From positions 2,368,001 to 2,432,000 of the forward strand of contig CAXXLQ010000004.1 in NCBI GenBank assembly GCA_963668695.2: DNA of 64,000 bases, written 5' to 3'. Position 1 is the first letter of the stretch. Each line of letters starts with the position of its first letter. Below are positions 1 through 64,000 of this stretch, piece by piece. This DNA comes from Vicinamibacteria bacterium. GTDB lineage: Bacteria > Acidobacteriota > Vicinamibacteria > Marinacidobacterales > Marinacidobacteraceae. A program made the position numbers and the translations under genes. The notes under the pieces were generated by a model that made no database searches, was not told where the DNA came from, and was given only the letters and a program-made list of their open reading frames with translations.

Positions 1-68
1 GGGATCCGCAGGAGCATGCGGTTGTGTTCAAGATCGGTGACCGCGTCGGCGAGCGACCGGTAGGGCAT
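1..68 (-). CDS. 5' end of a probable UbiD-family decarboxylase (runs off window)
   Basis: ATG at 68 gives MPYRSLADAVTDLEHNRMLLRI, resembling UbiD N-termini; only 22 codons visible. Confidence 0.45.
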   Translation of the reverse strand, partial: MPYRSLADAVTDLEHNRMLLRI

Positions 69-239
69 GGTCAGGGTGAGAGGGTAGCGGTCCCCTATCC
101 GGGGACATCGGAGGATTCGACTCGCCCTGGGTCGGGAAGCGGTGCCGAGAGATCACCCGGAGTTGCGTTTATGTCGTTTAGCGTCATCGTTTGCCTGACA
201 CTGCCTGCCGTCACTTGCGGCTCCTCCCGACTGCTGACC

Positions 240-713
240 ATGACTACCGAACACACCCTGCTCCCGACACTCCTTCCAACATCCGACCCTTTTCCGTCCC
301 GGTTAGACATTCATGAGGCGAGGGCGGCAATCCCATTAGTCTCGCCCTACGCGAGCGGCGCCCAACCCGTGGAGGCTCGTTTCGGTCCACGCGGTTCCGA
401 AGCCGTGAAGATTCCGGCGAGATTGTTTGAACTCATCCTCCGGGTCCTCCAGGAGATGGCGCGGGGTAACGCGGTTGCTTTGGTTCCGGTCGGAAAGGAA
501 TTGACCACGCAGCAGGCGGCCGAGCTCCTACAGGTGTCGCGGACCCATGTCGTCAAATTGATGGAGGGCGGCGAGCTGCCTTGCCACAAAGTTGGCACGC
601 ACAGGCGGGTACGCATCGAGGAACTCCTGGAGTATCGCCGCAAGACCTACGCTGCCCAGCAGAAGGCGTTGGATGAAATGACAGCGTACGATCAGGAACT
701 CGGTCTCCAGTAG
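240..713 (+). CDS. Excisionase-like HTH DNA-binding protein, putative antitoxin of the downstream PIN gene
   Basis: ELTTQQAAELLQVSRTHVVKLMEGGELPCHKVGTHRRV is a typical HTH_17/excisionase signature; start 240 chosen over 24. Confidence 0.85.
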   Translation: MTTEHTLLPTLLPTSDPFPSRLDIHEARAAIPLVSPYASGAQPVEARFGPRGSEAVKIPARLFELILRVLQEMARGNAVALVPVGKELTTQQAAELLQVSRTHVVKLMEGGELPCHKVGTHRRVRIEELLEYRRKTYAAQQKALDEMTAYDQELGLQ

Positions 714-716
714 GCG

Positions 717-1287
717 ATGCTTGGCGTCACGGCGCTGCTGGACGCCAACATCCTCTATTCGGCTGGTTTACGTTGACTTCCTGCTCCGGCTGGCTGCTGA
801 GGAGTTGTATCGGACGCTGTGGAGCGAAGAAATCCAGAAGGAATGGTCTCGCCGTCTCCTTGAAGGCCGCGATGATCTTTCGTGGGAAATGTTGGAGCGA
901 ACCCATCATCAAATGCGGAAGTACTTTCCGCATGCCTGTGTAACCGGGCACGATTCCCTGGTGGGGGTGGTTTCTTTGCCGGATCCCGGTGACCGCCATG
1001 TTCTCGCGGCTGCTGATCCATGGCCGTGCGGACGTGGTTGTAACCAGGAACCTCAAGGATTTCCCCCCGGAATGCATGCGCAGGTATGGCATCGAGGCGC
1101 AATCTCCGACGATTTCATACTTGATTTGTTTGCTGAATTCCCGTTGAGAGTTATCAAGGCCGCGCATCTACACCGCCGTGCGCTGCAGAATCCAGCGCGA
1201 TCAGCCAAAGAACACCTCGTCGCCTACGGAGAGGCTGGCCTGTCAAAGGTCGCCGCCCGGCTGGAGCAGCACATTTCCGACCTCTAG
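717..1287 (+). pseudogene. PIN-domain toxin with three apparent frameshifts
   Basis: ATG 717 gives MLGVTALLDANILYSAGLR then a stop; DFLLRLA...DPGDRHVLAAA follows in another frame; the motif IHGRADVVVTRNLKDFP lies in a shifted frame at ~1016-1105. Confidence 0.75.
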
Positions 1288-1466
1288 CAGCCTGTGGTGA
1301 AACCCACGCGGCGTTCGAGCGGTGATCCATCCCGCCTGAACCGCGCCGCTTTGCGGCGCTCTGCGTTGCGTTTCGGTCCAAATACACCAGGTATTCCTCC
1401 CTCACGCGCCTTGTCAGCCGGGCGCCTCCCCGCTCTCGGCGCTCACCCGGGTTCCACCACAGGCTG
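1288..1466. mobile_element. MITE family A, full 179-bp copy without 18-mer
   Basis: Terminal inverted repeats CAGCCTGTGGTGAAACC / GGTTCCACCACAGGCTG, flanked by CTAG on both sides; the left TAG is the PIN stop codon. Confidence 0.85.
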
Positions 1467-1591
1467 CTAGCGGTGGCTGAGCCCCGCGCGGTTTCTTCGC
1501 CCTGTCGGGCGACGATGCTGGTCCCAAAGCCCCACCGGAAGAAACGCCCCTAGTCGGGTCGGGTCGGCCGGTACACCCCGCCCGCCGGTAA

Positions 1592-1723
1592 CAGCCGGTG
1601 GTGGAACCCGGGTGAGCGCCGCAAAGCGCCAGTTCTCCCGGTGGGGGGGCGGTTCAGGCGGGATGGATCGCCGCTCGAGCCCCCACCGGGAGAACTGGGC
1701 CGCGTGGGTTTCACCACAGGCTG
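1592..1723. mobile_element. MITE family A, internally deleted, carrying two 18-mers
   Basis: Same TIRs and TA flanks; 18-mers at 1629-1646 (-) and 1681-1698 (+). Confidence 0.8.
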
Positions 1724-1864
1724 TTAAGAGCCGGATGTCGGCCACGGGCAGCCTTCGCGCACGAAGGGTGGCCATCCGGATGGTCGGCGTGCCGCCAGGA
1801 CGGCTCTTTCGCGGCAATTGGTAACGGTCCCTTCCTGCGGCGGGTGGCGAAGTAGGATGAAACC

Positions 1865-2827
1865 ATGGAGAAGAAAACGATCAGTCTGATAGGCGTGCCG
1901 CTGGATCTGGGAGCTGGTTGCCGGGGGGTGGACATGGGGCCTTCGGCCATGCGCCGTGCGGGGATCGCCTCGCGCCTGGAGCGACTCGGACATCTGGTAG
2001 AGGACACCGGGAATCTCGACGCGCCGGTGGCGGAGGCGCTCGACGGCCCGGGAGATGCGAGCGCCCGCTACCTGGACGAAGTGGTTCGGGTGCTCGGGGA
2101 CCTCGCCTGGAGGGTCCGGGACATCAGGCGGCGCGGGCGACTGCCACTCGTTCTCGGAGGCGACCATTCCATGGCAGTCGGGACGGTTTCCGGAATGACC
2201 GGATGCGGTGACCCCGCAGCGGGGACCGGCGGACGGACCGAGCGCCTTGGGCTCATCTGGGTGGATGCGCACGCCGACGCCAACACCCCGGAGACGTCGC
2301 CGAGCGGCAACCTGCACGGCATGCCGGTGGCCGCCCTCTTCGGCCGCGGCCCGGACGCTCTTACCCGGGTCGGCGGATTCGCTCCGGGGGCGCCCCGGCT
2401 GGACCCGGAGAACGTCGCTCTCATCGGAGTCCGAAGCGTGGACGAGGCTGAAGCCGGCATGGTGGCGGAACTGGGAGTGCGGGTCTACACCATGGAAGAG
2501 GTGGATCGCCGCGGCTTCGCCGCCATCGCGGACGAGGCCGTTGACCGGGCGCTCGACGGAACCGCAGGGATGCACCTGAGCCTGGACATGGACGGACTCG
2601 ACCCGGAGGTGGCCCCGGGGGTCGGGACTCCCGTTCCCGGCGGGCTTACCTATCGTGAGGCCCATACCCTCATGGAGTGCGTGGCCGCCAGCGGTGGCCT
2701 GCGTTCGATGGAGATCGCCGAGGTGAATCCCACTCTGGACGTGCGAAACCGAACCGCCGAGCTCGCGGTCGAACTGGTCGCCTCCGCGCTGGGCAAGCGG
2801 ACGCTCCCCCCGAACCCGCCTTCCTGA
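1865..2827 (+). CDS. rocF: Arginase
   Basis: GGDHS, DAHADAN, SGNLHGMP, SLDMDGLDP and EVNP motifs. Confidence 0.93.
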   Translation: MEKKTISLIGVPLDLGAGCRGVDMGPSAMRRAGIASRLERLGHLVEDTGNLDAPVAEALDGPGDASARYLDEVVRVLGDLAWRVRDIRRRGRLPLVLGGDHSMAVGTVSGMTGCGDPAAGTGGRTERLGLIWVDAHADANTPETSPSGNLHGMPVAALFGRGPDALTRVGGFAPGAPRLDPENVALIGVRSVDEAEAGMVAELGVRVYTMEEVDRRGFAAIADEAVDRALDGTAGMHLSLDMDGLDPEVAPGVGTPVPGGLTYREAHTLMECVAASGGLRSMEIAEVNPTLDVRNRTAELAVELVASALGKRTLPPNPPS

Positions 2828-2867
2828 GACATGCGCCGCCTGCCTTGGGAACGGACAGGAAGAACCG

Positions 2868-3509
2868 ATGGGCCTTGATGTCCAAACGCACCTTGAAGCC
2901 ACACAGCGCTCCGTGTCGTCGCCGGACCGCGACGGACAACCCGCTTGCGCGGTCACCCTCGCTCGCCGCTACTCGACGACGGTTGAGGATCTGTGGGACG
3001 CCGCGACGAATCCCGAGCGCATTCCGCGCTGGTTCCTGCCGATCGGCGGCGACCTCGAACCAGGCGGCCGATTTCAGTTGGAGGGAAACGCGGGCGGCGT
3101 GATCACGGCGTGCGAACGACTATCCCGGCTGGCGCTCACCTGGGAGTTCGGGGAGGACGTGAGCTGGGTGGACGCGCGTTTCTCGGATGATGGAATGGGC
3201 CGCTCGAGACTTGCGCTCACGCACACGGCGCACGTTTCCGAACACTGGGACGAGTACGGGCCGGGCGCAACCGGTGTCGGGTGGGAGCTGGGTTTGCTGG
3301 GGCTCTCGCTATATCTCGCGAATCCGACGGACCCAAAGCTGGACGAAGCCGCCTTCGCCATTTCCCCGGCGGGCAGAGCGTTCATCACCGGCAGCAGCGA
3401 AAGGTGGGGACAAGCGGCGGTGGCGGCCGGCACGGACCCTCGAGCGGCGCGCGCCGCTGCCAGACGCACAACCGCGTTCTACACCGGCGAATCGGGTGGG
3501 GCTGCCTGA
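2868..3509 (+). CDS. SRPBCC/Aha1-domain protein
   Basis: DLWDAATNPERIPRWF...GGRFQLEGNAGG...GPGATGVGWE. Confidence 0.8.
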   Translation: MGLDVQTHLEATQRSVSSPDRDGQPACAVTLARRYSTTVEDLWDAATNPERIPRWFLPIGGDLEPGGRFQLEGNAGGVITACERLSRLALTWEFGEDVSWVDARFSDDGMGRSRLALTHTAHVSEHWDEYGPGATGVGWELGLLGLSLYLANPTDPKLDEAAFAISPAGRAFITGSSERWGQAAVAAGTDPRAARAAARRTTAFYTGESGGAA

Positions 3510-3512
3510 CCG

Positions 3513-4211
3513 GTGATCCGCGACGCACCCGATGGCAAGGGCGGTTCGGTGAGCGTGGCGGCCCACGACCCGGCCGGCACCTCGCCGGTCGCGCCGGCCG
3601 TCCTCCTCACGCACGGCGCCGGAGGGAATCGGGACACGCCGGGCCTCGTCTCGCTCGCCCAGTCCCTGGCCGTCCGGGGCATCCGTGCGCTCCGCTTCAA
3701 TCTCCCCGCGGCCGAAGCGGGGAAAAGGCGGCCCGACCGTGCCGACCGGGCGATCGCCTGCGTCGCCGCCGTCGTGGGTTGGGCGGCGGGGGAGTACCCG
3801 GGCCCCCTCTTCCTCGGCGGCCGCTCCTTTGGCGGGAGGATGGCCTCCCTCCTGCTCGCGGATCCGGCGGCCGAAGCCCGTAGCCTGGTGACGGGTGCGG
3901 TACTCCTCGCCTATCCGCTGAAGCCTCCCGGGAAGCGCGAAGTGCCTGCGGAGCGGATGGAGCATCTCGGCCGTATCGGCCTCCCGATGCTCTTTGTCAG
4001 CGGATCCCGGGATCCCTTCGCGCCGCCGGAGCTGTTCGACCCGATCATCGCGGCCTGCGGCGCCGAGGCGTGCTGGATCGTCGGGGCCGACCACGGGTTT
4101 CGGGTGCCGAAGCCGATTCTCACCGCCACGGAGCGCAGCGCCGCCGACGTTCGCGACGAGATCGCCGGGGCGGTGGCGGCGTTCATCGCCGCCACCGCGC
4201 TCCCCGGTTAG
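3513..4211 (+). CDS. Alpha/beta hydrolase (KANL3/Tex30-like)
   Basis: HGAGG, GGRSFGGR nucleophile elbow, GSRDPF, GADHGF. Confidence 0.85.
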   Translation: MIRDAPDGKGGSVSVAAHDPAGTSPVAPAVLLTHGAGGNRDTPGLVSLAQSLAVRGIRALRFNLPAAEAGKRRPDRADRAIACVAAVVGWAAGEYPGPLFLGGRSFGGRMASLLLADPAAEARSLVTGAVLLAYPLKPPGKREVPAERMEHLGRIGLPMLFVSGSRDPFAPPELFDPIIAACGAEACWIVGADHGFRVPKPILTATERSAADVRDEIAGAVAAFIAATALPG

Positions 4212-4248
4212 CGGGACCTTGAAGGAAACCCCGCCGCCGGTTCCTTCC

Positions 4249-5631
4249 TCAGCGCGGTCCGAAGACCCAGGACATCCCGATCGTGAAGGTGTTCTGGCTC
4301 TTCGAGATACCTTCTCCGCATCCGGAGCAACTGAAGAAGTCAGCGTCCGACCAGTCACGCCGATACTCGAAGCGAGTCAGGAAGCGGGGGTCGTCCACCA
4401 CCGGCTGGAACTCGAGCGTCAGGGTGTTCTCCATCAACATCTGCTCGAGACCGGTGGAGCGGGCTTCGCGGTCGTTCATGAACTCGTAGCGTTCGGCGAT
4501 CCGCACCCGGTCGTTCACGTGGAAACGGAGGTATCCGCCGAGTCCGTAAGAGGTCGCGCTCGTTCCCACCTCGTCGGTCGCCGAGATGTAGTCCATGTTC
4601 ACCATGGCCTCGACCCGGTCGGTGAGTCCGACGTAGGCGTTCCAGCTCAGATCCCGCAGCCAGCCGTCGTTGGTCCCGGCGTTCTCCGGGCCGTTGATCC
4701 AGGTGAGGGTGGTGTTGAACTGGTCGCTCGGCGCCAGCGATCCCTGCAGGCCGTAGGACTTCCCGGTGTTCTGGTCCCAGGCGTTGTCGAAGCCGTTCAC
4801 CAGCAACAACGTTCCGGTAAAGGTCTCGCTGAGCGGCACGCCGAGCCGGGCGCCGAGATGGGAGAACGGCTCGTTCCACGCCCAGAGGATGCCGCGCGTG
4901 TAGTTCCAGTTCAGATGCGACTCGGCGACCTCGAGCCCGGCGATGGTGCCGAAGAGTCCGACGTCGAGTTGGGCGCCGCTCCCGAACTGGTAGTAGCCGA
5001 ACGCCTGCTGCAGATAGAGCACGTCGGCGAGCGGTCCGGGTTCGAGTCCGTCCCGGAACAGCCGGGCGCCCGAGCCGAACCAGAGGTCGGAACGGAAACC
5101 GAACGGCCCGTCGCCGGCGGTCTCGATCTCCAGCTTGAGCTGGTTCAGGCCGAATCCGCGGGCGTTGGGGTTCGTGTAGTAGAGCGTGTTGTTCCCGTCC
5201 TGAGGGTCGTTCGCATTGTGCGTGTAGTAGGTGTCCACCAGGCCGGTGATGGAGAGGGGTTGCCCTCCCGTACTGGCGACGCCCTCGGGCATTCCCGAAT
5301 CGGCGTCCTGCGCTGGGGTGGACGGGCCCGGGGCCTCGGGGGTGGCAGCGGCTCCGCCGTCTGCGGCCGCGAGCACCAGGCTGGCCTCCGTGGTTTCCGG
5401 GGTCCTGGAGGCACCTTCCGTTTCCCGGGTAGTGACCAGAGTCGCGAGCAGCATCTCGAGGTCCTCGATGCGCTCCTTCAGCGAGTCCAGCTCGCTGCGG
5501 ATCTCGGTCTCGAGTTCCGCGCTGGTGACCGCCGCGCGCGGCGGAGGTTCGCCGGCAGCTACGGCCGCTGGAACAGCAAGCGCGCCGATGAACAGCGCGG
5601 CCGATGCCGCGCGGACAAGTCGTATCTTCAT
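4249..5631 (-). CDS. Outer-membrane beta-barrel porin (BBP2/DUF1597-like) with N-terminal coiled coil
   Basis: SD GAAGGAGG before ATG 5631; signal peptide; LQQAF, GLEVAES, NWNYTRG, EYRRDWSD; C-terminal beta strand. Confidence 0.8.
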   Translation of the reverse strand: MKIRLVRAASAALFIGALAVPAAVAAGEPPPRAAVTSAELETEIRSELDSLKERIEDLEMLLATLVTTRETEGASRTPETTEASLVLAAADGGAAATPEAPGPSTPAQDADSGMPEGVASTGGQPLSITGLVDTYYTHNANDPQDGNNTLYYTNPNARGFGLNQLKLEIETAGDGPFGFRSDLWFGSGARLFRDGLEPGPLADVLYLQQAFGYYQFGSGAQLDVGLFGTIAGLEVAESHLNWNYTRGILWAWNEPFSHLGARLGVPLSETFTGTLLLVNGFDNAWDQNTGKSYGLQGSLAPSDQFNTTLTWINGPENAGTNDGWLRDLSWNAYVGLTDRVEAMVNMDYISATDEVGTSATSYGLGGYLRFHVNDRVRIAERYEFMNDREARSTGLEQMLMENTLTLEFQPVVDDPRFLTRFEYRRDWSDADFFSCSGCGEGISKSQNTFTIGMSWVFGPR

Positions 5632-5714
5632 GATGCCTCCTTCGCCCATCCCGGGCGTTTTCAAGAACGAAAACGGGATCCCCACCCCTGGTCTGGTTCC
5701 GGCGGGCTTCTCGG

Positions 5715-6665
5715 CTAACTCCCGTCCTCCGCGTTTTCGAGCGCGTAGCGCGCGACTTCCTCGTGCGTCGCGTACCAGACATCTCCGGCGGCGTTGATGT
5801 GTTCGATCAGTCGCTCCAGCATGGCGATGCGGGAGCGGTGGCCGATCACGTGGGGATGCATGGTGAGGAGGAACATTCCTCCCTCCGAATGGGCCATGTC
5901 GAATTCCGCCTTCCAGATCGAGAGCACGTCGTCGGGAGTGCTGTGCGGCCTTATCGCCGAATATCTGCTGAAGCCGAAATACGGGGCGTCGTCCAGAATC
6001 CATTCCACCGGCAGTTCCACGATTCCCGTGGCTTCGCCGTTCGCGACGATCTCATAGGGCCAATCGTCCGCCATGAGGCTCGAGTCGTAGAGAAAGCCCA
6101 GGTCCCGGACGATTTGCAGGGTGTTCGGGCTGTAGTCCCAGGACGGCGTCCGCAGGCCAACCGGCCGCGTGCCGGTCAACTCGGTGAGCGTTTCGATCGC
6201 GCGCTCGATGAGCTCGCGTTCCACATCGCCGGGGATGAGCGAGTTGCGTTCGTGAATCCAGCCGTGCACTCCGATCTCGTGTCCGCCGGCGACGATATCC
6301 GCCACGTCCTCGCGGTAGATCAGCGCGCTGACCGCGGGAATGAAGAACGAGGCGCGAATCTCGTGCCTGCTCAGCAGGTCGAGGACTCGCGGCAGCCCGG
6401 CTTTCGACCCGTACTGCCCCCGCGACAGGTTGGACGCGGTGGTGGCGTTGTCCCGGAGCGACACGGTTTCATTGTCGAAGTCGAAGGAAAGGGCTACGGC
6501 TACCCGAGCTCCTCCGGGCCACGACGACGGAGCGAGACGACGTCCGGCGCGTACGGCGTCAATCGGCGCCCGCCACTCGGCCTCGGTCCACTCCCATGGC
6601 GGGGTTTCCGATTCCGCGGTGGGTTCCGCGGGGCTGCAAGCGGCAAGGCACGCGAGCCCGCCCAT
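5715..6665 (-). CDS. Polysaccharide deacetylase (PuuE/PgdA-like) lipoprotein; start uncertain
   Basis: LSFDFD, HEIGVHGWIHE, RTPSW, YDSSLM, TMHPHVIG; lipobox LAAC. Confidence 0.85.
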   Translation of the reverse strand: MGGLACLAACSPAEPTAESETPPWEWTEAEWRAPIDAVRAGRRLAPSSWPGGARVAVALSFDFDNETVSLRDNATTASNLSRGQYGSKAGLPRVLDLLSRHEIRASFFIPAVSALIYREDVADIVAGGHEIGVHGWIHERNSLIPGDVERELIERAIETLTELTGTRPVGLRTPSWDYSPNTLQIVRDLGFLYDSSLMADDWPYEIVANGEATGIVELPVEWILDDAPYFGFSRYSAIRPHSTPDDVLSIWKAEFDMAHSEGGMFLLTMHPHVIGHRSRIAMLERLIEHINAAGDVWYATHEEVARYALENAEDGS

Positions 6666-6739
6666 TAGCAGCCCGTGGTGAAAGCGCCCCGCATAAGCCC
6701 CAGGACGTCCCGCGCGCCGAATCCGGCGCTTCGTGAGCC

Positions 6740-6868
6740 TGCGGGGCGCTTGCCCCACGGGTTCGTGGCGCGAATCGCGGTGCGATTCACACCACCGTCT
6801 TTCGTGGGGAGGGGAAACCCCTCCCCACACCCCGCCCCCGCGGCGCTGCGCGCCGCGAATGGATGCCG
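6740..6868 (-). repeat. Structured repeat family B, copy 1
   Basis: Reverse complement of GGGGTGTGGGGAGGGGTTTCCCCTCCCCACGAAAGA plus a hairpin; homologous to 29183-29309 and 31852-31968. Confidence 0.75.
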
Positions 6869-7009
6869 TCCGAGTTTCACCATTGCCTGTAACGGAGGCA
6901 AGGCGGGACGAACCGGGCATGGCGGCGATTCTATGCGGTACGGGGCCGTCCCACGCCGCTGAAGGACCGACGATCCCCGGGCCGCCGGGAACGATAGAAT
7001 TCGGGATCC

Positions 7010-7594
7010 TTGTCCGCGCCCTACGATCCTTCCGCCCTGAGTGTCAACCTCGCCGCGGTTCCTGCGCGCGGGGCTCGGGTCGCCGTCTCTGCGAACTACG
7101 CAGCGTTCGGCTTTTCCGGCGCCGCATTCGAGATCGTCGGCGAACTCAGCCTGAATGGACGCCTGGACCGACTCGATACGGATGGATACCGGCTCTTGGC
7201 TCGCCTCAGCGGAGAACTGCGACTCGAGTGTGTGCGTTGTCTCGGCCCGGTGGCGCTTCCCGTGGACGAGGCACTCGACCTGGTGTACCTGCCCCGCACT
7301 GCCGCGTCGGCTGACCTGACCGGAGGGGAACGCCCCCTCGACGCGTCGGACATGAACGTGTCGTTCTTCGAGAACGACCGCCTCGAACTCGCCGACACAG
7401 TATGGGAGCAGCTTCATTTGGCTTTGCCGGTGAAGCCGCTCTGTTCCTCCGACTGCCTCGGACTTTGCAGTTCATGCGGCGCCGACCGGAACCGGCAGCC
7501 ATCGTGTGGCTGCGAGGAGAATGCCGGCGCACCCGACCGGGCCGGATTGGGTGCCCTCCGCGACCTGCCGGGATTCCGGCGAGTGCCGGGATAG
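7010..7594 (+). CDS. yceD: DUF177/YceD family protein
   Basis: ECVRCL and LALPVKPLCSSDCLGLCSSCG; sits upstream of rpmF. Confidence 0.85.
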   Translation: MSAPYDPSALSVNLAAVPARGARVAVSANYAAFGFSGAAFEIVGELSLNGRLDRLDTDGYRLLARLSGELRLECVRCLGPVALPVDEALDLVYLPRTAASADLTGGERPLDASDMNVSFFENDRLELADTVWEQLHLALPVKPLCSSDCLGLCSSCGADRNRQPSCGCEENAGAPDRAGLGALRDLPGFRRVPG

Positions 7595-7679
7595 ACGCCG
7601 GGCACCTCGGGCGCCAACCACGGCCGGGCACCCCCAGCCGGCCAAGCACTTCCTGAGAGAAGAGACAGGAGTTAACGAA

Positions 7680-7865
7680 ATGCCACAACCCAAGAGACGC
7701 CACTCGCGTGGCCGCCGGAACAATCGCCGCGCACACCACAGCCTGGAGGCTCCCGGACTTTCGGTCTGCACCGAATGCAACCGGCGCATCCGGCCCCATG
7801 TTGTCTGCCCGCACTGCGGCCACTACAAGGGCAAGAAGGTTCTGGACGTCAAGGACCTGACCTGA
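7680..7865 (+). CDS. rpmF: 50S ribosomal protein L32
   Basis: MPQPKRRHSRGRRNNRRAH...CTEC...PHVVCPHCGHYKG; SD AGGAG. Confidence 0.96.
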   Translation: MPQPKRRHSRGRRNNRRAHHSLEAPGLSVCTECNRRIRPHVVCPHCGHYKGKKVLDVKDLT

Positions 7866-7876
7866 CCTGACCTGAC

Positions 7877-8887
7877 GTGAGTCGAACGGCGTTCCTTTTC
7901 CCCGGCCAGGGCTCACAGCGGCCGGGGATGGGCCGGGCGCTCGCGGACGCATTTCCGGAGTCGCGAGCGGTATTTGAAGAGGCGGACGACGTCCTCGGCG
8001 AATGCATCTCCCGTCTCTGTTTCGAAGGACCTGCCGAAGCACTCCAACTGACTCGCAACACCCAGCCGGCAATGCTCACGGTGAGCACCGCCGCCTGGCG
8101 CGTCGCCGAAGCCCGCGGAGCGAGCCCGGACATGGCCGCGGGCCACAGTCTCGGGGAGTACTCGGCGCTGGTTGCGTTGTCGGCATTGTCCTTTGCCGAC
8201 GCTCTCCGGCTCGTGCGGCGGCGCGCCGAGTTCATGCAGGAGGCGGTGCCTGCCGGGGAGGGGGCGATGTCGGCAGTTCTGGGTCTCCCCGCGGAGACGG
8301 TGGTCGCGGTCGCATCCGAGGTGACCGAAAGCGGCTTGGGGCTGGTGGAACCGGCGAACTTCAACGGTGGTGGCCAGGTCGTCATCGGCGGCCACGCGGC
8401 GGCGGTGGCCGCGGCCGGGAAGGAGTTGAAGGCCCGGGGGGCCCGGCGCGTGCTTCCCCTTCCGGTGAGCGCCCCTTTCCATACCCGTCTGATGGAGCCG
8501 GCGGCCAGGCAGCTCTCGCGGGAACTCGACGCCACCCCCTTTGCCGATCCGTCGGCGCCGCTGTGGACGAATGTGGACGCGGCGCCCATCCGCACCGGCT
8601 CCGAGGCCCGCGAGGCGCTGCGGCGCCAGGTGGCGTCGCCGGTGCGTTGGGAGGAGACGCTCCATGGGATGGCGGCTGCGGGTGCTTCCGCATTCTTCGA
8701 AATCGGTCAGGGCCGGGTGTTGACCGGCCTGGTCCAACGGGTGCTGCCCGGCGCCTCGGCGTTCGGAGTCTCCGATCCGGAGGGTATCGAGCGGGTCGAG
8801 GGGATGCAGTGGGGCCGCCGTGCCACCCCGGTCGGATCGCCTGCCGCAGGAGGGCCAGCCCGCGGGCGGGTCGCAAGCCCCGCATGA
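7877..8887 (+). CDS. fabD: Malonyl-CoA:ACP transacylase
   Basis: FPGQGSQ, GHSLGEY, VSAPFH. Confidence 0.95.
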   Translation: MSRTAFLFPGQGSQRPGMGRALADAFPESRAVFEEADDVLGECISRLCFEGPAEALQLTRNTQPAMLTVSTAAWRVAEARGASPDMAAGHSLGEYSALVALSALSFADALRLVRRRAEFMQEAVPAGEGAMSAVLGLPAETVVAVASEVTESGLGLVEPANFNGGGQVVIGGHAAAVAAAGKELKARGARRVLPLPVSAPFHTRLMEPAARQLSRELDATPFADPSAPLWTNVDAAPIRTGSEAREALRRQVASPVRWEETLHGMAAAGASAFFEIGQGRVLTGLVQRVLPGASAFGVSDPEGIERVEGMQWGRRATPVGSPAAGGPARGRVASPA

Positions 8888-9654
8888 TGGTCTCGGCGGC
8901 CCGGGACCCCGGTGAGATTCGCTTCGAGGGGCAGACTGCGCTCGTAACCGGGGGCACCCGCGGGATCGGTCACGCGATCGCCGCGCGGCTCGCCGACGAA
9001 GGAGCCACGGTTTTCCTGACGGGGACCGACGAAAAGCGGGCCGAGGGAGTGGCCGACGAGCTCGACGCCGGCCGCGGCCGGGTACGGGGGCTGGGGCTCG
9101 ATCTGACCGATCCCGAATTGGTCAAACGATGTGTGGCCGCGGCCAGTGCTGACCGGGGACTCCAGATTCTGGTGAACAACGCGGGCGTGTCGCGCGATGG
9201 TCTGCTGGCTCGTCAGTCGGCGGCCACCTGGCGGGAAGTGATGGCCACCAACCTGGATGGTCTGCACGCTTGCTGCCAGGCCGCCGTCCGGCCTATGATG
9301 CGCGCTCGCTACGGTCGGATCGTCAACCTCAGTTCCATCGTGGGGCTTCGTGGCAATCCGGGCCAGACCGCCTACGCGACCTCCAAGGCGGGCATTCTCG
9401 GGTTCACAAAATCGCTGGCCAAGGAATTGGCTCGGCGGAACATCACCGTGAACGCGGTGGCGCCGGGACTTATCGAAACCGACATGACCCGGGAGATGCC
9501 CGAGGCGGCTCGGGCCCAGCTCGGGAGCGCCATCGCAATGGGGCGCCCCGGATCGCCGGAAGAGGTTGCGGCGGCGGTCGCCTTCCTCGCCTCTGCCGAG
9601 GCGAGCTACATCACTGGCGCGGTCCTCGAAGTAACCGGAGGGCTCGCGCTTTAA
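8884..9654 (+). CDS. fabG: 3-oxoacyl-ACP reductase
   Basis: [17 protein letters not shown]; operon context. Confidence 0.93.
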
Positions 9655-9712
9655 TCCGACGTCTCCTGGTAAACCGGGAGGCACGGGACAGTACCAACAG
9701 GAGAAACGACAA

Positions 9713-9994
9713 ATGAAGGAAAAGGCCAAGGAACCAGAGGGTGCTCCGGAAGTCGAGGAACTCCCGGTGGACGAGCGCGTCCGGGAGCTCATCTGCGAGC
9801 AGCTTTCCGTGTCCCCCGACGAGGTCTCGCCGGAGGCCACTTTCGTGGGCGATCTGAGCGCCGATTCACTGGACATGGTCGAGTTGATGATGGCGCTGGA
9901 GGAGCAGTTCGAGATTGATATCTCGGAGGATCAGGCAGAACGGATCCAGACGGTCGGCGATGCAGTGGCGTTCATCGAGCAGCGGATCAACTGA
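9713..9994 (+). CDS. acpP: Acyl carrier protein
   Basis: [20 protein letters not shown]. Confidence 0.95.
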
Positions 9995-10117
9995 GCTGCG
10001 CCGAGCAGCTGATGGACAAAGTCACACGGCCCGCCTCGCCTTCCGAGCGACGCGCGAGTTCGCCCGAGCTACGCGCGAGTTCGCGCTGACTGGCTCGCGA
10101 CCGGCGCTCGAGTGCAT

Positions 10118-11365
10118 ATGACTCCGCGGCGGGTTGTCGTTACCGGGGTGGGACTCGTGTCTCCCCTGGGCATCGGGACCCGAGAGACCTGGGAAGGCCT
10201 GGTCGCGGGCCGCTCGGGCGCGGGCCCCATCACTCGATTCGATGCCGCGGATTTCACGTCGCGGATTGCCTGCGAGATCGAGGGTTTCGATCCGCTCGAC
10301 TATGCGGACCGGCGGGACGCGCGAAAGATGGATACCTTCATCCACTACGCGCTGGCGGCGTCCCTGTTTGCGGTCGAGGACGCGGGCCTGGGGATTCCGG
10401 TCGGGGATCCCGATCGCACGGGAGTGATCATTTCCTCCGGAATCGGCGGCTTCGAGACGATCGAGAGGGAACACCGGAAACTGCTCGAGCACGGGCCGCG
10501 CCGCATATCTCCCTTCTTCGTCCCTGCGATGGTGGTCAACCTGGCCGCTGGCTGGGTGTCTATCCGGCTGGGTGCGAAGGGCCCCAACTCGGCGATGGCC
10601 ACTGCGTGTTCCGCCGGGGCGCACTCGGTGGGAGAAGCTTTCCGCCTGGTGCGCTATGGCCACGCCGATGTCATGGTCGCCGGTGGAGCGGAAGCGACGA
10701 TCACCCCGATGTGCATCGGTGGTTTTGCCGCGATGAAGGCGCTTTCCACCCGGAACGACGATCCCCAGCACGCGTCCCGTCCCTTTGATCGGGACCGGGA
10801 CGGCTTCGTGGTGGGGGAGGGAGCCGGCATCCTCATCATTGAGGAACGGGAGCGGGCGCTCGCGCGGGGCGCCACGCCCTACGCGGAAGTCGTGGGTTAC
10901 GGCATGAGCGGGGACGCTTTCCACATCACCGCTCCGCCCGCGGATGGCAACGGAGCGGTGCGGGTGATGCGGGCGGCGCTCGGCGAGGCCGAGGCGTCGC
11001 CGGAAGAGGTGGACGCGGTGAACGCCCACGGTACCTCGACGCCCCTCAATGACCGGATCGAGACGGCCGCCATCCGGCAGGTCTTCGGCGCACACGCCGA
11101 CCGGTTGGCGGTCAGTTCCACCAAGTCCATGACCGGGCACCTGCTGGGCGGAGCGGGGGGGCTCGAAGCCGGGATTTCCTGTCTGACCCTGCGTCACCAG
11201 ATTCTGCCCCCTACCATCAACTACGAAACTCCGGATCCCGCCTGCGATCTCGATATCGTTCCGAACACGGCCCGGCCCGCGACGGTGAGCAGCGTTCTTT
11301 CCAACTCGTTCGGGTTTGGCGGCACGAACGTTTCCCTGCTGTTCCGGCACCCGGACGCATCCTGA
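10118..11365 (+). CDS. fabF: Beta-ketoacyl-ACP synthase II
   Basis: RRVVVTGVG, TACSAG, NAHGTST, GHLLG, SNSFGFGG. Confidence 0.96.
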   Translation: MTPRRVVVTGVGLVSPLGIGTRETWEGLVAGRSGAGPITRFDAADFTSRIACEIEGFDPLDYADRRDARKMDTFIHYALAASLFAVEDAGLGIPVGDPDRTGVIISSGIGGFETIEREHRKLLEHGPRRISPFFVPAMVVNLAAGWVSIRLGAKGPNSAMATACSAGAHSVGEAFRLVRYGHADVMVAGGAEATITPMCIGGFAAMKALSTRNDDPQHASRPFDRDRDGFVVGEGAGILIIEERERALARGATPYAEVVGYGMSGDAFHITAPPADGNGAVRVMRAALGEAEASPEEVDAVNAHGTSTPLNDRIETAAIRQVFGAHADRLAVSSTKSMTGHLLGGAGGLEAGISCLTLRHQILPPTINYETPDPACDLDIVPNTARPATVSSVLSNSFGFGGTNVSLLFRHPDAS

Positions 11366-11372
11366 AGTGGCT

Positions 11373-12386
11373 ATGGACGATCTCTTCCGATATCTGCGCG
11401 AGATCGTGGACATCCCGTCGGTGACCGGCGATGAAAAAGCGGTTGCCGAGCGTGTCGGTGCGGATCTCGAGGCGGCAGGACTCGACGTCGAGTTCGACGA
11501 GGTCGTCCCGGGCCGACCGAACCTGATCGCGCGCGCCGGGTCCGGCCAGCCGCGCCTCTGGTACTGCACCCATCTGGACACGGTGCCGCCCTACTTCCCG
11601 TCCAGCGAGAGCGCGACTCACATCGGGGGGAGAGGGTCTTGCGACGCCAAGGGCATCCTCGCGGCGATGCTGTTCGCGGCCCGCCGTCTCCGGGACGAGG
11701 GCGTTTCGGGCTTTGGTCTGGCATTCACCGTCGGCGAGGAGGTGGACAGCGCCGGCGCCATCCACCTCGAGAAGCGGGGCCCCGGGCATCCGATCGAAGG
11801 GGTCCATCTGGTCTGTGGGGAACCCACCGAGGGACTGATGGCGAGCGGTCACAAGGGAACCCTGCGGGTCCGGATCCGGGCTCGGGGGACGGCGGCTCAC
11901 TCGGCTTACCCGGAGGCCGGAGATTCCGCGATCCATCGTCTGCTTGAGACGATTGCCCATCTCCAGTCGCTCGACTGGGGCAAGAGCGGGATCCTCGGTT
12001 CCGCGACCCTGAATGTGGGGCTCATCTCCGGCGGGGTGGCGGGGAACGTTTTCGCCCCATCCGCCGAGGCGACCCTCTACTGGCGTCTCGTCGGCGAGGC
12101 CGAACCGGCGCGGCGCCGGCTGGAAGCGATCCTTGCTGCCGACGAGAACCTCAGTTTCGAACACGTCGGCCAGAACGACGCGGTCCTCTGCCGGACGCTG
12201 CCCGGTTTCGAGGTGGCCCCGATGTCCTACTCGACCGACATCCCGTTCATGCCTTCCTGGGGAACCCCGCTCCTCATCGGTCCCGGCAGCATCCACGACG
12301 CGCACACGGCTCACGAACACGTCCTGAAGAGTGACCTGGTGGCCGCCGTCGGCTACTACCAGAAGATCGCCCACGCTCTCCTCTAG
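11373..12386 (+). CDS. M20 family peptidase/deacylase (ArgE/DapE-like)
   Basis: THLDTVPP, GRGSCDAKG, GEE, GEPT, GPGSIHDAHT. Confidence 0.88.
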   Translation: MDDLFRYLREIVDIPSVTGDEKAVAERVGADLEAAGLDVEFDEVVPGRPNLIARAGSGQPRLWYCTHLDTVPPYFPSSESATHIGGRGSCDAKGILAAMLFAARRLRDEGVSGFGLAFTVGEEVDSAGAIHLEKRGPGHPIEGVHLVCGEPTEGLMASGHKGTLRVRIRARGTAAHSAYPEAGDSAIHRLLETIAHLQSLDWGKSGILGSATLNVGLISGGVAGNVFAPSAEATLYWRLVGEAEPARRRLEAILAADENLSFEHVGQNDAVLCRTLPGFEVAPMSYSTDIPFMPSWGTPLLIGPGSIHDAHTAHEHVLKSDLVAAVGYYQKIAHALL

Positions 12387-12565
12387 CAACCTGTGGTGGA
12401 ACCCGGGTGAGCGCCGAGGCCGGCGAGGCGCCCGGCTGACAAGGCGCGTGAGGGAGGAATACCGAGTGTATTTCGACCGAAACGCAACGATGAGCGGCGC
12501 GAAGCGACGCGGTTCAGCCGGGATGGATCGCCGGCCGAACGCCGCCTGGGTTTCACCACAGGCTG
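12387..12565. mobile_element. MITE family A, full 179-bp copy without 18-mer
   Basis: TIRs and CTAG flanks; starts immediately after the TAG stop of the M20 gene. Confidence 0.85.
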
Positions 12566-12583
12566 CTAGGGGAGGGAGCGCCA

Positions 12584-12987
12584 GGAGCGCCGGCCAGTTC
12601 TCCCGGTGGGGGCCTTCAGACCGGCATCGCCCCGCGGAGCGGGGCGAAACTCCCATCCTTACTCACCCGTATCGCCCGGACCCACCCCGGGGACGGCCCC
12701 ATCCCCCTCCACGCAGCGAAGCCTCGCCGCCCATCCTTACGGTTAGCGACAGCGGAAGCGCGTATTCCCAACCGTCCTTATCTCGCCGGGCAGGCCGCCG
12801 CCCTCCCGCCGCCCCATCAAAGGAATCAGCGCTACGCGCTTTCGCCCCGCTCCGCGGGGCGGGGCCGGCCCCCACCGGGAGAACTGGCCAGAGGTCGGCG
12901 TTCCTGGCCGTCTCCGCGGTTCTTCTCGGGGGCGACGGGAGTTTCGCGGCCTGCGGCCGCGATGCCGGTGTGAACACCGGCGCTCCT
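12584..12987. repeat. Cluster of three REP-like family D palindromes, two interrupted by the 18-mer
   Basis: Units like GATGCCGGTNTGAANACCGGCGCTCC at ~12584-12654 (+), ~12840-12905 (-), ~12937-12987 (-); 18-mers at 12594-12611 and 12870-12887. Confidence 0.65.
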
Positions 12988-13028
12988 AGCGCGTACCGTT
13001 AGTCGCCCACCCCACCCGCGCGGCCCGC

Positions 13029-14174
13029 ATGTCCGACATTCCCTCAGCCTCCCCGTTCCGCCTCCTTCGCCGCACCCTCCTCGCGTGGTTCCGGAAGAAC
13101 AAGCGCTCGCTTCCCTTCCGCGAATCACCCGACGCCTGGCGCGTCTGGGTCTCGGAGGTGATGCTCCAGCAAACCCGGGTGGAGGCGATGCTGCCTCGCT
13201 ACCGGGCCTTTGTCGCGCGGTTCCCGGAGTTCGGGTCGCTGGCTCGAGCCTCCGAGGACGAGGTGCTGGCCGCCTGGGCGGGCCTCGGTTACTACGGCCG
13301 CGCCCGCGCGTTGCACCGCGCAGCGCAGCAACTGGCTGCGGAAGGCCGGGAAATCCCGCGGAATGCGGAGTCGCTCAGGGAACTCCCGGGGATCGGCGAC
13401 TACACGGCGGCGGCGATCGCGTCGATCGCCTTCCGCGAACCGGTCGCCGCGGTGGACGGAAACGTGCGCCGCGTGCTGTCGAGGGTCTTCGCGGTAGGAG
13501 GAGTCCCGGGACGGGTGGGCTTCGAGAGACGGATCCGGGAACTGGCCGACCGCCTCATGGAGGCGGACGGTGCGCACGAGCCGGGTGACTGGAACCAGGC
13601 TCTGATGGAGCTCGGAGCGACGGTATGCACCCCCGCTATCCCCCGCTGCGGGAGCTGCCCGGTCCGTGAGTTCTGCTGGGCTCGGGTAGGAGGGCGGCAG
13701 GAAGAATTCCCCGAGCGTCCGCGGCGTCCGCCATCGGTTTCCGTACGGCTCGCCGTGGCCGTCGTCCGGGACTGCGACGGACGGATTCTGTTGTTCCGCC
13801 GCCGGGAAAGCCCCCTGCGGGGTCTCTACGAACTGCCCTGCGGGGAGTGCCGGAGCGGCGAGCCGCCCGCGGAGGCGCTGGTTCGCGAAACGCGGGTGCG
13901 CTACGGGATCCGGCTTCGACCCGGGCGCGAGTTGGCCGGGTTCCGTCACACCGTCATGAACCGGAGGATGGCGGTCGTTCCCTTCGAGGCGGAACTCCAG
14001 GAGCCGTCAGCCGCCGGCGTCCCGAAAGGCGCTCGTTTCGTTCACCCGCGGGATCTGGATCTGGTCCCGTCGGGCTCGATGCTGCAGAAGGCTCTCGCCG
14101 GAGTCGGCGCCGGGATCCCGGGGGCCAAGTTGCCATCCCCGGCGGCCGGCGAACCCGCCGAACCGCTCGACTAG
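13029..14174 (+). CDS. mutY: A/G-specific adenine glycosylase
   Basis: WVSEVMLQQT, LPGIGDYTA, VDGNVRRV, Fe-S motif C-x6-C-x2-C-x5-C; C-terminal NUDIX-like domain. Confidence 0.95.
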   Translation: MSDIPSASPFRLLRRTLLAWFRKNKRSLPFRESPDAWRVWVSEVMLQQTRVEAMLPRYRAFVARFPEFGSLARASEDEVLAAWAGLGYYGRARALHRAAQQLAAEGREIPRNAESLRELPGIGDYTAAAIASIAFREPVAAVDGNVRRVLSRVFAVGGVPGRVGFERRIRELADRLMEADGAHEPGDWNQALMELGATVCTPAIPRCGSCPVREFCWARVGGRQEEFPERPRRPPSVSVRLAVAVVRDCDGRILLFRRRESPLRGLYELPCGECRSGEPPAEALVRETRVRYGIRLRPGRELAGFRHTVMNRRMAVVPFEAELQEPSAAGVPKGARFVHPRDLDLVPSGSMLQKALAGVGAGIPGAKLPSPAAGEPAEPLD

Positions 14175-14195
14175 ACTGCGCGCCGCCGACTATCC

Positions 14196-16679
14196 ATGAG
14201 CACTTTCCACGAACGCGTCGAATCGAAATGGCAGGCCCGCTGGGAACGCGAGGGCGCCTTCCGGACTCCCGACCTGCCCGAGGGGCCCCACTACTACTGC
14301 CTCGAGATGCTGCCCTATCCCTCCGGGCGCATCCACATGGGCCATGTGCGGAACTACTCCATCGGGGACGTGATGGCCCGGTTCTACCGCCGCCGCGGCT
14401 TCACCGTCATGCATCCCATCGGCTGGGATGCGCTCGGGTTGCCGGCGGAGAACGCCGCGCTTCAGCGTGGCGCCCATCCCGCCGATTGGACCACGCACAA
14501 CATCGACCACATGCGGCGGCAGCTCCGCCGACTCGGGTTCAGCTACGACTGGGACCGGGAGTTCGCCACTTGCGATCCCTCCTACTACCGGTGGAACCAG
14601 TGGTTCTTCCTGAAGATGTGGGAACGGGGGCTCGCCTACCGGAAAAACGGCACCGTCAACTGGTGCCCCGGCTGCGAGACCGTGCTCGCCAACGAGCAGG
14701 TCGAGGCCGGACGCTGCTGGCGATGCGAGGCTGTCGTCGAGGATCGGGAATTGCCGCAGTGGTTCCTGCGGATCACCGACTACGCCGACGAACTGCTCGA
14801 CGAGATGGAGCGGATGCCCGCCTGGCCCCACAAGGTGCTGGTGCTCCAGCGAAACTGGATCGGACGTTCGGAAGGGGCCGAGGTTCGCTTCCGAATCCCG
14901 GCGCTGGGAGACCGGGGCGACGTTGCGGTGTTCACCACGCGGGTGGACACCATCTACGGCGCCACCGCTCTGGTGCTGGCGCCCGGACATCCCGCCTCCC
15001 AGGCGATCGCCGCCGAGAATCCGGCGGTGGCCGAATACCTACGGGACGCCCTGGCGCGTCATGCCGGGGAAACGCACCCAACCGGTGAGACCGAAAAGAC
15101 GGGGGTCATCACTGGCTTTCAGGCGGCCAACCCCTTTTCGGGAGAGGAGATTCCGGTCTTCGTCGCGGACTACGTGCTCATGGAGTACGGAACCGGAGCG
15201 GTGATGGCGGTTCCGGCCCACGACGAACGGGACTACGAGTTCGCGACGAAGTACGGACTGGAGATCCGGACGGTGGTCATCCCGAATGACCCCGATGTCG
15301 CAGCGGATCCCGAAAGCGCCTTCGTGGACTACGGGACCGTCGTGGATTCCGGCGCGTTCAGCGGTCTTCCGACCGAGGAGGCCAAGCGGGCGATGGCGGA
15401 ACACGCCCGCGAAGGCGGCTTCGGCGAGCCGAAGATCGCCTGGCGGTTCCGCGACTGGGGGATATCCCGGCAGCGCTACTGGGGCACTCCCATTCCCATG
15501 ATCCACTGCCCGGGTTGCGGCGAAGTTCCGGTGCCCGAGGAAGACCTCCCGGTGGAGCTGCCCCGCGATGTCGAGATCACGGGCATGGGAGGGTCGGCTC
15601 TTGCGAAAATCGATTCCTGGCGCCGGGTGGATTGTCCGCGTTGCGGCGCCGCGGCCCGCCGGGAGACCGACACCATGGACACCTTCGTGGACTCGTCCTG
15701 GTACTTCTATCGGTACCTCGATCCGGCCAACGATCGGGCGCCCTTCGACAAGGAGAAGGCGCGGGCCTGGTTCCCCATCGACCTCTACATCGGTGGGGTG
15801 GAGCACGCCATCCTCCACCTGATCTATTGCCGCTTCTGGACCAAGATGATGCGCGACCTCGGCCTGGTCACTACCGACGAGCCGGTGGTCCGCCAGTTGA
15901 GCCAGGGAATGGTCATCAAGGACGGTGCCAAGATGTCCAAGAGCAAGGGCAACATCGTCGATCCCGATGCCGTGGTCGAACGGCACGGCGCGGACGCGAT
16001 CCGGCTCTACGTTCTCTTCGAGTCTCCCCCGGAAAAGGAAATGGACTGGACCGACGCGCGGCTCTCCGGCCCGGCCCGCTACTTGAGGCGGCTGGAGCGG
16101 ATGATTCCCGGGGAGGCGGAATGGTTGGTCACCACTCCGCTGCCGGCGGGGAACGAGGACTTCGCCCCCGACGATGTGGCGCTGCGCCGGAAGACCCACC
16201 AGACGATCCGACGGGTCACCCGCGACCTTGCGGAACGCATCCATCCCAATACTGCGATCGCCGCAATCATGGAACTAACCACGGCCTTTTCGCACCGGCT
16301 GCCCGCTGCGGCGACCGAGGCGTCCCGCCGGGCGGTCCGGGAGGCCGTCGAGGCGGTGATTGCTTTGCTGAACCCGATGGCGCCTCATCTCACGGAGGAA
16401 CTCTGGGAGCGGCTCGGCGGCAAGACCATACTGGTGAAAACACCCTGGCCGGAATGCGACGAAGAGCTCGCCCGGGAGGAACAGGTACTTGTCGTTCTGC
16501 AGGTAAATGGGAAACTGCGTGGCCGCCTGGAAGTCCCCGCGGGGCTCGACCGCGAGGTGATTGTCGACCAGGCTCGGGAAAACGCGGGGATCCGCCGCCA
16601 TCTGGAAGGGCTCGAGGTCCGTCGGGTCGTTACGGTGCCCGACCGGCTCGTGAACTTCGTGGCCGCCCGTCCGTCGTGA
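14196..16679 (+). CDS. leuS: Leucine--tRNA ligase
   Basis: PYPSG-IHMGH, KMSKS, RDWGISRQRYWG. Confidence 0.97.
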   Translation: MSTFHERVESKWQARWEREGAFRTPDLPEGPHYYCLEMLPYPSGRIHMGHVRNYSIGDVMARFYRRRGFTVMHPIGWDALGLPAENAALQRGAHPADWTTHNIDHMRRQLRRLGFSYDWDREFATCDPSYYRWNQWFFLKMWERGLAYRKNGTVNWCPGCETVLANEQVEAGRCWRCEAVVEDRELPQWFLRITDYADELLDEMERMPAWPHKVLVLQRNWIGRSEGAEVRFRIPALGDRGDVAVFTTRVDTIYGATALVLAPGHPASQAIAAENPAVAEYLRDALARHAGETHPTGETEKTGVITGFQAANPFSGEEIPVFVADYVLMEYGTGAVMAVPAHDERDYEFATKYGLEIRTVVIPNDPDVAADPESAFVDYGTVVDSGAFSGLPTEEAKRAMAEHAREGGFGEPKIAWRFRDWGISRQRYWGTPIPMIHCPGCGEVPVPEEDLPVELPRDVEITGMGGSALAKIDSWRRVDCPRCGAAARRETDTMDTFVDSSWYFYRYLDPANDRAPFDKEKARAWFPIDLYIGGVEHAILHLIYCRFWTKMMRDLGLVTTDEPVVRQLSQGMVIKDGAKMSKSKGNIVDPDAVVERHGADAIRLYVLFESPPEKEMDWTDARLSGPARYLRRLERMIPGEAEWLVTTPLPAGNEDFAPDDVALRRKTHQTIRRVTRDLAERIHPNTAIAAIMELTTAFSHRLPAAATEASRRAVREAVEAVIALLNPMAPHLTEELWERLGGKTILVKTPWPECDEELAREEQVLVVLQVNGKLRGRLEVPAGLDREVIVDQARENAGIRRHLEGLEVRRVVTVPDRLVNFVAARPS

Positions 16680-17242
16680 TTCATCCCGTCCCGTCCCCGA
16701 GGAGGGTTCGCACTCGGGCGGGTTGGGGCGAAGCGCTTCTTTTCGGTCTGTCTCTTTCGATACTTCTCGGTGGGTGCGGGTATCGGCTGGCCGGAATTGG
16801 TGGCGGACTGCCCGGCCACATTCAGATCGTGGCGATCCTGCCCTTCGATAACGAGAGCGCCTTTCCCGAAGTCGAGGAAGGCATGACCGACGAGATCATC
16901 GAAGGCTTCAATCGGCGAGGGCGCTACACCGTGCAGGAAACCGAGGAAGGGGCGGACGCGGTGATGCGGGGCACGGTGCTGAGCGTGGACTTCTCGCCCG
17001 CGCAGCTCGATCCGACAACCGGATCGGCCTCCACCTATCTGATCATCGTGCGCGCCACGGTGGAGTTCACGGACGTGGCCAACGACGTCGTGCTGTTCGA
17101 GTCGGACGAGTTCACCCTGCGCGACGAGTTCTCGATCGGGGACGATCCCGACGCCGCCTTCGACCGGGAGGGGCTGGCTTTCGCCCGGCTTGCCAGCGCC
17201 TTTGCGGACTCGCTGCTGGTCGCGATTCTCGAGGGGTTCTGA
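16676..17242 (+). CDS. lptE: LPS assembly lipoprotein LptE-like
   Basis: Lipobox LGGCGY; position between leuS and holA. Confidence 0.8.
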   Translation: MIHPVPSPRRVRTRAGWGEALLFGLSLSILLGGCGYRLAGIGGGLPGHIQIVAILPFDNESAFPEVEEGMTDEIIEGFNRRGRYTVQETEEGADAVMRGTVLSVDFSPAQLDPTTGSASTYLIIVRATVEFTDVANDVVLFESDEFTLRDEFSIGDDPDAAFDREGLAFARLASAFADSLLVAILEGF

Positions 17243-18378
17243 TGGCGTTCGCCGAGGCAGGTTTCGCCAAGAGTTTCGCCGCCCTCCGGCCGATACCGGC
17301 GGAGGCGCTCGGGGACAAGCTGCCGGCGGCCGACGCCGGGGCCCTCTACGTGATCGGGGGAGGCGACAGCTGGCTGCGCCAACAGACGATGCGGAGGCTC
17401 GCCGGGCATCACCTCGGGCCGAAACCCGCCCCCTTCCGCCTGCGGCGCTTTGACGGGCGGACCGCCACTGCCGATCAGGTGGTCAGCACGACCCGGACGG
17501 TTTCGTTCAGCGGCGGTCCCGTGGTCCTCATCGAGAACGGTCTCCGCATCGCCCAGCCGCCGGCATCGGCCACCGGGCTTGCCGGAGTTCTGGTGGATCT
17601 CCTGCAGAGTCCCCCGGGGCGCGCGGTCATCGTCCTGGAATGGGAGCAGAACCCCGACCGGCGCCGGAAGGACTGGAAGGCGCTCGCGGGAGCGCTCACC
17701 GATGCCGTTGCCCGGGGCGTGGCGTACTCGGTGGATTGCGACGCCCCGCCCGCCGCCCGGATGACCACCTGGATCCGCCGAACCGCCCGCGAGCGCAGTC
17801 TGAACCTCCCCGAACAGGGTGCGGAGCTTCTCTTCGAGCGCTTTGGCCGCGAACTCCGCCAGCAGGTGAACGAGATCGAAAAGCTCGCGCTCTACGCGGG
17901 GAGCGATCAGGAAGGAGACGTCTCGCTCGAGGATATGGAGCAGGTACTCGGGGGCGGGAGCGTTCAGGATCGCTTCCGGTTCACCGACGCGCTGCAGGCG
18001 GGCCGCACGGAATCGGCGCTCGCCTCGCTCGAGCTGCTGCTTCGGGACGGTGAGTCGCCTCAGGCCCTGATGGCCCTGCTGTACCGGCTGGTCACCCAGA
18101 TCCAGCTCGCTCAGGCCCACCGCGGGGAGGAACCTCTCTACGAAGTTCTTCGCGTTCCCCGCCGGGTCGCCGACGACCTGGGGCGCGCTGCCCGCCGGTT
18201 TCAGCCAGCCGAACTCCGCGCCATCCTGAGACACTTGGCCGAAATGGACCTCAGGATGAAGACCACCCGGATCCCCGACCGCGCCGCCCTTTCCTCGCTG
18301 GCCTTGTTGCTGGGAGCGCAGGGGGAGCGCCACGAAAACCCGATGGCGCCCCGCCGCTCCACCGAGCCCCTGAAATGA
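17242..18378 (+). CDS. holA: DNA polymerase III delta subunit
   Basis: NEIEKLALY, FRFTDAL, DLRMKT; leuS-lptE-holA synteny. Confidence 0.85.
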   Translation: MAFAEAGFAKSFAALRPIPAEALGDKLPAADAGALYVIGGGDSWLRQQTMRRLAGHHLGPKPAPFRLRRFDGRTATADQVVSTTRTVSFSGGPVVLIENGLRIAQPPASATGLAGVLVDLLQSPPGRAVIVLEWEQNPDRRRKDWKALAGALTDAVARGVAYSVDCDAPPAARMTTWIRRTARERSLNLPEQGAELLFERFGRELRQQVNEIEKLALYAGSDQEGDVSLEDMEQVLGGGSVQDRFRFTDALQAGRTESALASLELLLRDGESPQALMALLYRLVTQIQLAQAHRGEEPLYEVLRVPRRVADDLGRAARRFQPAELRAILRHLAEMDLRMKTTRIPDRAALSSLALLLGAQGERHENPMAPRRSTEPLK

Positions 18379-18857
18379 CCCCGCGTCCACCGCCCCGTCA
18401 GCGTGATCCCTCGCTCCTCCCGTTGTCTCGCCACCACCAGAGCGGACTGCAGATCGCCGTGCTCATCGATCAGGGGCTCAAGGGCGAGCCTACCGCCAAG
18501 AGGGTGACCGAACTCATCGGCAAGGTGGTCCACCTCGCCGAGTCCGAACTCTTCGAACACTTCCAGCTCGAGGAGACGATTCTCTTTCCGGCGGTGCGGC
18601 CGATCATCGATTCCGGGGAGCTGCTGGACACGCTCGCTGCCGGACACCGGACGATGGAAGGTCTCGTGCGGCGGCTCGAAGCGGCGGACTACCAGGAACG
18701 GCTTTCCCTCCTCAAGGAGTTCGGAGAACTTCTTCTCCGCCATATCCACACCGGGGAACGCGAACTCTTCCGCCAGGTTCAGGATCGGCTGGAGCAGGCC
18801 CAGCTCGACGAACTCGGCCGGAAAATCACGGCGAAGATCGAGGCAACCGATACCTGA
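18375..18857 (+). CDS. Hemerythrin/HHE-domain protein, copy 1
   Basis: LSRHHQ...HFQLEETILFP...H...HIHTGERELF. Confidence 0.8.
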   Translation: MTPRPPPRQRDPSLLPLSRHHQSGLQIAVLIDQGLKGEPTAKRVTELIGKVVHLAESELFEHFQLEETILFPAVRPIIDSGELLDTLAAGHRTMEGLVRRLEAADYQERLSLLKEFGELLLRHIHTGERELFRQVQDRLEQAQLDELGRKITAKIEATDT

Positions 18858-18900
18858 GCCGCCGTCCGCGGCACCCGGAGGGCGCGGGGAGCGTCGCTAA

Positions 18901-19383
18901 CAGCCGGTGGTGGAACCCGTGTGAGCGCCGAGGCCGGCCAGTTCTCCCGGTGGGGGCGAGGCCCAGTTCTCCCGGTGGGGCCAGTCCTCCCGGTGGGGGC
19001 CCGGCTGACAAGGCGCGTGAGGGAGGAGCCCCCACCGGGAGAACTGGGCCGCGTGTATTCCGACCGAAACGCAACGACGAGCGGCGCGCAGCGACGCGGT
19101 TCAGCCGGGATGGATCGCCGGCCGAGCCCCCACCGGGAGAACTGGGCCGCGTGGGTTCCGCCACCGGTTGTTCAGCCGGGATGGATCGCCGGCCGAGCCC
19201 CCACCGGGAGAACTGGGCCGCGTGGGTTTCATCACCGGCTGTTTGGCCGGGATGGATCGCCGGCCGAGCCCCCACCGGGAGAACTGGGCCGCGTGGGTTT
19301 CATCACCGGTTGTTTGGCCGGGATGGATCGCCGGCCGAGCCCCCACCGGGAGAACTGGGCCGCGTGGGTTTCATCACCGGCTG
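18901..19383. mobile_element. MITE family A with ~8 18-mers and a tandemly amplified ~71-bp terminal segment
   Basis: Left TIR at 18901; about four ~71-bp units between ~19102 and 19383. Confidence 0.8.
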
Positions 19384-19397
19384 TTTATAGTGGCGCC

Positions 19398-19904
19398 ATG
19401 CCCCACCCGTCCCTGCACCGGGATCCGAGCCTGATTCCGCTTTCCCACCAGCACCAGCACGGACTCGCGATCACGGTGCTCATCGATCGGGGTCTGAAAA
19501 CCGACCCCAGTCGGGAAAAGGCGCTGGAACTCGCCGGCAAGGTGGCGCGGCTGGCCGAGGTCGAGCTTCTCGGCCACTTCCAGGTCGAAGAACGGGTTCT
19601 CTTCCCCGCTGTCCGGCCGCTTCTGCAGAACGATGAGCTGTTGGACGGCCTGCTCGCGGAGCACCGGGTCATGGAGACGCTGGTGCAGCGCATCGCCGCG
19701 GCCGGCGATCAGGAACGGATCCCGCTCCTGAAGCAGTTCGGGAAGGTGCTGCACCGCCACATCCGCACCGAGGAGCGCCAGCTCTTCCAGGAGATCCAGG
19801 CCCGCCTTGACGAAACACAGCTGGCGGATCTGGGCCGGGAAATCGAGGCGAAGGTCCAGGCGGCCTGTCCACTGAGCGCCAAACTGCCCTGGGCGGACGC
19901 CTGA
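19398..19904 (+). CDS. Hemerythrin/HHE-domain protein, copy 2
   Basis: LSHQHQHGL...HFQVEERVLFP...EH...HIRTEERQLF; clear paralog of 18375-18857. Confidence 0.85.
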   Translation: MPHPSLHRDPSLIPLSHQHQHGLAITVLIDRGLKTDPSREKALELAGKVARLAEVELLGHFQVEERVLFPAVRPLLQNDELLDGLLAEHRVMETLVQRIAAAGDQERIPLLKQFGKVLHRHIRTEERQLFQEIQARLDETQLADLGREIEAKVQAACPLSAKLPWADA

Positions 19905-20042
19905 ACCCCGTAGCGCCGCGGCACGGGGCCGGCCCGGGCCACGATCGCGCACATCGGTCCAGCGCGATGAGCGACGCTTGTGGCGTGCGTTGCACATCCA
20001 CATCCTCGCGCGCCCGCGCCGGAACGCCTCGCCGGAGGAGTC

Positions 20043-21689
20043 GTGGCTGAGGTCGCCTATCTGAAGGACCTGGTCGTCGTGCTGGCGGCGTCGGTCCTGG
20101 TAGTGGCCGTGTTGCGGCGGCTCGGCGTTCCTCCCATCGCAGGATTCATCCTCACCGGCGCACTGGCCGGTCCAGCCGCGCTCGGCCTCGTCGATAACAC
20201 CCACGAGGTCGAGGTGCTCGCCGAGGTCGGGATTGTGCTCCTCCTCTTCGGCATCGGGATGGAGCTCTCGCTCGAGCGACTCCGCCGCCTCTGGAAGCCC
20301 GTCCTGGTGGGCGGTGGACTTCAGGTTGCGCTTGCCGTCGCCGGCGCGGCGGGTGTCTGCGTGTTCTTCGGGCTGAAGCCAGGGTCGGCCGTTTTCGTCG
20401 GATTCGTGGTTGCGGTATCGAGCACTGCGGTCGTGCTTCGCGGTTTGGCGGCGCGGGGCGAGCTCGAAGCGCCGCACGGCCAGCTCGCGCTCGGCATTCT
20501 GGTCTTCCAGGATCTCTGCGTCGTGCCAATGATTCTCGCGCTCCCGTTTCTCGCCGGGGAGGGAGGTCCGCCGCAGGAAGTCGCCTGGGCCGTCGGTAAG
20601 ACGCTCCTCATCCTCGGCGGCGTGCTCCTTGCCGCGGGCGCGCTGGTCCCCCGGCTGCTGGCGCTGGCCGCCGGTACCCGCGAGCGGGAGTTGTTCGTCC
20701 TGACCGTCTTCCTGGTCTGTTTCGGCGTCACCTGGGCGCTCTCGGCGGCCGGGATCTCATTGGCGCTCGGTGCTTTCCTCGCCGGGCTCATTGTCGGCGG
20801 CAGCGAGTTCCGTCGCCACGCGACCGCCGAAGTGATCCCCGCGCGGGACGTGCTCGCGTGTCTCTTCTTCGTCTCCGTCGGGATGCTGCTGGACGTCGGA
20901 GCCGCCAGCGCGCAGCTTCCCGTTATCCTGGGGATGCTCGGGGCGATCCTCGCGGGCAAGTTCCTGATCGTCCTCGCGGCTGCGCGGGTGCTGCAGCTCC
21001 CGCTGCGGGTCGGGATCCTTTCGGCGGCTGCCCTGTGCCAGATCGGCGAGTTCTCCTTCGTGCTCCTGAACGCCGCTTCCGGAAGCGGACTTCTCGAAGA
21101 GAGCCTTTCCCAGAACCTGCTCGTCGCGATCATCCTCTCCATGCTGCTGACTCCGGTGGTCCTGGCGGCCGGCCCCCGGCTCGCGCTGCGCGCGGCACGG
21201 ATCCCGTGGCTGGACCGGCTGCTAGGCGCACAGCCGCCGGGGGCGGACGCCCGCGAACCGCACCGCGACCATGTGGTCATTGCGGGCTACGGCCTCGCCG
21301 GCCGGGAAATCTGCCGGGCGCTCCGAGAGGCCGGGCCCCGCTACCTCGTCCTGGACATTCGCGCCGAGAACGTGCGGGCCGCCAATGCCGCCGGGGACTG
21401 GGCGGTGCTGGCCGACGTCACCCGGAAGGAGGTCCTCCAGGAGATCGGCTGCGAGCACGCGCAGCTCGTCGTACTCGCGGTCAACGACCCCGGCGCCACG
21501 GAACTTGCTATCCGGACGATTCGCACGATGGCCCCCGAGGTTCCGATCCTCGCCCGCACCCAGTACGAGCTGGACCGGCCATCCCTCCACGCGGCCGGTG
21601 CGACCTCGGTCGTCACCGGGGAAAGCGCCGCGAGCGCCGGCCTTGTCTCCGCCTGTCTCGCGGCGCTTGCAAGGAGTGGGCGCAGTTGA
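20043..21689 (+). CDS. CPA2 cation:proton antiporter with TrkA-N (KTN) domain
   Basis: AEVGIVLLLFGIGME, SSTAVV, ILVFQD, QIGEFSF, HVVIAGYG; SD GGAGGAG. Confidence 0.9.
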   Translation: MAEVAYLKDLVVVLAASVLVVAVLRRLGVPPIAGFILTGALAGPAALGLVDNTHEVEVLAEVGIVLLLFGIGMELSLERLRRLWKPVLVGGGLQVALAVAGAAGVCVFFGLKPGSAVFVGFVVAVSSTAVVLRGLAARGELEAPHGQLALGILVFQDLCVVPMILALPFLAGEGGPPQEVAWAVGKTLLILGGVLLAAGALVPRLLALAAGTRERELFVLTVFLVCFGVTWALSAAGISLALGAFLAGLIVGGSEFRRHATAEVIPARDVLACLFFVSVGMLLDVGAASAQLPVILGMLGAILAGKFLIVLAAARVLQLPLRVGILSAAALCQIGEFSFVLLNAASGSGLLEESLSQNLLVAIILSMLLTPVVLAAGPRLALRAARIPWLDRLLGAQPPGADAREPHRDHVVIAGYGLAGREICRALREAGPRYLVLDIRAENVRAANAAGDWAVLADVTRKEVLQEIGCEHAQLVVLAVNDPGATELAIRTIRTMAPEVPILARTQYELDRPSLHAAGATSVVTGESAASAGLVSACLAALARSGRS

Positions 21690-21861
21690 CGCGTCGTCGC
21701 TCACCGCCAGCGGTTCGCGACAGCCGGACCCCGATGCTCCGGCGCGAGCTGGCCCCGTGGTAGCCTCCGCCGCCTGATGCAGCTCGACGAATCCGCCCAG
21801 CCTCCGGAACGCAGCCGGAGAAGCGTCGTCACCGTCGAGGTGCGCCCTTCCGGTACTCGCC

Positions 21862-23220
21862 ATGATTCTCACCAAGACCCCGCTACTTGCGGAGACGGTG
21901 CGCAAGCTGGTGTCCCGGGGGGCCTTCGCTAACGCACACCGCATCCTCGAAAAGCTGCATCCGGCGGATGTGGCCCAGGTGCTGGCCGATCTGCCGGACG
22001 CGTACCGGCTGAAGACGTTCCGGGTCGTCTTCCAGCGGGATCTCAATCTCGCCGCCACCGCGCTCGGAGAACTTGGAGTCGAGCGGGCCGCGCACCTCGT
22101 GGCCCGGCTCGAACCCGCCGAGATCTCCCAACTCCTCCAGGAACTCGACCCCGATGACGCGGCGGAGTTCCTGAGCGAACTCCCGGAGGAACTCCGGGAG
22201 CAGGTGCTCCGCGGGATGCGGACCCGCGAGGCCTCCGATGTCGAGGACCTGCTCCAGTATCCGGAGGAGACCGCCGGGCGGATCATGAGCCCGAAGGTGT
22301 TCTCGGTCCCCGAGGACGCCACCATCGGCGAGACGATCGCGCGCCTCCAGGAATCTCCCGACGTGGAGATGGTCTTCTACATCTATGTGGTGGACCGCCA
22401 CGGAACCCTGTTAGGGGTCCTCTCGCTGCGCCAGCTCCTCCAGCGCCGCCCCGAGGCGCTGCTCTCCGAGGTCATGGTGACCGACGTCCTCCGGGTGCGC
22501 ACCGAGATGGATCAGGAAGAGGTCGCCCAACTGGTCGCGAGCTACCACATCCTCGCCGTCCCGGTGGTGAACCAGCAGGGGAAGCTGGTCGGAGTCATCA
22601 CCGTGGACGACGTGATCGACGTCATCAAGGAAGAGGCCACCGAAGACATGTACCGGATGGCCGGGCTCGGCGTCTCGGAGAGCGTCTTCACGCAGGCCCC
22701 GCGTTCCATCCGGATGCGGATCCCCTGGCTCGGCGTGAACCTCGCCACCGCTTTTGTGGCGGCCTGGGTGGTCAGTCTCTTCGAGGAGTCCATCGCGCAA
22801 TTCGCGATCCTCGCGGTGTTCATGCCCATGGTGCCGCTGCTCGGGGGTAACGCCGGAAACCAGACGCTGACGGTGATGGTGCGCGGCATCGCGCTGGGCG
22901 AATTGAGCTGGAAAAACAGCCGGCAGGCGCTCATCAAGGAACTCGCCGTCGGCTCGGCCAACGGGCTCATCATCGGCGTGCTCATCGCCGCTTTCGCCTG
23001 GATCTGGAGGGGGGATCTACGCATCGGCCTCGCCCTCGCGGTGGCGTTGGTCGGCACCATGGTGGTGGCGGCCGTCGTGGGCACGCTGGTGCCGCTCACC
23101 CTGCGCTGGCTCAAGGTGGACCCCGCGCTCGCTTCGTCGGTGTTCGTCACCACCGCCACCGATGTGGCGGGCTTTCTCCTGTTCCTCAGCGTTGGGGTGG
23201 CGGCGCTCACCCATCTCTGA
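21862..23220 (+). CDS. mgtE: Magnesium transporter
   Basis: HPADVA N-domain, CBS pair, GGNAGNQ, DPALAS, TTATD. Confidence 0.95.
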   Translation: MILTKTPLLAETVRKLVSRGAFANAHRILEKLHPADVAQVLADLPDAYRLKTFRVVFQRDLNLAATALGELGVERAAHLVARLEPAEISQLLQELDPDDAAEFLSELPEELREQVLRGMRTREASDVEDLLQYPEETAGRIMSPKVFSVPEDATIGETIARLQESPDVEMVFYIYVVDRHGTLLGVLSLRQLLQRRPEALLSEVMVTDVLRVRTEMDQEEVAQLVASYHILAVPVVNQQGKLVGVITVDDVIDVIKEEATEDMYRMAGLGVSESVFTQAPRSIRMRIPWLGVNLATAFVAAWVVSLFEESIAQFAILAVFMPMVPLLGGNAGNQTLTVMVRGIALGELSWKNSRQALIKELAVGSANGLIIGVLIAAFAWIWRGDLRIGLALAVALVGTMVVAAVVGTLVPLTLRWLKVDPALASSVFVTTATDVAGFLLFLSVGVAALTHL

Positions 23221-23374
23221 GGGCGAAACCATCAGTAGGGACGGTTTTCGTCCCACCTGGCGAACACATGCAAGAGCGGTGTTCTGCTCGTCATGTTCGG
23301 ACGCGCCATGCGCTGACCGTCGGGCGGATGTGAGACACCTTTCCGAAGGACCCCGGCAAAAGGAGACAGGGATC

Positions 23375-23402
23375 TTGACATCCAATAACGCTGCGTTATT
23401 CT
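23375..23402 (+). promoter_or_regulatory. Sigma70-like promoter with overlapping palindromic operator candidate
   Basis: TTGACA (23375-80), 16 bp, TATTCT; perfect inverted repeat AATAACGC-T-GCGTTATT (23384-23400). Confidence 0.55.
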
Positions 23403-23467
23403 GACTGACACTGAGTGAGACAAGGGGATGAATGGGATCACATAAGCGAAAGTAAGGAGTCGCAACC

Positions 23468-24283
23468 ACGAAACAACTGAAGTTTGGATACGTTAGCGCC
23501 GTATTGGCAACGGCACTGTTTGTCGCAATGAGTGTTTGGACCTCGGGTTCGGATGGGTCTTCGAAAGTTCCGTCATCGCCGAACCCGGTATCTACGAACT
23601 CCCTTGCGGATACTCAGAAGTCCTCTCCTCGTGCGAAAGAAGACACAGTCGCTTCCGAGCGGGTAGGAGCCAGTGTTGACGCGGTGTTGGCATATGAGTT
23701 TTCTGTGCTGGTGGACAGCAATACAGGCGACAACTGGAGAGCGACGGTAGAGAAATTCCTGTATATCGACTTCCAGCAAAGAGGGGATGACCTATGACGA
23801 ACAGGAAGCTCTTCGTCAGTTCTATCGGACGGTTCTGGACAGAAATCTCGCGGCATCGGGAGCACCGTCTGAGGGCGAAGACCGAAAGCTGTCCCTGATT
23901 CGCGAGGAGTTGCGGCGGACGGCGCTGGCATCTCGTCTCCCCCGGAAAACATCACCGTTCTCGACGAGAAGGAAGACAAGACACAGACACGGTCTGGGGG
24001 CGACTGCGACGACTGCGACACGTATCAGGGGTGCGCGTGGCGAGCGAGGAACAAATGTCAGCGCTACGCTGACGCGGAAGCAGCGGTGATCAGCGCGGCT
24101 GCGGTCTATGGATGCACCTTTGTAGGTGTTATCGGTGGCACGGTTACTGCCAACCCACTGATCGGCGTAGGTTCATGTCTTGCGTGTCGCTTGCTTTCGG
24201 CAGGTTATCTGAACTACATAAAGAGACTGCTGGAGGAGGAATGCACGGTGATGACGTGCGGGTACTATCCTCATTGCATCTGA
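23468..24283 (+). pseudogene. Secreted precursor with 10-Cys C-terminal domain, split by frameshifts; ACG in the start position
   Basis: SD AAGGAG then ACG-KQLKFGYVSAVLATALFVAMS (signal-like); first and last segments share a frame and the middle segment is offset by one base. Confidence 0.55.
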
Positions 24284-24335
24284 AGGAGAAAATGATGAGT
24301 GATTCTTTGCACACGAGTGGGGAGTGGAAATAGGT

Positions 24336-24749
24336 ATGAAGTATTGGAGGACATGGAATTGCTCTTTGGTGATCGGACTGGGTTTGAGTGGAATCCCGTT
24401 GCTTCTGGTGTGGCCGGGGAACGCGACGGACGCTCTCTTCTTGCCGACGATCGGAGTCGCACTGATGTTCATGTACGCATACAAGAATGGGCGTTTGTTG
24501 CAGCGTCGCGCCGTGTTGGCATGGAGTCTCGCGTTGCTGGTTATTCCGCTTCCGTTGGTGGCCACGACGTACTTTCCGGAGTCAAACCAACATCCATGGT
24601 CGCCGACGTCCGCGGCGGTCGTAACGGGCTGCGGCCTCGCGGCGGCGGTAGCGATCGCGGCAGTGTTGGCGGCAGTCGCGCAGCGAGGCGCAACGAACGG
24701 CTGGTTTTGGAAGTTCCTGAGGGCGATTGATCCCAAGGGCTCCGGATAG
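24336..24749 (+). CDS. Small ~4-TM membrane protein, candidate immunity/partner (may start at 24292 with a frameshift)
   Basis: Four hydrophobic stretches; SD AAGGAG overlaps the upstream stop and precedes ATG 24292. Confidence 0.6.
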   Translation: MKYWRTWNCSLVIGLGLSGIPLLLVWPGNATDALFLPTIGVALMFMYAYKNGRLLQRRAVLAWSLALLVIPLPLVATTYFPESNQHPWSPTSAAVVTGCGLAAAVAIAAVLAAVAQRGATNGWFWKFLRAIDPKGSG

Positions 24750-25243
24750 TACGAACCTCGGGAGTGGCCGGGGGCTTCGGACCGAAATCGAGTGGCCATC
24801 GGCCGAACGACGCGCGTGCGAAATGTGGCACCTTTGCACGGCTGAATCCCCGGCGGCGCACCCATTGGCCGCGGGTGGGCGTGGAGCGGCGGAGACCACC
24901 CGGCTGCTTCGTGGGCGGTGGTAGGTCGGGCGGCAGCCGCTTGGGCCCGAGGTCGCGGTCGAGGTCTCCGCCGGCGGCCCTCCAAGGCGCTCCGGGTGGG
25001 GGCACGGGGAGCGGTGGACTTCGTGACGGGCGTGGAGACAGCTCTCGCGGCCGAAGCGGGGTTGCCCATCGCCGCGCAGTAGGCCCGTGCGGCGACCGGC
25101 AAAGCCGTGGCGGCAAGCGGCAGGGATCGCGCGCGATGGATCGGAGGAACGGTTGTCTGGTGAAATCCCCTGGGGATTTGGCCCGAAGTTCAGTCAAGAA
25201 TTCCAGAGGTTCCACCCATCCACGCCATTTACGCTCATCTCCC

Positions 25244-26020
25244 ATGCCCCTCAAGCAGTCCCGCGCTTTCGTCCTCCGCACCTACCCGGTCGCCGAGGCC
25301 GACCGGGTGTGCGTGTTGTTCAGCGCCGACGAGGGGAAGGTCCGCGCCTGGGCCCGCGGGGCCCGGCGGCCCAAGTCACCGTATGGGGGCGCCCTCGACA
25401 TCGGGAACGAGGTGGACGCGGGCTGGTTCGAGCGGGAGGGCAGGGAACTCGTCAGCCTCGACCGCTGCGAACTCGTCACTTCCGCGCTGCCGCTGGTCCG
25501 CGATCCGGTGCGGGCCGCGGCTCTGGGCTACCTTTCCCGGCTCGTGGACACCTTCGCCCCCGACCGGGAAGCCGACCCGAGGCTTTACCGGCTGATCGCC
25601 GCCTGCCGGGACGCGCTGCTCGACGAGCGGCCGGCGGAACTCGTAGTCGCCTATTTCGAGGCGTGGCTGCTGCGCCTCTCGGGGCTCTATCCACGGCCCG
25701 GCCGCTGCGCCTGCGGGTCGGGATTCGAGGAGGGGGGGGCGGTGTTCTTCGCCGCCGGCCCGGTGTACGCCTGTAGCCGGTGTGCCCCGGGGCACGGAGA
25801 ACCGACGGACCGTCTCTCCTCCGGAGCGCTGCGTCTGCTCGAGGCGTTCTGGGTGGCGCCTCCCTCTGCCTCTCTCCCCGACCTCTCGTCCGCCGGCGAA
25901 CTGTTCCGTTTCCACGGCGGACTGACCGCCGCCTTCGCCGAGCGGGCGCTCCCGGCCCGCCAGGCGCTCGAGGGCATCCTCCGGCCTGGAGCCGGCGGCC
26001 TGGGAGAGGCCGCCCGATGA
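25244..26020 (+). CDS. recO: DNA repair protein RecO
   Basis: [23 protein letters not shown], Zn-finger CxC..CxxC; upstream of glyQ. Confidence 0.9.
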
Positions 26021-26856
26021 CGTTCCAGGATCTGATCGCGAAGCTGTCCGGCTTCTGGGCCGCAAAGGGCGCCGTCGTAGCGCAGCCCTACGACATGGAA
26101 ATGGGCGCGGGGACCATGCATCCGGAGACGTTCTTCCGGGTGCTCGGCCGGGAGCCGTGGAAGGTCGTCTATGTGCAGCCCTCCCGCCGGCCCGCTGACG
26201 GCCGCTACGGCGAAAACCCGAACCGCCTCTACAAACACCACCAGCTCCAGCTCATCCTGAAGCCGGCGCCGCAGAACATCCAGGATCTCTACCTGGAGAG
26301 TCTCGCCGCCTGTGGCGTGGACGCCGCCGAACACGACCTCCGTTTCGAGGAAGACAACTGGGCGGCGCCCACCCTCGGGGCCTGGGGAGTCGGCTGGCAG
26401 GTCGTGCTCGACGGGCTCGAGATCAGCCAGTTCACCTATTTCCAGCAGGCGGGCGGCATCGAGCTTGCCCCGATCTCGGTTGAGATCACCTACGGGCTGG
26501 AGCGCCTCGCCATGTACCTGCAGGACGTGGACGACGTATATGACCTGGAATGGACTCGTGGGGTGGACTACCGCACGGTGCGGCTCGCCGACGAGCAGCA
26601 GTCGTCGCGCTACGCGTTCGAGGAGGCTGACACTCAGGCGCTGAGCCGGGGTTTTGACGAGGCCATCGCCGAGGGTCCCCGTCTGATCAAGGGTGGATTG
26701 GTGCTGCCAGGCTACGAGCAGTGCCTCCGCGCCTCGCATCTCTTCAACCTGCTCGATTCCCGCGGCGCTGTCTCCGTCAGTGACCGAGCGAGGCGGATCC
26801 TGGCCGTACGCGGCGTGGCCACCGCCGCTGCGAACCGCTACCTCGAAGACCGATGA
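26017..26856 (+). CDS. glyQ: Glycine--tRNA ligase alpha subunit
   Basis: [40 protein letters not shown]. Confidence 0.97.
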
Positions 26857-29005
26857 GCGGCAAGGAACTCCTGATCGAGATCGGTTGTGAGGAGATCCCC
26901 GCGGGCTGGGTCGAAGGATTTACCGCGGAGTTCGCGAAGGCTGTTTCCGACGGACTCGAGAAGGAGCGGCTGGGGGCTGCGGAGATCGGTTCCCACAGCA
27001 CGCTCCGCCGGCTGGTCGTGCACGCCACCGGAGTCCCGGGTCCCAGGAGGATGAGGTCCGCGACGTCCTTGGTCCCCCGTGGCGGCTGGCGAAGGATCCC
27101 GAGGGCGGCTGGAGCCGTGCGGCCGCCGGGTTCGCCCGCCGCCAGGGGATCGGAGAAGCGGACTTTGACGCGGCGCTCCGTGCGGTGGACACCCCGCGCG
27201 GTCAGTACCTCGGGGTCCGCCAGGTGGTCCCGGGGCGCCCGGCGGTCGAGATGGTGCCGGGAATCCTCGAGAGTGCGCTCCGTTCGCTGGCGATCCCGAA
27301 GGCGATGAACTGGGATGCCTCCATCGGGGGCAAGCCGTTCCCGTTCGCGCGGCCCATCCGCTGGATCGTCGCGCTGCTGGGGGAAGAGGTGATCCCGTTC
27401 CGGATCGAGGTTGCGGGCGGGACTCCCGTCGTGGCCGGAGACCGGAGCTACGGACACCGGTCCCGGACCACGGTGGCAGGAGAGGCGCCCGGAGCCTCGT
27501 TCGCGGTGCGTTCGTTCGAGGGGCTTCGGGACGATCTTCGGGATCGCTGCGTCGTGCTCGACGACGACGAGCGGAAGAACCAGTTGCTCGAAGCGTTGGG
27601 CCAGTGTCAGAGCGAAGCGGGAGAGCCGGCCGAAATCGGAGACGCTGTCGACGTGCACAGCAACCTGGTGGAGTACCCGGGATCGGTGCTGGGTGGGTTC
27701 CCCGAGGAATTCCTTTCGTTGCCGAAGGAGATCCGGGACACCGTCCTCATTCATCATCAGAAGTACTTCCCATTCCCGGCGAAACCGCTCTTCATCGCCG
27801 TCACCAACCTGCCGGACGACCCGGACGGGCAGGTCCGCCGGGGCGCCGAACGGGTGGTGGTGGCCCGGTTCCGGGACGCGCGCTTCTTCTGGGACGAGGA
27901 TCGGAAGCGGTCGCTAACCGAGACCCGGTCCCGGCTCTCGGGTGTCGTCTTCCATCACCGGCTCGGCAGCTTCCAGGAGAAGGCCGACCGGCTGGAGCGG
28001 CTTGCGGGTTGGATCGCCGGTTCGGTCGCCGCCGACGCGGACGCCGCAGCGGAAGCGGCCGGGCTCGCGAAGTGCGACCTCACCAGCAACCTGGTCGGGG
28101 AGTTCGCTTCGCTCCAGGGTGTCGTCGGCGGGCTCCTGCTCCGCGAGGAAGGAGTTCCGGACACCGTCTGGCAGGCGGTCTATGACCACTACCGGCCCGC
28201 GGGTCTCGAAGGAAATCTCCCCCGCCTTCCGGAGGGGGCTGCGGTTTCGCTGGCCGACCGGGCGGACACGCTGGCGGGGCTGTTCCTGGCCGGGGAGCAG
28301 CCGTCGGGTTCCGGCGATCCCTTCGCGCTGCGCCGGGCCGCGCTTTCGATGATTCGCGTGCTGCGGGACGCTCCCCAAGCGTTTCCGGCATATGGCGGCT
28401 GGCCGGCGCCCGAAGTCCTGCTGGATCGGGCTCTCGACGAGTTCGGCCCCGATCAGGAGGCGCGGGTCGCCGCCGTGGAGAAGCTCAGGGCCTTCGTGAA
28501 CGACCGGCTTCCGCACGCCTTCGTGGGCGCCAGGACGCCGCGCGGGGTGGTGAACGCCGTTCTCGCGATCCGGAACGTTTCCCATCCGGTTGCCGATACC
28601 TGGCAGCGGATTCAGGATCTTTCCCGGGCGGTGGAGAGCGGGGACTACGCCACCCTTGCCGCGGCCTCGCGGAGGGTGCGGCGCATTCTTTCCCCCGAGA
28701 TCCGAAACGGAAAGGGAGTCGGTCTGGCTCCGGGTCTTCTGGGCGAGCCCGCAGAGCGCCAGCTCTACGGGATGCTCGAGGAGGTCGAGGCCGAAGTTCG
28801 TCTGCGTTTCGCCGAGACCCGGTATTTCCCGGCTTTCCAGGCTCTCGCCACCCTGTCGCCCGCGATCGGCTCCTTCTTCGACGACGTGCTGGTCATGGCG
28901 GAGGACCCGGAGGTGCGGGCGAACCGGCTGGCGCTGCTGGCGCGGCTGGATGCTCTGTTCAGCGAGGTGGGGGACCTGAGCCAGATTGGGTCGGCGGCTT
29001 CATGA
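26853..29005 (+). CDS. glyS: Glycine--tRNA ligase beta subunit with a 1-bp frameshift near 27040
   Basis: [12 protein letters not shown]-terminus in one frame; [22 protein letters not shown] and VRANRLALL in another. Confidence 0.9.
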
Positions 29006-29069
29006 GGGAGAGGCGATGAGCGTTTTCGCCGTCCCCGGTTGGGTCCGGGTAGTGAGCAGGGGCAGCCGG

Positions 29070-29120
29070 GGGAGTTTCGCGGCCTGTGGCCGCGATGCCG
29101 ATCTGAAGACCGGCGTTCCC
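29070..29120 (-). repeat. REP-like family D copy
   Basis: GGGAGTTTCGCGGCCTGTGGCCGCGATGCCGATCTGAAGACCGGCGTTCC, closely similar to 12937-12987. Confidence 0.65.
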
Positions 29121-29182
29121 TTGGCTTCCCGGCATTGCGTTGGTCTTGGCGTGAGCTGCCAGGCTGTGGCAGAGGTCTGGCG

Positions 29183-29309
29183 GTATCCGTCCGCGGCGCG
29201 GAGCGCCGCGGGGGTGGGGTGTGGGGAGGGGTTTCCCTCCCCACGAAAGACGATGGCGCGGGTCGCGGAGCGATGCGCGCCATCATCCCGTGGGGGATGG
29301 GCCCCGCAC
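29183..29309 (+). repeat. Structured repeat family B, copy 2
   Basis: Conserved core GGGGTGTGGGGAGGGGTTTCCCTCCCCACGAAAGA plus a hairpin. Confidence 0.75.
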
Positions 29310-29344
29310 TCGCAGTTACGGGGTTATTGTGGAGTGGCGCAATG

Positions 29345-29530
29345 CCGACCGCGGAAAAAGCCAATGGCAGCGAACTTTGTTCGCTGCCGGCGATTTCGGG
29401 GGAAAGTGTGAAAGGGGGCACCCCCCTTTCACAATCAGTGATGACGAATCGGAACTTGCCGCCGCGCGCCGACGGCGCGCAAGGAAGTTTCGATTCCCGG
29501 CGCGGAGCGCCGGGCGGCCTCTGGGCGGGG
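29345..29530 (-). repeat. Repeat family C, single diverged copy
   Basis: Reverse-complement similarity to ~48770-48955 (TTGTGAAAGGGGG..CCCCCTTTCACACTTTCCCC). Confidence 0.6.
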
Positions 29531-29745
29531 CCCCGCCGCAATCGAACCTGATGGATCCCACCTACCCCGCGCTATGGCCCCGTCCAGAGACCGCTCGACC
29601 TGACACGCCGCGCGCCGACGGCGCGCAAGGAAGTTTCGATTCCCGGCGCGAAGCGCCGGGCGGTCTTTGGACGGGGCCCCGCCGCAATCGAACCTGACGG
29701 ATCCGACCTAATCCACGCTATGGCCCCGTCCAAAGACCGCTTGAC
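29461..29745 (+). repeat. Direct duplication (146-bp period) including the mutL start
   Basis: 29461-29599 matches 29607-29745. Confidence 0.85.
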
Positions 29746-31534
29746 GATTCATCGGCTGCCGGTGGCGGTGGCCAACCAGATCGCTGCCGGGGAGGTGGTC
29801 GAGCGGCCGGCGGCGGTGGTCCGCGAGCTGGTCGAGAACTCGATCGATGCCGGGGCCTCCAACGTTGCGGTACGCGTCAAGGGCGCGGGGAAGACCGAGA
29901 TCCGGGTGAGCGACGACGGCGTCGGGATGAGCCCCGAAGACGCGCGGCTCGCCCTCGAACGTCACGCCACCAGCAAGATCGAATCGATGGATGACCTGAC
30001 CGCCATCGGCTCGCTCGGGTTCCGGGGCGAAGCGTTGCCCTCGATCGCCTCGGTATCCCGGTTCCGGCTGCGCACCCGGGATAAGGAGGCCGACTCCGGG
30101 TGGGAAATCGAGGTTGAGGGTGGAACCGTGGTGTCCGACCGGCCGGCCGGGATGCCGGTCGGGACGGTGGTGGAAGTGCGGAACCTCTTCTTCAACACCC
30201 CCGCGCGACGAAAATTCCTGCGCGGGCAAAAGACCGAAACCTCGCGTTTGGTCCAAGCGGTCCAGAATCTCGCCCTCGCGTGGCCGCAGGTGCGGTTCGA
30301 CTTGGAGAGCGACGACCGGCAGGTGCTCGCGCTCGAACCGAGCGAAGACACCGCCGGACGTCTCGAGCAACTCGAGCCCCGCTGGGCCCGGGACGCCATT
30401 CCGATCGAATCACACGCCGGGGACCTCGCGATCCGTGCGTTCCTCTCGCCGCCCATGGCGCCGCGCGGCGCTTCCTCGCGCCTCCTGCTCTTCGTGAACG
30501 GGCGGCCCATCAGGGATCGGAGGCTCTTCCACGCGGTCACCGAGGCCTACCGGCGGCTCTCGAGTCTCAGCGGCACGCCGAAGGCGTACGTGTTCCTGGA
30601 AGTGCCCCCGGAACTCGTGGACGTGAACGTGCATCCGGCGAAGGCGGAGGTGCGTTTTGCGGATCCCGACGAAGCCTGGCGCGCTGTATTCCGGAGCGTC
30701 CAAACCGCACTCGAGGGTTCGCCAAAGCGGGTGGACATCGGGCCGGCGGTCGCGGGACGCGCTGGCTCGCGCCCCCGCGGAACCACCCGCGAGGGTCTCG
30801 GCGACGCCCCGAGCGGGAGCCCGACCCGCGAAGCCGGCGGGACCTTCGAGCGGCGGCCCGGCTGGGGCGGGCCTGGCTGGGATGGGAAAGCCGTCGGGGA
30901 CCTGCTCTACGCGGCCGACCGGGTGGAGGATGCCGGCCGCGCGGGATACCTGGACTTCGGGGCCGTTCCGCCCGCAGTCCGTGGGCAGTTCCACAAGACC
31001 TACATCCTCGCCGAGGAGCAACACGATCTGGTGCTGGTGGACCAGCACGCAGCCGAGGAGCGGGTGATCTTCAACCGGCTGATGGAAGCGTCCGAAAACC
31101 CCCGGACGTTGTCCCTGCTGCAGCCGGTTCCGCTCGAACTCTCGCCCGTGGAGCGGGCGGTGCTCGCCGACGAGCAGGAGCGGTTGGCTGCCGCCGGTTT
31201 CGACATCGAGCCGTTCGGCGGCGATTCCTGGATCCTTCGCGGGGTGCCGGAGGTGCTGGGGGTAGGCCGCGGGCTCGATGTCCTCATGCGCTCGCTGGCT
31301 TCCGAAGAGAGCGAATGCGCGGCGAGCGCCGCCCACGACGCCCGCGCCCGGATCATGGCGCGGGTAGCGTGTCATGCCGCGGTGACCGCCGGGGTCTCGC
31401 TCACGACGGAGAGGATGACCGAGGTGCTGCAGTCCCTCTGGGAGACCGCTAATCCTTCCACCTGTCCGCACGGACGTCCGACGGTGCTGCGGCTGGATCT
31501 GCCCTTCATCGAGCGGCGCTTCGGCCGGAGCTGA
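29720..31534 (+). CDS. mutL: DNA mismatch repair protein MutL
   Basis: IAAGEVVERP, HATSK, GFRGEAL, DQHAAEER, ACH, CPHGRP. Confidence 0.96.
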   Translation: MAPSKDRLTIHRLPVAVANQIAAGEVVERPAAVVRELVENSIDAGASNVAVRVKGAGKTEIRVSDDGVGMSPEDARLALERHATSKIESMDDLTAIGSLGFRGEALPSIASVSRFRLRTRDKEADSGWEIEVEGGTVVSDRPAGMPVGTVVEVRNLFFNTPARRKFLRGQKTETSRLVQAVQNLALAWPQVRFDLESDDRQVLALEPSEDTAGRLEQLEPRWARDAIPIESHAGDLAIRAFLSPPMAPRGASSRLLLFVNGRPIRDRRLFHAVTEAYRRLSSLSGTPKAYVFLEVPPELVDVNVHPAKAEVRFADPDEAWRAVFRSVQTALEGSPKRVDIGPAVAGRAGSRPRGTTREGLGDAPSGSPTREAGGTFERRPGWGGPGWDGKAVGDLLYAADRVEDAGRAGYLDFGAVPPAVRGQFHKTYILAEEQHDLVLVDQHAAEERVIFNRLMEASENPRTLSLLQPVPLELSPVERAVLADEQERLAAAGFDIEPFGGDSWILRGVPEVLGVGRGLDVLMRSLASEESECAASAAHDARARIMARVACHAAVTAGVSLTTERMTEVLQSLWETANPSTCPHGRPTVLRLDLPFIERRFGRS

Positions 31535-31539
31535 GAGCG

Positions 31540-31779
31540 ATGGCAAGGAACCGGAAGTCCCCCAAGGCGCCGTTGCCCACCGCGGTGACCCTGGCGTGGG
31601 TGCGCTATTTCGGCGGGCGGACGCTACAGATGGTGGGAATGCTGGTGGTGACCGCCGCGGCCGCACTCTTCTTCGGCGCTGACGCCGAGCGGCGCATGCT
31701 CCTGTTCACCGGCACGGGAGCCCTGTTTTTCGCGATCGGGTGGCTGCTGTCCAGGAAACGTCCCCCCGAGGTGGACTGA
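31540..31779 (+). CDS. Small 2-TM hypothetical protein
   Basis: Two hydrophobic helices; starts 5 bp after the mutL stop. Confidence 0.6.
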   Translation: MARNRKSPKAPLPTAVTLAWVRYFGGRTLQMVGMLVVTAAAALFFGADAERRMLLFTGTGALFFAIGWLLSRKRPPEVD

Positions 31780-31851
31780 TCCCCACCGGCGCTCCCATGC
31801 CGGATGGCGATCCGCCTGGAGGCCTGCGGCGAAGGGCCGCGGGTGGGAGGC

Positions 31852-31968
31852 TGCGGCGCGAAGCGCCGCAGGGGAGGGGTGTGGGGAGGGTTTCCCTCCC
31901 CACGAAAGAGGGTGGAGAGAATCGCGCAGCGATCCTCTCCACCGGCCCGCGGGGGAAGTGCCCCGCAT
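31852..31968 (+). repeat. Structured repeat family B, copy 3
   Basis: Same core and hairpin arrangement as copies 1 and 2. Confidence 0.75.
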
Positions 31969-32045
31969 CCGACCATCCCCCGGGGTCTCGTCTGCCTGAG
32001 GTCGTCGGGGCGATGCGGGGCGCTTCCCCCGCGGGCTGCTGTTAG

Positions 32046-32224
32046 CAGCCGGTGGACAAAGTCACGCGGCGTTCGAGCGGCGATCCATCCCGGCTGAAAC
32101 ACTCCGCTTCGCGTCGTTCATCGTTGCGCTTCGGTCGAAATACACCAGGTATTCCTCCCTCGCGCGCCTTGTCAGCCGGGCGCCTCGCCGCTCTCGGCGC
32201 TCACGCCACTTTATCCACAGGCTG
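32046..32224. mobile_element. MITE family A (GTGGACAAAGT subfamily), 179 bp, no 18-mer
   Basis: TIRs; TTAG/CTAG flanks; the right flank is the stop codon of the CBS gene. Confidence 0.85.
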
Positions 32225-32662
32225 CTAGCCGCCGATGCCGTCGGCGTTGAAGAAGCTCACCACCGATTCGAGTGCTTCCTTTTCCTCGTCGAGCTTGCAC
32301 TTGAGCACCTGGCGCACGGTCGCCATGCCGACCACCGCGTCGCCGTCCACCACCGGCAGATGCCGAAAGTGATGGGACACCATGACCTCAAGCGCCTGCT
32401 CGAGCGACGTGTCCGGGGTGATGGTGACCGGTTCGGTGGTCATCGCATCCCCGACGGCGGTGGTTTCCGGATCCCGGTGCTGGGCAACCACCCGGGTCAT
32501 GAGGTCGCGCTCGGTAAAGATCCCGGCAAGCGAGCCGTCGGGATTCATGACCGCCGCGGCGCCCACCCGAGCCTTGACCATCGCCTTTACGGTGGCGCAG
32601 ATGGTCTCGCTCGGCGGGACGCAGGTCGCGGGACGGTGGCTGATCTTGAGCAGCGGATCCAT
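32225..32662 (-). CDS. CBS-domain protein
   Basis: GIFTERDL, AMTTEP, FRHLPVV. Confidence 0.9.
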   Translation of the reverse strand: MDPLLKISHRPATCVPPSETICATVKAMVKARVGAAAVMNPDGSLAGIFTERDLMTRVVAQHRDPETTAVGDAMTTEPVTITPDTSLEQALEVMVSHHFRHLPVVDGDAVVGMATVRQVLKCKLDEEKEALESVVSFFNADGIGG

Positions 32663-32796
32663 GACTTAGTCCTTCGATAATTTTGGTTACGAACCTGGAA
32701 GTTTCGCAAAAGGCGGCCGCGATGGCAATCTCCGCTCCCGGCGATCGAAAAAGGGAACAGAATTCCCTTGGTGACCGTCGAACAGTCCACCGGATC

Positions 32797-33942
32797 ATGA
32801 GGCTCGCCATCGTCTGCTACCCCACCCACGGCGGGAGCGGTGCGGTCGCCTCCGACCTGGCGATCGGGATGGCGGACGCCGGGCACGATGTCCACGTGGT
32901 GAGTTACGCGGTGCCCTTCCGACTGCGCCGCTTCCACCCGGGAGTAAGGCTCCACGAGGTGGAGATCGCCTCCTATCCGCTCTTCCGCTACCCCCCATAC
33001 ACCCTTGGACTCGCGACGAAACTCGCCGAGGTAGCGAACGACGAGGGAGGTCTGGACGTCATCCACGCGCACTACGCGGTTCCGAACGCGGTCAGCGCTT
33101 TCCTCGCCCGCGAGATCATCGGAGACGGCCGCACCCGGGTGGTCACCACCCTCCACGGCACCGACATCACCCTCGTCGGTGCGGACAAGTCGTTCGACCG
33201 GGTCATCCGCTTTGCACTGGAGCGGTCGGACGCCGTGACCGCGGTTTCGAGCTATCTCGCCGACCGGACCCAGCGCGATTTCGCGCCGCACCTTCCCGTC
33301 GAGGTGATCCCGAACTTCGTGGATACTGCCCCGTGGGCGCCCGGACCGGAGCGCCTCGCCCGGGACGTCTGGGCCCCGGGCGGGGAACGGATCCTCATGC
33401 ACATTTCGAATTTCCGTCCGGTGAAGCGGATCAGCGATGTGGTGCGCGTCTTTGCCGAGGTGCGGCGCCAGCTTCCGGCGAAGCTGGTGCTGATCGGGGA
33501 GGGCCCGGAGCGGCTCTTCGCCCAGCAGCTCGTCCGCGAACTCGAACTCACCGCGGACGTGATCTTCCTCGGCCAGCAGGACGACATCCGGGGGCCGCTC
33601 GCCAGTGCCGATCTGCTGCTGCTTCCGAGCGAACAGGAAAGCTTCGGCTTGACCGCGCTCGAGGCGATGGTGAGCCGGGTGCCGGTGATCGCCACCTCGA
33701 TCGGTGGCCTCCCGGAGGTGGTTTCGGACGGGGAGAGCGGGCGGCTGTTTCCGGTGGGCGAGGTGCGGGGTATGGCGGCGGAGGCGGTTCGCCTGCTGAC
33801 CGACGAACCGGCCCGCCAAGCGATGGGCGAAGCGGGCCGGGCCCGCGCCATCACGCACTTCGCGCGGGAGGTCGTGTTGCCGCGCTACGAAGATCTCTAC
33901 CGCCGGGTGGTGGCCGGCGCCCCCTCAGGGGCGGTCGGCTGA
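32797..33942 (+). CDS. bshA: GT4 glycosyltransferase, BshA-like (GlcNAc-malate synthase)
   Basis: CYPTHGGSG, HAHYAVP, TTLHGTD, SNFRPVKR, ESFGL. Confidence 0.88.
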   Translation: MRLAIVCYPTHGGSGAVASDLAIGMADAGHDVHVVSYAVPFRLRRFHPGVRLHEVEIASYPLFRYPPYTLGLATKLAEVANDEGGLDVIHAHYAVPNAVSAFLAREIIGDGRTRVVTTLHGTDITLVGADKSFDRVIRFALERSDAVTAVSSYLADRTQRDFAPHLPVEVIPNFVDTAPWAPGPERLARDVWAPGGERILMHISNFRPVKRISDVVRVFAEVRRQLPAKLVLIGEGPERLFAQQLVRELELTADVIFLGQQDDIRGPLASADLLLLPSEQESFGLTALEAMVSRVPVIATSIGGLPEVVSDGESGRLFPVGEVRGMAAEAVRLLTDEPARQAMGEAGRARAITHFAREVVLPRYEDLYRRVVAGAPSGAVG

Positions 33943-33980
33943 ACCGCGCCCGGCCGGGGACATCGATCACTGGACATCGA

Positions 33981-34991
33981 TCACTCCGCTCCGTAGATCT
34001 GCTCCCGGTAGCCGAGGGCCTCCGGCCGCTCAACGAGATACGCCTGCTCCGCGAGGCTGTTCACTTCGACCTTCGCCGCCCAGCCGCCGAGGGACCGCAC
34101 CGGGATCGCGAGCGGAACCTCGAGAGCGAAGAAAGCGCCGATCTCGTCGGCGAGCCGGGCGCGGCCGGCCGGATCGAGCCACTTCTTGAGGTGGCCGGCC
34201 AGGTGCAGGAGGACGTTGTGATGCGTTCCCACGGACGCCGGCTCGGCGAGTCCGGCGAGGAAGTCCTGCCGGTACGCCGGAAATGCGGTCGCCGCGCCCC
34301 GCGTTCCAGCGAGTGTTCGACCCAGTCGGCGGGCGGTCCTTTCCGAGTGCGCCATCAGGACCATCTTCCAGCGGGCGTGGAAGTCGTAGAGCCCGGCAAC
34401 GTCCCGCGGGCCTCGAGCGAGTTCCTGAAGTTCCGCGACGGCGAAGACCCGGGTCAGCCAGTGGTCGCGGCGCGCGGGACTCTCGAGATGCACCTCGGAG
34501 ATGCGCGGAATGGCCGGGAGTGCCGCCGCCAGCCTGCCCGCGAAGATGCCGTCGCCGTCCTCGGAAAGCACGGCGCCGTTCTCGTAGAGCTTGACGTCCC
34601 CCATGCCGCAGCTCGGTGAACGGGACTTGAGCACGACGCCGGCGACTCCCACCTCCCGAAAGCGCTCCGCCGCCTTCCCGGCGTAGTCGTCCATGAGCTG
34701 AGTGAGGTCTTCGTCCCGGGACCCGAGCAGCCTGGTGACGGTCTCCATCCGTTCCAGCCGGATCTTCGGCCGCGGCACTCCGAGACCGATGCCGACCTCG
34801 GGGCACTCGGAAACCAATTCGAAAACACTGCCGAGACCGTCGTTGACATAGTCGCTCCGCCGGTGCCCGCCGTCGTAGCGCACCGCTTCGCCGAGCAGGC
34901 AGCCCGAAACAGCGATGCGGATCCGCGGTCTTGCGGTGTGCCGCTCCACGGCCTGCCGCGACGGGCGCTGTGTTCCTGCCGCCATGCTCAT
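33981..34991 (-). CDS. DUF523/DUF1722 (YbgA-like) protein
   Basis: SGCLLGEAVRYDGGH, CPEV, KSRSPSCG, NVLLHLAGHLK. Confidence 0.88.
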   Translation of the reverse strand: MSMAAGTQRPSRQAVERHTARPRIRIAVSGCLLGEAVRYDGGHRRSDYVNDGLGSVFELVSECPEVGIGLGVPRPKIRLERMETVTRLLGSRDEDLTQLMDDYAGKAAERFREVGVAGVVLKSRSPSCGMGDVKLYENGAVLSEDGDGIFAGRLAAALPAIPRISEVHLESPARRDHWLTRVFAVAELQELARGPRDVAGLYDFHARWKMVLMAHSERTARRLGRTLAGTRGAATAFPAYRQDFLAGLAEPASVGTHHNVLLHLAGHLKKWLDPAGRARLADEIGAFFALEVPLAIPVRSLGGWAAKVEVNSLAEQAYLVERPEALGYREQIYGAE

Positions 34992-35740
34992 TCGCTACAG
35001 AGCTGCCGCGCCGCGGCGAATACCTGGTGAAACATCGGCCGGGTAAGCCTGCCGGTGAAGGTGTTCTGCTGGCTCGGGTGGTAGCTCGCCAGCAGTTGGA
35101 CTTCGGGTGCGAGCCGGAACCGGGCGCCGTGGCCGAAGGCGGGCGCGGGAGTCGGCACTTCGCGGCCGATCGTCTTCCAGGTGCGGAGGAACGCGCGGAA
35201 GGCGATCGCGCCCAGGGCGACAACCACCCGCAGCTCTTTCGCTCCGCGGATCTCCTCCTCGAGAAAGGTCTGGCAGGAGGCAAGTTCGTCGGTGGTAGGG
35301 CGGTTCCCGGGAGGGGCGCAGTGAGCCGCGGCGGTGATCCTGGCCCCCAGCAGCCGAAGCCCGTCGTTCGGGTCGGGCGAGTGCGGCGCCGACGAGAAAC
35401 CGAACCGGTGGAGTGCCTCGTAAAGCCACTCACCCGACCGGTCCCCGGTGAACATCCGCCCCGTGCGGTTCGCGCCGTGGGCGGCGGGCGCGAGGCCCAC
35501 GATCAGCAGGCGGAAGCCGTCTTCGCCGAACGAGGGAACGGGCCGCGCCCAGTAGTCGAGCCCTCGATAGCGGCGCGGGGGCGCGAGAGCCACCGCCTCG
35601 CGATGGGCCACCAGGCGTGGACAGATCCGGCAGGCGGCGACGCGCGCGTGGAAGTCGGCCCGGTGGTTGGACAAGGGTCCCGCGATTGTCGCAGGAGCGG
35701 GTCGGCGAGCGATGAGGCATGGCGGGGATCTGGACGCCAT
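34988..35740 (-). CDS. Uracil-DNA glycosylase family 5 (UdgB-like); start uncertain
   Basis: CRICPRL, GLAPAAHGANRTGRMFTGDRSG, YHPSQQN. Confidence 0.9.
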   Translation of the reverse strand: MASRSPPCLIARRPAPATIAGPLSNHRADFHARVAACRICPRLVAHREAVALAPPRRYRGLDYWARPVPSFGEDGFRLLIVGLAPAAHGANRTGRMFTGDRSGEWLYEALHRFGFSSAPHSPDPNDGLRLLGARITAAAHCAPPGNRPTTDELASCQTFLEEEIRGAKELRVVVALGAIAFRAFLRTWKTIGREVPTPAPAFGHGARFRLAPEVQLLASYHPSQQNTFTGRLTRPMFHQVFAAARQLCSE

Positions 35741-35771
35741 CCGTCAGAATGTGCGGCAGGAACCCTGCCGA

Positions 35772-36566
35772 ATGAACGCGCTCCTTGCCGCCGGCTCCGG
35801 TCAGGAACGGTTTCTCGAACCGGACGATCCGGGTCGGGCGCGGCTCGCGCTGAGCTGGACGGCGGGAAGCGGCTCCGACGCTCCCGTCTGGATCTTTCTC
35901 CACGGCTTGGGCTCCGACCGGAAGGGGGACAAGGCGCGGAGGTTCCGCGACCACCTTGCCGGACGGGGGCCGGGCTTCCTCTCCCTCGACTTCACCGGAC
36001 ACGGCGAGAGTGGGGGCGACTGTCGCGACCTCTCGCTCACCCGCAATCTCGAGGACATCGGCCGGGCGGTTTCCTTCCTTCGGGAGGAGGCGCCCGACGC
36101 TCCCCTGTTTCTCGTTGGATCCTCGATGGGGGGAATCGCCGCGCTCTGGTACGCCGCGCTTCATCCCGCAGGGGTCAGCCAGGTGTTCGCCATCGCTCCC
36201 GCCTTCCTGATGGCGGCCCGCTTCGCCGCCAGCCTTTCCGCCGCCGCGCGCCGGGAGTGGGCCGATCGGGGATTCCTGCCGGTAGCTATCGGGGAGATCG
36301 TCCTCGAATTCGGATGGGGGGCCGTTGCGGATGAGGACCGCTACGACATGGACCGCCTGGCGGCGGACCTTCGAACCCCTTCGCTGCTGATCCACGGAGC
36401 GGAGGACGCCGTGGTGCCGCCGGAGCTCTCACGGGATTTCGCCCATTCCTGTCCCTTCGCCGAACTGGTCGAGATCGAAGGCGGTGACCACCGGCTGAGC
36501 GAACAAAAGGACCTCCTCTTCGAGATCATGTGGTCCGCCGCTTCCGGCGCGGTTCCGGTGACCTGA
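35772..36566 (+). CDS. Alpha/beta hydrolase
   Basis: HGLGSD, GSSMGG, HGAEDAVVP, GGDHRL. Confidence 0.88.
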   Translation: MNALLAAGSGQERFLEPDDPGRARLALSWTAGSGSDAPVWIFLHGLGSDRKGDKARRFRDHLAGRGPGFLSLDFTGHGESGGDCRDLSLTRNLEDIGRAVSFLREEAPDAPLFLVGSSMGGIAALWYAALHPAGVSQVFAIAPAFLMAARFAASLSAAARREWADRGFLPVAIGEIVLEFGWGAVADEDRYDMDRLAADLRTPSLLIHGAEDAVVPPELSRDFAHSCPFAELVEIEGGDHRLSEQKDLLFEIMWSAASGAVPVT

Positions 36567-37639
36567 TGTCCGCCCTGTTCCTCGCCCTGAGCGTCTACGC
36601 GGCGGTCCTGGTAGCGGCCTTCGGCTTTGGGCTCGTGCTCGAGCGGACCGCGCGCGCCTTCTTCCGCAAGAAAGCCGAGAAGACGCAAACCGACTGGGAC
36701 GACTGGCTCGCCACCGAAGGGTTCCACCTGGTGCCCTCGCTGCTGCTGGCGGTAGTCGCCACCCGGGTCCTGATGACGGTCCGGCCGCCGGCCGACACGG
36801 TGGAGCCGCTCGTGACCACCGGCCTGCAGGTTGTCCTGGTGCTGGCCGCGATCCGGGTCGGGGTGGATATCGGCCTCGCGAGCCTCCGCATCCGGCAGCA
36901 ACGGCTCGGACTCCAGGGCGTGTCCATCCTCCGCAACACCCTGGTCGGCGTGGCGCTGACCGTCGGGGTGATCGTCGTCCTGGACCAGCTTGGGATCTCG
37001 GTCGCGCCCCTGCTCGCGACCCTCGGCGTCGGGGCGCTCGCGCTCGCCCTCGCGCTCCAGCCGACGCTCGGAAACATCTTCGCCGGGATCCAGCTGGTAG
37101 TCGCCGCGGAGTTCAAGATCGATGACTTCATCCGGGTAAACGCAGCCGGGGTCGAGGGTTACGTCACCGACATCGGGTGGCGGACCACCACCCTCCGGAC
37201 CCTGCTCGACAACCACGTGATCATCCCGAATTCGCAGCTCGCCGATTCCGTGCTGACGAACCTGTACACCCCGGACCCGCGTGTCCGGCTAAGCATCGGC
37301 GTCGGGGTTCACTACGACACGGACCTCGACAAGGCCGAGCGCATCGCCCGCGAGGTGATCCGGGAGGTGCAGGACAAAACGGAGGCCGCGGTCTCCGGTT
37401 TCGAGGGCGACATCCGCTGGACGGCCTTCGGGGACTCGGCGATCACCTACGACGCGATCCTCCAGGCAAGGAAACCACTGGACCGCTTCGCGCTCGCCAG
37501 CGCCTTCATCAAGACGTTGCACCGCCGCTACGCCGAGGCGAACATCGAAATCCCGTATCCCATCCGGAATCTCTATCTCCGGACCGGACTCGAAGTGACC
37601 GGGCTCGGCAACAAGACGTCCGGCGCGGACCGGGATTGA
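36566..37639 (+). CDS. MscS-family mechanosensitive channel
   Basis: LGVGALALALALQPTLGN, GYVTDIGWRTT, IPNSQL, IEIPYP. Confidence 0.92.
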   Translation: MSALFLALSVYAAVLVAAFGFGLVLERTARAFFRKKAEKTQTDWDDWLATEGFHLVPSLLLAVVATRVLMTVRPPADTVEPLVTTGLQVVLVLAAIRVGVDIGLASLRIRQQRLGLQGVSILRNTLVGVALTVGVIVVLDQLGISVAPLLATLGVGALALALALQPTLGNIFAGIQLVVAAEFKIDDFIRVNAAGVEGYVTDIGWRTTTLRTLLDNHVIIPNSQLADSVLTNLYTPDPRVRLSIGVGVHYDTDLDKAERIAREVIREVQDKTEAAVSGFEGDIRWTAFGDSAITYDAILQARKPLDRFALASAFIKTLHRRYAEANIEIPYPIRNLYLRTGLEVTGLGNKTSGADRD

Positions 37640-37684
37640 CCGGAGGTCCGGCAAGTTATCTCCCAACCATTGGCCCTTGTCGAG

Positions 37685-37899
37685 CCACCTGTGAACAAAG
37701 TGACGCGGCGTTCGACCGCCGATGCATCCCGCCTGAACCGCGCCGCTCCGCGGCGCTCATCGTTGCGCTTCGGTCGAAATACGCGCGGTATTCCTCCCTC
37801 GCGCGCCTTGTCAGCCGGGCCCCCACCGGGAGAACTGGCCCCACCGGGAGAACTGGGCCTCGCCGGTCTCGGCGCTCACGCCACTTTGTCCACAGGCTG
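37685..37899. mobile_element. MITE family A with two tandem 18-mers
   Basis: Degenerate left TIR, intact right TIR; 18-mers at 37821-37856. Confidence 0.8.
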
Positions 37900-37914
37900 C
37901 TAAGGAGGTTCTTC

Positions 37915-39675
37915 ATGACAGAGGGCGATTCCACTCGTGCGCGAGCCGGGGGCGGCGCCCCCGACTCTTCGGTTCGCTACCAGCCGGACGAAAGGCCCCC
38001 GGAGGCGCTCGCCTTCGGTCTCGGCCTCCAGATGGCGATCCTGCAGATCGCGGGCATCGTCCTCACTCCCGCCATCGTGATCCGCGCCGCCGGGCTCGGC
38101 GAGCCGTACCTCTCCTGGGCCGTCTTCGCGGCGCTCGTGGTGTCCGGGCTCTCCACCATCCTGCAGGCGAACCCCGTCGGCCGCTTCGGGGCCGGGCACG
38201 TGCTGCTTATGGGAACTTCCGGCGCCTTCATTGCGATTTCGGTCGCCGCGCTCCGGGAGGGAGGGCCGGCGCTGCTCGCGGTCCTGGTCCTCGTTTCCTC
38301 CCTGTTCCAATTCGGGCTGGCCTTCCGCCTCACCTGGCTGCGCCGCGTGATTACCCCGACGGTCGCCGGGATCGTGATCATGTTGATCGCGGCCACGGTG
38401 ATGCCCATCCTGTTCCCGCTGTTGGGTGACGTTCCCGAGGACGCCCCCGCTTTCGCGGCCCCCCTCTGCGCCGGCGCGGCGCTGGCGGTCTTTGTCGGGC
38501 TCGCGCTGCGGGGAAGGGGAATCCTGCGGCTCTGGGCGCCGCTGATCGGCGTCGTCGTCGGCTCCACGGTGGGGGTCCTTACCGGAATCTTCGATTTCGA
38601 GCCGGTCAGGAACGCCGGCTGGATCGGCATCCCCGCCGGGCGGCCGGGGCTTGACCTATCGTTCGGGGCCTCCTTCTGGGCGCTCCTGCCGGCCTTCGTC
38701 TTTGTGACCCTGATCGGCGCGATCGAGACGATCGGGGACTCCATCGCCATCCAGCGGGTCTCCTGGCGGAAACCCCAGGCGCCCGATTACCGGGTGGTGG
38801 CGGGTGCGGTCGCCGCCGACGGCGTCGGCAACCTGCTTTCGGGTGTTCTCGGAACGGTCCCCAATACGACCTACTCGAACAGCATCTCGATGACCGAGCT
38901 GACCGGGGTGGCCTCGCGGCGGGTCGGGACGTGGATCGGCATCAGCTTCCTCGGTCTCGCCCTCTTCCCCAAGGTCGCCGCCCTGTTCCTGTCCATTCCG
39001 CCGCCGGTGGTGGGCGCCTTTGGCATCGCCCTGATCGGGATCCTGTTCTCTCTCGGCTTGCACATGGTCGTGAGGGACGGCATGAATCTTCAAAAGGCGG
39101 TCATCGTCGGCCTCTCCTTCTGGATCGGCACCGGCTTCCAGGCCCGGGCCATCTATCCCGAGCTGCTCGACGGTTCTTTGGGGGTGCTGCTCGACAACGG
39201 GATGACCGCCGGCGGCTTGATGGCCATTGTGTTGATGGTTTTCCTGAACCTCACCGGCGCCCGGCCGAAACGACTCGACACCAGCCTCGACATGTCGGCC
39301 GGAGCGAAGATCGAGGAGTTCCTGAGACGCCAGGCCGGACGTCGCGGCTGGGATGAGGCCTCGACGGGACGCCTCGTTTCGGCGGGGGAGGAGGCTCTGC
39401 TCACCCTGCTCCCGGATGGAGAATCAGACGAGGCGGGGGCGCGCCAACTCCGGCTCACCGCCCGTACCGGGCGGCGGTCCGCGGAACTCGAGTTCGTGGC
39501 GGCCGCGGGCGGCATGAACATCGAGGATCGGATGGCACTGCTCGGAGACCGTCCCGAGGTCCCCGACGAGAGCGAGATATCCCTGCGCCTGCTGCGGCAC
39601 TACGCGAGTTCGGTGCGCCACCAGAAGTACCCCGACGTGGACATCGTGACCGTGGAAGTGGCCGGCCGCGCCTGA
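37915..39675 (+). CDS. NCS2 (xanthine/uracil) permease with extra C-terminal ~130-aa domain
   Basis: ETIGD, ADGVGN, PNTTYS, TGVASRRVG, FPK; SD TAAGGAGG. Confidence 0.88.
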   Translation: MTEGDSTRARAGGGAPDSSVRYQPDERPPEALAFGLGLQMAILQIAGIVLTPAIVIRAAGLGEPYLSWAVFAALVVSGLSTILQANPVGRFGAGHVLLMGTSGAFIAISVAALREGGPALLAVLVLVSSLFQFGLAFRLTWLRRVITPTVAGIVIMLIAATVMPILFPLLGDVPEDAPAFAAPLCAGAALAVFVGLALRGRGILRLWAPLIGVVVGSTVGVLTGIFDFEPVRNAGWIGIPAGRPGLDLSFGASFWALLPAFVFVTLIGAIETIGDSIAIQRVSWRKPQAPDYRVVAGAVAADGVGNLLSGVLGTVPNTTYSNSISMTELTGVASRRVGTWIGISFLGLALFPKVAALFLSIPPPVVGAFGIALIGILFSLGLHMVVRDGMNLQKAVIVGLSFWIGTGFQARAIYPELLDGSLGVLLDNGMTAGGLMAIVLMVFLNLTGARPKRLDTSLDMSAGAKIEEFLRRQAGRRGWDEASTGRLVSAGEEALLTLLPDGESDEAGARQLRLTARTGRRSAELEFVAAAGGMNIEDRMALLGDRPEVPDESEISLRLLRHYASSVRHQKYPDVDIVTVEVAGRA

Positions 39676-39770
39676 TCACCCTCGATGCGGAGCACCGAAA
39701 TGAGATGCGGAGCGCCGAAATGACCCGCGGGGCCGACAACCGTGGGTGCGTGGCCGGCCGGCCCGGAACG

Positions 39771-40379
39771 ATGGCCGGCGGGATCCGGCGCTTCGCCGCA
39801 GTCGCGCTCTTGTCGCTTGGCCTGGCGGCGACGGCTGCGGGCGCGGAGTCCTGGAGTCTGACGTCGGGCGAGGTGCGGGTCCGGTGCCGCCTTACCGTCG
39901 GGGGGAGCTTCGACGCGGTCACATCGGCGATCTCCGGAACCCTCCGCGAGGAGGGAGCAGGCGGGCGCGGATATGCGGGACCGGTCCGGGTGAGACTCGA
40001 CTTGCTCGACACCGGCATTGGACTCCGAAATATCCATCTTCGTGAGAAGTACCTGGAAGTTGACAGGGGCGAGGCGTTCCGGGAGGCCGTCCTGACCGCC
40101 GTGGAGCTGGCCGCGCCGTTTCCGTCCGGAGCCCGGGGCCACGAAACGAGGTTTGCGGGATTGCTGTCGCTCCACGGGGTGGAGCGGAGGGTCGAGGGAG
40201 AGGCGCAACTCACCCGCCGGGAGGGACGCCTGCGGGTGGAGGCCGAGTTCCCGCTGAGCCTGGCGGACTTTGAGGTCCCGCCCCCCCGCTACCTCGGGGT
40301 GGGCGTGCGTGACGAACTCCGGATCACGGTCACCTTCGATGCCGCCATCGCTCCCTCTCCTCCGGGGGCGCCGCCGTGA
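39771..40379 (+). CDS. YceI-family protein
   Basis: Signal peptide; LDTGIGLRNIHLREKYL, LSLHGVER, LSLADF. Confidence 0.85.
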   Translation: MAGGIRRFAAVALLSLGLAATAAGAESWSLTSGEVRVRCRLTVGGSFDAVTSAISGTLREEGAGGRGYAGPVRVRLDLLDTGIGLRNIHLREKYLEVDRGEAFREAVLTAVELAAPFPSGARGHETRFAGLLSLHGVERRVEGEAQLTRREGRLRVEAEFPLSLADFEVPPPRYLGVGVRDELRITVTFDAAIAPSPPGAPP

Positions 40380-41524
40380 CGGGAACGCGAAGGCTTCGCG
40401 GGTACTTCTCCTTCGTCTTCGGTGCGGTGGTATCTGTCACGTGCTGGAACGCCGCGCCGGCGGTTGCGGAACCCACGTTTCTCTCGAAGCAATATCCGCG
40501 CTGCACTGCCTGCCACTACTCCCCCTCGGGGGGAGGACTCCTGACGCCGTACGGGCGTTCGCTATCGCGGGAGGAGATTTCGACCTTCGGCCGCCGGAGC
40601 GTTGCGGCGGCCGGGGAAGTCGCCCGGGCCGAGGAGGCATCCCTCTTCGGCGCCGTCCCGAACGACGTCCCGCTGCAGCTCGGGGTGGACCTCCGGCCCT
40701 CGCAGCTACGGATCGAGGTCGCCGGTCGCGACCTCCCCGACCGAAACTTCCTCATGAATCTGGATCTCCAGGCAGCCTGGCGGGCCGGGGAGTGGACCGC
40801 CTACGGCACGGTGGGGCGCCGGCCGGGCGGCGGCCTCGTGTCGTACGAACACTGGATTGCCCGGCAGGTCTCGGACCGGCTGAGCGTGCGGGGCGGGCGT
40901 TTCCTGCCGGCCTACGGAGTGCGCTTCGCCGATCACACGGCGCTTTCCCGAAACCGTCTGGGACTCGCCGAAGACGACCAGATCTACGGGGTGGAACTGG
41001 GACTCTCCACCGATCGCTCGCTGCTCCAGATGACGGTCGGGCCCGGTCGGGCGGAGTCGTTCGTGGACAACGACGGGAGACGGGCCCTCACCGTCAGCGG
41101 CCGCCTGCAGCGCGATCTCGGCTCTCGCACGGTTCTGGTGGGATCGGTTCTCTATCGCGGCGACGCCGCTAGGGCTCCCCGCAGCACTTCGGCGGGAGTC
41201 TCGTTCGGATACGCCCCGGTCCCCTGGCTGGTGACCTGGACCCAGGCGGATGCCCGGCTCCAGGACCCGGCGAGAGGCGATCGAACCATCATCCTCACCA
41301 ACCAGACGTCGGTCGAGGCGTGGCGCGGGATCTGGCTCCGGGTCTCGCCGCAGGTGTTCCGGGCATCGGGGGACCCCCGAGCCGAGATCCGCCGGATGGT
41401 CTACGGGCTGGACCTCTACCCTCGCACCCACTGGCACCTCAACCTGTCCTGGTACCGGGACCGGTTCGTGTCCGCCGGCCGGCTCGATACGCGACTGCTC
41501 GCGCAGTTGCACCTGTATTTGTAA
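40376..41524 (+). CDS. Beta-barrel protein with N-terminal CxxCH (Cyc2-like cytochrome-porin fusion)
   Basis: Signal peptide, then EPTFLSKQYPRCTACH...LTPYGR; amphipathic strands; C-terminal AQLHLYL. Confidence 0.65.
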   Translation: MTGTRRLRGYFSFVFGAVVSVTCWNAAPAVAEPTFLSKQYPRCTACHYSPSGGGLLTPYGRSLSREEISTFGRRSVAAAGEVARAEEASLFGAVPNDVPLQLGVDLRPSQLRIEVAGRDLPDRNFLMNLDLQAAWRAGEWTAYGTVGRRPGGGLVSYEHWIARQVSDRLSVRGGRFLPAYGVRFADHTALSRNRLGLAEDDQIYGVELGLSTDRSLLQMTVGPGRAESFVDNDGRRALTVSGRLQRDLGSRTVLVGSVLYRGDAARAPRSTSAGVSFGYAPVPWLVTWTQADARLQDPARGDRTIILTNQTSVEAWRGIWLRVSPQVFRASGDPRAEIRRMVYGLDLYPRTHWHLNLSWYRDRFVSAGRLDTRLLAQLHLYL

Positions 41525-41603
41525 CGAGGACCACCTGTCGCCGGGCGGTCCATCCGCTGCACGAAAGGCTGGGGCCGGGACGCTATTTGGTATGTTGCGG
41601 CCC

Positions 41604-42086
41604 ATGACGAGCACGCGAATGGTTTTCCTTCTCGTTCTGGTCGCCGGGGTCTTCGTTGGGTGCGGTTCTTCCGATGATTCGACTCCCGCGGCCCCGACGA
41701 CTCCACCGCCCTCCCCGCCGGCGCCAGCGCCTGCGCCCACACCCCCGCCCACACCCCCGGAAGACGTGCTGATGGCGACGTTTTCGAGTATCCAGGCGCT
41801 GGTCTTCGATCCCCGCTGCGTCGAGCACCATGGCGACCGCGAGGTGAAGGCCGGGCTCAACCTCAGTGAGGGGATGTCTTACGCGAATCTGGTGAACGTG
41901 CCGAGCAGCGAGGCGCCGCTCGATCTGGTGGAGCCCGGAGATGCGGAAAACAGCTACCTGATCCACAAGCTCGAAGGCCGGGTGGGTATCGTCGGGGGCC
42001 CGATGCCGCTCAGCGGGGATCCGCTCACCGCCGAGGAGATCGCGGTAATTCGGGACTGGATCGACGCCGGCGCCCCGAACGAGTAG
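41604..42086 (+). CDS. Lipoprotein with Pro-rich linker and cytochrome-c-like domain
   Basis: Lipobox FVGC; CVEHH; VEPGDAENSYLIHKL...PMP...IRDWIDAGA. Confidence 0.7.
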   Translation: MTSTRMVFLLVLVAGVFVGCGSSDDSTPAAPTTPPPSPPAPAPAPTPPPTPPEDVLMATFSSIQALVFDPRCVEHHGDREVKAGLNLSEGMSYANLVNVPSSEAPLDLVEPGDAENSYLIHKLEGRVGIVGGPMPLSGDPLTAEEIAVIRDWIDAGAPNE

Positions 42087-42580
42087 CAGCGGGTGGTGAA
42101 ACCCACGCGGCCCAGTTCTCCCGGCGGGGGCTCGGCCGGCGATCCGCCCGGCTGACAAAGCGCGTGAAGGAGGAGCCCCCACCGGGAGGAACCCTCATGA
42201 TCGGTCCGCCTGCGCACCCCGCCCATCATGAAAAAGGTGGTGCGGCACCCACGCTGACAGGGCACAGAGTTATCGGCGCCAGTTTTCGCGCTCCCACGCG
42301 ATGCCGGCCGGAGGCCGGCGCTCCAAGCCGTCCCCGCGCTTTTTCCGGTAGGGGCTCCCTGACCGGGGGGCTGCGCCTGTTGGGCTACGTGCCGAGAGGC
42401 GCGGCATCACGGAACCGGGAAGCACGCCGTCTCGCCCCGCTGCGCGGGACGGTGCCGGTGTGAAGCCCCCACCGGGAGAACTGGCCGGCGTTCCCGGGCC
42501 AGTGCGCTATCCGGGGTGTCGGCGTCCCCGCGGCCTCATTTTCGCAGCAACTGGGCCGCCTGGGTTTCACCAACGGCGGC
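42087..42580. repeat. Mosaic of MITE A fragments, REP-D copies and 18-mers
   Basis: MITE end directly after the TAG stop; REP-D at ~42281-42325 and ~42432-42495 (18-mer at 42467-42484); MITE-end relic at ~42550-42578. Confidence 0.65.
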
Positions 42581-42605
42581 CAAGTTCGAGGTGGCGTCCG
42601 TCGTC

Positions 42606-43010
42606 TCAGCCGTCCGTCCGGCTCCCGAGCAGGTGGATTGGGCCGGGGTAGCGTGCGACGGTCCGGTCGGCGGTCAGGAGGGTGATCCCCTCCACCTGGG
42701 CCTGGGCGATCAGGATCCGGTCGAACGGGTCCTTGTGGATGGGTGGCAGGTGGGCCACCGCGGCGGCGTGGGCGCTGGTGATGGGGAGTTCGAAACAGCC
42801 GACTTCGACCAGCGTGGTGCGGAGTACCTCGGGATCAACGAGGAAATCGGAACGTCCTGTCTGGGACTTGATGGCGACCTCCCAGATGGTCGCCGGGCTG
42901 AATACGGCTGCCGTGTCCGGCGATTCGAGCAAGGCGCGGAGTTCCGGGGTCCGCCGTCCGGGCACGCTGGTCGCCCACAGCAGGACGTGGGTGTCGAGCA
43001 GAAGCCTCAC
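42606..43010 (-). CDS. VapC/PIN toxin
   Basis: MRLLLDTHVLLW, TIWEVAIK, HKDPFDRILIAQA. Confidence 0.93.
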   Translation of the reverse strand: MRLLLDTHVLLWATSVPGRRTPELRALLESPDTAAVFSPATIWEVAIKSQTGRSDFLVDPEVLRTTLVEVGCFELPITSAHAAAVAHLPPIHKDPFDRILIAQAQVEGITLLTADRTVARYPGPIHLLGSRTDG

Positions 43011-43270
43011 CGGTCATCCTCGATCTTTCCTTTGTACTTGCCCTCGAACATCGCCTGTATCTCGTCGGCGCACATCGTGTCGAAGTCGTCCGGCACCTTG
43101 AACAGGCCGTCGAGACATCCCACGAGGCTCTTCTTCGGGGCTGCCGCCACGGCGGTCACGCGCACGAGCGGCTTTCCGGCGCGGGCGATGATGAACGGTT
43201 CTCCCTCCACGGCTTTTCGCACGAGACGCGACAAATGCGTCTTGGCTTCGTGCATGTTGACAGTGCGCAT
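43007..43270 (-). CDS. Phd/YefM antitoxin
   Basis: VNMHEAKTHLSRLV, IIARAGKP, VPDDFD; 4-bp overlap with the toxin. Confidence 0.93.
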   Translation of the reverse strand: MRTVNMHEAKTHLSRLVRKAVEGEPFIIARAGKPLVRVTAVAAAPKKSLVGCLDGLFKVPDDFDTMCADEIQAMFEGKYKGKIEDDR

Positions 43271-43711
43271 CGCGAACTCCCCCGGTTAGTCCACTGCGGT
43301 TAGTTTAGCGGCGAACCGAGAGCGCATCCCGCGGAAGCCGTGTTGTGCTCCCGTCGGCACTCGCGCCGGGGCTCCCGTTTACACTGCCGCCGCAGCACCG
43401 GCCCATCGGCAACCGGCGTCAAAACAATAGAAGCGTTGTCGGGACGCCCGCTGTCCGATTTGGGCTTCTTGGTGAGGTGGCTCAAGCGTGGAATGGCGAG
43501 GGCGAACGAGAACGAGTGGATCTTGGACAACTCACTGCTGAACGAAGGCATCAAGAAGCTTCCCAAGCCTCCGCAGAAGCTGGCCGGCATCGGTTTCCGT
43601 GCAGCGGTTCCATAGTTCCCTGACCAGACGCTGATGCGGACCTGGTGTACGCTCGGCGGCTGGCCGTGCGGCGGTGCGCCGAAGACCCGGGCGGCGACGG
43701 AGGCGACACCC

Positions 43712-46700
43712 ATGTTTGTTCCACTTGCATCGCACGGGGAGCGCCGGCGGGTTCGAAACGCCGGCCCCGGCTGGCTTCTTTTCTCCGCGTTCCTGCTGCT
43801 GGCCGCGGCGCCGGCCGCCTCCCAGACCGCCGAACAGGTGGACTCGGTCCTGAACCGGATCGAGTGGCGGAACATCGGACCCGCGATCATGGGCGGCCGC
43901 ATCGACGACTTCGCCGTCGTCGAGTCCGATCCCAAGGTGATGTGGGTCGCGACCGCCTCCGCCGGCGTCTGGAAGACCGAGAACTACGGGATTACCTGGA
44001 TCCCGCAGTTCCAGAACGAGGTGGTGTCCTCGATCGGTTCGATCGCGGTGGCGGCCTCCGATCCCTCGGTGGTCTGGGTGGGCAGCGGGGAGCCGGCGAA
44101 CCGGCAGAGCAGTTCCTGGGGGAATGGGGTGTACGTCTCCCGGGACGGCGGTACGACCTGGAGTCACCGGGGGCTCGATGACACCCACCACATCGGCCGG
44201 ATCCTGGTCCACCCGACCGATCCCGACACCGTGTACGTCGCCGCGCTCGGCCATCTCTGGGGCCCGAACGAGGAGCGCGGGGTCTTCCGGACCCGGGACG
44301 GCGGAGAGACCTGGGACCGGGTGCTCTACCACGACGAGAACACCGGCGCCGTGGACCTCGCGATGGATCCGGAGAGCCCCGACACCGTCTATGCGGCCCT
44401 TTACCAGCGGCGGCGGCGGGCCTACGGATTTGCCGGCGGCGGCCCGGGCAGCGGGATCCACCGCACCACCGACGGCGGGGACACCTGGATGAAGCTTGCC
44501 GGCGGCCTGCCCGAGGGCGACACCGGACGGATCGGCCTGAACGTCTATCGCGGCGACCCGAGGATCGTCTACGCCATCGTCGAGAACAAGGAGGGCGGCG
44601 TCTTCCGCTCCGAGGACAAGGGTCTGACCTGGGAGCGGATGAGCGACACGAACCCGCGGCCCATGTACTACAGCCAGATCCGCATCGACCCGAGCAACGA
44701 CCAGCGCATCTGGGTTCTCGATACCCAGATGTACTACTCCCAGGACGGCGGGCGAACCTTCGCCACCGACTGGGTCGAGGGCATCCATGTGGACCATCAC
44801 GCACTGTGGATCGATCCCGCCGACTCGAACCACATGGTCCTCGGGGGCGATGGGGGCATCCACATCTCTTGGGACCGGGGGCGCGCCTGGGATTTCGTGA
44901 ACACCATCCCGCTCGGGCAGTTCTACGAAGTCGGCCACGACATGAGCACCCCCTACCTGGTGTACGGGGGTCTCCAGGACAACGGGAGCTGGGCCGGCCC
45001 GTCGCGGACCTTGTTCCGGCAGGGGATCAGCAATGAGGACTGGTTCCGGGTCGGTGGCGGCGACGGTTTTTACACCCAAGTGGTCCCGGGAGACCCGGAC
45101 ACCGTTTACGTCGAGTCCCAAAATGGCAACGTCCGCCGGCTGAACCGCCGCACCTCGGAAACCAAGCTGATCCGCCCGCAGCCCGAAAACGGCGGCGAGC
45201 GCTACCGGTTCGACTGGAACAGTCCGATGGTGGTCTCACCGCACGATCCGGACACCGTGCTCTACGGCGGGAACCGGCTCTTCATCTCGACGAACCGCGG
45301 CGACACCTGGACCCGCACCGACGACCTCACGAAGCGCCTCGACCGGGACGAGTTGCCGATCATGGATGTCCCGGTCACCGACGACACCCTTTCGCGCCAC
45401 GACGGGATCTCGAGCTTCGGCCAGATCGTGACGATCGCCGTGTCCCCGGTCGAAGCGGGCGTCATCTACGTGGGCGCCGACGACGGCAATCTCCAGCGGA
45501 GCCGGGACGGCGGCGCGACCTGGGACAACCTGACCACAAACCTGCCCGGAGTCCCCGACCAGACCTACGTGACCCGGATCGTTGCCTCCGCGCACGCGGC
45601 CTCGCGGGTCTACGTAACCCTCGACGGGCACCGGAACGACGACTACGCCACCTACGCGTTCCTGAGCGACGACTACGGGGACAGCTTCCGCTCGATCGGC
45701 GGGACGCTGCCGGCGGAAGCCGCGCTGAACGTAATCCGCGAGCACCACGACAACGAGGACTTCCTGGTGGCCGGCGGCGAGTTCGGGGTGTACGTGACGC
45801 TGGACCGCGGGGCGAACTGGCACCGGATCGGAGGCCAGATCCCGACGGTGCCGGTGGATGACCTCGCGATTCACCCCCGCGAGAACGACCTGATCCTCGG
45901 GACCCACGGCCGGAGTGTCTGGATCGCCGACGACATCGCCCCGCTCACGACCCTCGACGCGGCGGTGTTCGAGAAGGATCTGCACCTCTTCCCGGTCCGG
46001 GACGCGGTCGCCTGGCGGATCTACAACCACAAGGGGAACACCGGCCACAAGTTCTTCATCGCCGAGAACCCTCCCGAGGGCGCGCTCCTCCACATCTACG
46101 CGGGCGCCGCCGGCGAGGCCGAGATCACCGTCAGCGGCGCGGGGGGCGACGCGGTGCGCACGCTGAAGGCCGAACTCGAGCCGGGGCTCAATCGGGCGAA
46201 CTGGGATCTGCGCCACGACTCCCCCGTTCCGGGGGCCGGCCAGGGCTCCCGCGGGCCGCCGCCCGGCCCGCGGGTGCTCCCGGGCGAGTACACGGTGCGG
46301 ATCGCGAGCGGAGACGCCTCGGCGGAGGGGTCCGTGCAGGTGGCCGAAGACCCCCGGATCCGGATTTCCGAGGCTGACCGCCGCGCCAACTACGACGCGC
46401 TGATGCGATTCACCGGGATGCTCTCCGGGATGAGCAGCGCGCACGAGGCGGCCGAGGCCACCGCCGGCGAGGCGGCGGAACTCGTGAAGGCCCTTGCGGA
46501 TGAGCCGGACAGCGAGTTGAAGACCCGGGTCGGCGACTTCCAGGAGGCGGCCGCGGAAGCGGCGAAGAACCTCTCCCGGAACGAAGGCCGCGAGGGATTC
46601 GGCGCCTGGCCGCGGCCGCTCTTTGCCCGGATCGGGGCGGAGGCCCGGAACCTCGACGCCTACACCGAGGCGCCGGATGCCGAGGTCCGCGCCCGGATCG

Positions 46701-46834
46701 ATTCGCTCGACGCCGAGTACGACGAGCGGATCGCCGCGTGGGAGGCGGTCCGGGGGCAGATCGACTCGCTGAACGACGCTCTCCGCGAGGGCGGGCCGCC
46801 GCGCCTTACGCCGCGGCCGGGTGGTGTGAACTGA
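43712..46834 (+). CDS. Secreted BNR/Asp-box (VPS10/sortilin-like) beta-propeller protein
   Basis: WRNIGP..MGGRI; many S/T-x-D-x-G-x-T-W repeats; FlgD-like and helical C-terminus. Confidence 0.88.
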   Translation: MFVPLASHGERRRVRNAGPGWLLFSAFLLLAAAPAASQTAEQVDSVLNRIEWRNIGPAIMGGRIDDFAVVESDPKVMWVATASAGVWKTENYGITWIPQFQNEVVSSIGSIAVAASDPSVVWVGSGEPANRQSSSWGNGVYVSRDGGTTWSHRGLDDTHHIGRILVHPTDPDTVYVAALGHLWGPNEERGVFRTRDGGETWDRVLYHDENTGAVDLAMDPESPDTVYAALYQRRRRAYGFAGGGPGSGIHRTTDGGDTWMKLAGGLPEGDTGRIGLNVYRGDPRIVYAIVENKEGGVFRSEDKGLTWERMSDTNPRPMYYSQIRIDPSNDQRIWVLDTQMYYSQDGGRTFATDWVEGIHVDHHALWIDPADSNHMVLGGDGGIHISWDRGRAWDFVNTIPLGQFYEVGHDMSTPYLVYGGLQDNGSWAGPSRTLFRQGISNEDWFRVGGGDGFYTQVVPGDPDTVYVESQNGNVRRLNRRTSETKLIRPQPENGGERYRFDWNSPMVVSPHDPDTVLYGGNRLFISTNRGDTWTRTDDLTKRLDRDELPIMDVPVTDDTLSRHDGISSFGQIVTIAVSPVEAGVIYVGADDGNLQRSRDGGATWDNLTTNLPGVPDQTYVTRIVASAHAASRVYVTLDGHRNDDYATYAFLSDDYGDSFRSIGGTLPAEAALNVIREHHDNEDFLVAGGEFGVYVTLDRGANWHRIGGQIPTVPVDDLAIHPRENDLILGTHGRSVWIADDIAPLTTLDAAVFEKDLHLFPVRDAVAWRIYNHKGNTGHKFFIAENPPEGALLHIYAGAAGEAEITVSGAGGDAVRTLKAELEPGLNRANWDLRHDSPVPGAGQGSRGPPPGPRVLPGEYTVRIASGDASAEGSVQVAEDPRIRISEADRRANYDALMRFTGMLSGMSSAHEAAEATAGEAAELVKALADEPDSELKTRVGDFQEAAAEAAKNLSRNEGREGFGAWPRPLFARIGAEARNLDAYTEAPDAEVRARIDSLDAEYDERIAAWEAVRGQIDSLNDALREGGPPRLTPRPGGVN

Positions 46835-46972
46835 CAACCCCTCGCGAAGCGCACCCTTCCCCAAGCGCACCCTTCCCCCTGCGCCGCTTCACCCCGTATG
46901 CTCACGCTGGCTGCCCTTCCCCACCGCCGTCCGAATGACGAAAACCCTTCCCACGCCCGGAGAAAATCGCAT

Positions 46973-48700
46973 ATGTCCCGTCTGCTTGACAAGAACCTGA
47001 GCCGCGCCGAGTTCCTGAAACTCTCGGGCGCCGCTGCCGCCGCGGGGCTCACCACCGCGGCCGGCTGCCAGCCGGCGGGATCGAGCCGTCCCGACCTGAT
47101 CGTGCATAACGCCCGGGTGTACACCTCGGAATACAGCGAGGGCGCCGAGATGATGGACCAGGCCGAAGCGTTCGCCGTCCAGCACGGGAAGTTCGTGGCG
47201 GTGGGTTCGAACGACGAGGTCATGAACCTCGCCGGGCCCGGGGTCGAGGTGGTGGACGCCGGCGGCATGGCGGTGACGCCGGGCTTCATCGACGCCCACT
47301 GCCACCCCGGCGGGATGCGCGACCTCTTCGAGGTCAATCTCGACGTCCGCACCATCGACGACATCAAGCTGGCGATCCGCGCCGCCGCCGCCGACACCCA
47401 GGCCGGCTACTGGGTGGACGGGTTCAAGTACGACGACACCAAGGTCACCGGCGAGAACGGGCAGTACCGCCGGATCACCAAGCAGGATCTCGACGAGGCG
47501 TCAACGGAGGTCCCGGTCCGGGTCTCCCACCGGGGCGGCCATATCTCCTGGTACAACTCGAAGGCCTTCGAGATGGCCGGCGTGGGCAACAACGTTGCCG
47601 ATCCGCCGGGCGGCCGGTACGAAAAGGACACGAACGGCGAGCTGACCGGCCTCGTGGAGGAGCGAGCCCAGGACGTGTTCCGCGGGGTTGGCCAGCGGCG
47701 GGTGTACGGCAGGCGGGAGTTCCAGCAGGGCGTCGCCCACATGTCGCAGCTGATGACCGCCGCCGGGATCACCGGTGTCCACCAGACCGGCGGAGACGCC
47801 GACGGCCTCCGCGCCCTCGAGGACGCCTACGCCGCCGGGGAGCTGCGCTACCGGATGTACTACTTCGCTTCCGGGAACTCGGACCTCTACAGCGGGCTGA
47901 AGGCCGCGGGGATCCACCGCGGGTTCGGGAACGAGTGGCTCCGGATCGGCGCGGTCAAGTACGGCGCCGACGGGTCGGCCTCCGGCCGCACCATGTACAT
48001 GAGCACGCCGTACGAGGGCACCGATGACCACGGCATCCTGACGATGACTCCGGAGGAGATCATGGAGGCGGTCGAGGATTCGCACGCCCACGACTTCCAC
48101 ATCGGGATCCACGCGAACGGCGACTTGACGATCGGTTACGTGCTCGACGCCTACGAAAAGGTGCTCGCGGAGGCGCCGCGGGACGCCCGCCACCGCCTTG
48201 AGCACTGCTCGCTGGTGAACCCGGAACTGCTCGCCCGGATCCGGGACACCGGCTCCATCCCCACTCCTTTCTGGACCTACGTCCACTACCACGGGAACAA
48301 GTGGGTGGAGTACGGCGAAGAGAAGATGAAGTGGATGTTCGCCCACAAATCCTTCCTCGACTACGACATCCCGGTCGCTGGGGCTTCCGACTACGTGCCG
48401 GGACCCTACGAGCCGATGATGGCGCTCCAGGCGATGGTGACCCGCAAGGACACCCAGGGCCGGGTGTGGGGCGACAACCAGAAGGTCTCGATGGACCAGG
48501 CGCTCCGGATCGGCACGATCAACGGCGCCCATGCGTCGTTCGAGGAGGACCTGAAGGGCAGCATCAAAGTCGGCAAGCTGGCGGACTTCGTGATACTCGA
48601 GCAGGATCCGCACGACCTGGCGGAGAACGATCCCGACCAGATCAAGCACATCGGCATCCACCAGACCGTCGTCGGCGGCAAAACCATGCACCAGGCCTAG
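46973..48700 (+). CDS. Amidohydrolase 3 (YtcJ-like), probable Tat lipoprotein
   Basis: PGFIDAHCH, ADGS, HANGD, HRLEH, ASD, GKLADF. Confidence 0.9.
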   Translation: MSRLLDKNLSRAEFLKLSGAAAAAGLTTAAGCQPAGSSRPDLIVHNARVYTSEYSEGAEMMDQAEAFAVQHGKFVAVGSNDEVMNLAGPGVEVVDAGGMAVTPGFIDAHCHPGGMRDLFEVNLDVRTIDDIKLAIRAAAADTQAGYWVDGFKYDDTKVTGENGQYRRITKQDLDEASTEVPVRVSHRGGHISWYNSKAFEMAGVGNNVADPPGGRYEKDTNGELTGLVEERAQDVFRGVGQRRVYGRREFQQGVAHMSQLMTAAGITGVHQTGGDADGLRALEDAYAAGELRYRMYYFASGNSDLYSGLKAAGIHRGFGNEWLRIGAVKYGADGSASGRTMYMSTPYEGTDDHGILTMTPEEIMEAVEDSHAHDFHIGIHANGDLTIGYVLDAYEKVLAEAPRDARHRLEHCSLVNPELLARIRDTGSIPTPFWTYVHYHGNKWVEYGEEKMKWMFAHKSFLDYDIPVAGASDYVPGPYEPMMALQAMVTRKDTQGRVWGDNQKVSMDQALRIGTINGAHASFEEDLKGSIKVGKLADFVILEQDPHDLAENDPDQIKHIGIHQTVVGGKTMHQA

Positions 48701-48858
48701 CGGTCCGCAAGGGGGGCGCCTCGACGGATTGGGATCCGGACATCAACTCTTCCGCGGGCATCGCCCCCCTTGCGAACCGCCAGGCGCTGCGCGCCTCAAA
48801 TCGGAACTCCCTGGTGCGCCTGAGGCGCACCGCGAGAAGTTCCGATTCCTGGTTGTCC

Positions 48859-49298
48859 TTTTGTGAAAGGGGGGATGCCCCCCTTTCACACTTTCCCCCC
48901 GGTCAGGCGGATGTCGAACCCTCCGGGTTCGCCGCCATTCGTCTTTTCCGACTGGTAGGGCGGGAGTCGTTTTGCGAAGGGGGGATGCCCTCCTTTCGCA
49001 CTTTCCCCCGGTCAGGCGGGCGTCGAACCCTCCGGGTTCACCGCCATTCGTCTTTTCCGACTGGTAGGGCGGGAGTCGTTTTGCGAAGGGGGGATGCCCC
49101 CCTTTCACACTTTCCCCCCGGTCAGGCGGATGTCGAACCCTCCGGGTTCGCCGCCATTCGTCTTTTCCGACTGGCAGGGCGGGAGTCGTTTTGCGAAGGG
49201 GGGATGCCCTCCTTTCGCACTCTTCCCCCGGTCAGGCGGGCGTCGAACCCTGCGGGTTCGCCGCCATTCATCTTTTTCGCGTCGCAGGGCGGGAGTCC
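48859..49298. repeat. Four tandem ~110-bp units (family C), ABAB pattern
   Basis: Units start at ~48859, 48970, 49079 and 49189. Confidence 0.85.
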
Positions 49299-49540
49299 GC
49301 TGTTGGGCCAGGAGCGCCGCTCTTCAGAGCGGCATTACGGCCGTAGGCCGGAGGATCACGACTACTTCGACAATCGGATGCCATAGCTGCCCGGGCTGAC
49401 CCCTGCACCGAACCCGCGGTACCCGGGAGCGACGCCTGCGGACGTGGGTCGCGCCCTGCTCGGGAAGAAACCCGTTGCCAAGTCACGCATGAAAACCCCC
49501 TATGATGCCGGCGGTTAGCTCACAACCTGGAGGTGGCACT

Positions 49541-50752
49541 ATGGACGTTACGCGCCGCGAGTTCATTGGCAACGTTTCTGCTGCTGCCGTCATGACCCAG
49601 CCGGGATCGGCGAGCCCGGTCGTGGTCGATGACGATCCGCTTGGCGTTCGGGGCGACTTCCCGGTGGTCGAGGAGGGCGTCTATCTCGACTCCGCGTACA
49701 TCGCGCCTTCACCGATCCCGGCGGTGGAAGCCGTCCGAGCATTTCTCGACGCGAAGACCCGGAGTCCAGTGAGCCTGGGAGCCATGGTGGAGGAGGCTGA
49801 CGCCGTGCGGCGCAAGTTCGCCCGGCTCATCGGCGCCACCGAACCGGAGATCGGATTGCTCTATTCCACCAGCGACGGGGAAAACATCGTGGCCGGGTCG
49901 CTCGACCTCGGCCCCGGCGACAACGTCGTGATCGACGATCTTCACTTCCAGACCACGTACGTCCTCTACCAGCACCTCGCCGAAACCAAGGGAGTCGAGA
50001 TTCGCGTCGTGCCCTCCCTTGATGGAGGCGTGCCGGTGGACGCGTTCGCGGATCGCATCGACGGACGCACCCGGGTTGTCTCTGTGGCCTGGGTCTCCAA
50101 CCAAAACGGCTACCGCCACGACCTCGCGGCCCTCGCCCAACTGGCCCACGCCCATGGCACGTACCTGTACGCCGACGCAATCCAGGGGATCGGGAGCTTG
50201 GATCTGGACGTGAAAGAGGTCGGCATCGACTTCCTTACCGCGGGAACCTACAAGTGGTTGCTTGCCGGGCATGGCGTGGCCCCCCTCTATGTCCGGGAAG
50301 AACTCCTGGATCTCGTGGTCCCCGATCGCTACGGGCACCTCCACGTATCGGAGACGCTTGGCGAGTACCGCTACCGGCTGCATGACGACGCGCGAAAGTA
50401 TGGGTACGCGTCCATGGCCTTTGAATCGGTCTACCAGCTGAGCGCGGCCCTCGATTACCTGCTCCGGATAGGCGTGAAGGACATCGAGCGGCACACGGTG
50501 GGTCTGGCCCACCGCCTCCACGAAGGGCTCACTGCCCAGGGGATGGCCGTCTGGACCCCATCCGGCAACCAGTCCGCCATCGTCACCTTCGAGCACGGCC
50601 GGGACGTCGAGACGGTCCGGCGCTCTCTCGATGAGGCGCGGATCAAGCTGAGCTTCAGGGACGGCGGTGCGAAGCTCCGGGCGTCGGTGGCGCTCTTCAA
50701 CACGGCCGAAGAGATCGACCTGCTGCTGGATGTGAGCAGGGGGTGGGTCTAG
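49541..50752 (+). CDS. Aminotransferase class V / cysteine desulfurase-like PLP enzyme
   Basis: YLDSA, ADAIQGIG, GTYKWLL, ALFNT; SD GGAGG. Confidence 0.88.
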   Translation: MDVTRREFIGNVSAAAVMTQPGSASPVVVDDDPLGVRGDFPVVEEGVYLDSAYIAPSPIPAVEAVRAFLDAKTRSPVSLGAMVEEADAVRRKFARLIGATEPEIGLLYSTSDGENIVAGSLDLGPGDNVVIDDLHFQTTYVLYQHLAETKGVEIRVVPSLDGGVPVDAFADRIDGRTRVVSVAWVSNQNGYRHDLAALAQLAHAHGTYLYADAIQGIGSLDLDVKEVGIDFLTAGTYKWLLAGHGVAPLYVREELLDLVVPDRYGHLHVSETLGEYRYRLHDDARKYGYASMAFESVYQLSAALDYLLRIGVKDIERHTVGLAHRLHEGLTAQGMAVWTPSGNQSAIVTFEHGRDVETVRRSLDEARIKLSFRDGGAKLRASVALFNTAEEIDLLLDVSRGWV

Positions 50753-50771
50753 GAGATGCGTTGGACGGCCT

Positions 50772-50812
50772 GAACGCCGACCTTCAGCCAGTTCTCCCGG
50801 TGGGGGCCGGCT
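50772..50812. repeat. REP-D hairpin carrying an 18-mer
   Basis: GAACGCCGACCTTCAG[CCAGTTCTCCCGGTGGGG]GCCGGC. Confidence 0.65.
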
Positions 50813-50878
50813 TCACCCGTCAACGGCGGTCGAAACTCGCATTCCGTTCGCCCGCACGGTCTGCTCAACCCTTCCTGC

Positions 50879-51331
50879 TCAGCCCTTCGCCCGGAGCTTC
50901 GCCGCGATGAACGCCGGATGCTCCACATGCAGCAGGGTCGCGACCTGGCGGATGACGTGCTCTTCCTCCCCGGCGAGCCACCCGTCCGCGAAGGCGACGC
51001 GGAACAGCAACTCGATGATCGTCGCCTTGTGCTCCTTCGCGAGGCTCCGGTCCACCAACCGGGTGAACTCGTAGAGCGAGATCGCCTCGGCGGACCGCCG
51101 GCCGGCTACCGCGACGATCTCCGCCGTCTCCTCCGGCGTCAGTGCGAAGGCCGATTCGAGGCTCCGGACGATCTCCCGAGTCTCCCGTTCGTCCACGTCA
51201 TGGTCGGCCGCCGAAACTTCGACAAGCAGCACCGCCGTCGCGATCTGCACGTCCCGCGGCGAGGGCGGTGGGGGAGGGGAGTGCTCGGGGCGGCGTCGCC
51301 CGCCGCTCACCAAGTCGCTGATCCAACCCAT
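50879..51331 (-). CDS. TerB-family protein
   Basis: ATAVLLVEVSAAD, SLYEFTR, VAFADG, EEHVIR. Confidence 0.85.
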   Translation of the reverse strand: MGWISDLVSGGRRRPEHSPPPPPSPRDVQIATAVLLVEVSAADHDVDERETREIVRSLESAFALTPEETAEIVAVAGRRSAEAISLYEFTRLVDRSLAKEHKATIIELLFRVAFADGWLAGEEEHVIRQVATLLHVEHPAFIAAKLRAKG

Positions 51332-51756
51332 CACGAACCTCCGGCCTGCTCGGTTGGCGTCGCGCTCACGACCGCAACACCCTCGCGGACAGCGGCCCGC
51401 AAGAGCGCCTGATCCAGTGTTGCCAGGGGTGCGGCGCGACGTTTCGCCAGTTCGAGATAAAGCGCGTCGTAGAAGGAAAGATCGCAACTGCGGGCGAGCG
51501 ACAGGACGGCCCCCAAGTCTGGGTCCTGGTCCGTTGTGGTCTTGAGTTCGGCAAGGGCCCGGAGCCGGGGCCCGGTCTCCGAAGCGTCCAGCCGGCCTCG
51601 TCTTTCCGCGACCAGCAGAGCGTTACGCACCTCAAAGTGCCACAGCACGGGAACCAAAGCCTGTTCGGTCTCGAGCCGCTCCATTGTGGCGCGGATTACC
51701 GGCCCCTGTTCGGCCAGGAGCCGGGCGACGGCGATAGAGGCGTCGACGACGACCAA
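51331..51756 (-). CDS. VapC/PIN toxin
   Basis: VVDASIA, VPVLWHFEVRNAL, LSFYDALYLELA, LATLD. Confidence 0.9.
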   Translation of the reverse strand: MVVVDASIAVARLLAEQGPVIRATMERLETEQALVPVLWHFEVRNALLVAERRGRLDASETGPRLRALAELKTTTDQDPDLGAVLSLARSCDLSFYDALYLELAKRRAAPLATLDQALLRAAVREGVAVVSATPTEQAGGS

Positions 51757-51758
51757 GT

Positions 51759-52010
51759 TCAGAAACGGCGCCCATCGTGGCGGGCGGCGAGGATCTCCTC
51801 AACCGTCATACGGCTGGGTTTCCACCCGGCGGCTGCGGCCCGGAATCGCGCGACACCATCGCTGCATGCCTCGCGTTCGGCGTCGCCGGCCGGAACGAGG
51901 TAGGCCACGACTTTGCCGTTACGGCTGATCGCGATTCGCTCCCCGTTTTCGGCGGTGCGGAGGAACTCGGCAAAACGGGCCTTGGCTTCCGTGGATTGGA
52001 TCTGACGCAT
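51759..52010 (-). CDS. Phd/YefM antitoxin
   Basis: EAKARFAEFL...GERIAISRNGKVVAYLVP. Confidence 0.88.
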   Translation of the reverse strand: MRQIQSTEAKARFAEFLRTAENGERIAISRNGKVVAYLVPAGDAEREACSDGVARFRAAAAGWKPSRMTVEEILAARHDGRRF

Positions 52011-52111
52011 ACTTCTGACCCGTCATTATAACCGGATATGTTCCGCAACATCTCATTGGCAGGCGCGGTCCGCGCCAGTCGTGGCGGGACGGTTCGACGC
52101 CCCGACGCGAA

Positions 52112-53692
52112 CTACGAGACCACCGCCGGGCGCCGCGAGCGCCACACCCAGAGCCCGAAGGCGCCGAGGCCGAAGAACATGACGAGGAGAGTGACCATCC
52201 CGCCGATGACCGGAACTTCCACGGCCAACACGAGGATCCCGAGGCCGAGGGCGATCCGCCCGATCCGCTGGACGTTCGTGGAAGCCAGCCCGAGGATCGC
52301 CTGGCCGATCACCATGGCCGCCACCACCCGCGCGGCGAAGAGCAGGAAGAGGTAGAGCGCTCCGACCGCGAAGGCGATCGGCAGCCCGATGAAGGTGATC
52401 GCGAGCAGGATCGCCGCAAAGGGGAGCCCCACGAACAGCAACAGACCGACGAGCAGCGGGGCGATGGGCCTCCCCCCGATGGCGGCCATCGCGCCGAGCG
52501 GCCCGGAGGCGAGCAGCACGAGAACGAGCCCGAGCGCAATTCCCATCCCCCAGCGGGTCGCGAGGCTCATGGCGGTGTCCCAGGCGCTCTCCTCTTCCGG
52601 TTCGGGTTCGGACCACTCCACGGAGGACGCTCCCGGCTCGCGCTCGGGTTCCGACGGTCCGGTGTAATCGGCCGATCCGCCGATCCTGGCCCCGGGTCCG
52701 AGATGGAGTTCCTCCCCGTGGTACTTGAGGTTCCCCTCGATGGCCGCATCCACCTCCAGCCTGCTCCCTCCGGCAAGCACGGAACCGCCGACGGGTCCTG
52801 CGACGGTGAGCCGATCGCCGGCCATCATGACGCTGCCTCCCACCGAGGCTCCGGGAAGGATGGACAGCCGCCCCCCCGCTACGGCTAGACCGCGACCCAG
52901 TTCGCCGCCGATGCGTACCGTCTGGGCCGCTCCCCGCAGGCTGAGGCCGACGCTCCCGTCAATGACCACTTCGTTGCCGAAGGCGAACACGTCACCGTCC
53001 ACCCGCCCGCTGACGACGAGGGAGCGGCCGGCGAAATAGAGATCTCCGTGCACCGTGCCCTGGATGACTGCTTCCTCGCACAGGAGCAGCAGGTCGTCGT
53101 TCACCACCTGCTCCGGGGCGACCCGGCATCCCGGGGCGTCCCCGGTGACGACCTCGAGGGCCTCGGCGGGGGCGCTGAGGGCGCCGAAAGTGGGAAGCAG
53201 CGCGGCCAGCAGCAGCGGCAGGACGCCGGCGCGGGAGCGGCGGATGGCGTTCGAGGCCAGGGCAATACCGAAGAGGGTCATGAGGACGATGCCTCCGTAG
53301 GCAATCTGAAGTCCGAGCTGCTGTACGTCCAGCAGGGAGAGAAGGCGGAAACCGAGATCCGAGAACACGGGAAGGGCGTCCGGCATCGGCGTCTCAGCCG
53401 CCGCTTCCTCGATTCCCAGGAAGACCCGGCGAAAGGCGACGAGTCCCAGCGAGAGGACGAGGCCGGCGGCGACGACCCAGCCGAGTTCGTGGGAGACCTC
53501 GCGCCGTGAGGATGTCTCCGGGGCGGCGGCCGCCCGCAGGACGTCGCTTTCGCGGCGGAGGCCTTCGTAGAGGCGGTGGCACGGGAAGCAGCGGGTGAGG
53601 TGGGAGCGTGCCGCGGCCGCTTCGGGGCGGGGCAGCTCTTCGTCCAGCAGGGCGAGGAGCTGGAGTTCCGAGAAGTGCTCGACGGTGGCCAT
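52112..53692 (-). CDS. Zinc-finger (HxxxCxxC) anti-sigma factor fused to beta-helix/bactofilin-like repeats and TM domain
   Basis: HLTRCFPC; G-x-V-x-G-D/S repeats; ~5 C-terminal TM helices. Confidence 0.75.
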   Translation of the reverse strand: MATVEHFSELQLLALLDEELPRPEAAAARSHLTRCFPCHRLYEGLRRESDVLRAAAAPETSSRREVSHELGWVVAAGLVLSLGLVAFRRVFLGIEEAAAETPMPDALPVFSDLGFRLLSLLDVQQLGLQIAYGGIVLMTLFGIALASNAIRRSRAGVLPLLLAALLPTFGALSAPAEALEVVTGDAPGCRVAPEQVVNDDLLLLCEEAVIQGTVHGDLYFAGRSLVVSGRVDGDVFAFGNEVVIDGSVGLSLRGAAQTVRIGGELGRGLAVAGGRLSILPGASVGGSVMMAGDRLTVAGPVGGSVLAGGSRLEVDAAIEGNLKYHGEELHLGPGARIGGSADYTGPSEPEREPGASSVEWSEPEPEEESAWDTAMSLATRWGMGIALGLVLVLLASGPLGAMAAIGGRPIAPLLVGLLLFVGLPFAAILLAITFIGLPIAFAVGALYLFLLFAARVVAAMVIGQAILGLASTNVQRIGRIALGLGILVLAVEVPVIGGMVTLLVMFFGLGAFGLWVWRSRRPAVVS

Positions 53693-54318
53693 CAGACGAC
53701 CTCCTCTCCGGCGATTCCCTCTCCGGTGAGTTGGTCCCGCATCCGGCGGCGGCCGCGGAGCAGCAGTACCCCCACGTTCGTGCGGGTGATCCCGAGGGTG
53801 TCGGCGATCTCCTGGTAGCTGAGCCCCGCGCCGTAGCGCAGGGTGAGCGCGAAGCGCTGCCGGAGCGGTAGCCCGGAGAGCGCCTCGCGGACCCGCTCGC
53901 GGCGTTCGGCGGTGATCAGCCGGTCGAGCGGGCTCGGGGAATCGGACGCCAGTTGGGTCGCGCCTTCGTCGTCCAGGGGTTCGGAGCGACGGTTCTTGCG
54001 CGCCTCGTCCCAGCACCGATTGGCCGCAATCCGGAACAGCCAGGGCCCAAGGGGGCGCGAAGCATCGAAAGAATCCAACCGGAAGCGGGTCTTCATCATG
54101 ATCTCGCCGGCGAGGTCCTCGCCCGAGTCGCCGGGCAGCGTTCGGCGGCAAAACGCGAGCACCTGGGGATGGAAGTGTTCGTAGAGGGCGCCCCAGGCGT
54201 CCTGGGCGGCAGCCTGGTCGTCATCCTGTCCGCCGGCCGGCCTCTGCCGGTCGGCTTCCTGGCATACGCGGACAAGCCGTGCGATTTCCTGATCGTGGAG
54301 CATCCCTCCGTTTGTCAT
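53692..54318 (-). CDS. ECF sigma-70 factor
   Basis: WLFRIAANRCWD, LSYQEIADTLG; overlaps the anti-sigma start. Confidence 0.9.
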   Translation of the reverse strand: MTNGGMLHDQEIARLVRVCQEADRQRPAGGQDDDQAAAQDAWGALYEHFHPQVLAFCRRTLPGDSGEDLAGEIMMKTRFRLDSFDASRPLGPWLFRIAANRCWDEARKNRRSEPLDDEGATQLASDSPSPLDRLITAERRERVREALSGLPLRQRFALTLRYGAGLSYQEIADTLGITRTNVGVLLLRGRRRMRDQLTGEGIAGEEVV

Positions 54319-54504
54319 ACGTCCTGGCTGCCCTGGAAGTTACAGCGCAGGCGGAACAGCCGAGCCCTCCCGATGTGACCCTTCTTCCGCGTCGGGGCAG
54401 GTTTCCAGGTTGCGCGCTCTTCCGAGACGTTTCGCCGTCCGCTTCGCCCTGACCCTGGCGCTCGTCCTGGCGGAGGCCGCGGAGACGCGCCCGAAACGGG
54501 CGAA

Positions 54505-55251
54505 TCAGCGATGGCGAAGCGCGAAATCGGCCCAGACGCCGAAGTGGTCGGACATGGGCTCGTTCCGGTCGTTTCGCTCGGGCCAGATTCCGATGGGGCC
54601 CGTCCGCTTCAGATCCTGCGTGTGCGCGATGTGGTCGACGGCCCGTCCCCGCGCACCGGGGAGGTCCCCGGCGGTTCCGATCTCCAATCCCTCGAAAGCG
54701 CGGAGCAGCGCCTGGTGGATCCTCTGGGGTGTCCGAGCCCGCGGAATCCGCTGATTGAAGTCTCCCAGGACGACGGTGCGCTGCGCGGCGCTCCGATACG
54801 GGAGCCCTGCGAACGCCTCAAGCCAACGTTGGTGGTCCTGCCAGCGTCTCCGGTCTTTTCGGCCGGTGCCGACGTGAGCCCCGTCCCAGGGAATGCAAAC
54901 GCCGACGACGGCGAGCGGACCGCTGGCGGTCTCGGTGACGCCCTTGACGAAGCGCCCGCCCGGGAGATCCTCCGAACCGAGGGAATCCAGCTCGGTCCAC
55001 GGCGATCGGCTCCAGAGAACTACCTTCCTGCGACCTTCGCGCGGCAGGGAATACCCCCAGTTGGTGCCGGCATCAATGATGTGGCCTTCCCCGGGAAGCA
55101 GACCTGCCGATCCTTCCGTGACGCACAGGATGTCGCAGCCGGGGACGGCGAGGGAGGTGCTGACGCGAGCGCCCCTGGCGCTGCCGGGCACGGCCCACTG
55201 GGTGTTCCAGGTACCGAGGCGGACGCTGGCCAGCTCGGTGATCTTCGTCAT
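54505..55251 (-). CDS. Endonuclease/exonuclease/phosphatase family protein
   Basis: TWN, LGDFN, VDHI, MSDHFGV. Confidence 0.85.
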   Translation of the reverse strand: MTKITELASVRLGTWNTQWAVPGSARGARVSTSLAVPGCDILCVTEGSAGLLPGEGHIIDAGTNWGYSLPREGRRKVVLWSRSPWTELDSLGSEDLPGGRFVKGVTETASGPLAVVGVCIPWDGAHVGTGRKDRRRWQDHQRWLEAFAGLPYRSAAQRTVVLGDFNQRIPRARTPQRIHQALLRAFEGLEIGTAGDLPGARGRAVDHIAHTQDLKRTGPIGIWPERNDRNEPMSDHFGVWADFALRHR

Positions 55252-55332
55252 CTGCGCGGCGGGGAACTCTACCGGGCTGTGGAGAGACCCGCGCGCTCGT
55301 TTCGCCCGCTCCCGGCGGGCGACGCCGGCTGG

Positions 55333-55894
55333 CTAGCGGCTGGAGGCAGACAGCGTGGGCCAGGCGCCGCGCACGGAGCCCCAGTGGCGAGCGAGCGTCC
55401 GAAATCCATTCGACGACGGATCCGGAGTGGCCGGGTGTCCCTCGGTGTCGAGGTAGAGGCAGCCGACCTCGGCGGCCGGAAGTTCCGCCACGAGCCTTCG
55501 CGCTCGCTCGACTGCCGCCAGCCAACGTCGTTTGAGGACGCCGAGGTCGAGCGGTTTTCGGAGCGCCAGCCGGTCGAGATCCCCCTGGGTATAGGCCGCA
55601 TGCCGCGCCGCCTGCTCCAGCAGGAAGTCCGGGGTAACAGCCTGTGGTGGAACCCGGGTGAGCGCCGAGGCCGGCCAGTTCTCCCGGTGGGGGCGAGGCG
55701 CCCGGCTGACAAGGCGCGTGAGGGAGGAATACCTAGTGTATTTCGACCGAAACGCAACGATGAGCGGCGCGAAGCGACGCGGTTCAGCCGGGATGGATCG
55801 CCGGCCGAGCCCCCACCGGGAGAACTGGGCCGCGTGGGTTTTGCCACAGGCTGATAAGGCGCAGCACCTCCGCCTGGGCGGAACTCAGCGGCAT
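55333..55894 (-). pseudogene. Probable AbiEii-like nucleotidyltransferase gene disrupted by a MITE, centre missing
   Basis: ATG 55894 gives MPLSSAQAEVLRLI; after the MITE, TPDFLLEQAARH...GCLYLD...HWGSVRGAWP ends at a stop at 55333. Confidence 0.5.
55638..55853. mobile_element. MITE family A with two 18-mers
   Basis: TIRs, TA flanks; 18-mers at 55675-55692 and 55811-55828. Confidence 0.85.
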
Positions 55895-56157
55895 AGCCGC
55901 GCCGCGGTGATGAACCCTCTCCGGCCGCCGTGTTGCCGCAGACCCCGGACGATCTCCGGGACGTCGTCGAGGGTGACGGCCAGGTCGGGGCGAAGGTGCC
56001 AGAAGCACTGGGCGTGGAACGTGCGGAACGCTCGCCGGGCCTCGCGGACCCGCACCATGTCGCGGGCTTGGGCGGACGACAGTTTGCGGCGGCTGCGAAC
56101 CCCGCCCTTGCGGCCAATCCGGGAGAAGTACTCCCGGAGCGCGGCGGGCAGGTCCAT
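55885..56157 (-). CDS. Small basic protein, putative antitoxin partner
   Basis: 90 aa, overlaps the start of the downstream gene; palindrome AACATAAGC-G-GCTTACGTT and -10 TAAAAT upstream. Confidence 0.65.
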   Translation of the reverse strand: MDLPAALREYFSRIGRKGGVRSRRKLSSAQARDMVRVREARRAFRTFHAQCFWHLRPDLAVTLDDVPEIVRGLRQHGGRRGFITAARLCR

Positions 56158-56211
56158 GGTGGTATTTTAACATAAGCGGCTTACGTTTCTGCCGGTTGTT
56201 TCAGTCGTTAA

Positions 56212-56427
56212 CAGCCTGTGGTGAAACCCACGTGAGCGCCGAGGTTGGCCAGTTCTCCCGGTGGGGGCGAGGCGCCCGGCTGACAAGGCGCGTGAGGGAG
56301 GAGCCCCCACCGGGAGAACTGGCCCGGGTGTATTTCGACCGAAACGCAACGCAGAACGCAGCGAAGCGGAGTGGTTCAGCCGGGATGGATCGCCGGTCGA
56401 ACGCCGCGTGGGTTTTGCCACAGGCTG
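56212..56427. mobile_element. MITE family A with two 18-mers
   Basis: TIRs; 18-mers at 56249-56266 and 56305-56322. Confidence 0.85.
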
Positions 56428-56429
56428 TT

Positions 56430-56576
56430 CAGGTGGACGCGCCTGCCACGATCGTCGCCAGGATGGACACCCGGCTCGAACGGCTCGAGAACCAGCAGTC
56501 GCGCCTGATCCGGGGCGTCCTCGGGCTGCAGGCCGCGCTTGCGGTGGCCATCATCACGCTCCTGCTCCGGTCCTGA
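56430..56576 (+). pseudogene. Possible C-terminal remnant of a coiled-coil/TM protein
   Basis: RMDTRLERLENQQSRLIRGVLGLQAALAVAIITLLLRS directly after the MITE. Confidence 0.35.
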
Positions 56577-56750
56577 TCCGGGGGACTCTCCCCCGGAGAC
56601 TTTTTCCAGGTCGCGCACTATCCATCCGGGTAGCGGACGCGGTTTCGCGGCCCGGAGGCCGCGATGCCGACCTGGAGGTCGGCGGTTCCTTACGCCAACT
56701 CTGGCCCGCGGTCCCTCCGTAGTCCGTCCCCGTCTCCTAGAATCCCGGCG

Positions 56751-58088
56751 ATGCGTGTCCTGCACCGGAAGCTGCTTGTTGTCGGAGCGGTCGTCCTGGC
56801 GGTCGTTCCGGTGCTGTTCGGGGTCCGGCTCCTCGATCGGATGGCGCTGGCCTATACGACCGGGCTGCGGCGGAGCCCGGACAGCCCGGGCTTCGGGGGC
56901 GTCATGCCGCCGGCCGACGGTCCGCCGCCGGGAGTTGCGTTCATCGGCTTTTCGCGGCCCGCGGAAAGCGGCGAAGGCTTTGTCATGCGGCGGGTCACCG
57001 CCCAGGGCCGGGAGGCGGGACTGCGGGACGGGGACCGGGTCACCGCAGTGGACGGGGTGGTGTATCGCGATGCGCGAGCCGCGATGGGTGGTCTCATCAG
57101 CACCCGGACTGCGGGAGAGACGGTGGAACTCCGGGTCGTGCGAGGAGGATCGGATCGCACGCTTCAACTCCGGCTGTCGCGCTACGTCCGCCATCCCGGC
57201 GACCTCGGACTGCCCTACGAAGAGGTCTCGCTGGCCTCGGGAAGCGGCCACGTCCTTCGGGGCTGGTGGATCCCGCCGCCCGCGGACAGCGACGGGCGGG
57301 CGGTGGTGTGGGTGCACGGCGCCCATTCGTCGCGCTATCAGGCACTCGACCACGGGGCCGAATTCCTGCAGGAGCGGGGCTACGGGATCCTGACGATGGA
57401 TCTCTCCGGCCGCGGCTCGAGCGGCGGCGAATACATCACCTACACCTGGAACGAACGCCACGATGTGCGCTCGGCGGTGCGCTACCTGCGCTCGCGGCCG
57501 GACACCGACGAATCCCGGGTGGTGGTCTTCGGAACTTCGAACGGCGCCGCGTCCGCGATTTATGCCGCCGCCGAACTGGGCGATCTTCCGGCGCTCGCGC
57601 TCGATGCCCCCTACGCCGACCTCTGGCGGGCCGCGGGTTCGATGCTGGAGATGCGGGGAGGGGTGCCGGCGCTCCGCGGGCCGCTCTCGCTCTTCGTCTG
57701 GGCGCGGACGGGTCTCCGCATCCGGGAAGTCCGGCCCATCGAAGTGATCGCCGAGATCCCCGGGCCGGTGCTCTTCCTGCACGGCGACCGCGACCGCCAG
57801 GTGCCCCCGGAGCACAGCCTGGAGCTCCACGAGGCCCGGCTCGCGGCCGGGCTTCCCTCGAGGCGCTGGGTGCTCCCGGGCGGGGAGCACGGCTTCGATG
57901 ACTACCCCCCGCCCGGGATCCTCTGGAATCGGGTCGCCGATTTCTTCGACGATGCGCTCGGCGGCCGCCCGGCGGGCCGGGAACTGGGCGGGCCGGTGCC
58001 CGACACCCTCGACAATCCGCAGTGGACCGGCGGCGCCAACGCTCCAGCGAACGGAACGAACGGAAATGGTCGCGGAGGAGCGCGGTGA
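56751..58088 (+). CDS. Membrane-anchored PDZ + alpha/beta hydrolase
   Basis: AGLRDGDRVTAVDG (PDZ); VHG, GTSNG, HGDRD, GEH. Confidence 0.85.
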   Translation: MRVLHRKLLVVGAVVLAVVPVLFGVRLLDRMALAYTTGLRRSPDSPGFGGVMPPADGPPPGVAFIGFSRPAESGEGFVMRRVTAQGREAGLRDGDRVTAVDGVVYRDARAAMGGLISTRTAGETVELRVVRGGSDRTLQLRLSRYVRHPGDLGLPYEEVSLASGSGHVLRGWWIPPPADSDGRAVVWVHGAHSSRYQALDHGAEFLQERGYGILTMDLSGRGSSGGEYITYTWNERHDVRSAVRYLRSRPDTDESRVVVFGTSNGAASAIYAAAELGDLPALALDAPYADLWRAAGSMLEMRGGVPALRGPLSLFVWARTGLRIREVRPIEVIAEIPGPVLFLHGDRDRQVPPEHSLELHEARLAAGLPSRRWVLPGGEHGFDDYPPPGILWNRVADFFDDALGGRPAGRELGGPVPDTLDNPQWTGGANAPANGTNGNGRGGAR

Positions 58089-60544
58089 CGGGCGGATTCC
58101 GAAACCTCGGCGCCGCCGCGCTGGCCTTGGCGCTGCTTGCCGGCTGCGGGGAACAGGGCGCCCCGCGACCGGCCACCGTCGGACCGGAGTCCGGCTACGA
58201 GGACCTGGCGGCCAGGCTCTCCGATTTCGTCGCCGCCGAAATGGAGCACAAACGAATCCCGGCGCTCGCGCTCGCCCTCACTGACGGAGATCGGATCGTC
58301 TGGGCGCGGGGATTCGGCGAGGCGCAGCCGGGCGTACCCGCGGATGCGGACACTCTCTTCAGGGTGGGTTCGGTTTCGAAGCTCTTCACCGACATCGCGG
58401 TGGTGGCCCGTCAAGCGTCCGGCGAGCTGGATCTCGACGCCGAGGTCTCGGATGTACTACCCGGCTTCGCACCCGCCGGCGTACCGGAGGAGGGCGGAGT
58501 CAGCCTGCGCCGGCTTATGGCGCATCGCGCGGGACTCGTGCGCGAGCCCCCGGTGGGTCACTACTTCGACGACACCGACCCCTCGCTCGCCGCCACTGTC
58601 GAGAGCCTGAACGGCGTTCCGCTCGTCTTCCCTCCGGGCCTGCGGCAGAAGTACTCGAACGCGGGGATCGCGGTGGTGGGGCGCGTGCTGGAGCACGCCG
58701 CGGGGAAGCCCTTTGCCGAGGCGGTGACCGAGGAGGTGCTCGTCCCGCTCGGGCTCGATTCGAGTTCCTTCTCGGTGGCCTCCGCGCCGGCGGAGCGCCT
58801 GGCTCAGGCGTCGATGTGGAGCTACGACGGCCGGGAATTTCCCGCGCCGGATTTTCCGCTCGGAATGGCCCCGGCGGGTTCGATGGTCACCTCGGTCCGC
58901 GATTTGGCCAAGTTCATGACTCTGCTGGCTGGAGGCGAGCTCCCCGGAGTGCTTGACGGGGAGTCGCTCGCAGAGATGTGGCGCGTCCAGTTCCCGGACG
59001 ATCCCCAGGGTCCCGATCCCAGCGGGTTCGGGCTCGGCTTCAACCGGGGCACGCTGGAGGCCCAAAACGCCGCCGGCGAAACCACCTCCTACGCGGTGAT
59101 CGGCCACGGGGGGGCCATCTACGGCTACTCCACCGAACTCGCCTTCCTGCCCGAGGTCGGACTCGGCGCCGTCGTGGTGACGAACGTGGATTTCACGAAT
59201 GCCGTGGCCTCCCGGATCGTCGGGCTCGCGCTCCGGGGGGCGCTCGGCCTCCGTTCGGGAACCGAGGGTGCCGAGGGTGCCGAGGGTGCGCTGCCCCGCT
59301 CCGCGCCGCTGCGCGAGGGGCTGGCGAGGCGGCTTCACGGTTTGTACGAGTCCGGGGAGGGCAGCCGGCTTCGGGTGCTGGCCCGCGGCGACCGCGCCGA
59401 GATGGAAATCGGGAGCGCCACTCTGGAACTTCGCGCCTCGGATACCCCGGGCGTGCTTGTCGCCGACTCGCGGCTGTCCTTCGGTCCCGAAGTCGAGATC
59501 GCCGAAGAGGAGGAGGCCGGACCGGAGGAGGCCGGACCGATCGAATCCCTTCGGATCGGCGAGCGGGAATTCCGCCGCGTCCCCGACCCGCGTCCGCCTC
59601 CCCCGCCGGCGGAGTTCAACCCTCTCCTCGGCGAGTACGGCTGGGATCACAACATTCTCTTCGTCTTCGAGCGCGACGGCGCCCTCACCGTGCTGATCGA
59701 ATGGCTGGAGCGCTACCCGCTCACTGCCGCCACCGAAGACCCGAACCTGTTTCACTTCCCGGACCGGGGCCTCTACCCGGGCGAGTCGCTCCGCTTTCTC
59801 AGGGACGATGACGGGCGGGTGAGGGGAGCGGATCTCTCCGGGATCGTCTTCCCGCGCCGGCCCGGCCCGGGCGAAGGGACCTTCCGCATCGAGCCCCTGC
59901 TACCGGTCTCGGAGCTTCGGCGGCTCGCCGATGACGCGTCTCCGCCGGCTGAGGAAGGCGACTTCCGCGATTCGGATCTCGTCCGGCTCACTGACCTGGA
60001 TTCCACCATTCGGTTGGACGTCCGCTACGCCGGCGACAACAACTTCATGGGGACCGCCTTCTACGAGGTCGCGGACGCCTTCCTGCAGCGTCCCGCGGCC
60101 GAGGCTCTCGCCCGGGCGCACGCCGCGCTCGGAGAGTACGGCTACGGCGTGGTGGCCCACGACGGCTACCGTCCGTGGCGGGTCACGAAGATGTTCTTCG
60201 ACGCCACTCCCGAGCCCCAGCGGATCTTCGTCGCCGATCCCTCTGCGGGGTCCCGGCACAACCGCGGCGCCGCGGTGGACATCGGCCTCTACGACCTCGC
60301 CACCGGCGAGGTGCAGGTCTTCGTCTCGGGTTACGACGAGTTCTCGGAACGCGCCTTCCCCCGCTACGTCGGCGGGACCTCGGAACAGCGCTGGCTTCGG
60401 GAACTGCTCCGCAGGCTCATGGAGCGCGAGGGCTTCGCCGTCTACGAACACGAGTGGTGGCACTTCGACTACGGGGACTGGCAGCGCTACGGCATCGAGA
60501 ACGTTCCGCTCCACCGCATCGGAGTAGCGGACTCCGGGTCGTGA
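58085..60544 (+). CDS. Lipoprotein: beta-lactamase-like serine hydrolase fused to D-Ala-D-Ala dipeptidase (M15D/VanX-like)
   Basis: Lipobox LAGC; SVSK, YSN, HGG; DGYRPW, SRHNRGAAVD, EWWHF. Confidence 0.88.
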   Translation: MTGGFRNLGAAALALALLAGCGEQGAPRPATVGPESGYEDLAARLSDFVAAEMEHKRIPALALALTDGDRIVWARGFGEAQPGVPADADTLFRVGSVSKLFTDIAVVARQASGELDLDAEVSDVLPGFAPAGVPEEGGVSLRRLMAHRAGLVREPPVGHYFDDTDPSLAATVESLNGVPLVFPPGLRQKYSNAGIAVVGRVLEHAAGKPFAEAVTEEVLVPLGLDSSSFSVASAPAERLAQASMWSYDGREFPAPDFPLGMAPAGSMVTSVRDLAKFMTLLAGGELPGVLDGESLAEMWRVQFPDDPQGPDPSGFGLGFNRGTLEAQNAAGETTSYAVIGHGGAIYGYSTELAFLPEVGLGAVVVTNVDFTNAVASRIVGLALRGALGLRSGTEGAEGAEGALPRSAPLREGLARRLHGLYESGEGSRLRVLARGDRAEMEIGSATLELRASDTPGVLVADSRLSFGPEVEIAEEEEAGPEEAGPIESLRIGEREFRRVPDPRPPPPPAEFNPLLGEYGWDHNILFVFERDGALTVLIEWLERYPLTAATEDPNLFHFPDRGLYPGESLRFLRDDDGRVRGADLSGIVFPRRPGPGEGTFRIEPLLPVSELRRLADDASPPAEEGDFRDSDLVRLTDLDSTIRLDVRYAGDNNFMGTAFYEVADAFLQRPAAEALARAHAALGEYGYGVVAHDGYRPWRVTKMFFDATPEPQRIFVADPSAGSRHNRGAAVDIGLYDLATGEVQVFVSGYDEFSERAFPRYVGGTSEQRWLRELLRRLMEREGFAVYEHEWWHFDYGDWQRYGIENVPLHRIGVADSGS

Positions 60545-61266
60545 TTCTCGAACTCCTTTCGCGGGAGGGCCGGGAGGCGGCCCGCATTCGGCGCGCGGCG
60601 AAGACGCTCACCGAGCGGTACGCGCAGCCGGAGCCCCGGATGGACGCTGCCGATCGGCTCGTCCGGATCGGGACCCCCGAGGCGATCTACCAGCTCGCCC
60701 GGCGGTTCGCCATCACCTCCGGGAATCTGGAGCAGGACGATCAGGAAAAGCGCTGGGTCCGTGACCTGCTGATCGAACAGGGCGACCGCGCGGCCGATCC
60801 ACTGCGGCGCTACCTGAGGGGCCACGATGACATCACCTGGGCGATGGACGCCCTCTTGAAGCTCCTGCCAGCCGATGCGTTGGCCGAATTCCTCTTCGAA
60901 GTGCTCCAGGACGGCGACGCGGTGGCCATCCGGGGACCGAAGGCGGTCCAGATCATCGACTTTCTCGCCGGACTCGACACGGAAGGGATTGCCGCGGGGG
61001 TGGCGCGTTGCCTCACGAGCAGCGACGACACGGTGCGGATCGCCGCGGTGGCGGCACTCCGGACGTACGCGGAGCCCGCGACCCGGGAAGCGCTGCTCGA
61101 GGCCGTCGTCTCCGAGGAGGAGGACTCGGTACGCGTCCGGATCGCGATCTCCGAACTCTTTGCCGACCTGGAGTGGGAAATCCGCGGGCACCGTCCCGGA
61201 GTGGAGCGGGTTCTCCCGGATGGCTTCCGGGTCAGCTCTCGCGGCCGGATTCTTCGCGCCGGTTAA
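60541..61266 (+). CDS. HEAT-repeat protein
   Basis: Helical repeats DDTVRIAAVAAL, DSVRVRIAI; 4-bp overlap with the upstream gene. Confidence 0.7.
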   Translation: MILELLSREGREAARIRRAAKTLTERYAQPEPRMDAADRLVRIGTPEAIYQLARRFAITSGNLEQDDQEKRWVRDLLIEQGDRAADPLRRYLRGHDDITWAMDALLKLLPADALAEFLFEVLQDGDAVAIRGPKAVQIIDFLAGLDTEGIAAGVARCLTSSDDTVRIAAVAALRTYAEPATREALLEAVVSEEEDSVRVRIAISELFADLEWEIRGHRPGVERVLPDGFRVSSRGRILRAG

Positions 61267-62186
61267 CAGCCGGTGGTGAAACCCACGCGGCCCAGTTCTC
61301 CCGGTGGGGGCTCGGCCGGCGATCCATCCCGGCCAAACAGCCTGTGATGAAACCCGCGCGGCCCAGTTCTCCCGGTGGGGGCTCGGCCGGCGATCCATCC
61401 CGGCTGAACCGCGCCGCTGCGTGCCGCTCATCGTTGCGTTTCGGTCGAAATACACTCGGGCCAGTTCTCCCGGTGGGGGCTCCTCCCTCACGCGCCTTGT
61501 CAGCCGGACCCCCACCGGGAGAACTGGCCAGCCTCGGCGCTCGCGTGGGTTCCACCACCGGCTGTTCACCGCGTCGCTGCGCGCCGCTCATCGTTGCGTT
61601 TCGGTCGAAATACACCCGGGCCAGTTCTCCCGGTGGGGGCTTCTCCCTCACGCGCCTTGTCAGCCGGGCGCCTCGCCGGCCTCGGCGCTCACGCGGGTTC
61701 CACCACCGGCTGTTCACCGCGTCGCTTCGCGTCGCGCGTCGTTGCGTTTCGGTCGAAATACACCCGGGCCAGTTCTCCCGGTGGGGGCTTCTCCCTCACG
61801 CGCCTTGTCAGCCGGGCCCCCACCGGGAGGACTGGCCCCACCGGGAGAACTGGGCCTCGCCCCCACCGGGAGAACTGGCGGCCTCGGCGCTCACCCGGGT
61901 TTCACCACAGGCGGTTAACAGCCGGTGAACGAAGTCACGCGGCCCAGTTCTCCCGGTGGGGGCTCGGCCGGCGATGCATCCCGGCTGAACTCTCCGCTTC
62001 GCGCCGCGCGTCGTTGCGCTTCGGTCGAAATACACCCGGGCCGGTTCTCCCGGTGGGGGCTCCTCCCTCGCGCGCCTTGTCAGCCGGGCCCCCACCGGGA
62101 GGACTGGCCCCACCGGGAGAACTGGGCCTCGCCCCCACCGGGAGAACTGGCGGCCTCGGCGCTCACGTCACTTCATCCACCGCCGG
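61267..62186. mobile_element. Composite array of MITE A copies and fragments with ~14 18-mers
   Basis: Starts after the TAA stop; internal ~140-160-bp tandem segments; a second element begins after TTAA at ~61919. Confidence 0.8.
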
Positions 62187-62271
62187 TTAACCGACCGGTG
62201 CGGCAAATCTCCCGAAAGCGGGTTTGTCCGGACATCGTGGCGCGGGGTAGCGCCGGCCGCGGTCTCAACTG

Positions 62272-63705
62272 ATGGTTTCGGCTTCCACCGTCCTCGTCGT
62301 TGTCGGCTATCTCGCCGGGATCACGGCCTTCGGCATCTGGGTGGGTCGCCGGGATCGGACGGTCACCGGGTTCTTCCTGGCCGGCCGGTCCGCCCCCTAC
62401 TGGGCGGTGGCCGCCTGCATCGTGGCGACCGAGACCAGCGTCCTCACCTTCACTTCGATTCCCGGGTTCGCCTACGAAGGGAACTTCGGTTTCCTGCAGC
62501 TTGCGATCGGGTTCGTGCTGGGCCGGGTAGGGATCGCGCTGGTGCTCCTGCCGGCCTACTTCCGCGGGCAGGTGGTCACCACCTACGAACTCCTGCTGCA
62601 GCGGTTCGGCACCCGCGTGCGGAGCGCCGCCGCCGCCATCTTCCTCGTCTACCGCAACCTCGCCGACGGCGTCCGGCTCCACGCCGCCGCGCTCATGGTG
62701 GCGATCGTCGCCGGGGTTCCCGAGTGGTGGTGCATCGTGGCGCTCGCGGCCGCAATGGTCGTGTTCTCGGAGGAGGGCGGGGTCAAGGCCACCATCTGGA
62801 CCGACGTGATCCAGCTCGGCGTGTATCTCATCGGGGCCGGGGTGATCGTCGCGGCGCTCTGGCAGGGGAGTGGCCCCGAGCCGCTCGCCTGGATCCCTGC
62901 TGCCCGCGAGGCCGGGAAGTTCGCGGTGGTGTTTCCCGCCTTCGACCTCACCATCCCATACACGATCTGGGCCGGGGTGGCCGGCGGGTTCTTCCTCACC
63001 TTCGCGACCCACGGTGCGGACCAGTACCTGGCCCAGCGGCTGCTCGCGGCACGTTCGCTCCGCCACGCCCAGGCGGGTCTGGTGATTTCCGGGTTCGGGG
63101 CTTTGCTCCAGTTCGGGCTCTTCCTGGGCATCGGCGCCTGGCTCTGGCACTACTACGACGGCCGGGCGTTCGCCCGTCCCGACGAAGTGCTCCCCACCTT
63201 CGTCGCGGAGAATCTCTCCGGTCTCGCGGCCGGGGTCACCCTCGCCGCGGTCGTGGCGGCAGCGCTTTCTCCATCCCTCGTGAGCCTCGCTTCGACCACC
63301 GTGCGGGACTTCTGGCTGCCCTGGAAACAGCGGCAGGGGACGGCGGGAGGCGCCGGCGATGACTCCGGGCAGGTCCGGGTCGGCCGGCAGTTCGTGGTGG
63401 TCTGGGGGATCGTGCAGACCGGGGTGGCGCTCATGGCCCAGCGTGCGCCCTCGGCGCTGGAGGCCGGCCTCTCGGTGCTCTCCTACGCCTCCGGACCGAC
63501 GGTGGGGGCCTTCCTGCTCGCGGTCTTCGCGCGGCGCACCGAACCCACCGCCGTGCTGATCGGGATGGCCGGCGGTTTCGCGGCCCCGGCGGCGATCCGG
63601 CTGGCCGGCTTTCCCCTCGCGTGGACGTGGGACGTCATGGTGGGCTCCCTCGCCACCGCCGCGGTGGGCCTCCTGATCAGCCGCTGGCGAAGAGGCGCTG
63701 CGTAG
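62272..63705 (+). CDS. Sodium:solute symporter
   Basis: FFLAGR, IVATETS, GGVKATIWTDVIQ, GADQYLAQR. Confidence 0.9.
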   Translation: MVSASTVLVVVGYLAGITAFGIWVGRRDRTVTGFFLAGRSAPYWAVAACIVATETSVLTFTSIPGFAYEGNFGFLQLAIGFVLGRVGIALVLLPAYFRGQVVTTYELLLQRFGTRVRSAAAAIFLVYRNLADGVRLHAAALMVAIVAGVPEWWCIVALAAAMVVFSEEGGVKATIWTDVIQLGVYLIGAGVIVAALWQGSGPEPLAWIPAAREAGKFAVVFPAFDLTIPYTIWAGVAGGFFLTFATHGADQYLAQRLLAARSLRHAQAGLVISGFGALLQFGLFLGIGAWLWHYYDGRAFARPDEVLPTFVAENLSGLAAGVTLAAVVAAALSPSLVSLASTTVRDFWLPWKQRQGTAGGAGDDSGQVRVGRQFVVVWGIVQTGVALMAQRAPSALEAGLSVLSYASGPTVGAFLLAVFARRTEPTAVLIGMAGGFAAPAAIRLAGFPLAWTWDVMVGSLATAAVGLLISRWRRGAA

Positions 63706-63828
63706 AATGCGTCCGGTGCCCCGACGGGATGTGACTGAGTGGCGGGCGGCGCCGGGGAGAGCCGCAGCGCGGCGAAACCGCCGGTGCGCGGCCCGCGGAG
63801 CCGGCCCGGTGAACGGCGTGGAACCAAA

Positions 63829-64000
63829 GTGACGGGCTTCCGGACCATCCTGGGCGCCTTCCGCTCCTGGCGGACCCTCTCGGTCACGCTGCTGTCGTTC
63901 TCGTCGGGGCTGCCCCTTGGCCTTGTCTGGATCGCCATTCCCGACTGGATGCGTGACATCGGGGTGGACATCCGCATCGTCGGGCTCTTCAACCTGGCGC
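63829..64000 (+). CDS. 5' end of an AmpG-like MFS permease (runs off window)
   Basis: GTG 63829 gives ...LLSFSSGLPLGL...WMRDIGVDIRIVGLF. Confidence 0.65.
   Translation, partial: MTGFRTILGAFRSWRTLSVTLLSFSSGLPLGLVWIAIPDWMRDIGVDIRIVGLFNLA

Follow-up and report, generated by a model that had tools for sequence, protein, structure and literature searches.

What is the 18-nt word CCCCACCGGGAGAACTGG that recurs again and again in one stretch of a bacterial chromosome, and how does it multiply? In the window, by which we mean the whole 64,000-nt stretch that was analysed, it has 35 matches at up to two mismatches (30 exact and five with one mismatch), compared with a chance expectation of 0.01 over 100 shuffles; a preliminary description of this DNA had counted about 30, which is borne out. 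Across the whole genome (G000) there are 1,631 matches at up to two mismatches, 1,288 of them exact (79%), and these genome-wide counts are inflated, by a very rough 6% that was estimated and not computed, because the assembly contains large duplicated blocks. This 18-mer belongs with the very small, non-autonomous dispersed repeats; it is a discrete inserted unit and not a deletion remnant, and it ranks among the smallest bacterial mobile elements seen so far.

Copies and hosts of the 18-mer

The absence of terminal inverted repeats and of coding capacity, noted in the preliminary description, is supported. By inspection the 18-mer alone is not an imperfect palindrome (longest stem 3 bp), and in folds it sits in loops; inverted pairs of it are frequent and fold into strong hairpins. 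In practice the unit spans 19-21 nt, with CCCCACCGGGAGAACTGG usually preceded by G-C and followed by C or G. In G000 both strands are used equally, the copies are scattered evenly round the chromosome, and no replication-linked strand bias was found over eight chromosome segments. An apparent strand bias in G018 is a feature of the matches listed for that genome. Rfam returned no family in the window at gathering score.

Two kinds of repeat act as hosts. MITE A is a TA-inserting, hairpin-forming element with about 650 copies in G000, and it has at least five sites for the 18-mer (L2, L1, a, s151 and b), used in both orientations. In REP-D, copies lie in loops beside CCGGC-type stems, with a constant orientation relative to the stem. 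The regular expression used for REP-D was too loose, with 5,697 spans that are mostly spurious, and the usable part of that scan consists of the tight 7-8-nt loops and 155 filled spans. The features of the window are as follows.

1629..1646, minus strand: exact 18-mer in a MITE A right-arm fragment, between gcaaagcg and gggcggttcagg
1681..1698, plus strand: exact 18-mer at MITE A site b, between cgctcgagc and gccgcgtgggttt
12594..12611, minus strand: exact 18-mer in the loop of REP-D hairpin 1
12870..12887, plus strand: exact 18-mer in a REP-D context, between ggggccggc and ccagaggtcggcgttcc
18938..18955, minus strand: exact 18-mer at MITE A site L2
18963..18998, minus strand: tandem doublet at MITE A site L1, a canonical unit plus the GGAGGACTGG variant
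19030..19047, plus strand: exact 18-mer at MITE A site a
19128..19358, plus strand: four exact 18-mers (19128, 19199, 19270, 19341) at site b in a 71-bp tandem array of MITE right arms
32100..32232, plus strand: MITE A copy, the empty reference allele, 18-mer absent at a, L1 and L2
37821..37856, plus strand: tandem doublet of exact units at MITE A site L1
42112..42129, minus strand: 18-mer with one mismatch in a site-b-type context
42177..42554, plus strand: element E, 378 bp, non-coding, in a split 18-mer (CCCCACCGGGAGGAA ... AACTGG), left flank of site-a type and right flank of site-b type
42467..42484, plus strand: exact 18-mer in a REP-D hairpin nested within element E
50788..50805, minus strand: exact 18-mer in a REP-D loop, with an orthologous copy in G004 and split by an E element in G008
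55628..55860, plus strand: MITE A copy 1, L2 filled (55675-55692, minus), a empty (ggaggAATACCTAgtg), b filled (55811-55828, plus); occupancy differs in the G001 orthologue
56208..56470, plus strand: MITE A copy 2, L2 filled (56249-56266, minus), a filled (56305-56322, plus), b empty (cgaAC/gccgcg)
61292..62150, strand unassigned: MITE A module array of 14 units (61292, 61363, 61461, 61510, 61621, 61769, 61818, 61836, 61861, 61944, 62041, 62090, 62108, 62133)

In MITE A copy 2 the two inverted units (L2 and a) fold into a 22-bp stem. Within the array at 61292..62150 there is also an empty L1/L2 allele (61660-61690), and at the position of the array G004 and G008 carry no more than 39-50 bp. 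Both pairs of empty and filled alleles that had been pointed out in the window are real: gcctcgc/cggcctcgg (61669-61684) recurs with exactly 18 bp added at the site (61861-61878), and cagccgggc/gcctc (about 32173) recurs with two tandem units (37821-37856).

The edges of the 18-mer are sharp. Repeated DNA lies on both flanks of 1,526 of the 1,631 copies, and the 18-mer occupies at least 59 different sequence contexts, a lower bound because the underlying single-linkage clustering gathers the MITE sites in a single cluster of about 1,200. The reported preference for hairpin-rich repeats is supported, as is insertion 3' of GC: position -2 is G in 1,120 and position -1 is C in 1,122 of 1,287 copies, and with one representative per context the figures are 39 and 43 of 59. 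At MITE site a the 18-mer columns diverge by 0.36% versus 1.2% in the adjacent host columns, about threefold less (Fisher p 3e-9), and at site b by 0.16% versus 2.0%, about 13-fold less (Fisher p 6e-23), so that the 18-mer looks as if it were recognised by something.

Of 41 related genomes, 21 carry the identical 18-mer; they come from different assemblies and five genera, and the word is exact across those genera, among which the identity of an AcrB segment is only about 79%. Within one genus the exact copy number ranges from 5 to 1,288, about 200-fold, and across genomes copy number tracks MITE load; units number 220 in G018 and 83 in G009. Among family genomes without the 18-mer no variant dialect was found, as counts at up to three mismatches equalled those of a reversed-pattern control.

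Filled and empty sites in MITE A and in conserved genes

Within MITE A the number of internal 18-mers varies, with zero to five in tandem, and the copies are mosaics of one another. Among 428 complete copies, 30 of the 32 possible combinations of presence and absence occur, and all 10 pairs of sites show all four combinations. Occupancy of the five sites is almost independent from site to site: sites 7 bp apart correlate at r=0.04, and unit-to-SNP r2 is 0.035 at 5-10 bp versus 0.14 for SNP-to-SNP. Occupancy also differs between orthologous MITE copies of two sister species. One MITE differs between G000 and G001 in occupancy at three sites, its right arm being 12% diverged and its centre 1.5%, and two of three further orthologous pairs also differ in occupancy. 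Contigs from public reads (four runs from four studies) cover the unique DNA beside two MITE copies and break at the MITEs.

The flanking bases change together with the unit. Site a when filled is always A-GC[unit]C-CC and when empty A-ATA-CC, the linkage of flank changes to unit presence in the MITE has an r2 of 0.96-0.97, and no AGC/CCC allele lacking the unit turned up in any of 25 genomes. The gain is 18 bp at some sites; at L2 and in REP-D loops it is 19. Overall, junctions show a net gain of 18 or 19, with 0-4 target bases replaced, 1-3 donor-like flank bases added and no target-site duplication.

Insertions are also seen in three conserved single-copy genes. In an AcrB-family (RND) transporter gene outside the window the 18-mer lies in frame and adds six amino acids (PHRENW), one of the peptides that the preliminary description had suggested looking for; among 27 orthologues parsed, two (G000 and G001) have the additional residues and 25 do not. 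Local template switching is excluded here because the nearest other copies are 4.3 and 8.3 kb away. In coaBC, one of 14 orthologues (G010) has 18 bp in frame. In mfd, G012 has 18 bp in frame and G010 a 12-bp remnant at the same site, and 12 of 14 orthologues have neither. Each of the three insertions replaced 2-4 target bases for a net gain of 18, and those in G010 and G012 have the flanks (CC[unit]T) of the MITE-borne copies in the same genomes. Orthologue alignments show all three to be derived, and they amount to only three or four de novo events with orthologue control.

The description of the copies as always intergenic stands for nearly all of them, but in 11 of the 1,631 the copy is set over 450 nt deep in an open frame of coding-like character; among these, coding status is confirmed for the AcrB case only. 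Because the 18-mer is found in genes, in at least 59 contexts and at MITE sites that vary nearly independently, it does not insert only into other repeats, and its copies do not trace to about nine independent events, as had been thought.

We give hardly any credence to the converse reading, in which the 18-mer would be ancestral in the repeats and the empty sites deletions, or the 18-mer an assembly or adapter artefact. A first exact-match screen did give sites a and b no exactly matching empty allele, but it missed these alleles because the flank bases differ, and an anchor-based scan that allowed flank substitutions found them. In two other families, serving as outgroups, MITE-like matches occur in 11 of 16 genomes and the 18-mer in 0 of 16; in G010 at least 176 first-look MITE candidates accompany only six units. 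The three derived gene insertions run against ancestral filling, and the occurrence of the unit in many independent assemblies runs against an artefact; both objections had been raised in the preliminary description, and both fail.

How the unit may spread

We tentatively favour, at somewhat less than an even chance, a reading in which short DNA patches are copied from existing genomic copies of the 18-mer and pasted elsewhere, so that it would multiply with no need for an enzyme of its own. A patch containing the 18-mer would occasionally be copied to a site that shares only a few G+C-rich bases with the donor flanks, either through a template switch while DNA is replicated or repaired, or through ectopic gene conversion over a very short tract. 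REP-D loops by CCGGC-type stems and the hairpin-forming interior of the MITE would be favoured targets, and a variable, loop-coding stretch of a gene a rare one. The 18-mer is then carried along as the MITE and the REP-D hairpins multiply, and the MITE sites flip between filled and empty largely independently because frequent short-tract conversion shuffles units among paralogous MITE and REP-D copies. A bias toward the longer allele, or mere growth of filled subfamilies, may have raised occupancy to the 10-55% per site of the group formed by G000, G001, G004 and G008. Weighing against patch copying are the exactness of the word across five genera, its low divergence, the distance of the AcrB insertion from other copies and the small sample of orthologue-controlled events, all given above. 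In addition, the same sharp-edged 18 bases, and not random pieces of the MITE, recur in at least 59 contexts, which a pure template switch leaves unexplained, and the putative microhomologies are short in a genome of 67% G+C. Quasi-palindrome correction, by which a unit in one MITE arm would be copied to the mirror position in the other, was rejected on two grounds: occupancy at L2 shows no correlation with that at b (r=0.04), and no palindrome is formed by the sequence that separates inverted units.

A serious rival, though a doubtful one, is a dedicated trans-acting system. It would recognise the 18-mer and place it 3' of GC where hairpin loops are single-stranded, with the host repeats merely amplifying it; the system could be a recombinase or transposase, possibly RNA-guided and IS110-family-like. 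Such a system would account for a word that is exact across five genera and diverges far less than its hosts, for its sharp edges, for a G-C/unit/C flank preference kept across independent contexts and for the constant orientation in REP-D, and at least one other element, E, does read the 18-mer as a specific target. The genome has one IS110-family transposase gene, itself inserted in a REP-D loop, but the ends of this gene are unrelated to the 18-mer. Searches of G000, which is 91.7% complete, gave no candidate for a reverse transcriptase (PF00078) or a Y1 HUH (RAYT) transposase (PF01797), although the same searches matched 3 and 6 of 14 control genomes, respectively, and no high-copy insertion sequence stood out in a genome self-comparison. 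The templated process proposed in the preliminary description fits the data, but the reverse transcriptase and HUH enzymes that it named find no support as drivers, and a master copy beside an enzyme gene, which it suggested seeking, was not found. The variable junctions and the movement of flank bases with the unit also tell against a dedicated system, and an 18-bp duplex is too short for known transpososomes.

Element E is a separate non-coding element of about 230-380 bp that inserts specifically inside the 18-mer, at one fixed position and with a 2-bp repeat (AA). It is bounded by the two parts of the 18-mer, with AA on each side, even in genomes with few solo units, and the left flanks of 15 copies, read by eye and not by a scripted tally, are mostly REP-D loops and not MITE. 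The 18-mer might on these grounds be the joined ends or excision footprint of E (CCCCACCGGGAGAA ... AACTGG), each solo unit marking a former E site, but this is very improbable. The E core was found only in genus g1, in 13 of 15 genomes plus G000, with 0 of 25 others, and G018, G019, G016, G023 and G009 together hold four left-end-like words, yet the first and last of these genomes have the 220 and 83 units given above. At one orthologous site the unit is solo in G000 and G004 whereas E is present in G008, in keeping with a later arrival of E. No autonomous version of E was found: a right end lies within 1.5 kb for 12 of the 27 left ends, and those located 7.7-8.3 kb away seem to be unrelated sequence. 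Rfam gave no match around E and REP-D at E<=1.

An improbable reading, if less so than the footprint, is that the 18-mer would be a signal, either a DNA-uptake-type sequence acting in transformation or a sequence that a host protein binds, and that homologous recombination of the ordinary kind would spread new copies of it. Its family-wide exactness, equal use of strands, chromosome-wide spread, frequent inverted pairs with strong hairpins and tolerated in-frame gene copies would suit a signal; copy number that varies about 200-fold within one genus and follows MITE load would not, nor would the origin of copies as block insertions and not by point mutation.

Known small repeats and significance

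The small dispersed repeats SDR4, SDR5 and SDR6 of the Nostocaceae are reportedly 21-27 nt long. The preliminary description named these as the analogue, and the comparison is supported. Like them, the 18-mer is very short, non-coding and highly uniform, lies inside other repeats or hairpins, coexists as empty and filled alleles, and has no terminal repeats, no identified enzyme and an unresolved mechanism. It has the features of the type: under 30 nt, high copy, near-identical, nested, with precise edges between filled and empty alleles and without terminal inverted repeats. It differs in phylum (Acidobacteriota, Vicinamibacteria), apparently has an unrelated sequence and is shorter (18-19 versus 21-27 nt). 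What it adds is a set of in-frame insertions into housekeeping genes, each controlled by orthologues, together with flank bases that are transferred along with the unit and a flipping pattern that is quantified.

BOX of the pneumococcus and BIME of Escherichia coli are modular or mosaic repeats with variable internal modules, which the host MITE resembles in its variable number of internal units and its mosaic copies. Unlike such modules, the 18-mer is not confined to the MITE: its contexts number at least 59 and include genes, and within the MITE it takes five or more positions in both orientations. It also differs from a classical MITE, a deletion derivative of a DDE insertion sequence, in having no terminal inverted repeats and no fixed target-site duplication. 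Some insertion sequences, namely the IS110/IS1111 family and REP-targeting IS, reportedly target repeated palindromes, and E, which is non-coding, resembles them in entering one fixed position with an AA repeat; the genome's single IS110-family copy sits in a REP-D loop. This likeness concerns E, the guest, and not the 18-mer. REP and REPIN elements are moved by RAYT (Y1 HUH) transposases (Bertels and Rainey 2011, PMC3116915). They share with the 18-mer a short, intergenic, lineage-conserved form, hundreds to thousands of copies and frequent inverted hairpin pairs, but the 18-mer is no palindrome, its genome yielded no Y1 gene, and its single units insert alone. No paper naming Marinacidobacterium was found in the literature collection searched.

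We know of essentially one earlier description of mobile DNA below about 30 nt, that in the Nostocaceae, with the mechanism open since 2008. The 18-mer is a second, apparently unrelated system in another phylum. It makes the question testable through one fixed word, close relatives in which exact copies range from 5 to 1,288, clear-cut insertions with orthologue control in an RND transporter gene, coaBC and mfd, five MITE sites that flip near-independently and a companion, E, that uses the word as its target. Its insertions add six amino acids to proteins and build perfect hairpins of 18-22 bp behind genes. A candidate machinery, protein or RNA-guided, might write one fixed word of 18-19 nt into hairpin loops when they are single-stranded and, in rare cases, into genes, which we consider unlikely; if it does, the 18-mer would be the smallest autonomous-looking transposition unit known in bacteria and also a landing pad targeted by E, giving a three-level nest of site-specific mobile DNA. 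Should enzyme-free patch copying with a longer-allele bias prove true, the 18-mer would clearly exemplify a selfish sequence sustained by gene conversion; should an enzyme come to light, it would be one that writes a defined 18-19-nt sequence into DNA.

Abundance, edges, and range of the 18-mer

The 18-mer CCCCACCGGGAGAACTGG has 35 matches in the window at two or fewer mismatches, 30 of them exact, against ~0.01 expected by chance, in agreement with the ~30 copies of the preliminary description. In the source genome as a whole (G000; 4.10 Mb in four contigs, 67.5% G+C, window included), exact copies number 1,288, and the total rises to 1,631 when up to two mismatches are allowed; large duplicated blocks in the assembly make these counts about 6% too high by a very rough estimate. 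Near-identical large blocks recur across contigs C1, C3, and C4 (for example, C1 versus C4:300–420 kb, and C4:13–130 kb versus C4:3783–3904 kb), the contamination estimate is 9.3%, and the blocks are probably strain or assembly redundancy that raises repeat counts. The commonest variant in G000 is GGAGGACTGG (156 copies), and tandem units occur there as 140 doublets and four longer arrays. All 18 positions are fully conserved, and conservation falls sharply beyond both edges, where a weak flank preference is seen (G, C upstream; C or G, then C, C downstream).

Among 41 related genomes scanned, all 15 of the same genus carry the 18-mer, with 5 to 631 exact copies each. It is also present in four further genera of the same family (G018, for one, has 220 copies) and in none of 16 genomes from two other families of the order; one of these 16, G033, is flagged as unpublished and enters zero tallies only. 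In family members that lack the word, no variant form rises above control level at up to three mismatches. Matches from a collection scan carry record titles of uncultured Vicinamibacteria, a class of Acidobacteriota ('Candidatus Marinacidobacterium' and its relatives), and the isolated matches outside this class are at a level compatible with chance. Because the word is found in many independent assemblies, an adapter or assembly artifact is ruled out.

Insertions in genes, REP-D repeats, and element E

Copies had been described as always intergenic. Nearly all are indeed noncoding, with 11 of the 1,631 in G000 situated over 450 nt within a coding-like open frame by a crude open-frame call, but one coding copy in G000 is real. 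It lies in the gene of an AcrB-family RND transporter (Pfam ACR_tran, E 7e-241), which occurs twice in G000 owing to assembly duplication, and is read in frame (...HGGEPG-PHRENW-RDAAIAG...). In the 27 orthologue loci parsed of 30 returned, this segment has 58 residues in G000 and its closest relative, G001, and 52 (53 in one) in the other 25, which lack the insert and comprise 14 congeners, 8 further members of the family, and 3 representatives of another family. At the DNA level, GAGCCCGCG followed directly by CGGGAT in the related genome G008 corresponds to GAGCCCGGC[unit]CGGGAT in G000. In coaBC (dfp; gene checked by Pfam), the unit is present in one of 14 aligned orthologues, that of G010. 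In mfd, the full 18 bp are present in G012, G010 keeps a decayed remnant of 12 bp at that site, and 12 other orthologues have no unit, including that of G007, the nearest to G012 over this stretch; the unit was either gained and then precisely lost, gained twice at this site, or exchanged among lineages. The copies in these genes are insertions, of derived polarity. At the junctions in all three genes, 2–4 target bases were swapped out for a net gain of 18. The CC[unit]T flanks of the G010 and G012 gene copies are those of MITE-borne copies in the same genomes, and the AcrB-family insert is flanked as GC[unit]C, the predominant form in G000. The unit is thus inserted as a discrete block, with variable junctions and co-transferred flank bases.

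The coaBC gene of G000 (locus L179, C4:2098477–2098917) has an insert of its own, ~36–39 bp long and rich in G, with GGGGGGGAGTC present twice as an internal repeat; it lies within a few codons of the 18-mer site of G010. Different insertions are therefore tolerated in one and the same loop-coding stretch.

In REP-D, a two-hairpin repeat, the unit occupies the loop adjoining the CCGGC stem; it may lie to either side of that stem, always with the same orientation relative to it, and in low-copy genomes it is found mostly in REP-D loops. A REP-D hairpin loop also holds the element with the sole IS110-family (DEDD) transposase gene of G000 (locus L161, C4:482399–482872), inserted between gtgccgaccggaggt and aaggtccggcgttccc.

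The 18-mer is itself host to a noncoding element, E, of ~150–380 bp, which sits at one fixed position (between GAGAA and CTGG). Its left boundary is CCCCACCGGGAGAA and its right boundary AACTGG, so that E as a whole lies within the 18-mer, flanked by AA at each end. About 27 left and 33 right ends are present in G000, 12 of them paired at spacings of 148–378 bp (typically ~227 bp). Nested REP-D hairpins are often present in E.

Copies of element E
Window 42177–42554
G000, contig C4: 605105, 2362063, 2520618, and other sites
G008, locus L166: ~5200–5650

Half-unit flanks likewise bound E in genomes with few solo units. At one orthologous REP-D site, a solo unit in G000 and G004 corresponds to E within the unit in G008. 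The E core is found in G000 and 13 of 15 same-genus genomes and in none of 25 others, and unit-bearing genomes of other genera have essentially no E-type left ends. On these observations, we read E as a later, target-specific guest and not as the source of the unit. A search found no autonomous version of E. Its insertion shows that some recombination system reads the 18-mer.

Turnover of the unit within MITE A

MITE A comprises ~650 copies. When 606 copies are aligned with the units cut out beforehand, its five main 18-mer sites, each of fixed orientation, fall as follows.

Sites of the 18-mer in MITE A (consensus columns)
L2: column 67; filled alleles mostly +19, sometimes +18
L1: column 74
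a: column 105; empty A-ATA-CC, filled A-GC[unit]C-CC
s151: column 151
b: column 185; empty CGAAC/GCCGCG (slash, insertion point), filled CGAGC[unit]GCCGCG

At site a, three flank changes are almost wholly tied to the unit (r2 0.96–0.97), and an allele with these changes but without the unit was found in none of 25 genomes (one mismatch allowed). The exchanged block is therefore slightly longer than 18 nt, and simple excision of 18 bp is below detection.

Over the five sites, 428 complete copies show 30 of the 32 possible presence/absence patterns, and all four combinations are seen in each of the 10 site pairs; for L1 and L2, 7 bp apart, r is 0.04. Mean r2 between unit and SNP is 0.035 at 5–10 bp and 0.028 at 10–20 bp, compared with 0.14 and 0.106 between SNPs. 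As host SNPs are themselves weakly linked, the family is a mosaic, and the combinations together with the low linkage of the unit cannot be explained by a single insertion at each site that was then passively amplified. Both empty/filled allele pairs cited in the preliminary description are real on re-examination; its figure of ~9 independent events cannot be maintained, as the five sites are occupied nearly independently and G000 has at least 59 flank contexts (38 singletons; each flank cluster counted once), a minimum, since the MITE sites all collapse into a single cluster.

The MITE copy at window 55628–55860 has an orthologue in G001 with a right flank identical over 45 nt, and the two are unlike in occupancy at L2, s151, and b. 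By a count along the conservation line, they differ at 1 of ~68 positions in the center and at ~10 of 85 in the right arm, where s151 and b lie; this divergence is the signature of a conversion tract. A 400-kb survey of G001 yielded 27 MITE cores, 13 of them placeable in G000, where 7 loci have no core, 3 have several, and 3 correspond one-to-one. Two of these three pairs are unlike in occupancy, and host identity is 98% in one pair and 86% in one. Occupancy has thus changed in 3 of 4 orthologous copies, a small sample, between species with 95–99% identical flanks. Flipping in situ is frequent in MITE A, and MITEs turn over very rapidly from one sister species to the next. The ~1-kb MITE array at window 61276–62270 corresponds to only 39–50 bp in G004 and G008 (loci L165 and L166).

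MITE-like matches occur in 11 of the 16 genomes from the two other families, all without the 18-mer, and a first look at G010 gave at least 176 MITE candidates versus only 6 units; MITE A is older and wider in range than the 18-mer. For copies ascertained through flanking anchors and not through the unit, the 18 unit columns are off consensus in 0.36% at site a (297 copies) and 0.16% at site b (249 copies), compared with 1.2% and 2.0% rare variants in adjoining host columns of the same copies (Fisher p = 3e-9 and 6e-23). By these rates, the 18-mer is younger or more constrained than its host repeats. In another genus, the MITE holds the unit at partly different positions.

MITE copies of OZ246946.1, from another genus, carry a diverged older unit form, CCCTACCGGGAGAACCGG, at site b and one further site beside canonical copies (L018, L032, and L057), and a partial 13-nt re-duplication (CCGGGAGAACTGG) follows a full unit; both suggest successive waves of spread. 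At window 56225–56345, one MITE copy has inverted units at L2 and a that pair into a perfect 22-bp stem with a ~34-nt loop (DNA fold −39.1 kcal/mol, z = −5.0). Inverted pairs 49 bp apart number 148 in G000.

Possible routes of spread

Templated insertion driven by a reverse transcriptase or recombinase had been proposed. A search of G000, which is 91.7% complete, returned no candidate reverse transcriptase (PF00078) and no Y1 HUH transposase (PF01797), which speaks against an RT- or HUH-type driver. The same genome gave no convincing TnpB-type match, and the ends of its one IS110-family element are unrelated to the unit. A self-comparison brought no high-copy insertion sequence to notice, Rfam gave no match, and the unit has no replication-linked strand bias in G000.

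The reading that we tentatively place first is patch copying, in which an existing copy would be the source of a short patch written into a new site that has some slight flank similarity. The same process would shuffle the unit within repeat families, as short-tract ectopic conversion, and conversion may be biased to the longer allele. Patch copying explains poorly why it is this word that spreads, why its edges are sharp, and why it is conserved across genera; for these reasons a dedicated insertion system, enzyme or other, is kept as a strong rival, even if we hold it to be somewhat unlikely. Below both of these stands selection for an uptake signal or binding site, which we judge improbable. 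That the 18-mer is a footprint of E seems more improbable still, E being read as a guest of the unit, and an ancestral unit lost by deletions, or an artifact, can hardly be entertained beside the derived polarity of the gene copies and the many assemblies that hold the word.

The closest kind of element is the small dispersed repeats of Nostocaceae, whose description the 18-mer fits; by their defining tests, it does not qualify as a REP/RAYT element, a product of retroelement-driven insertion, or a classical MITE. A literature search found no paper naming this lineage in the library covered. Overall, the finding is real, and larger and more dynamic than first read, and we place the 18-mer with a known but poorly understood kind of element.
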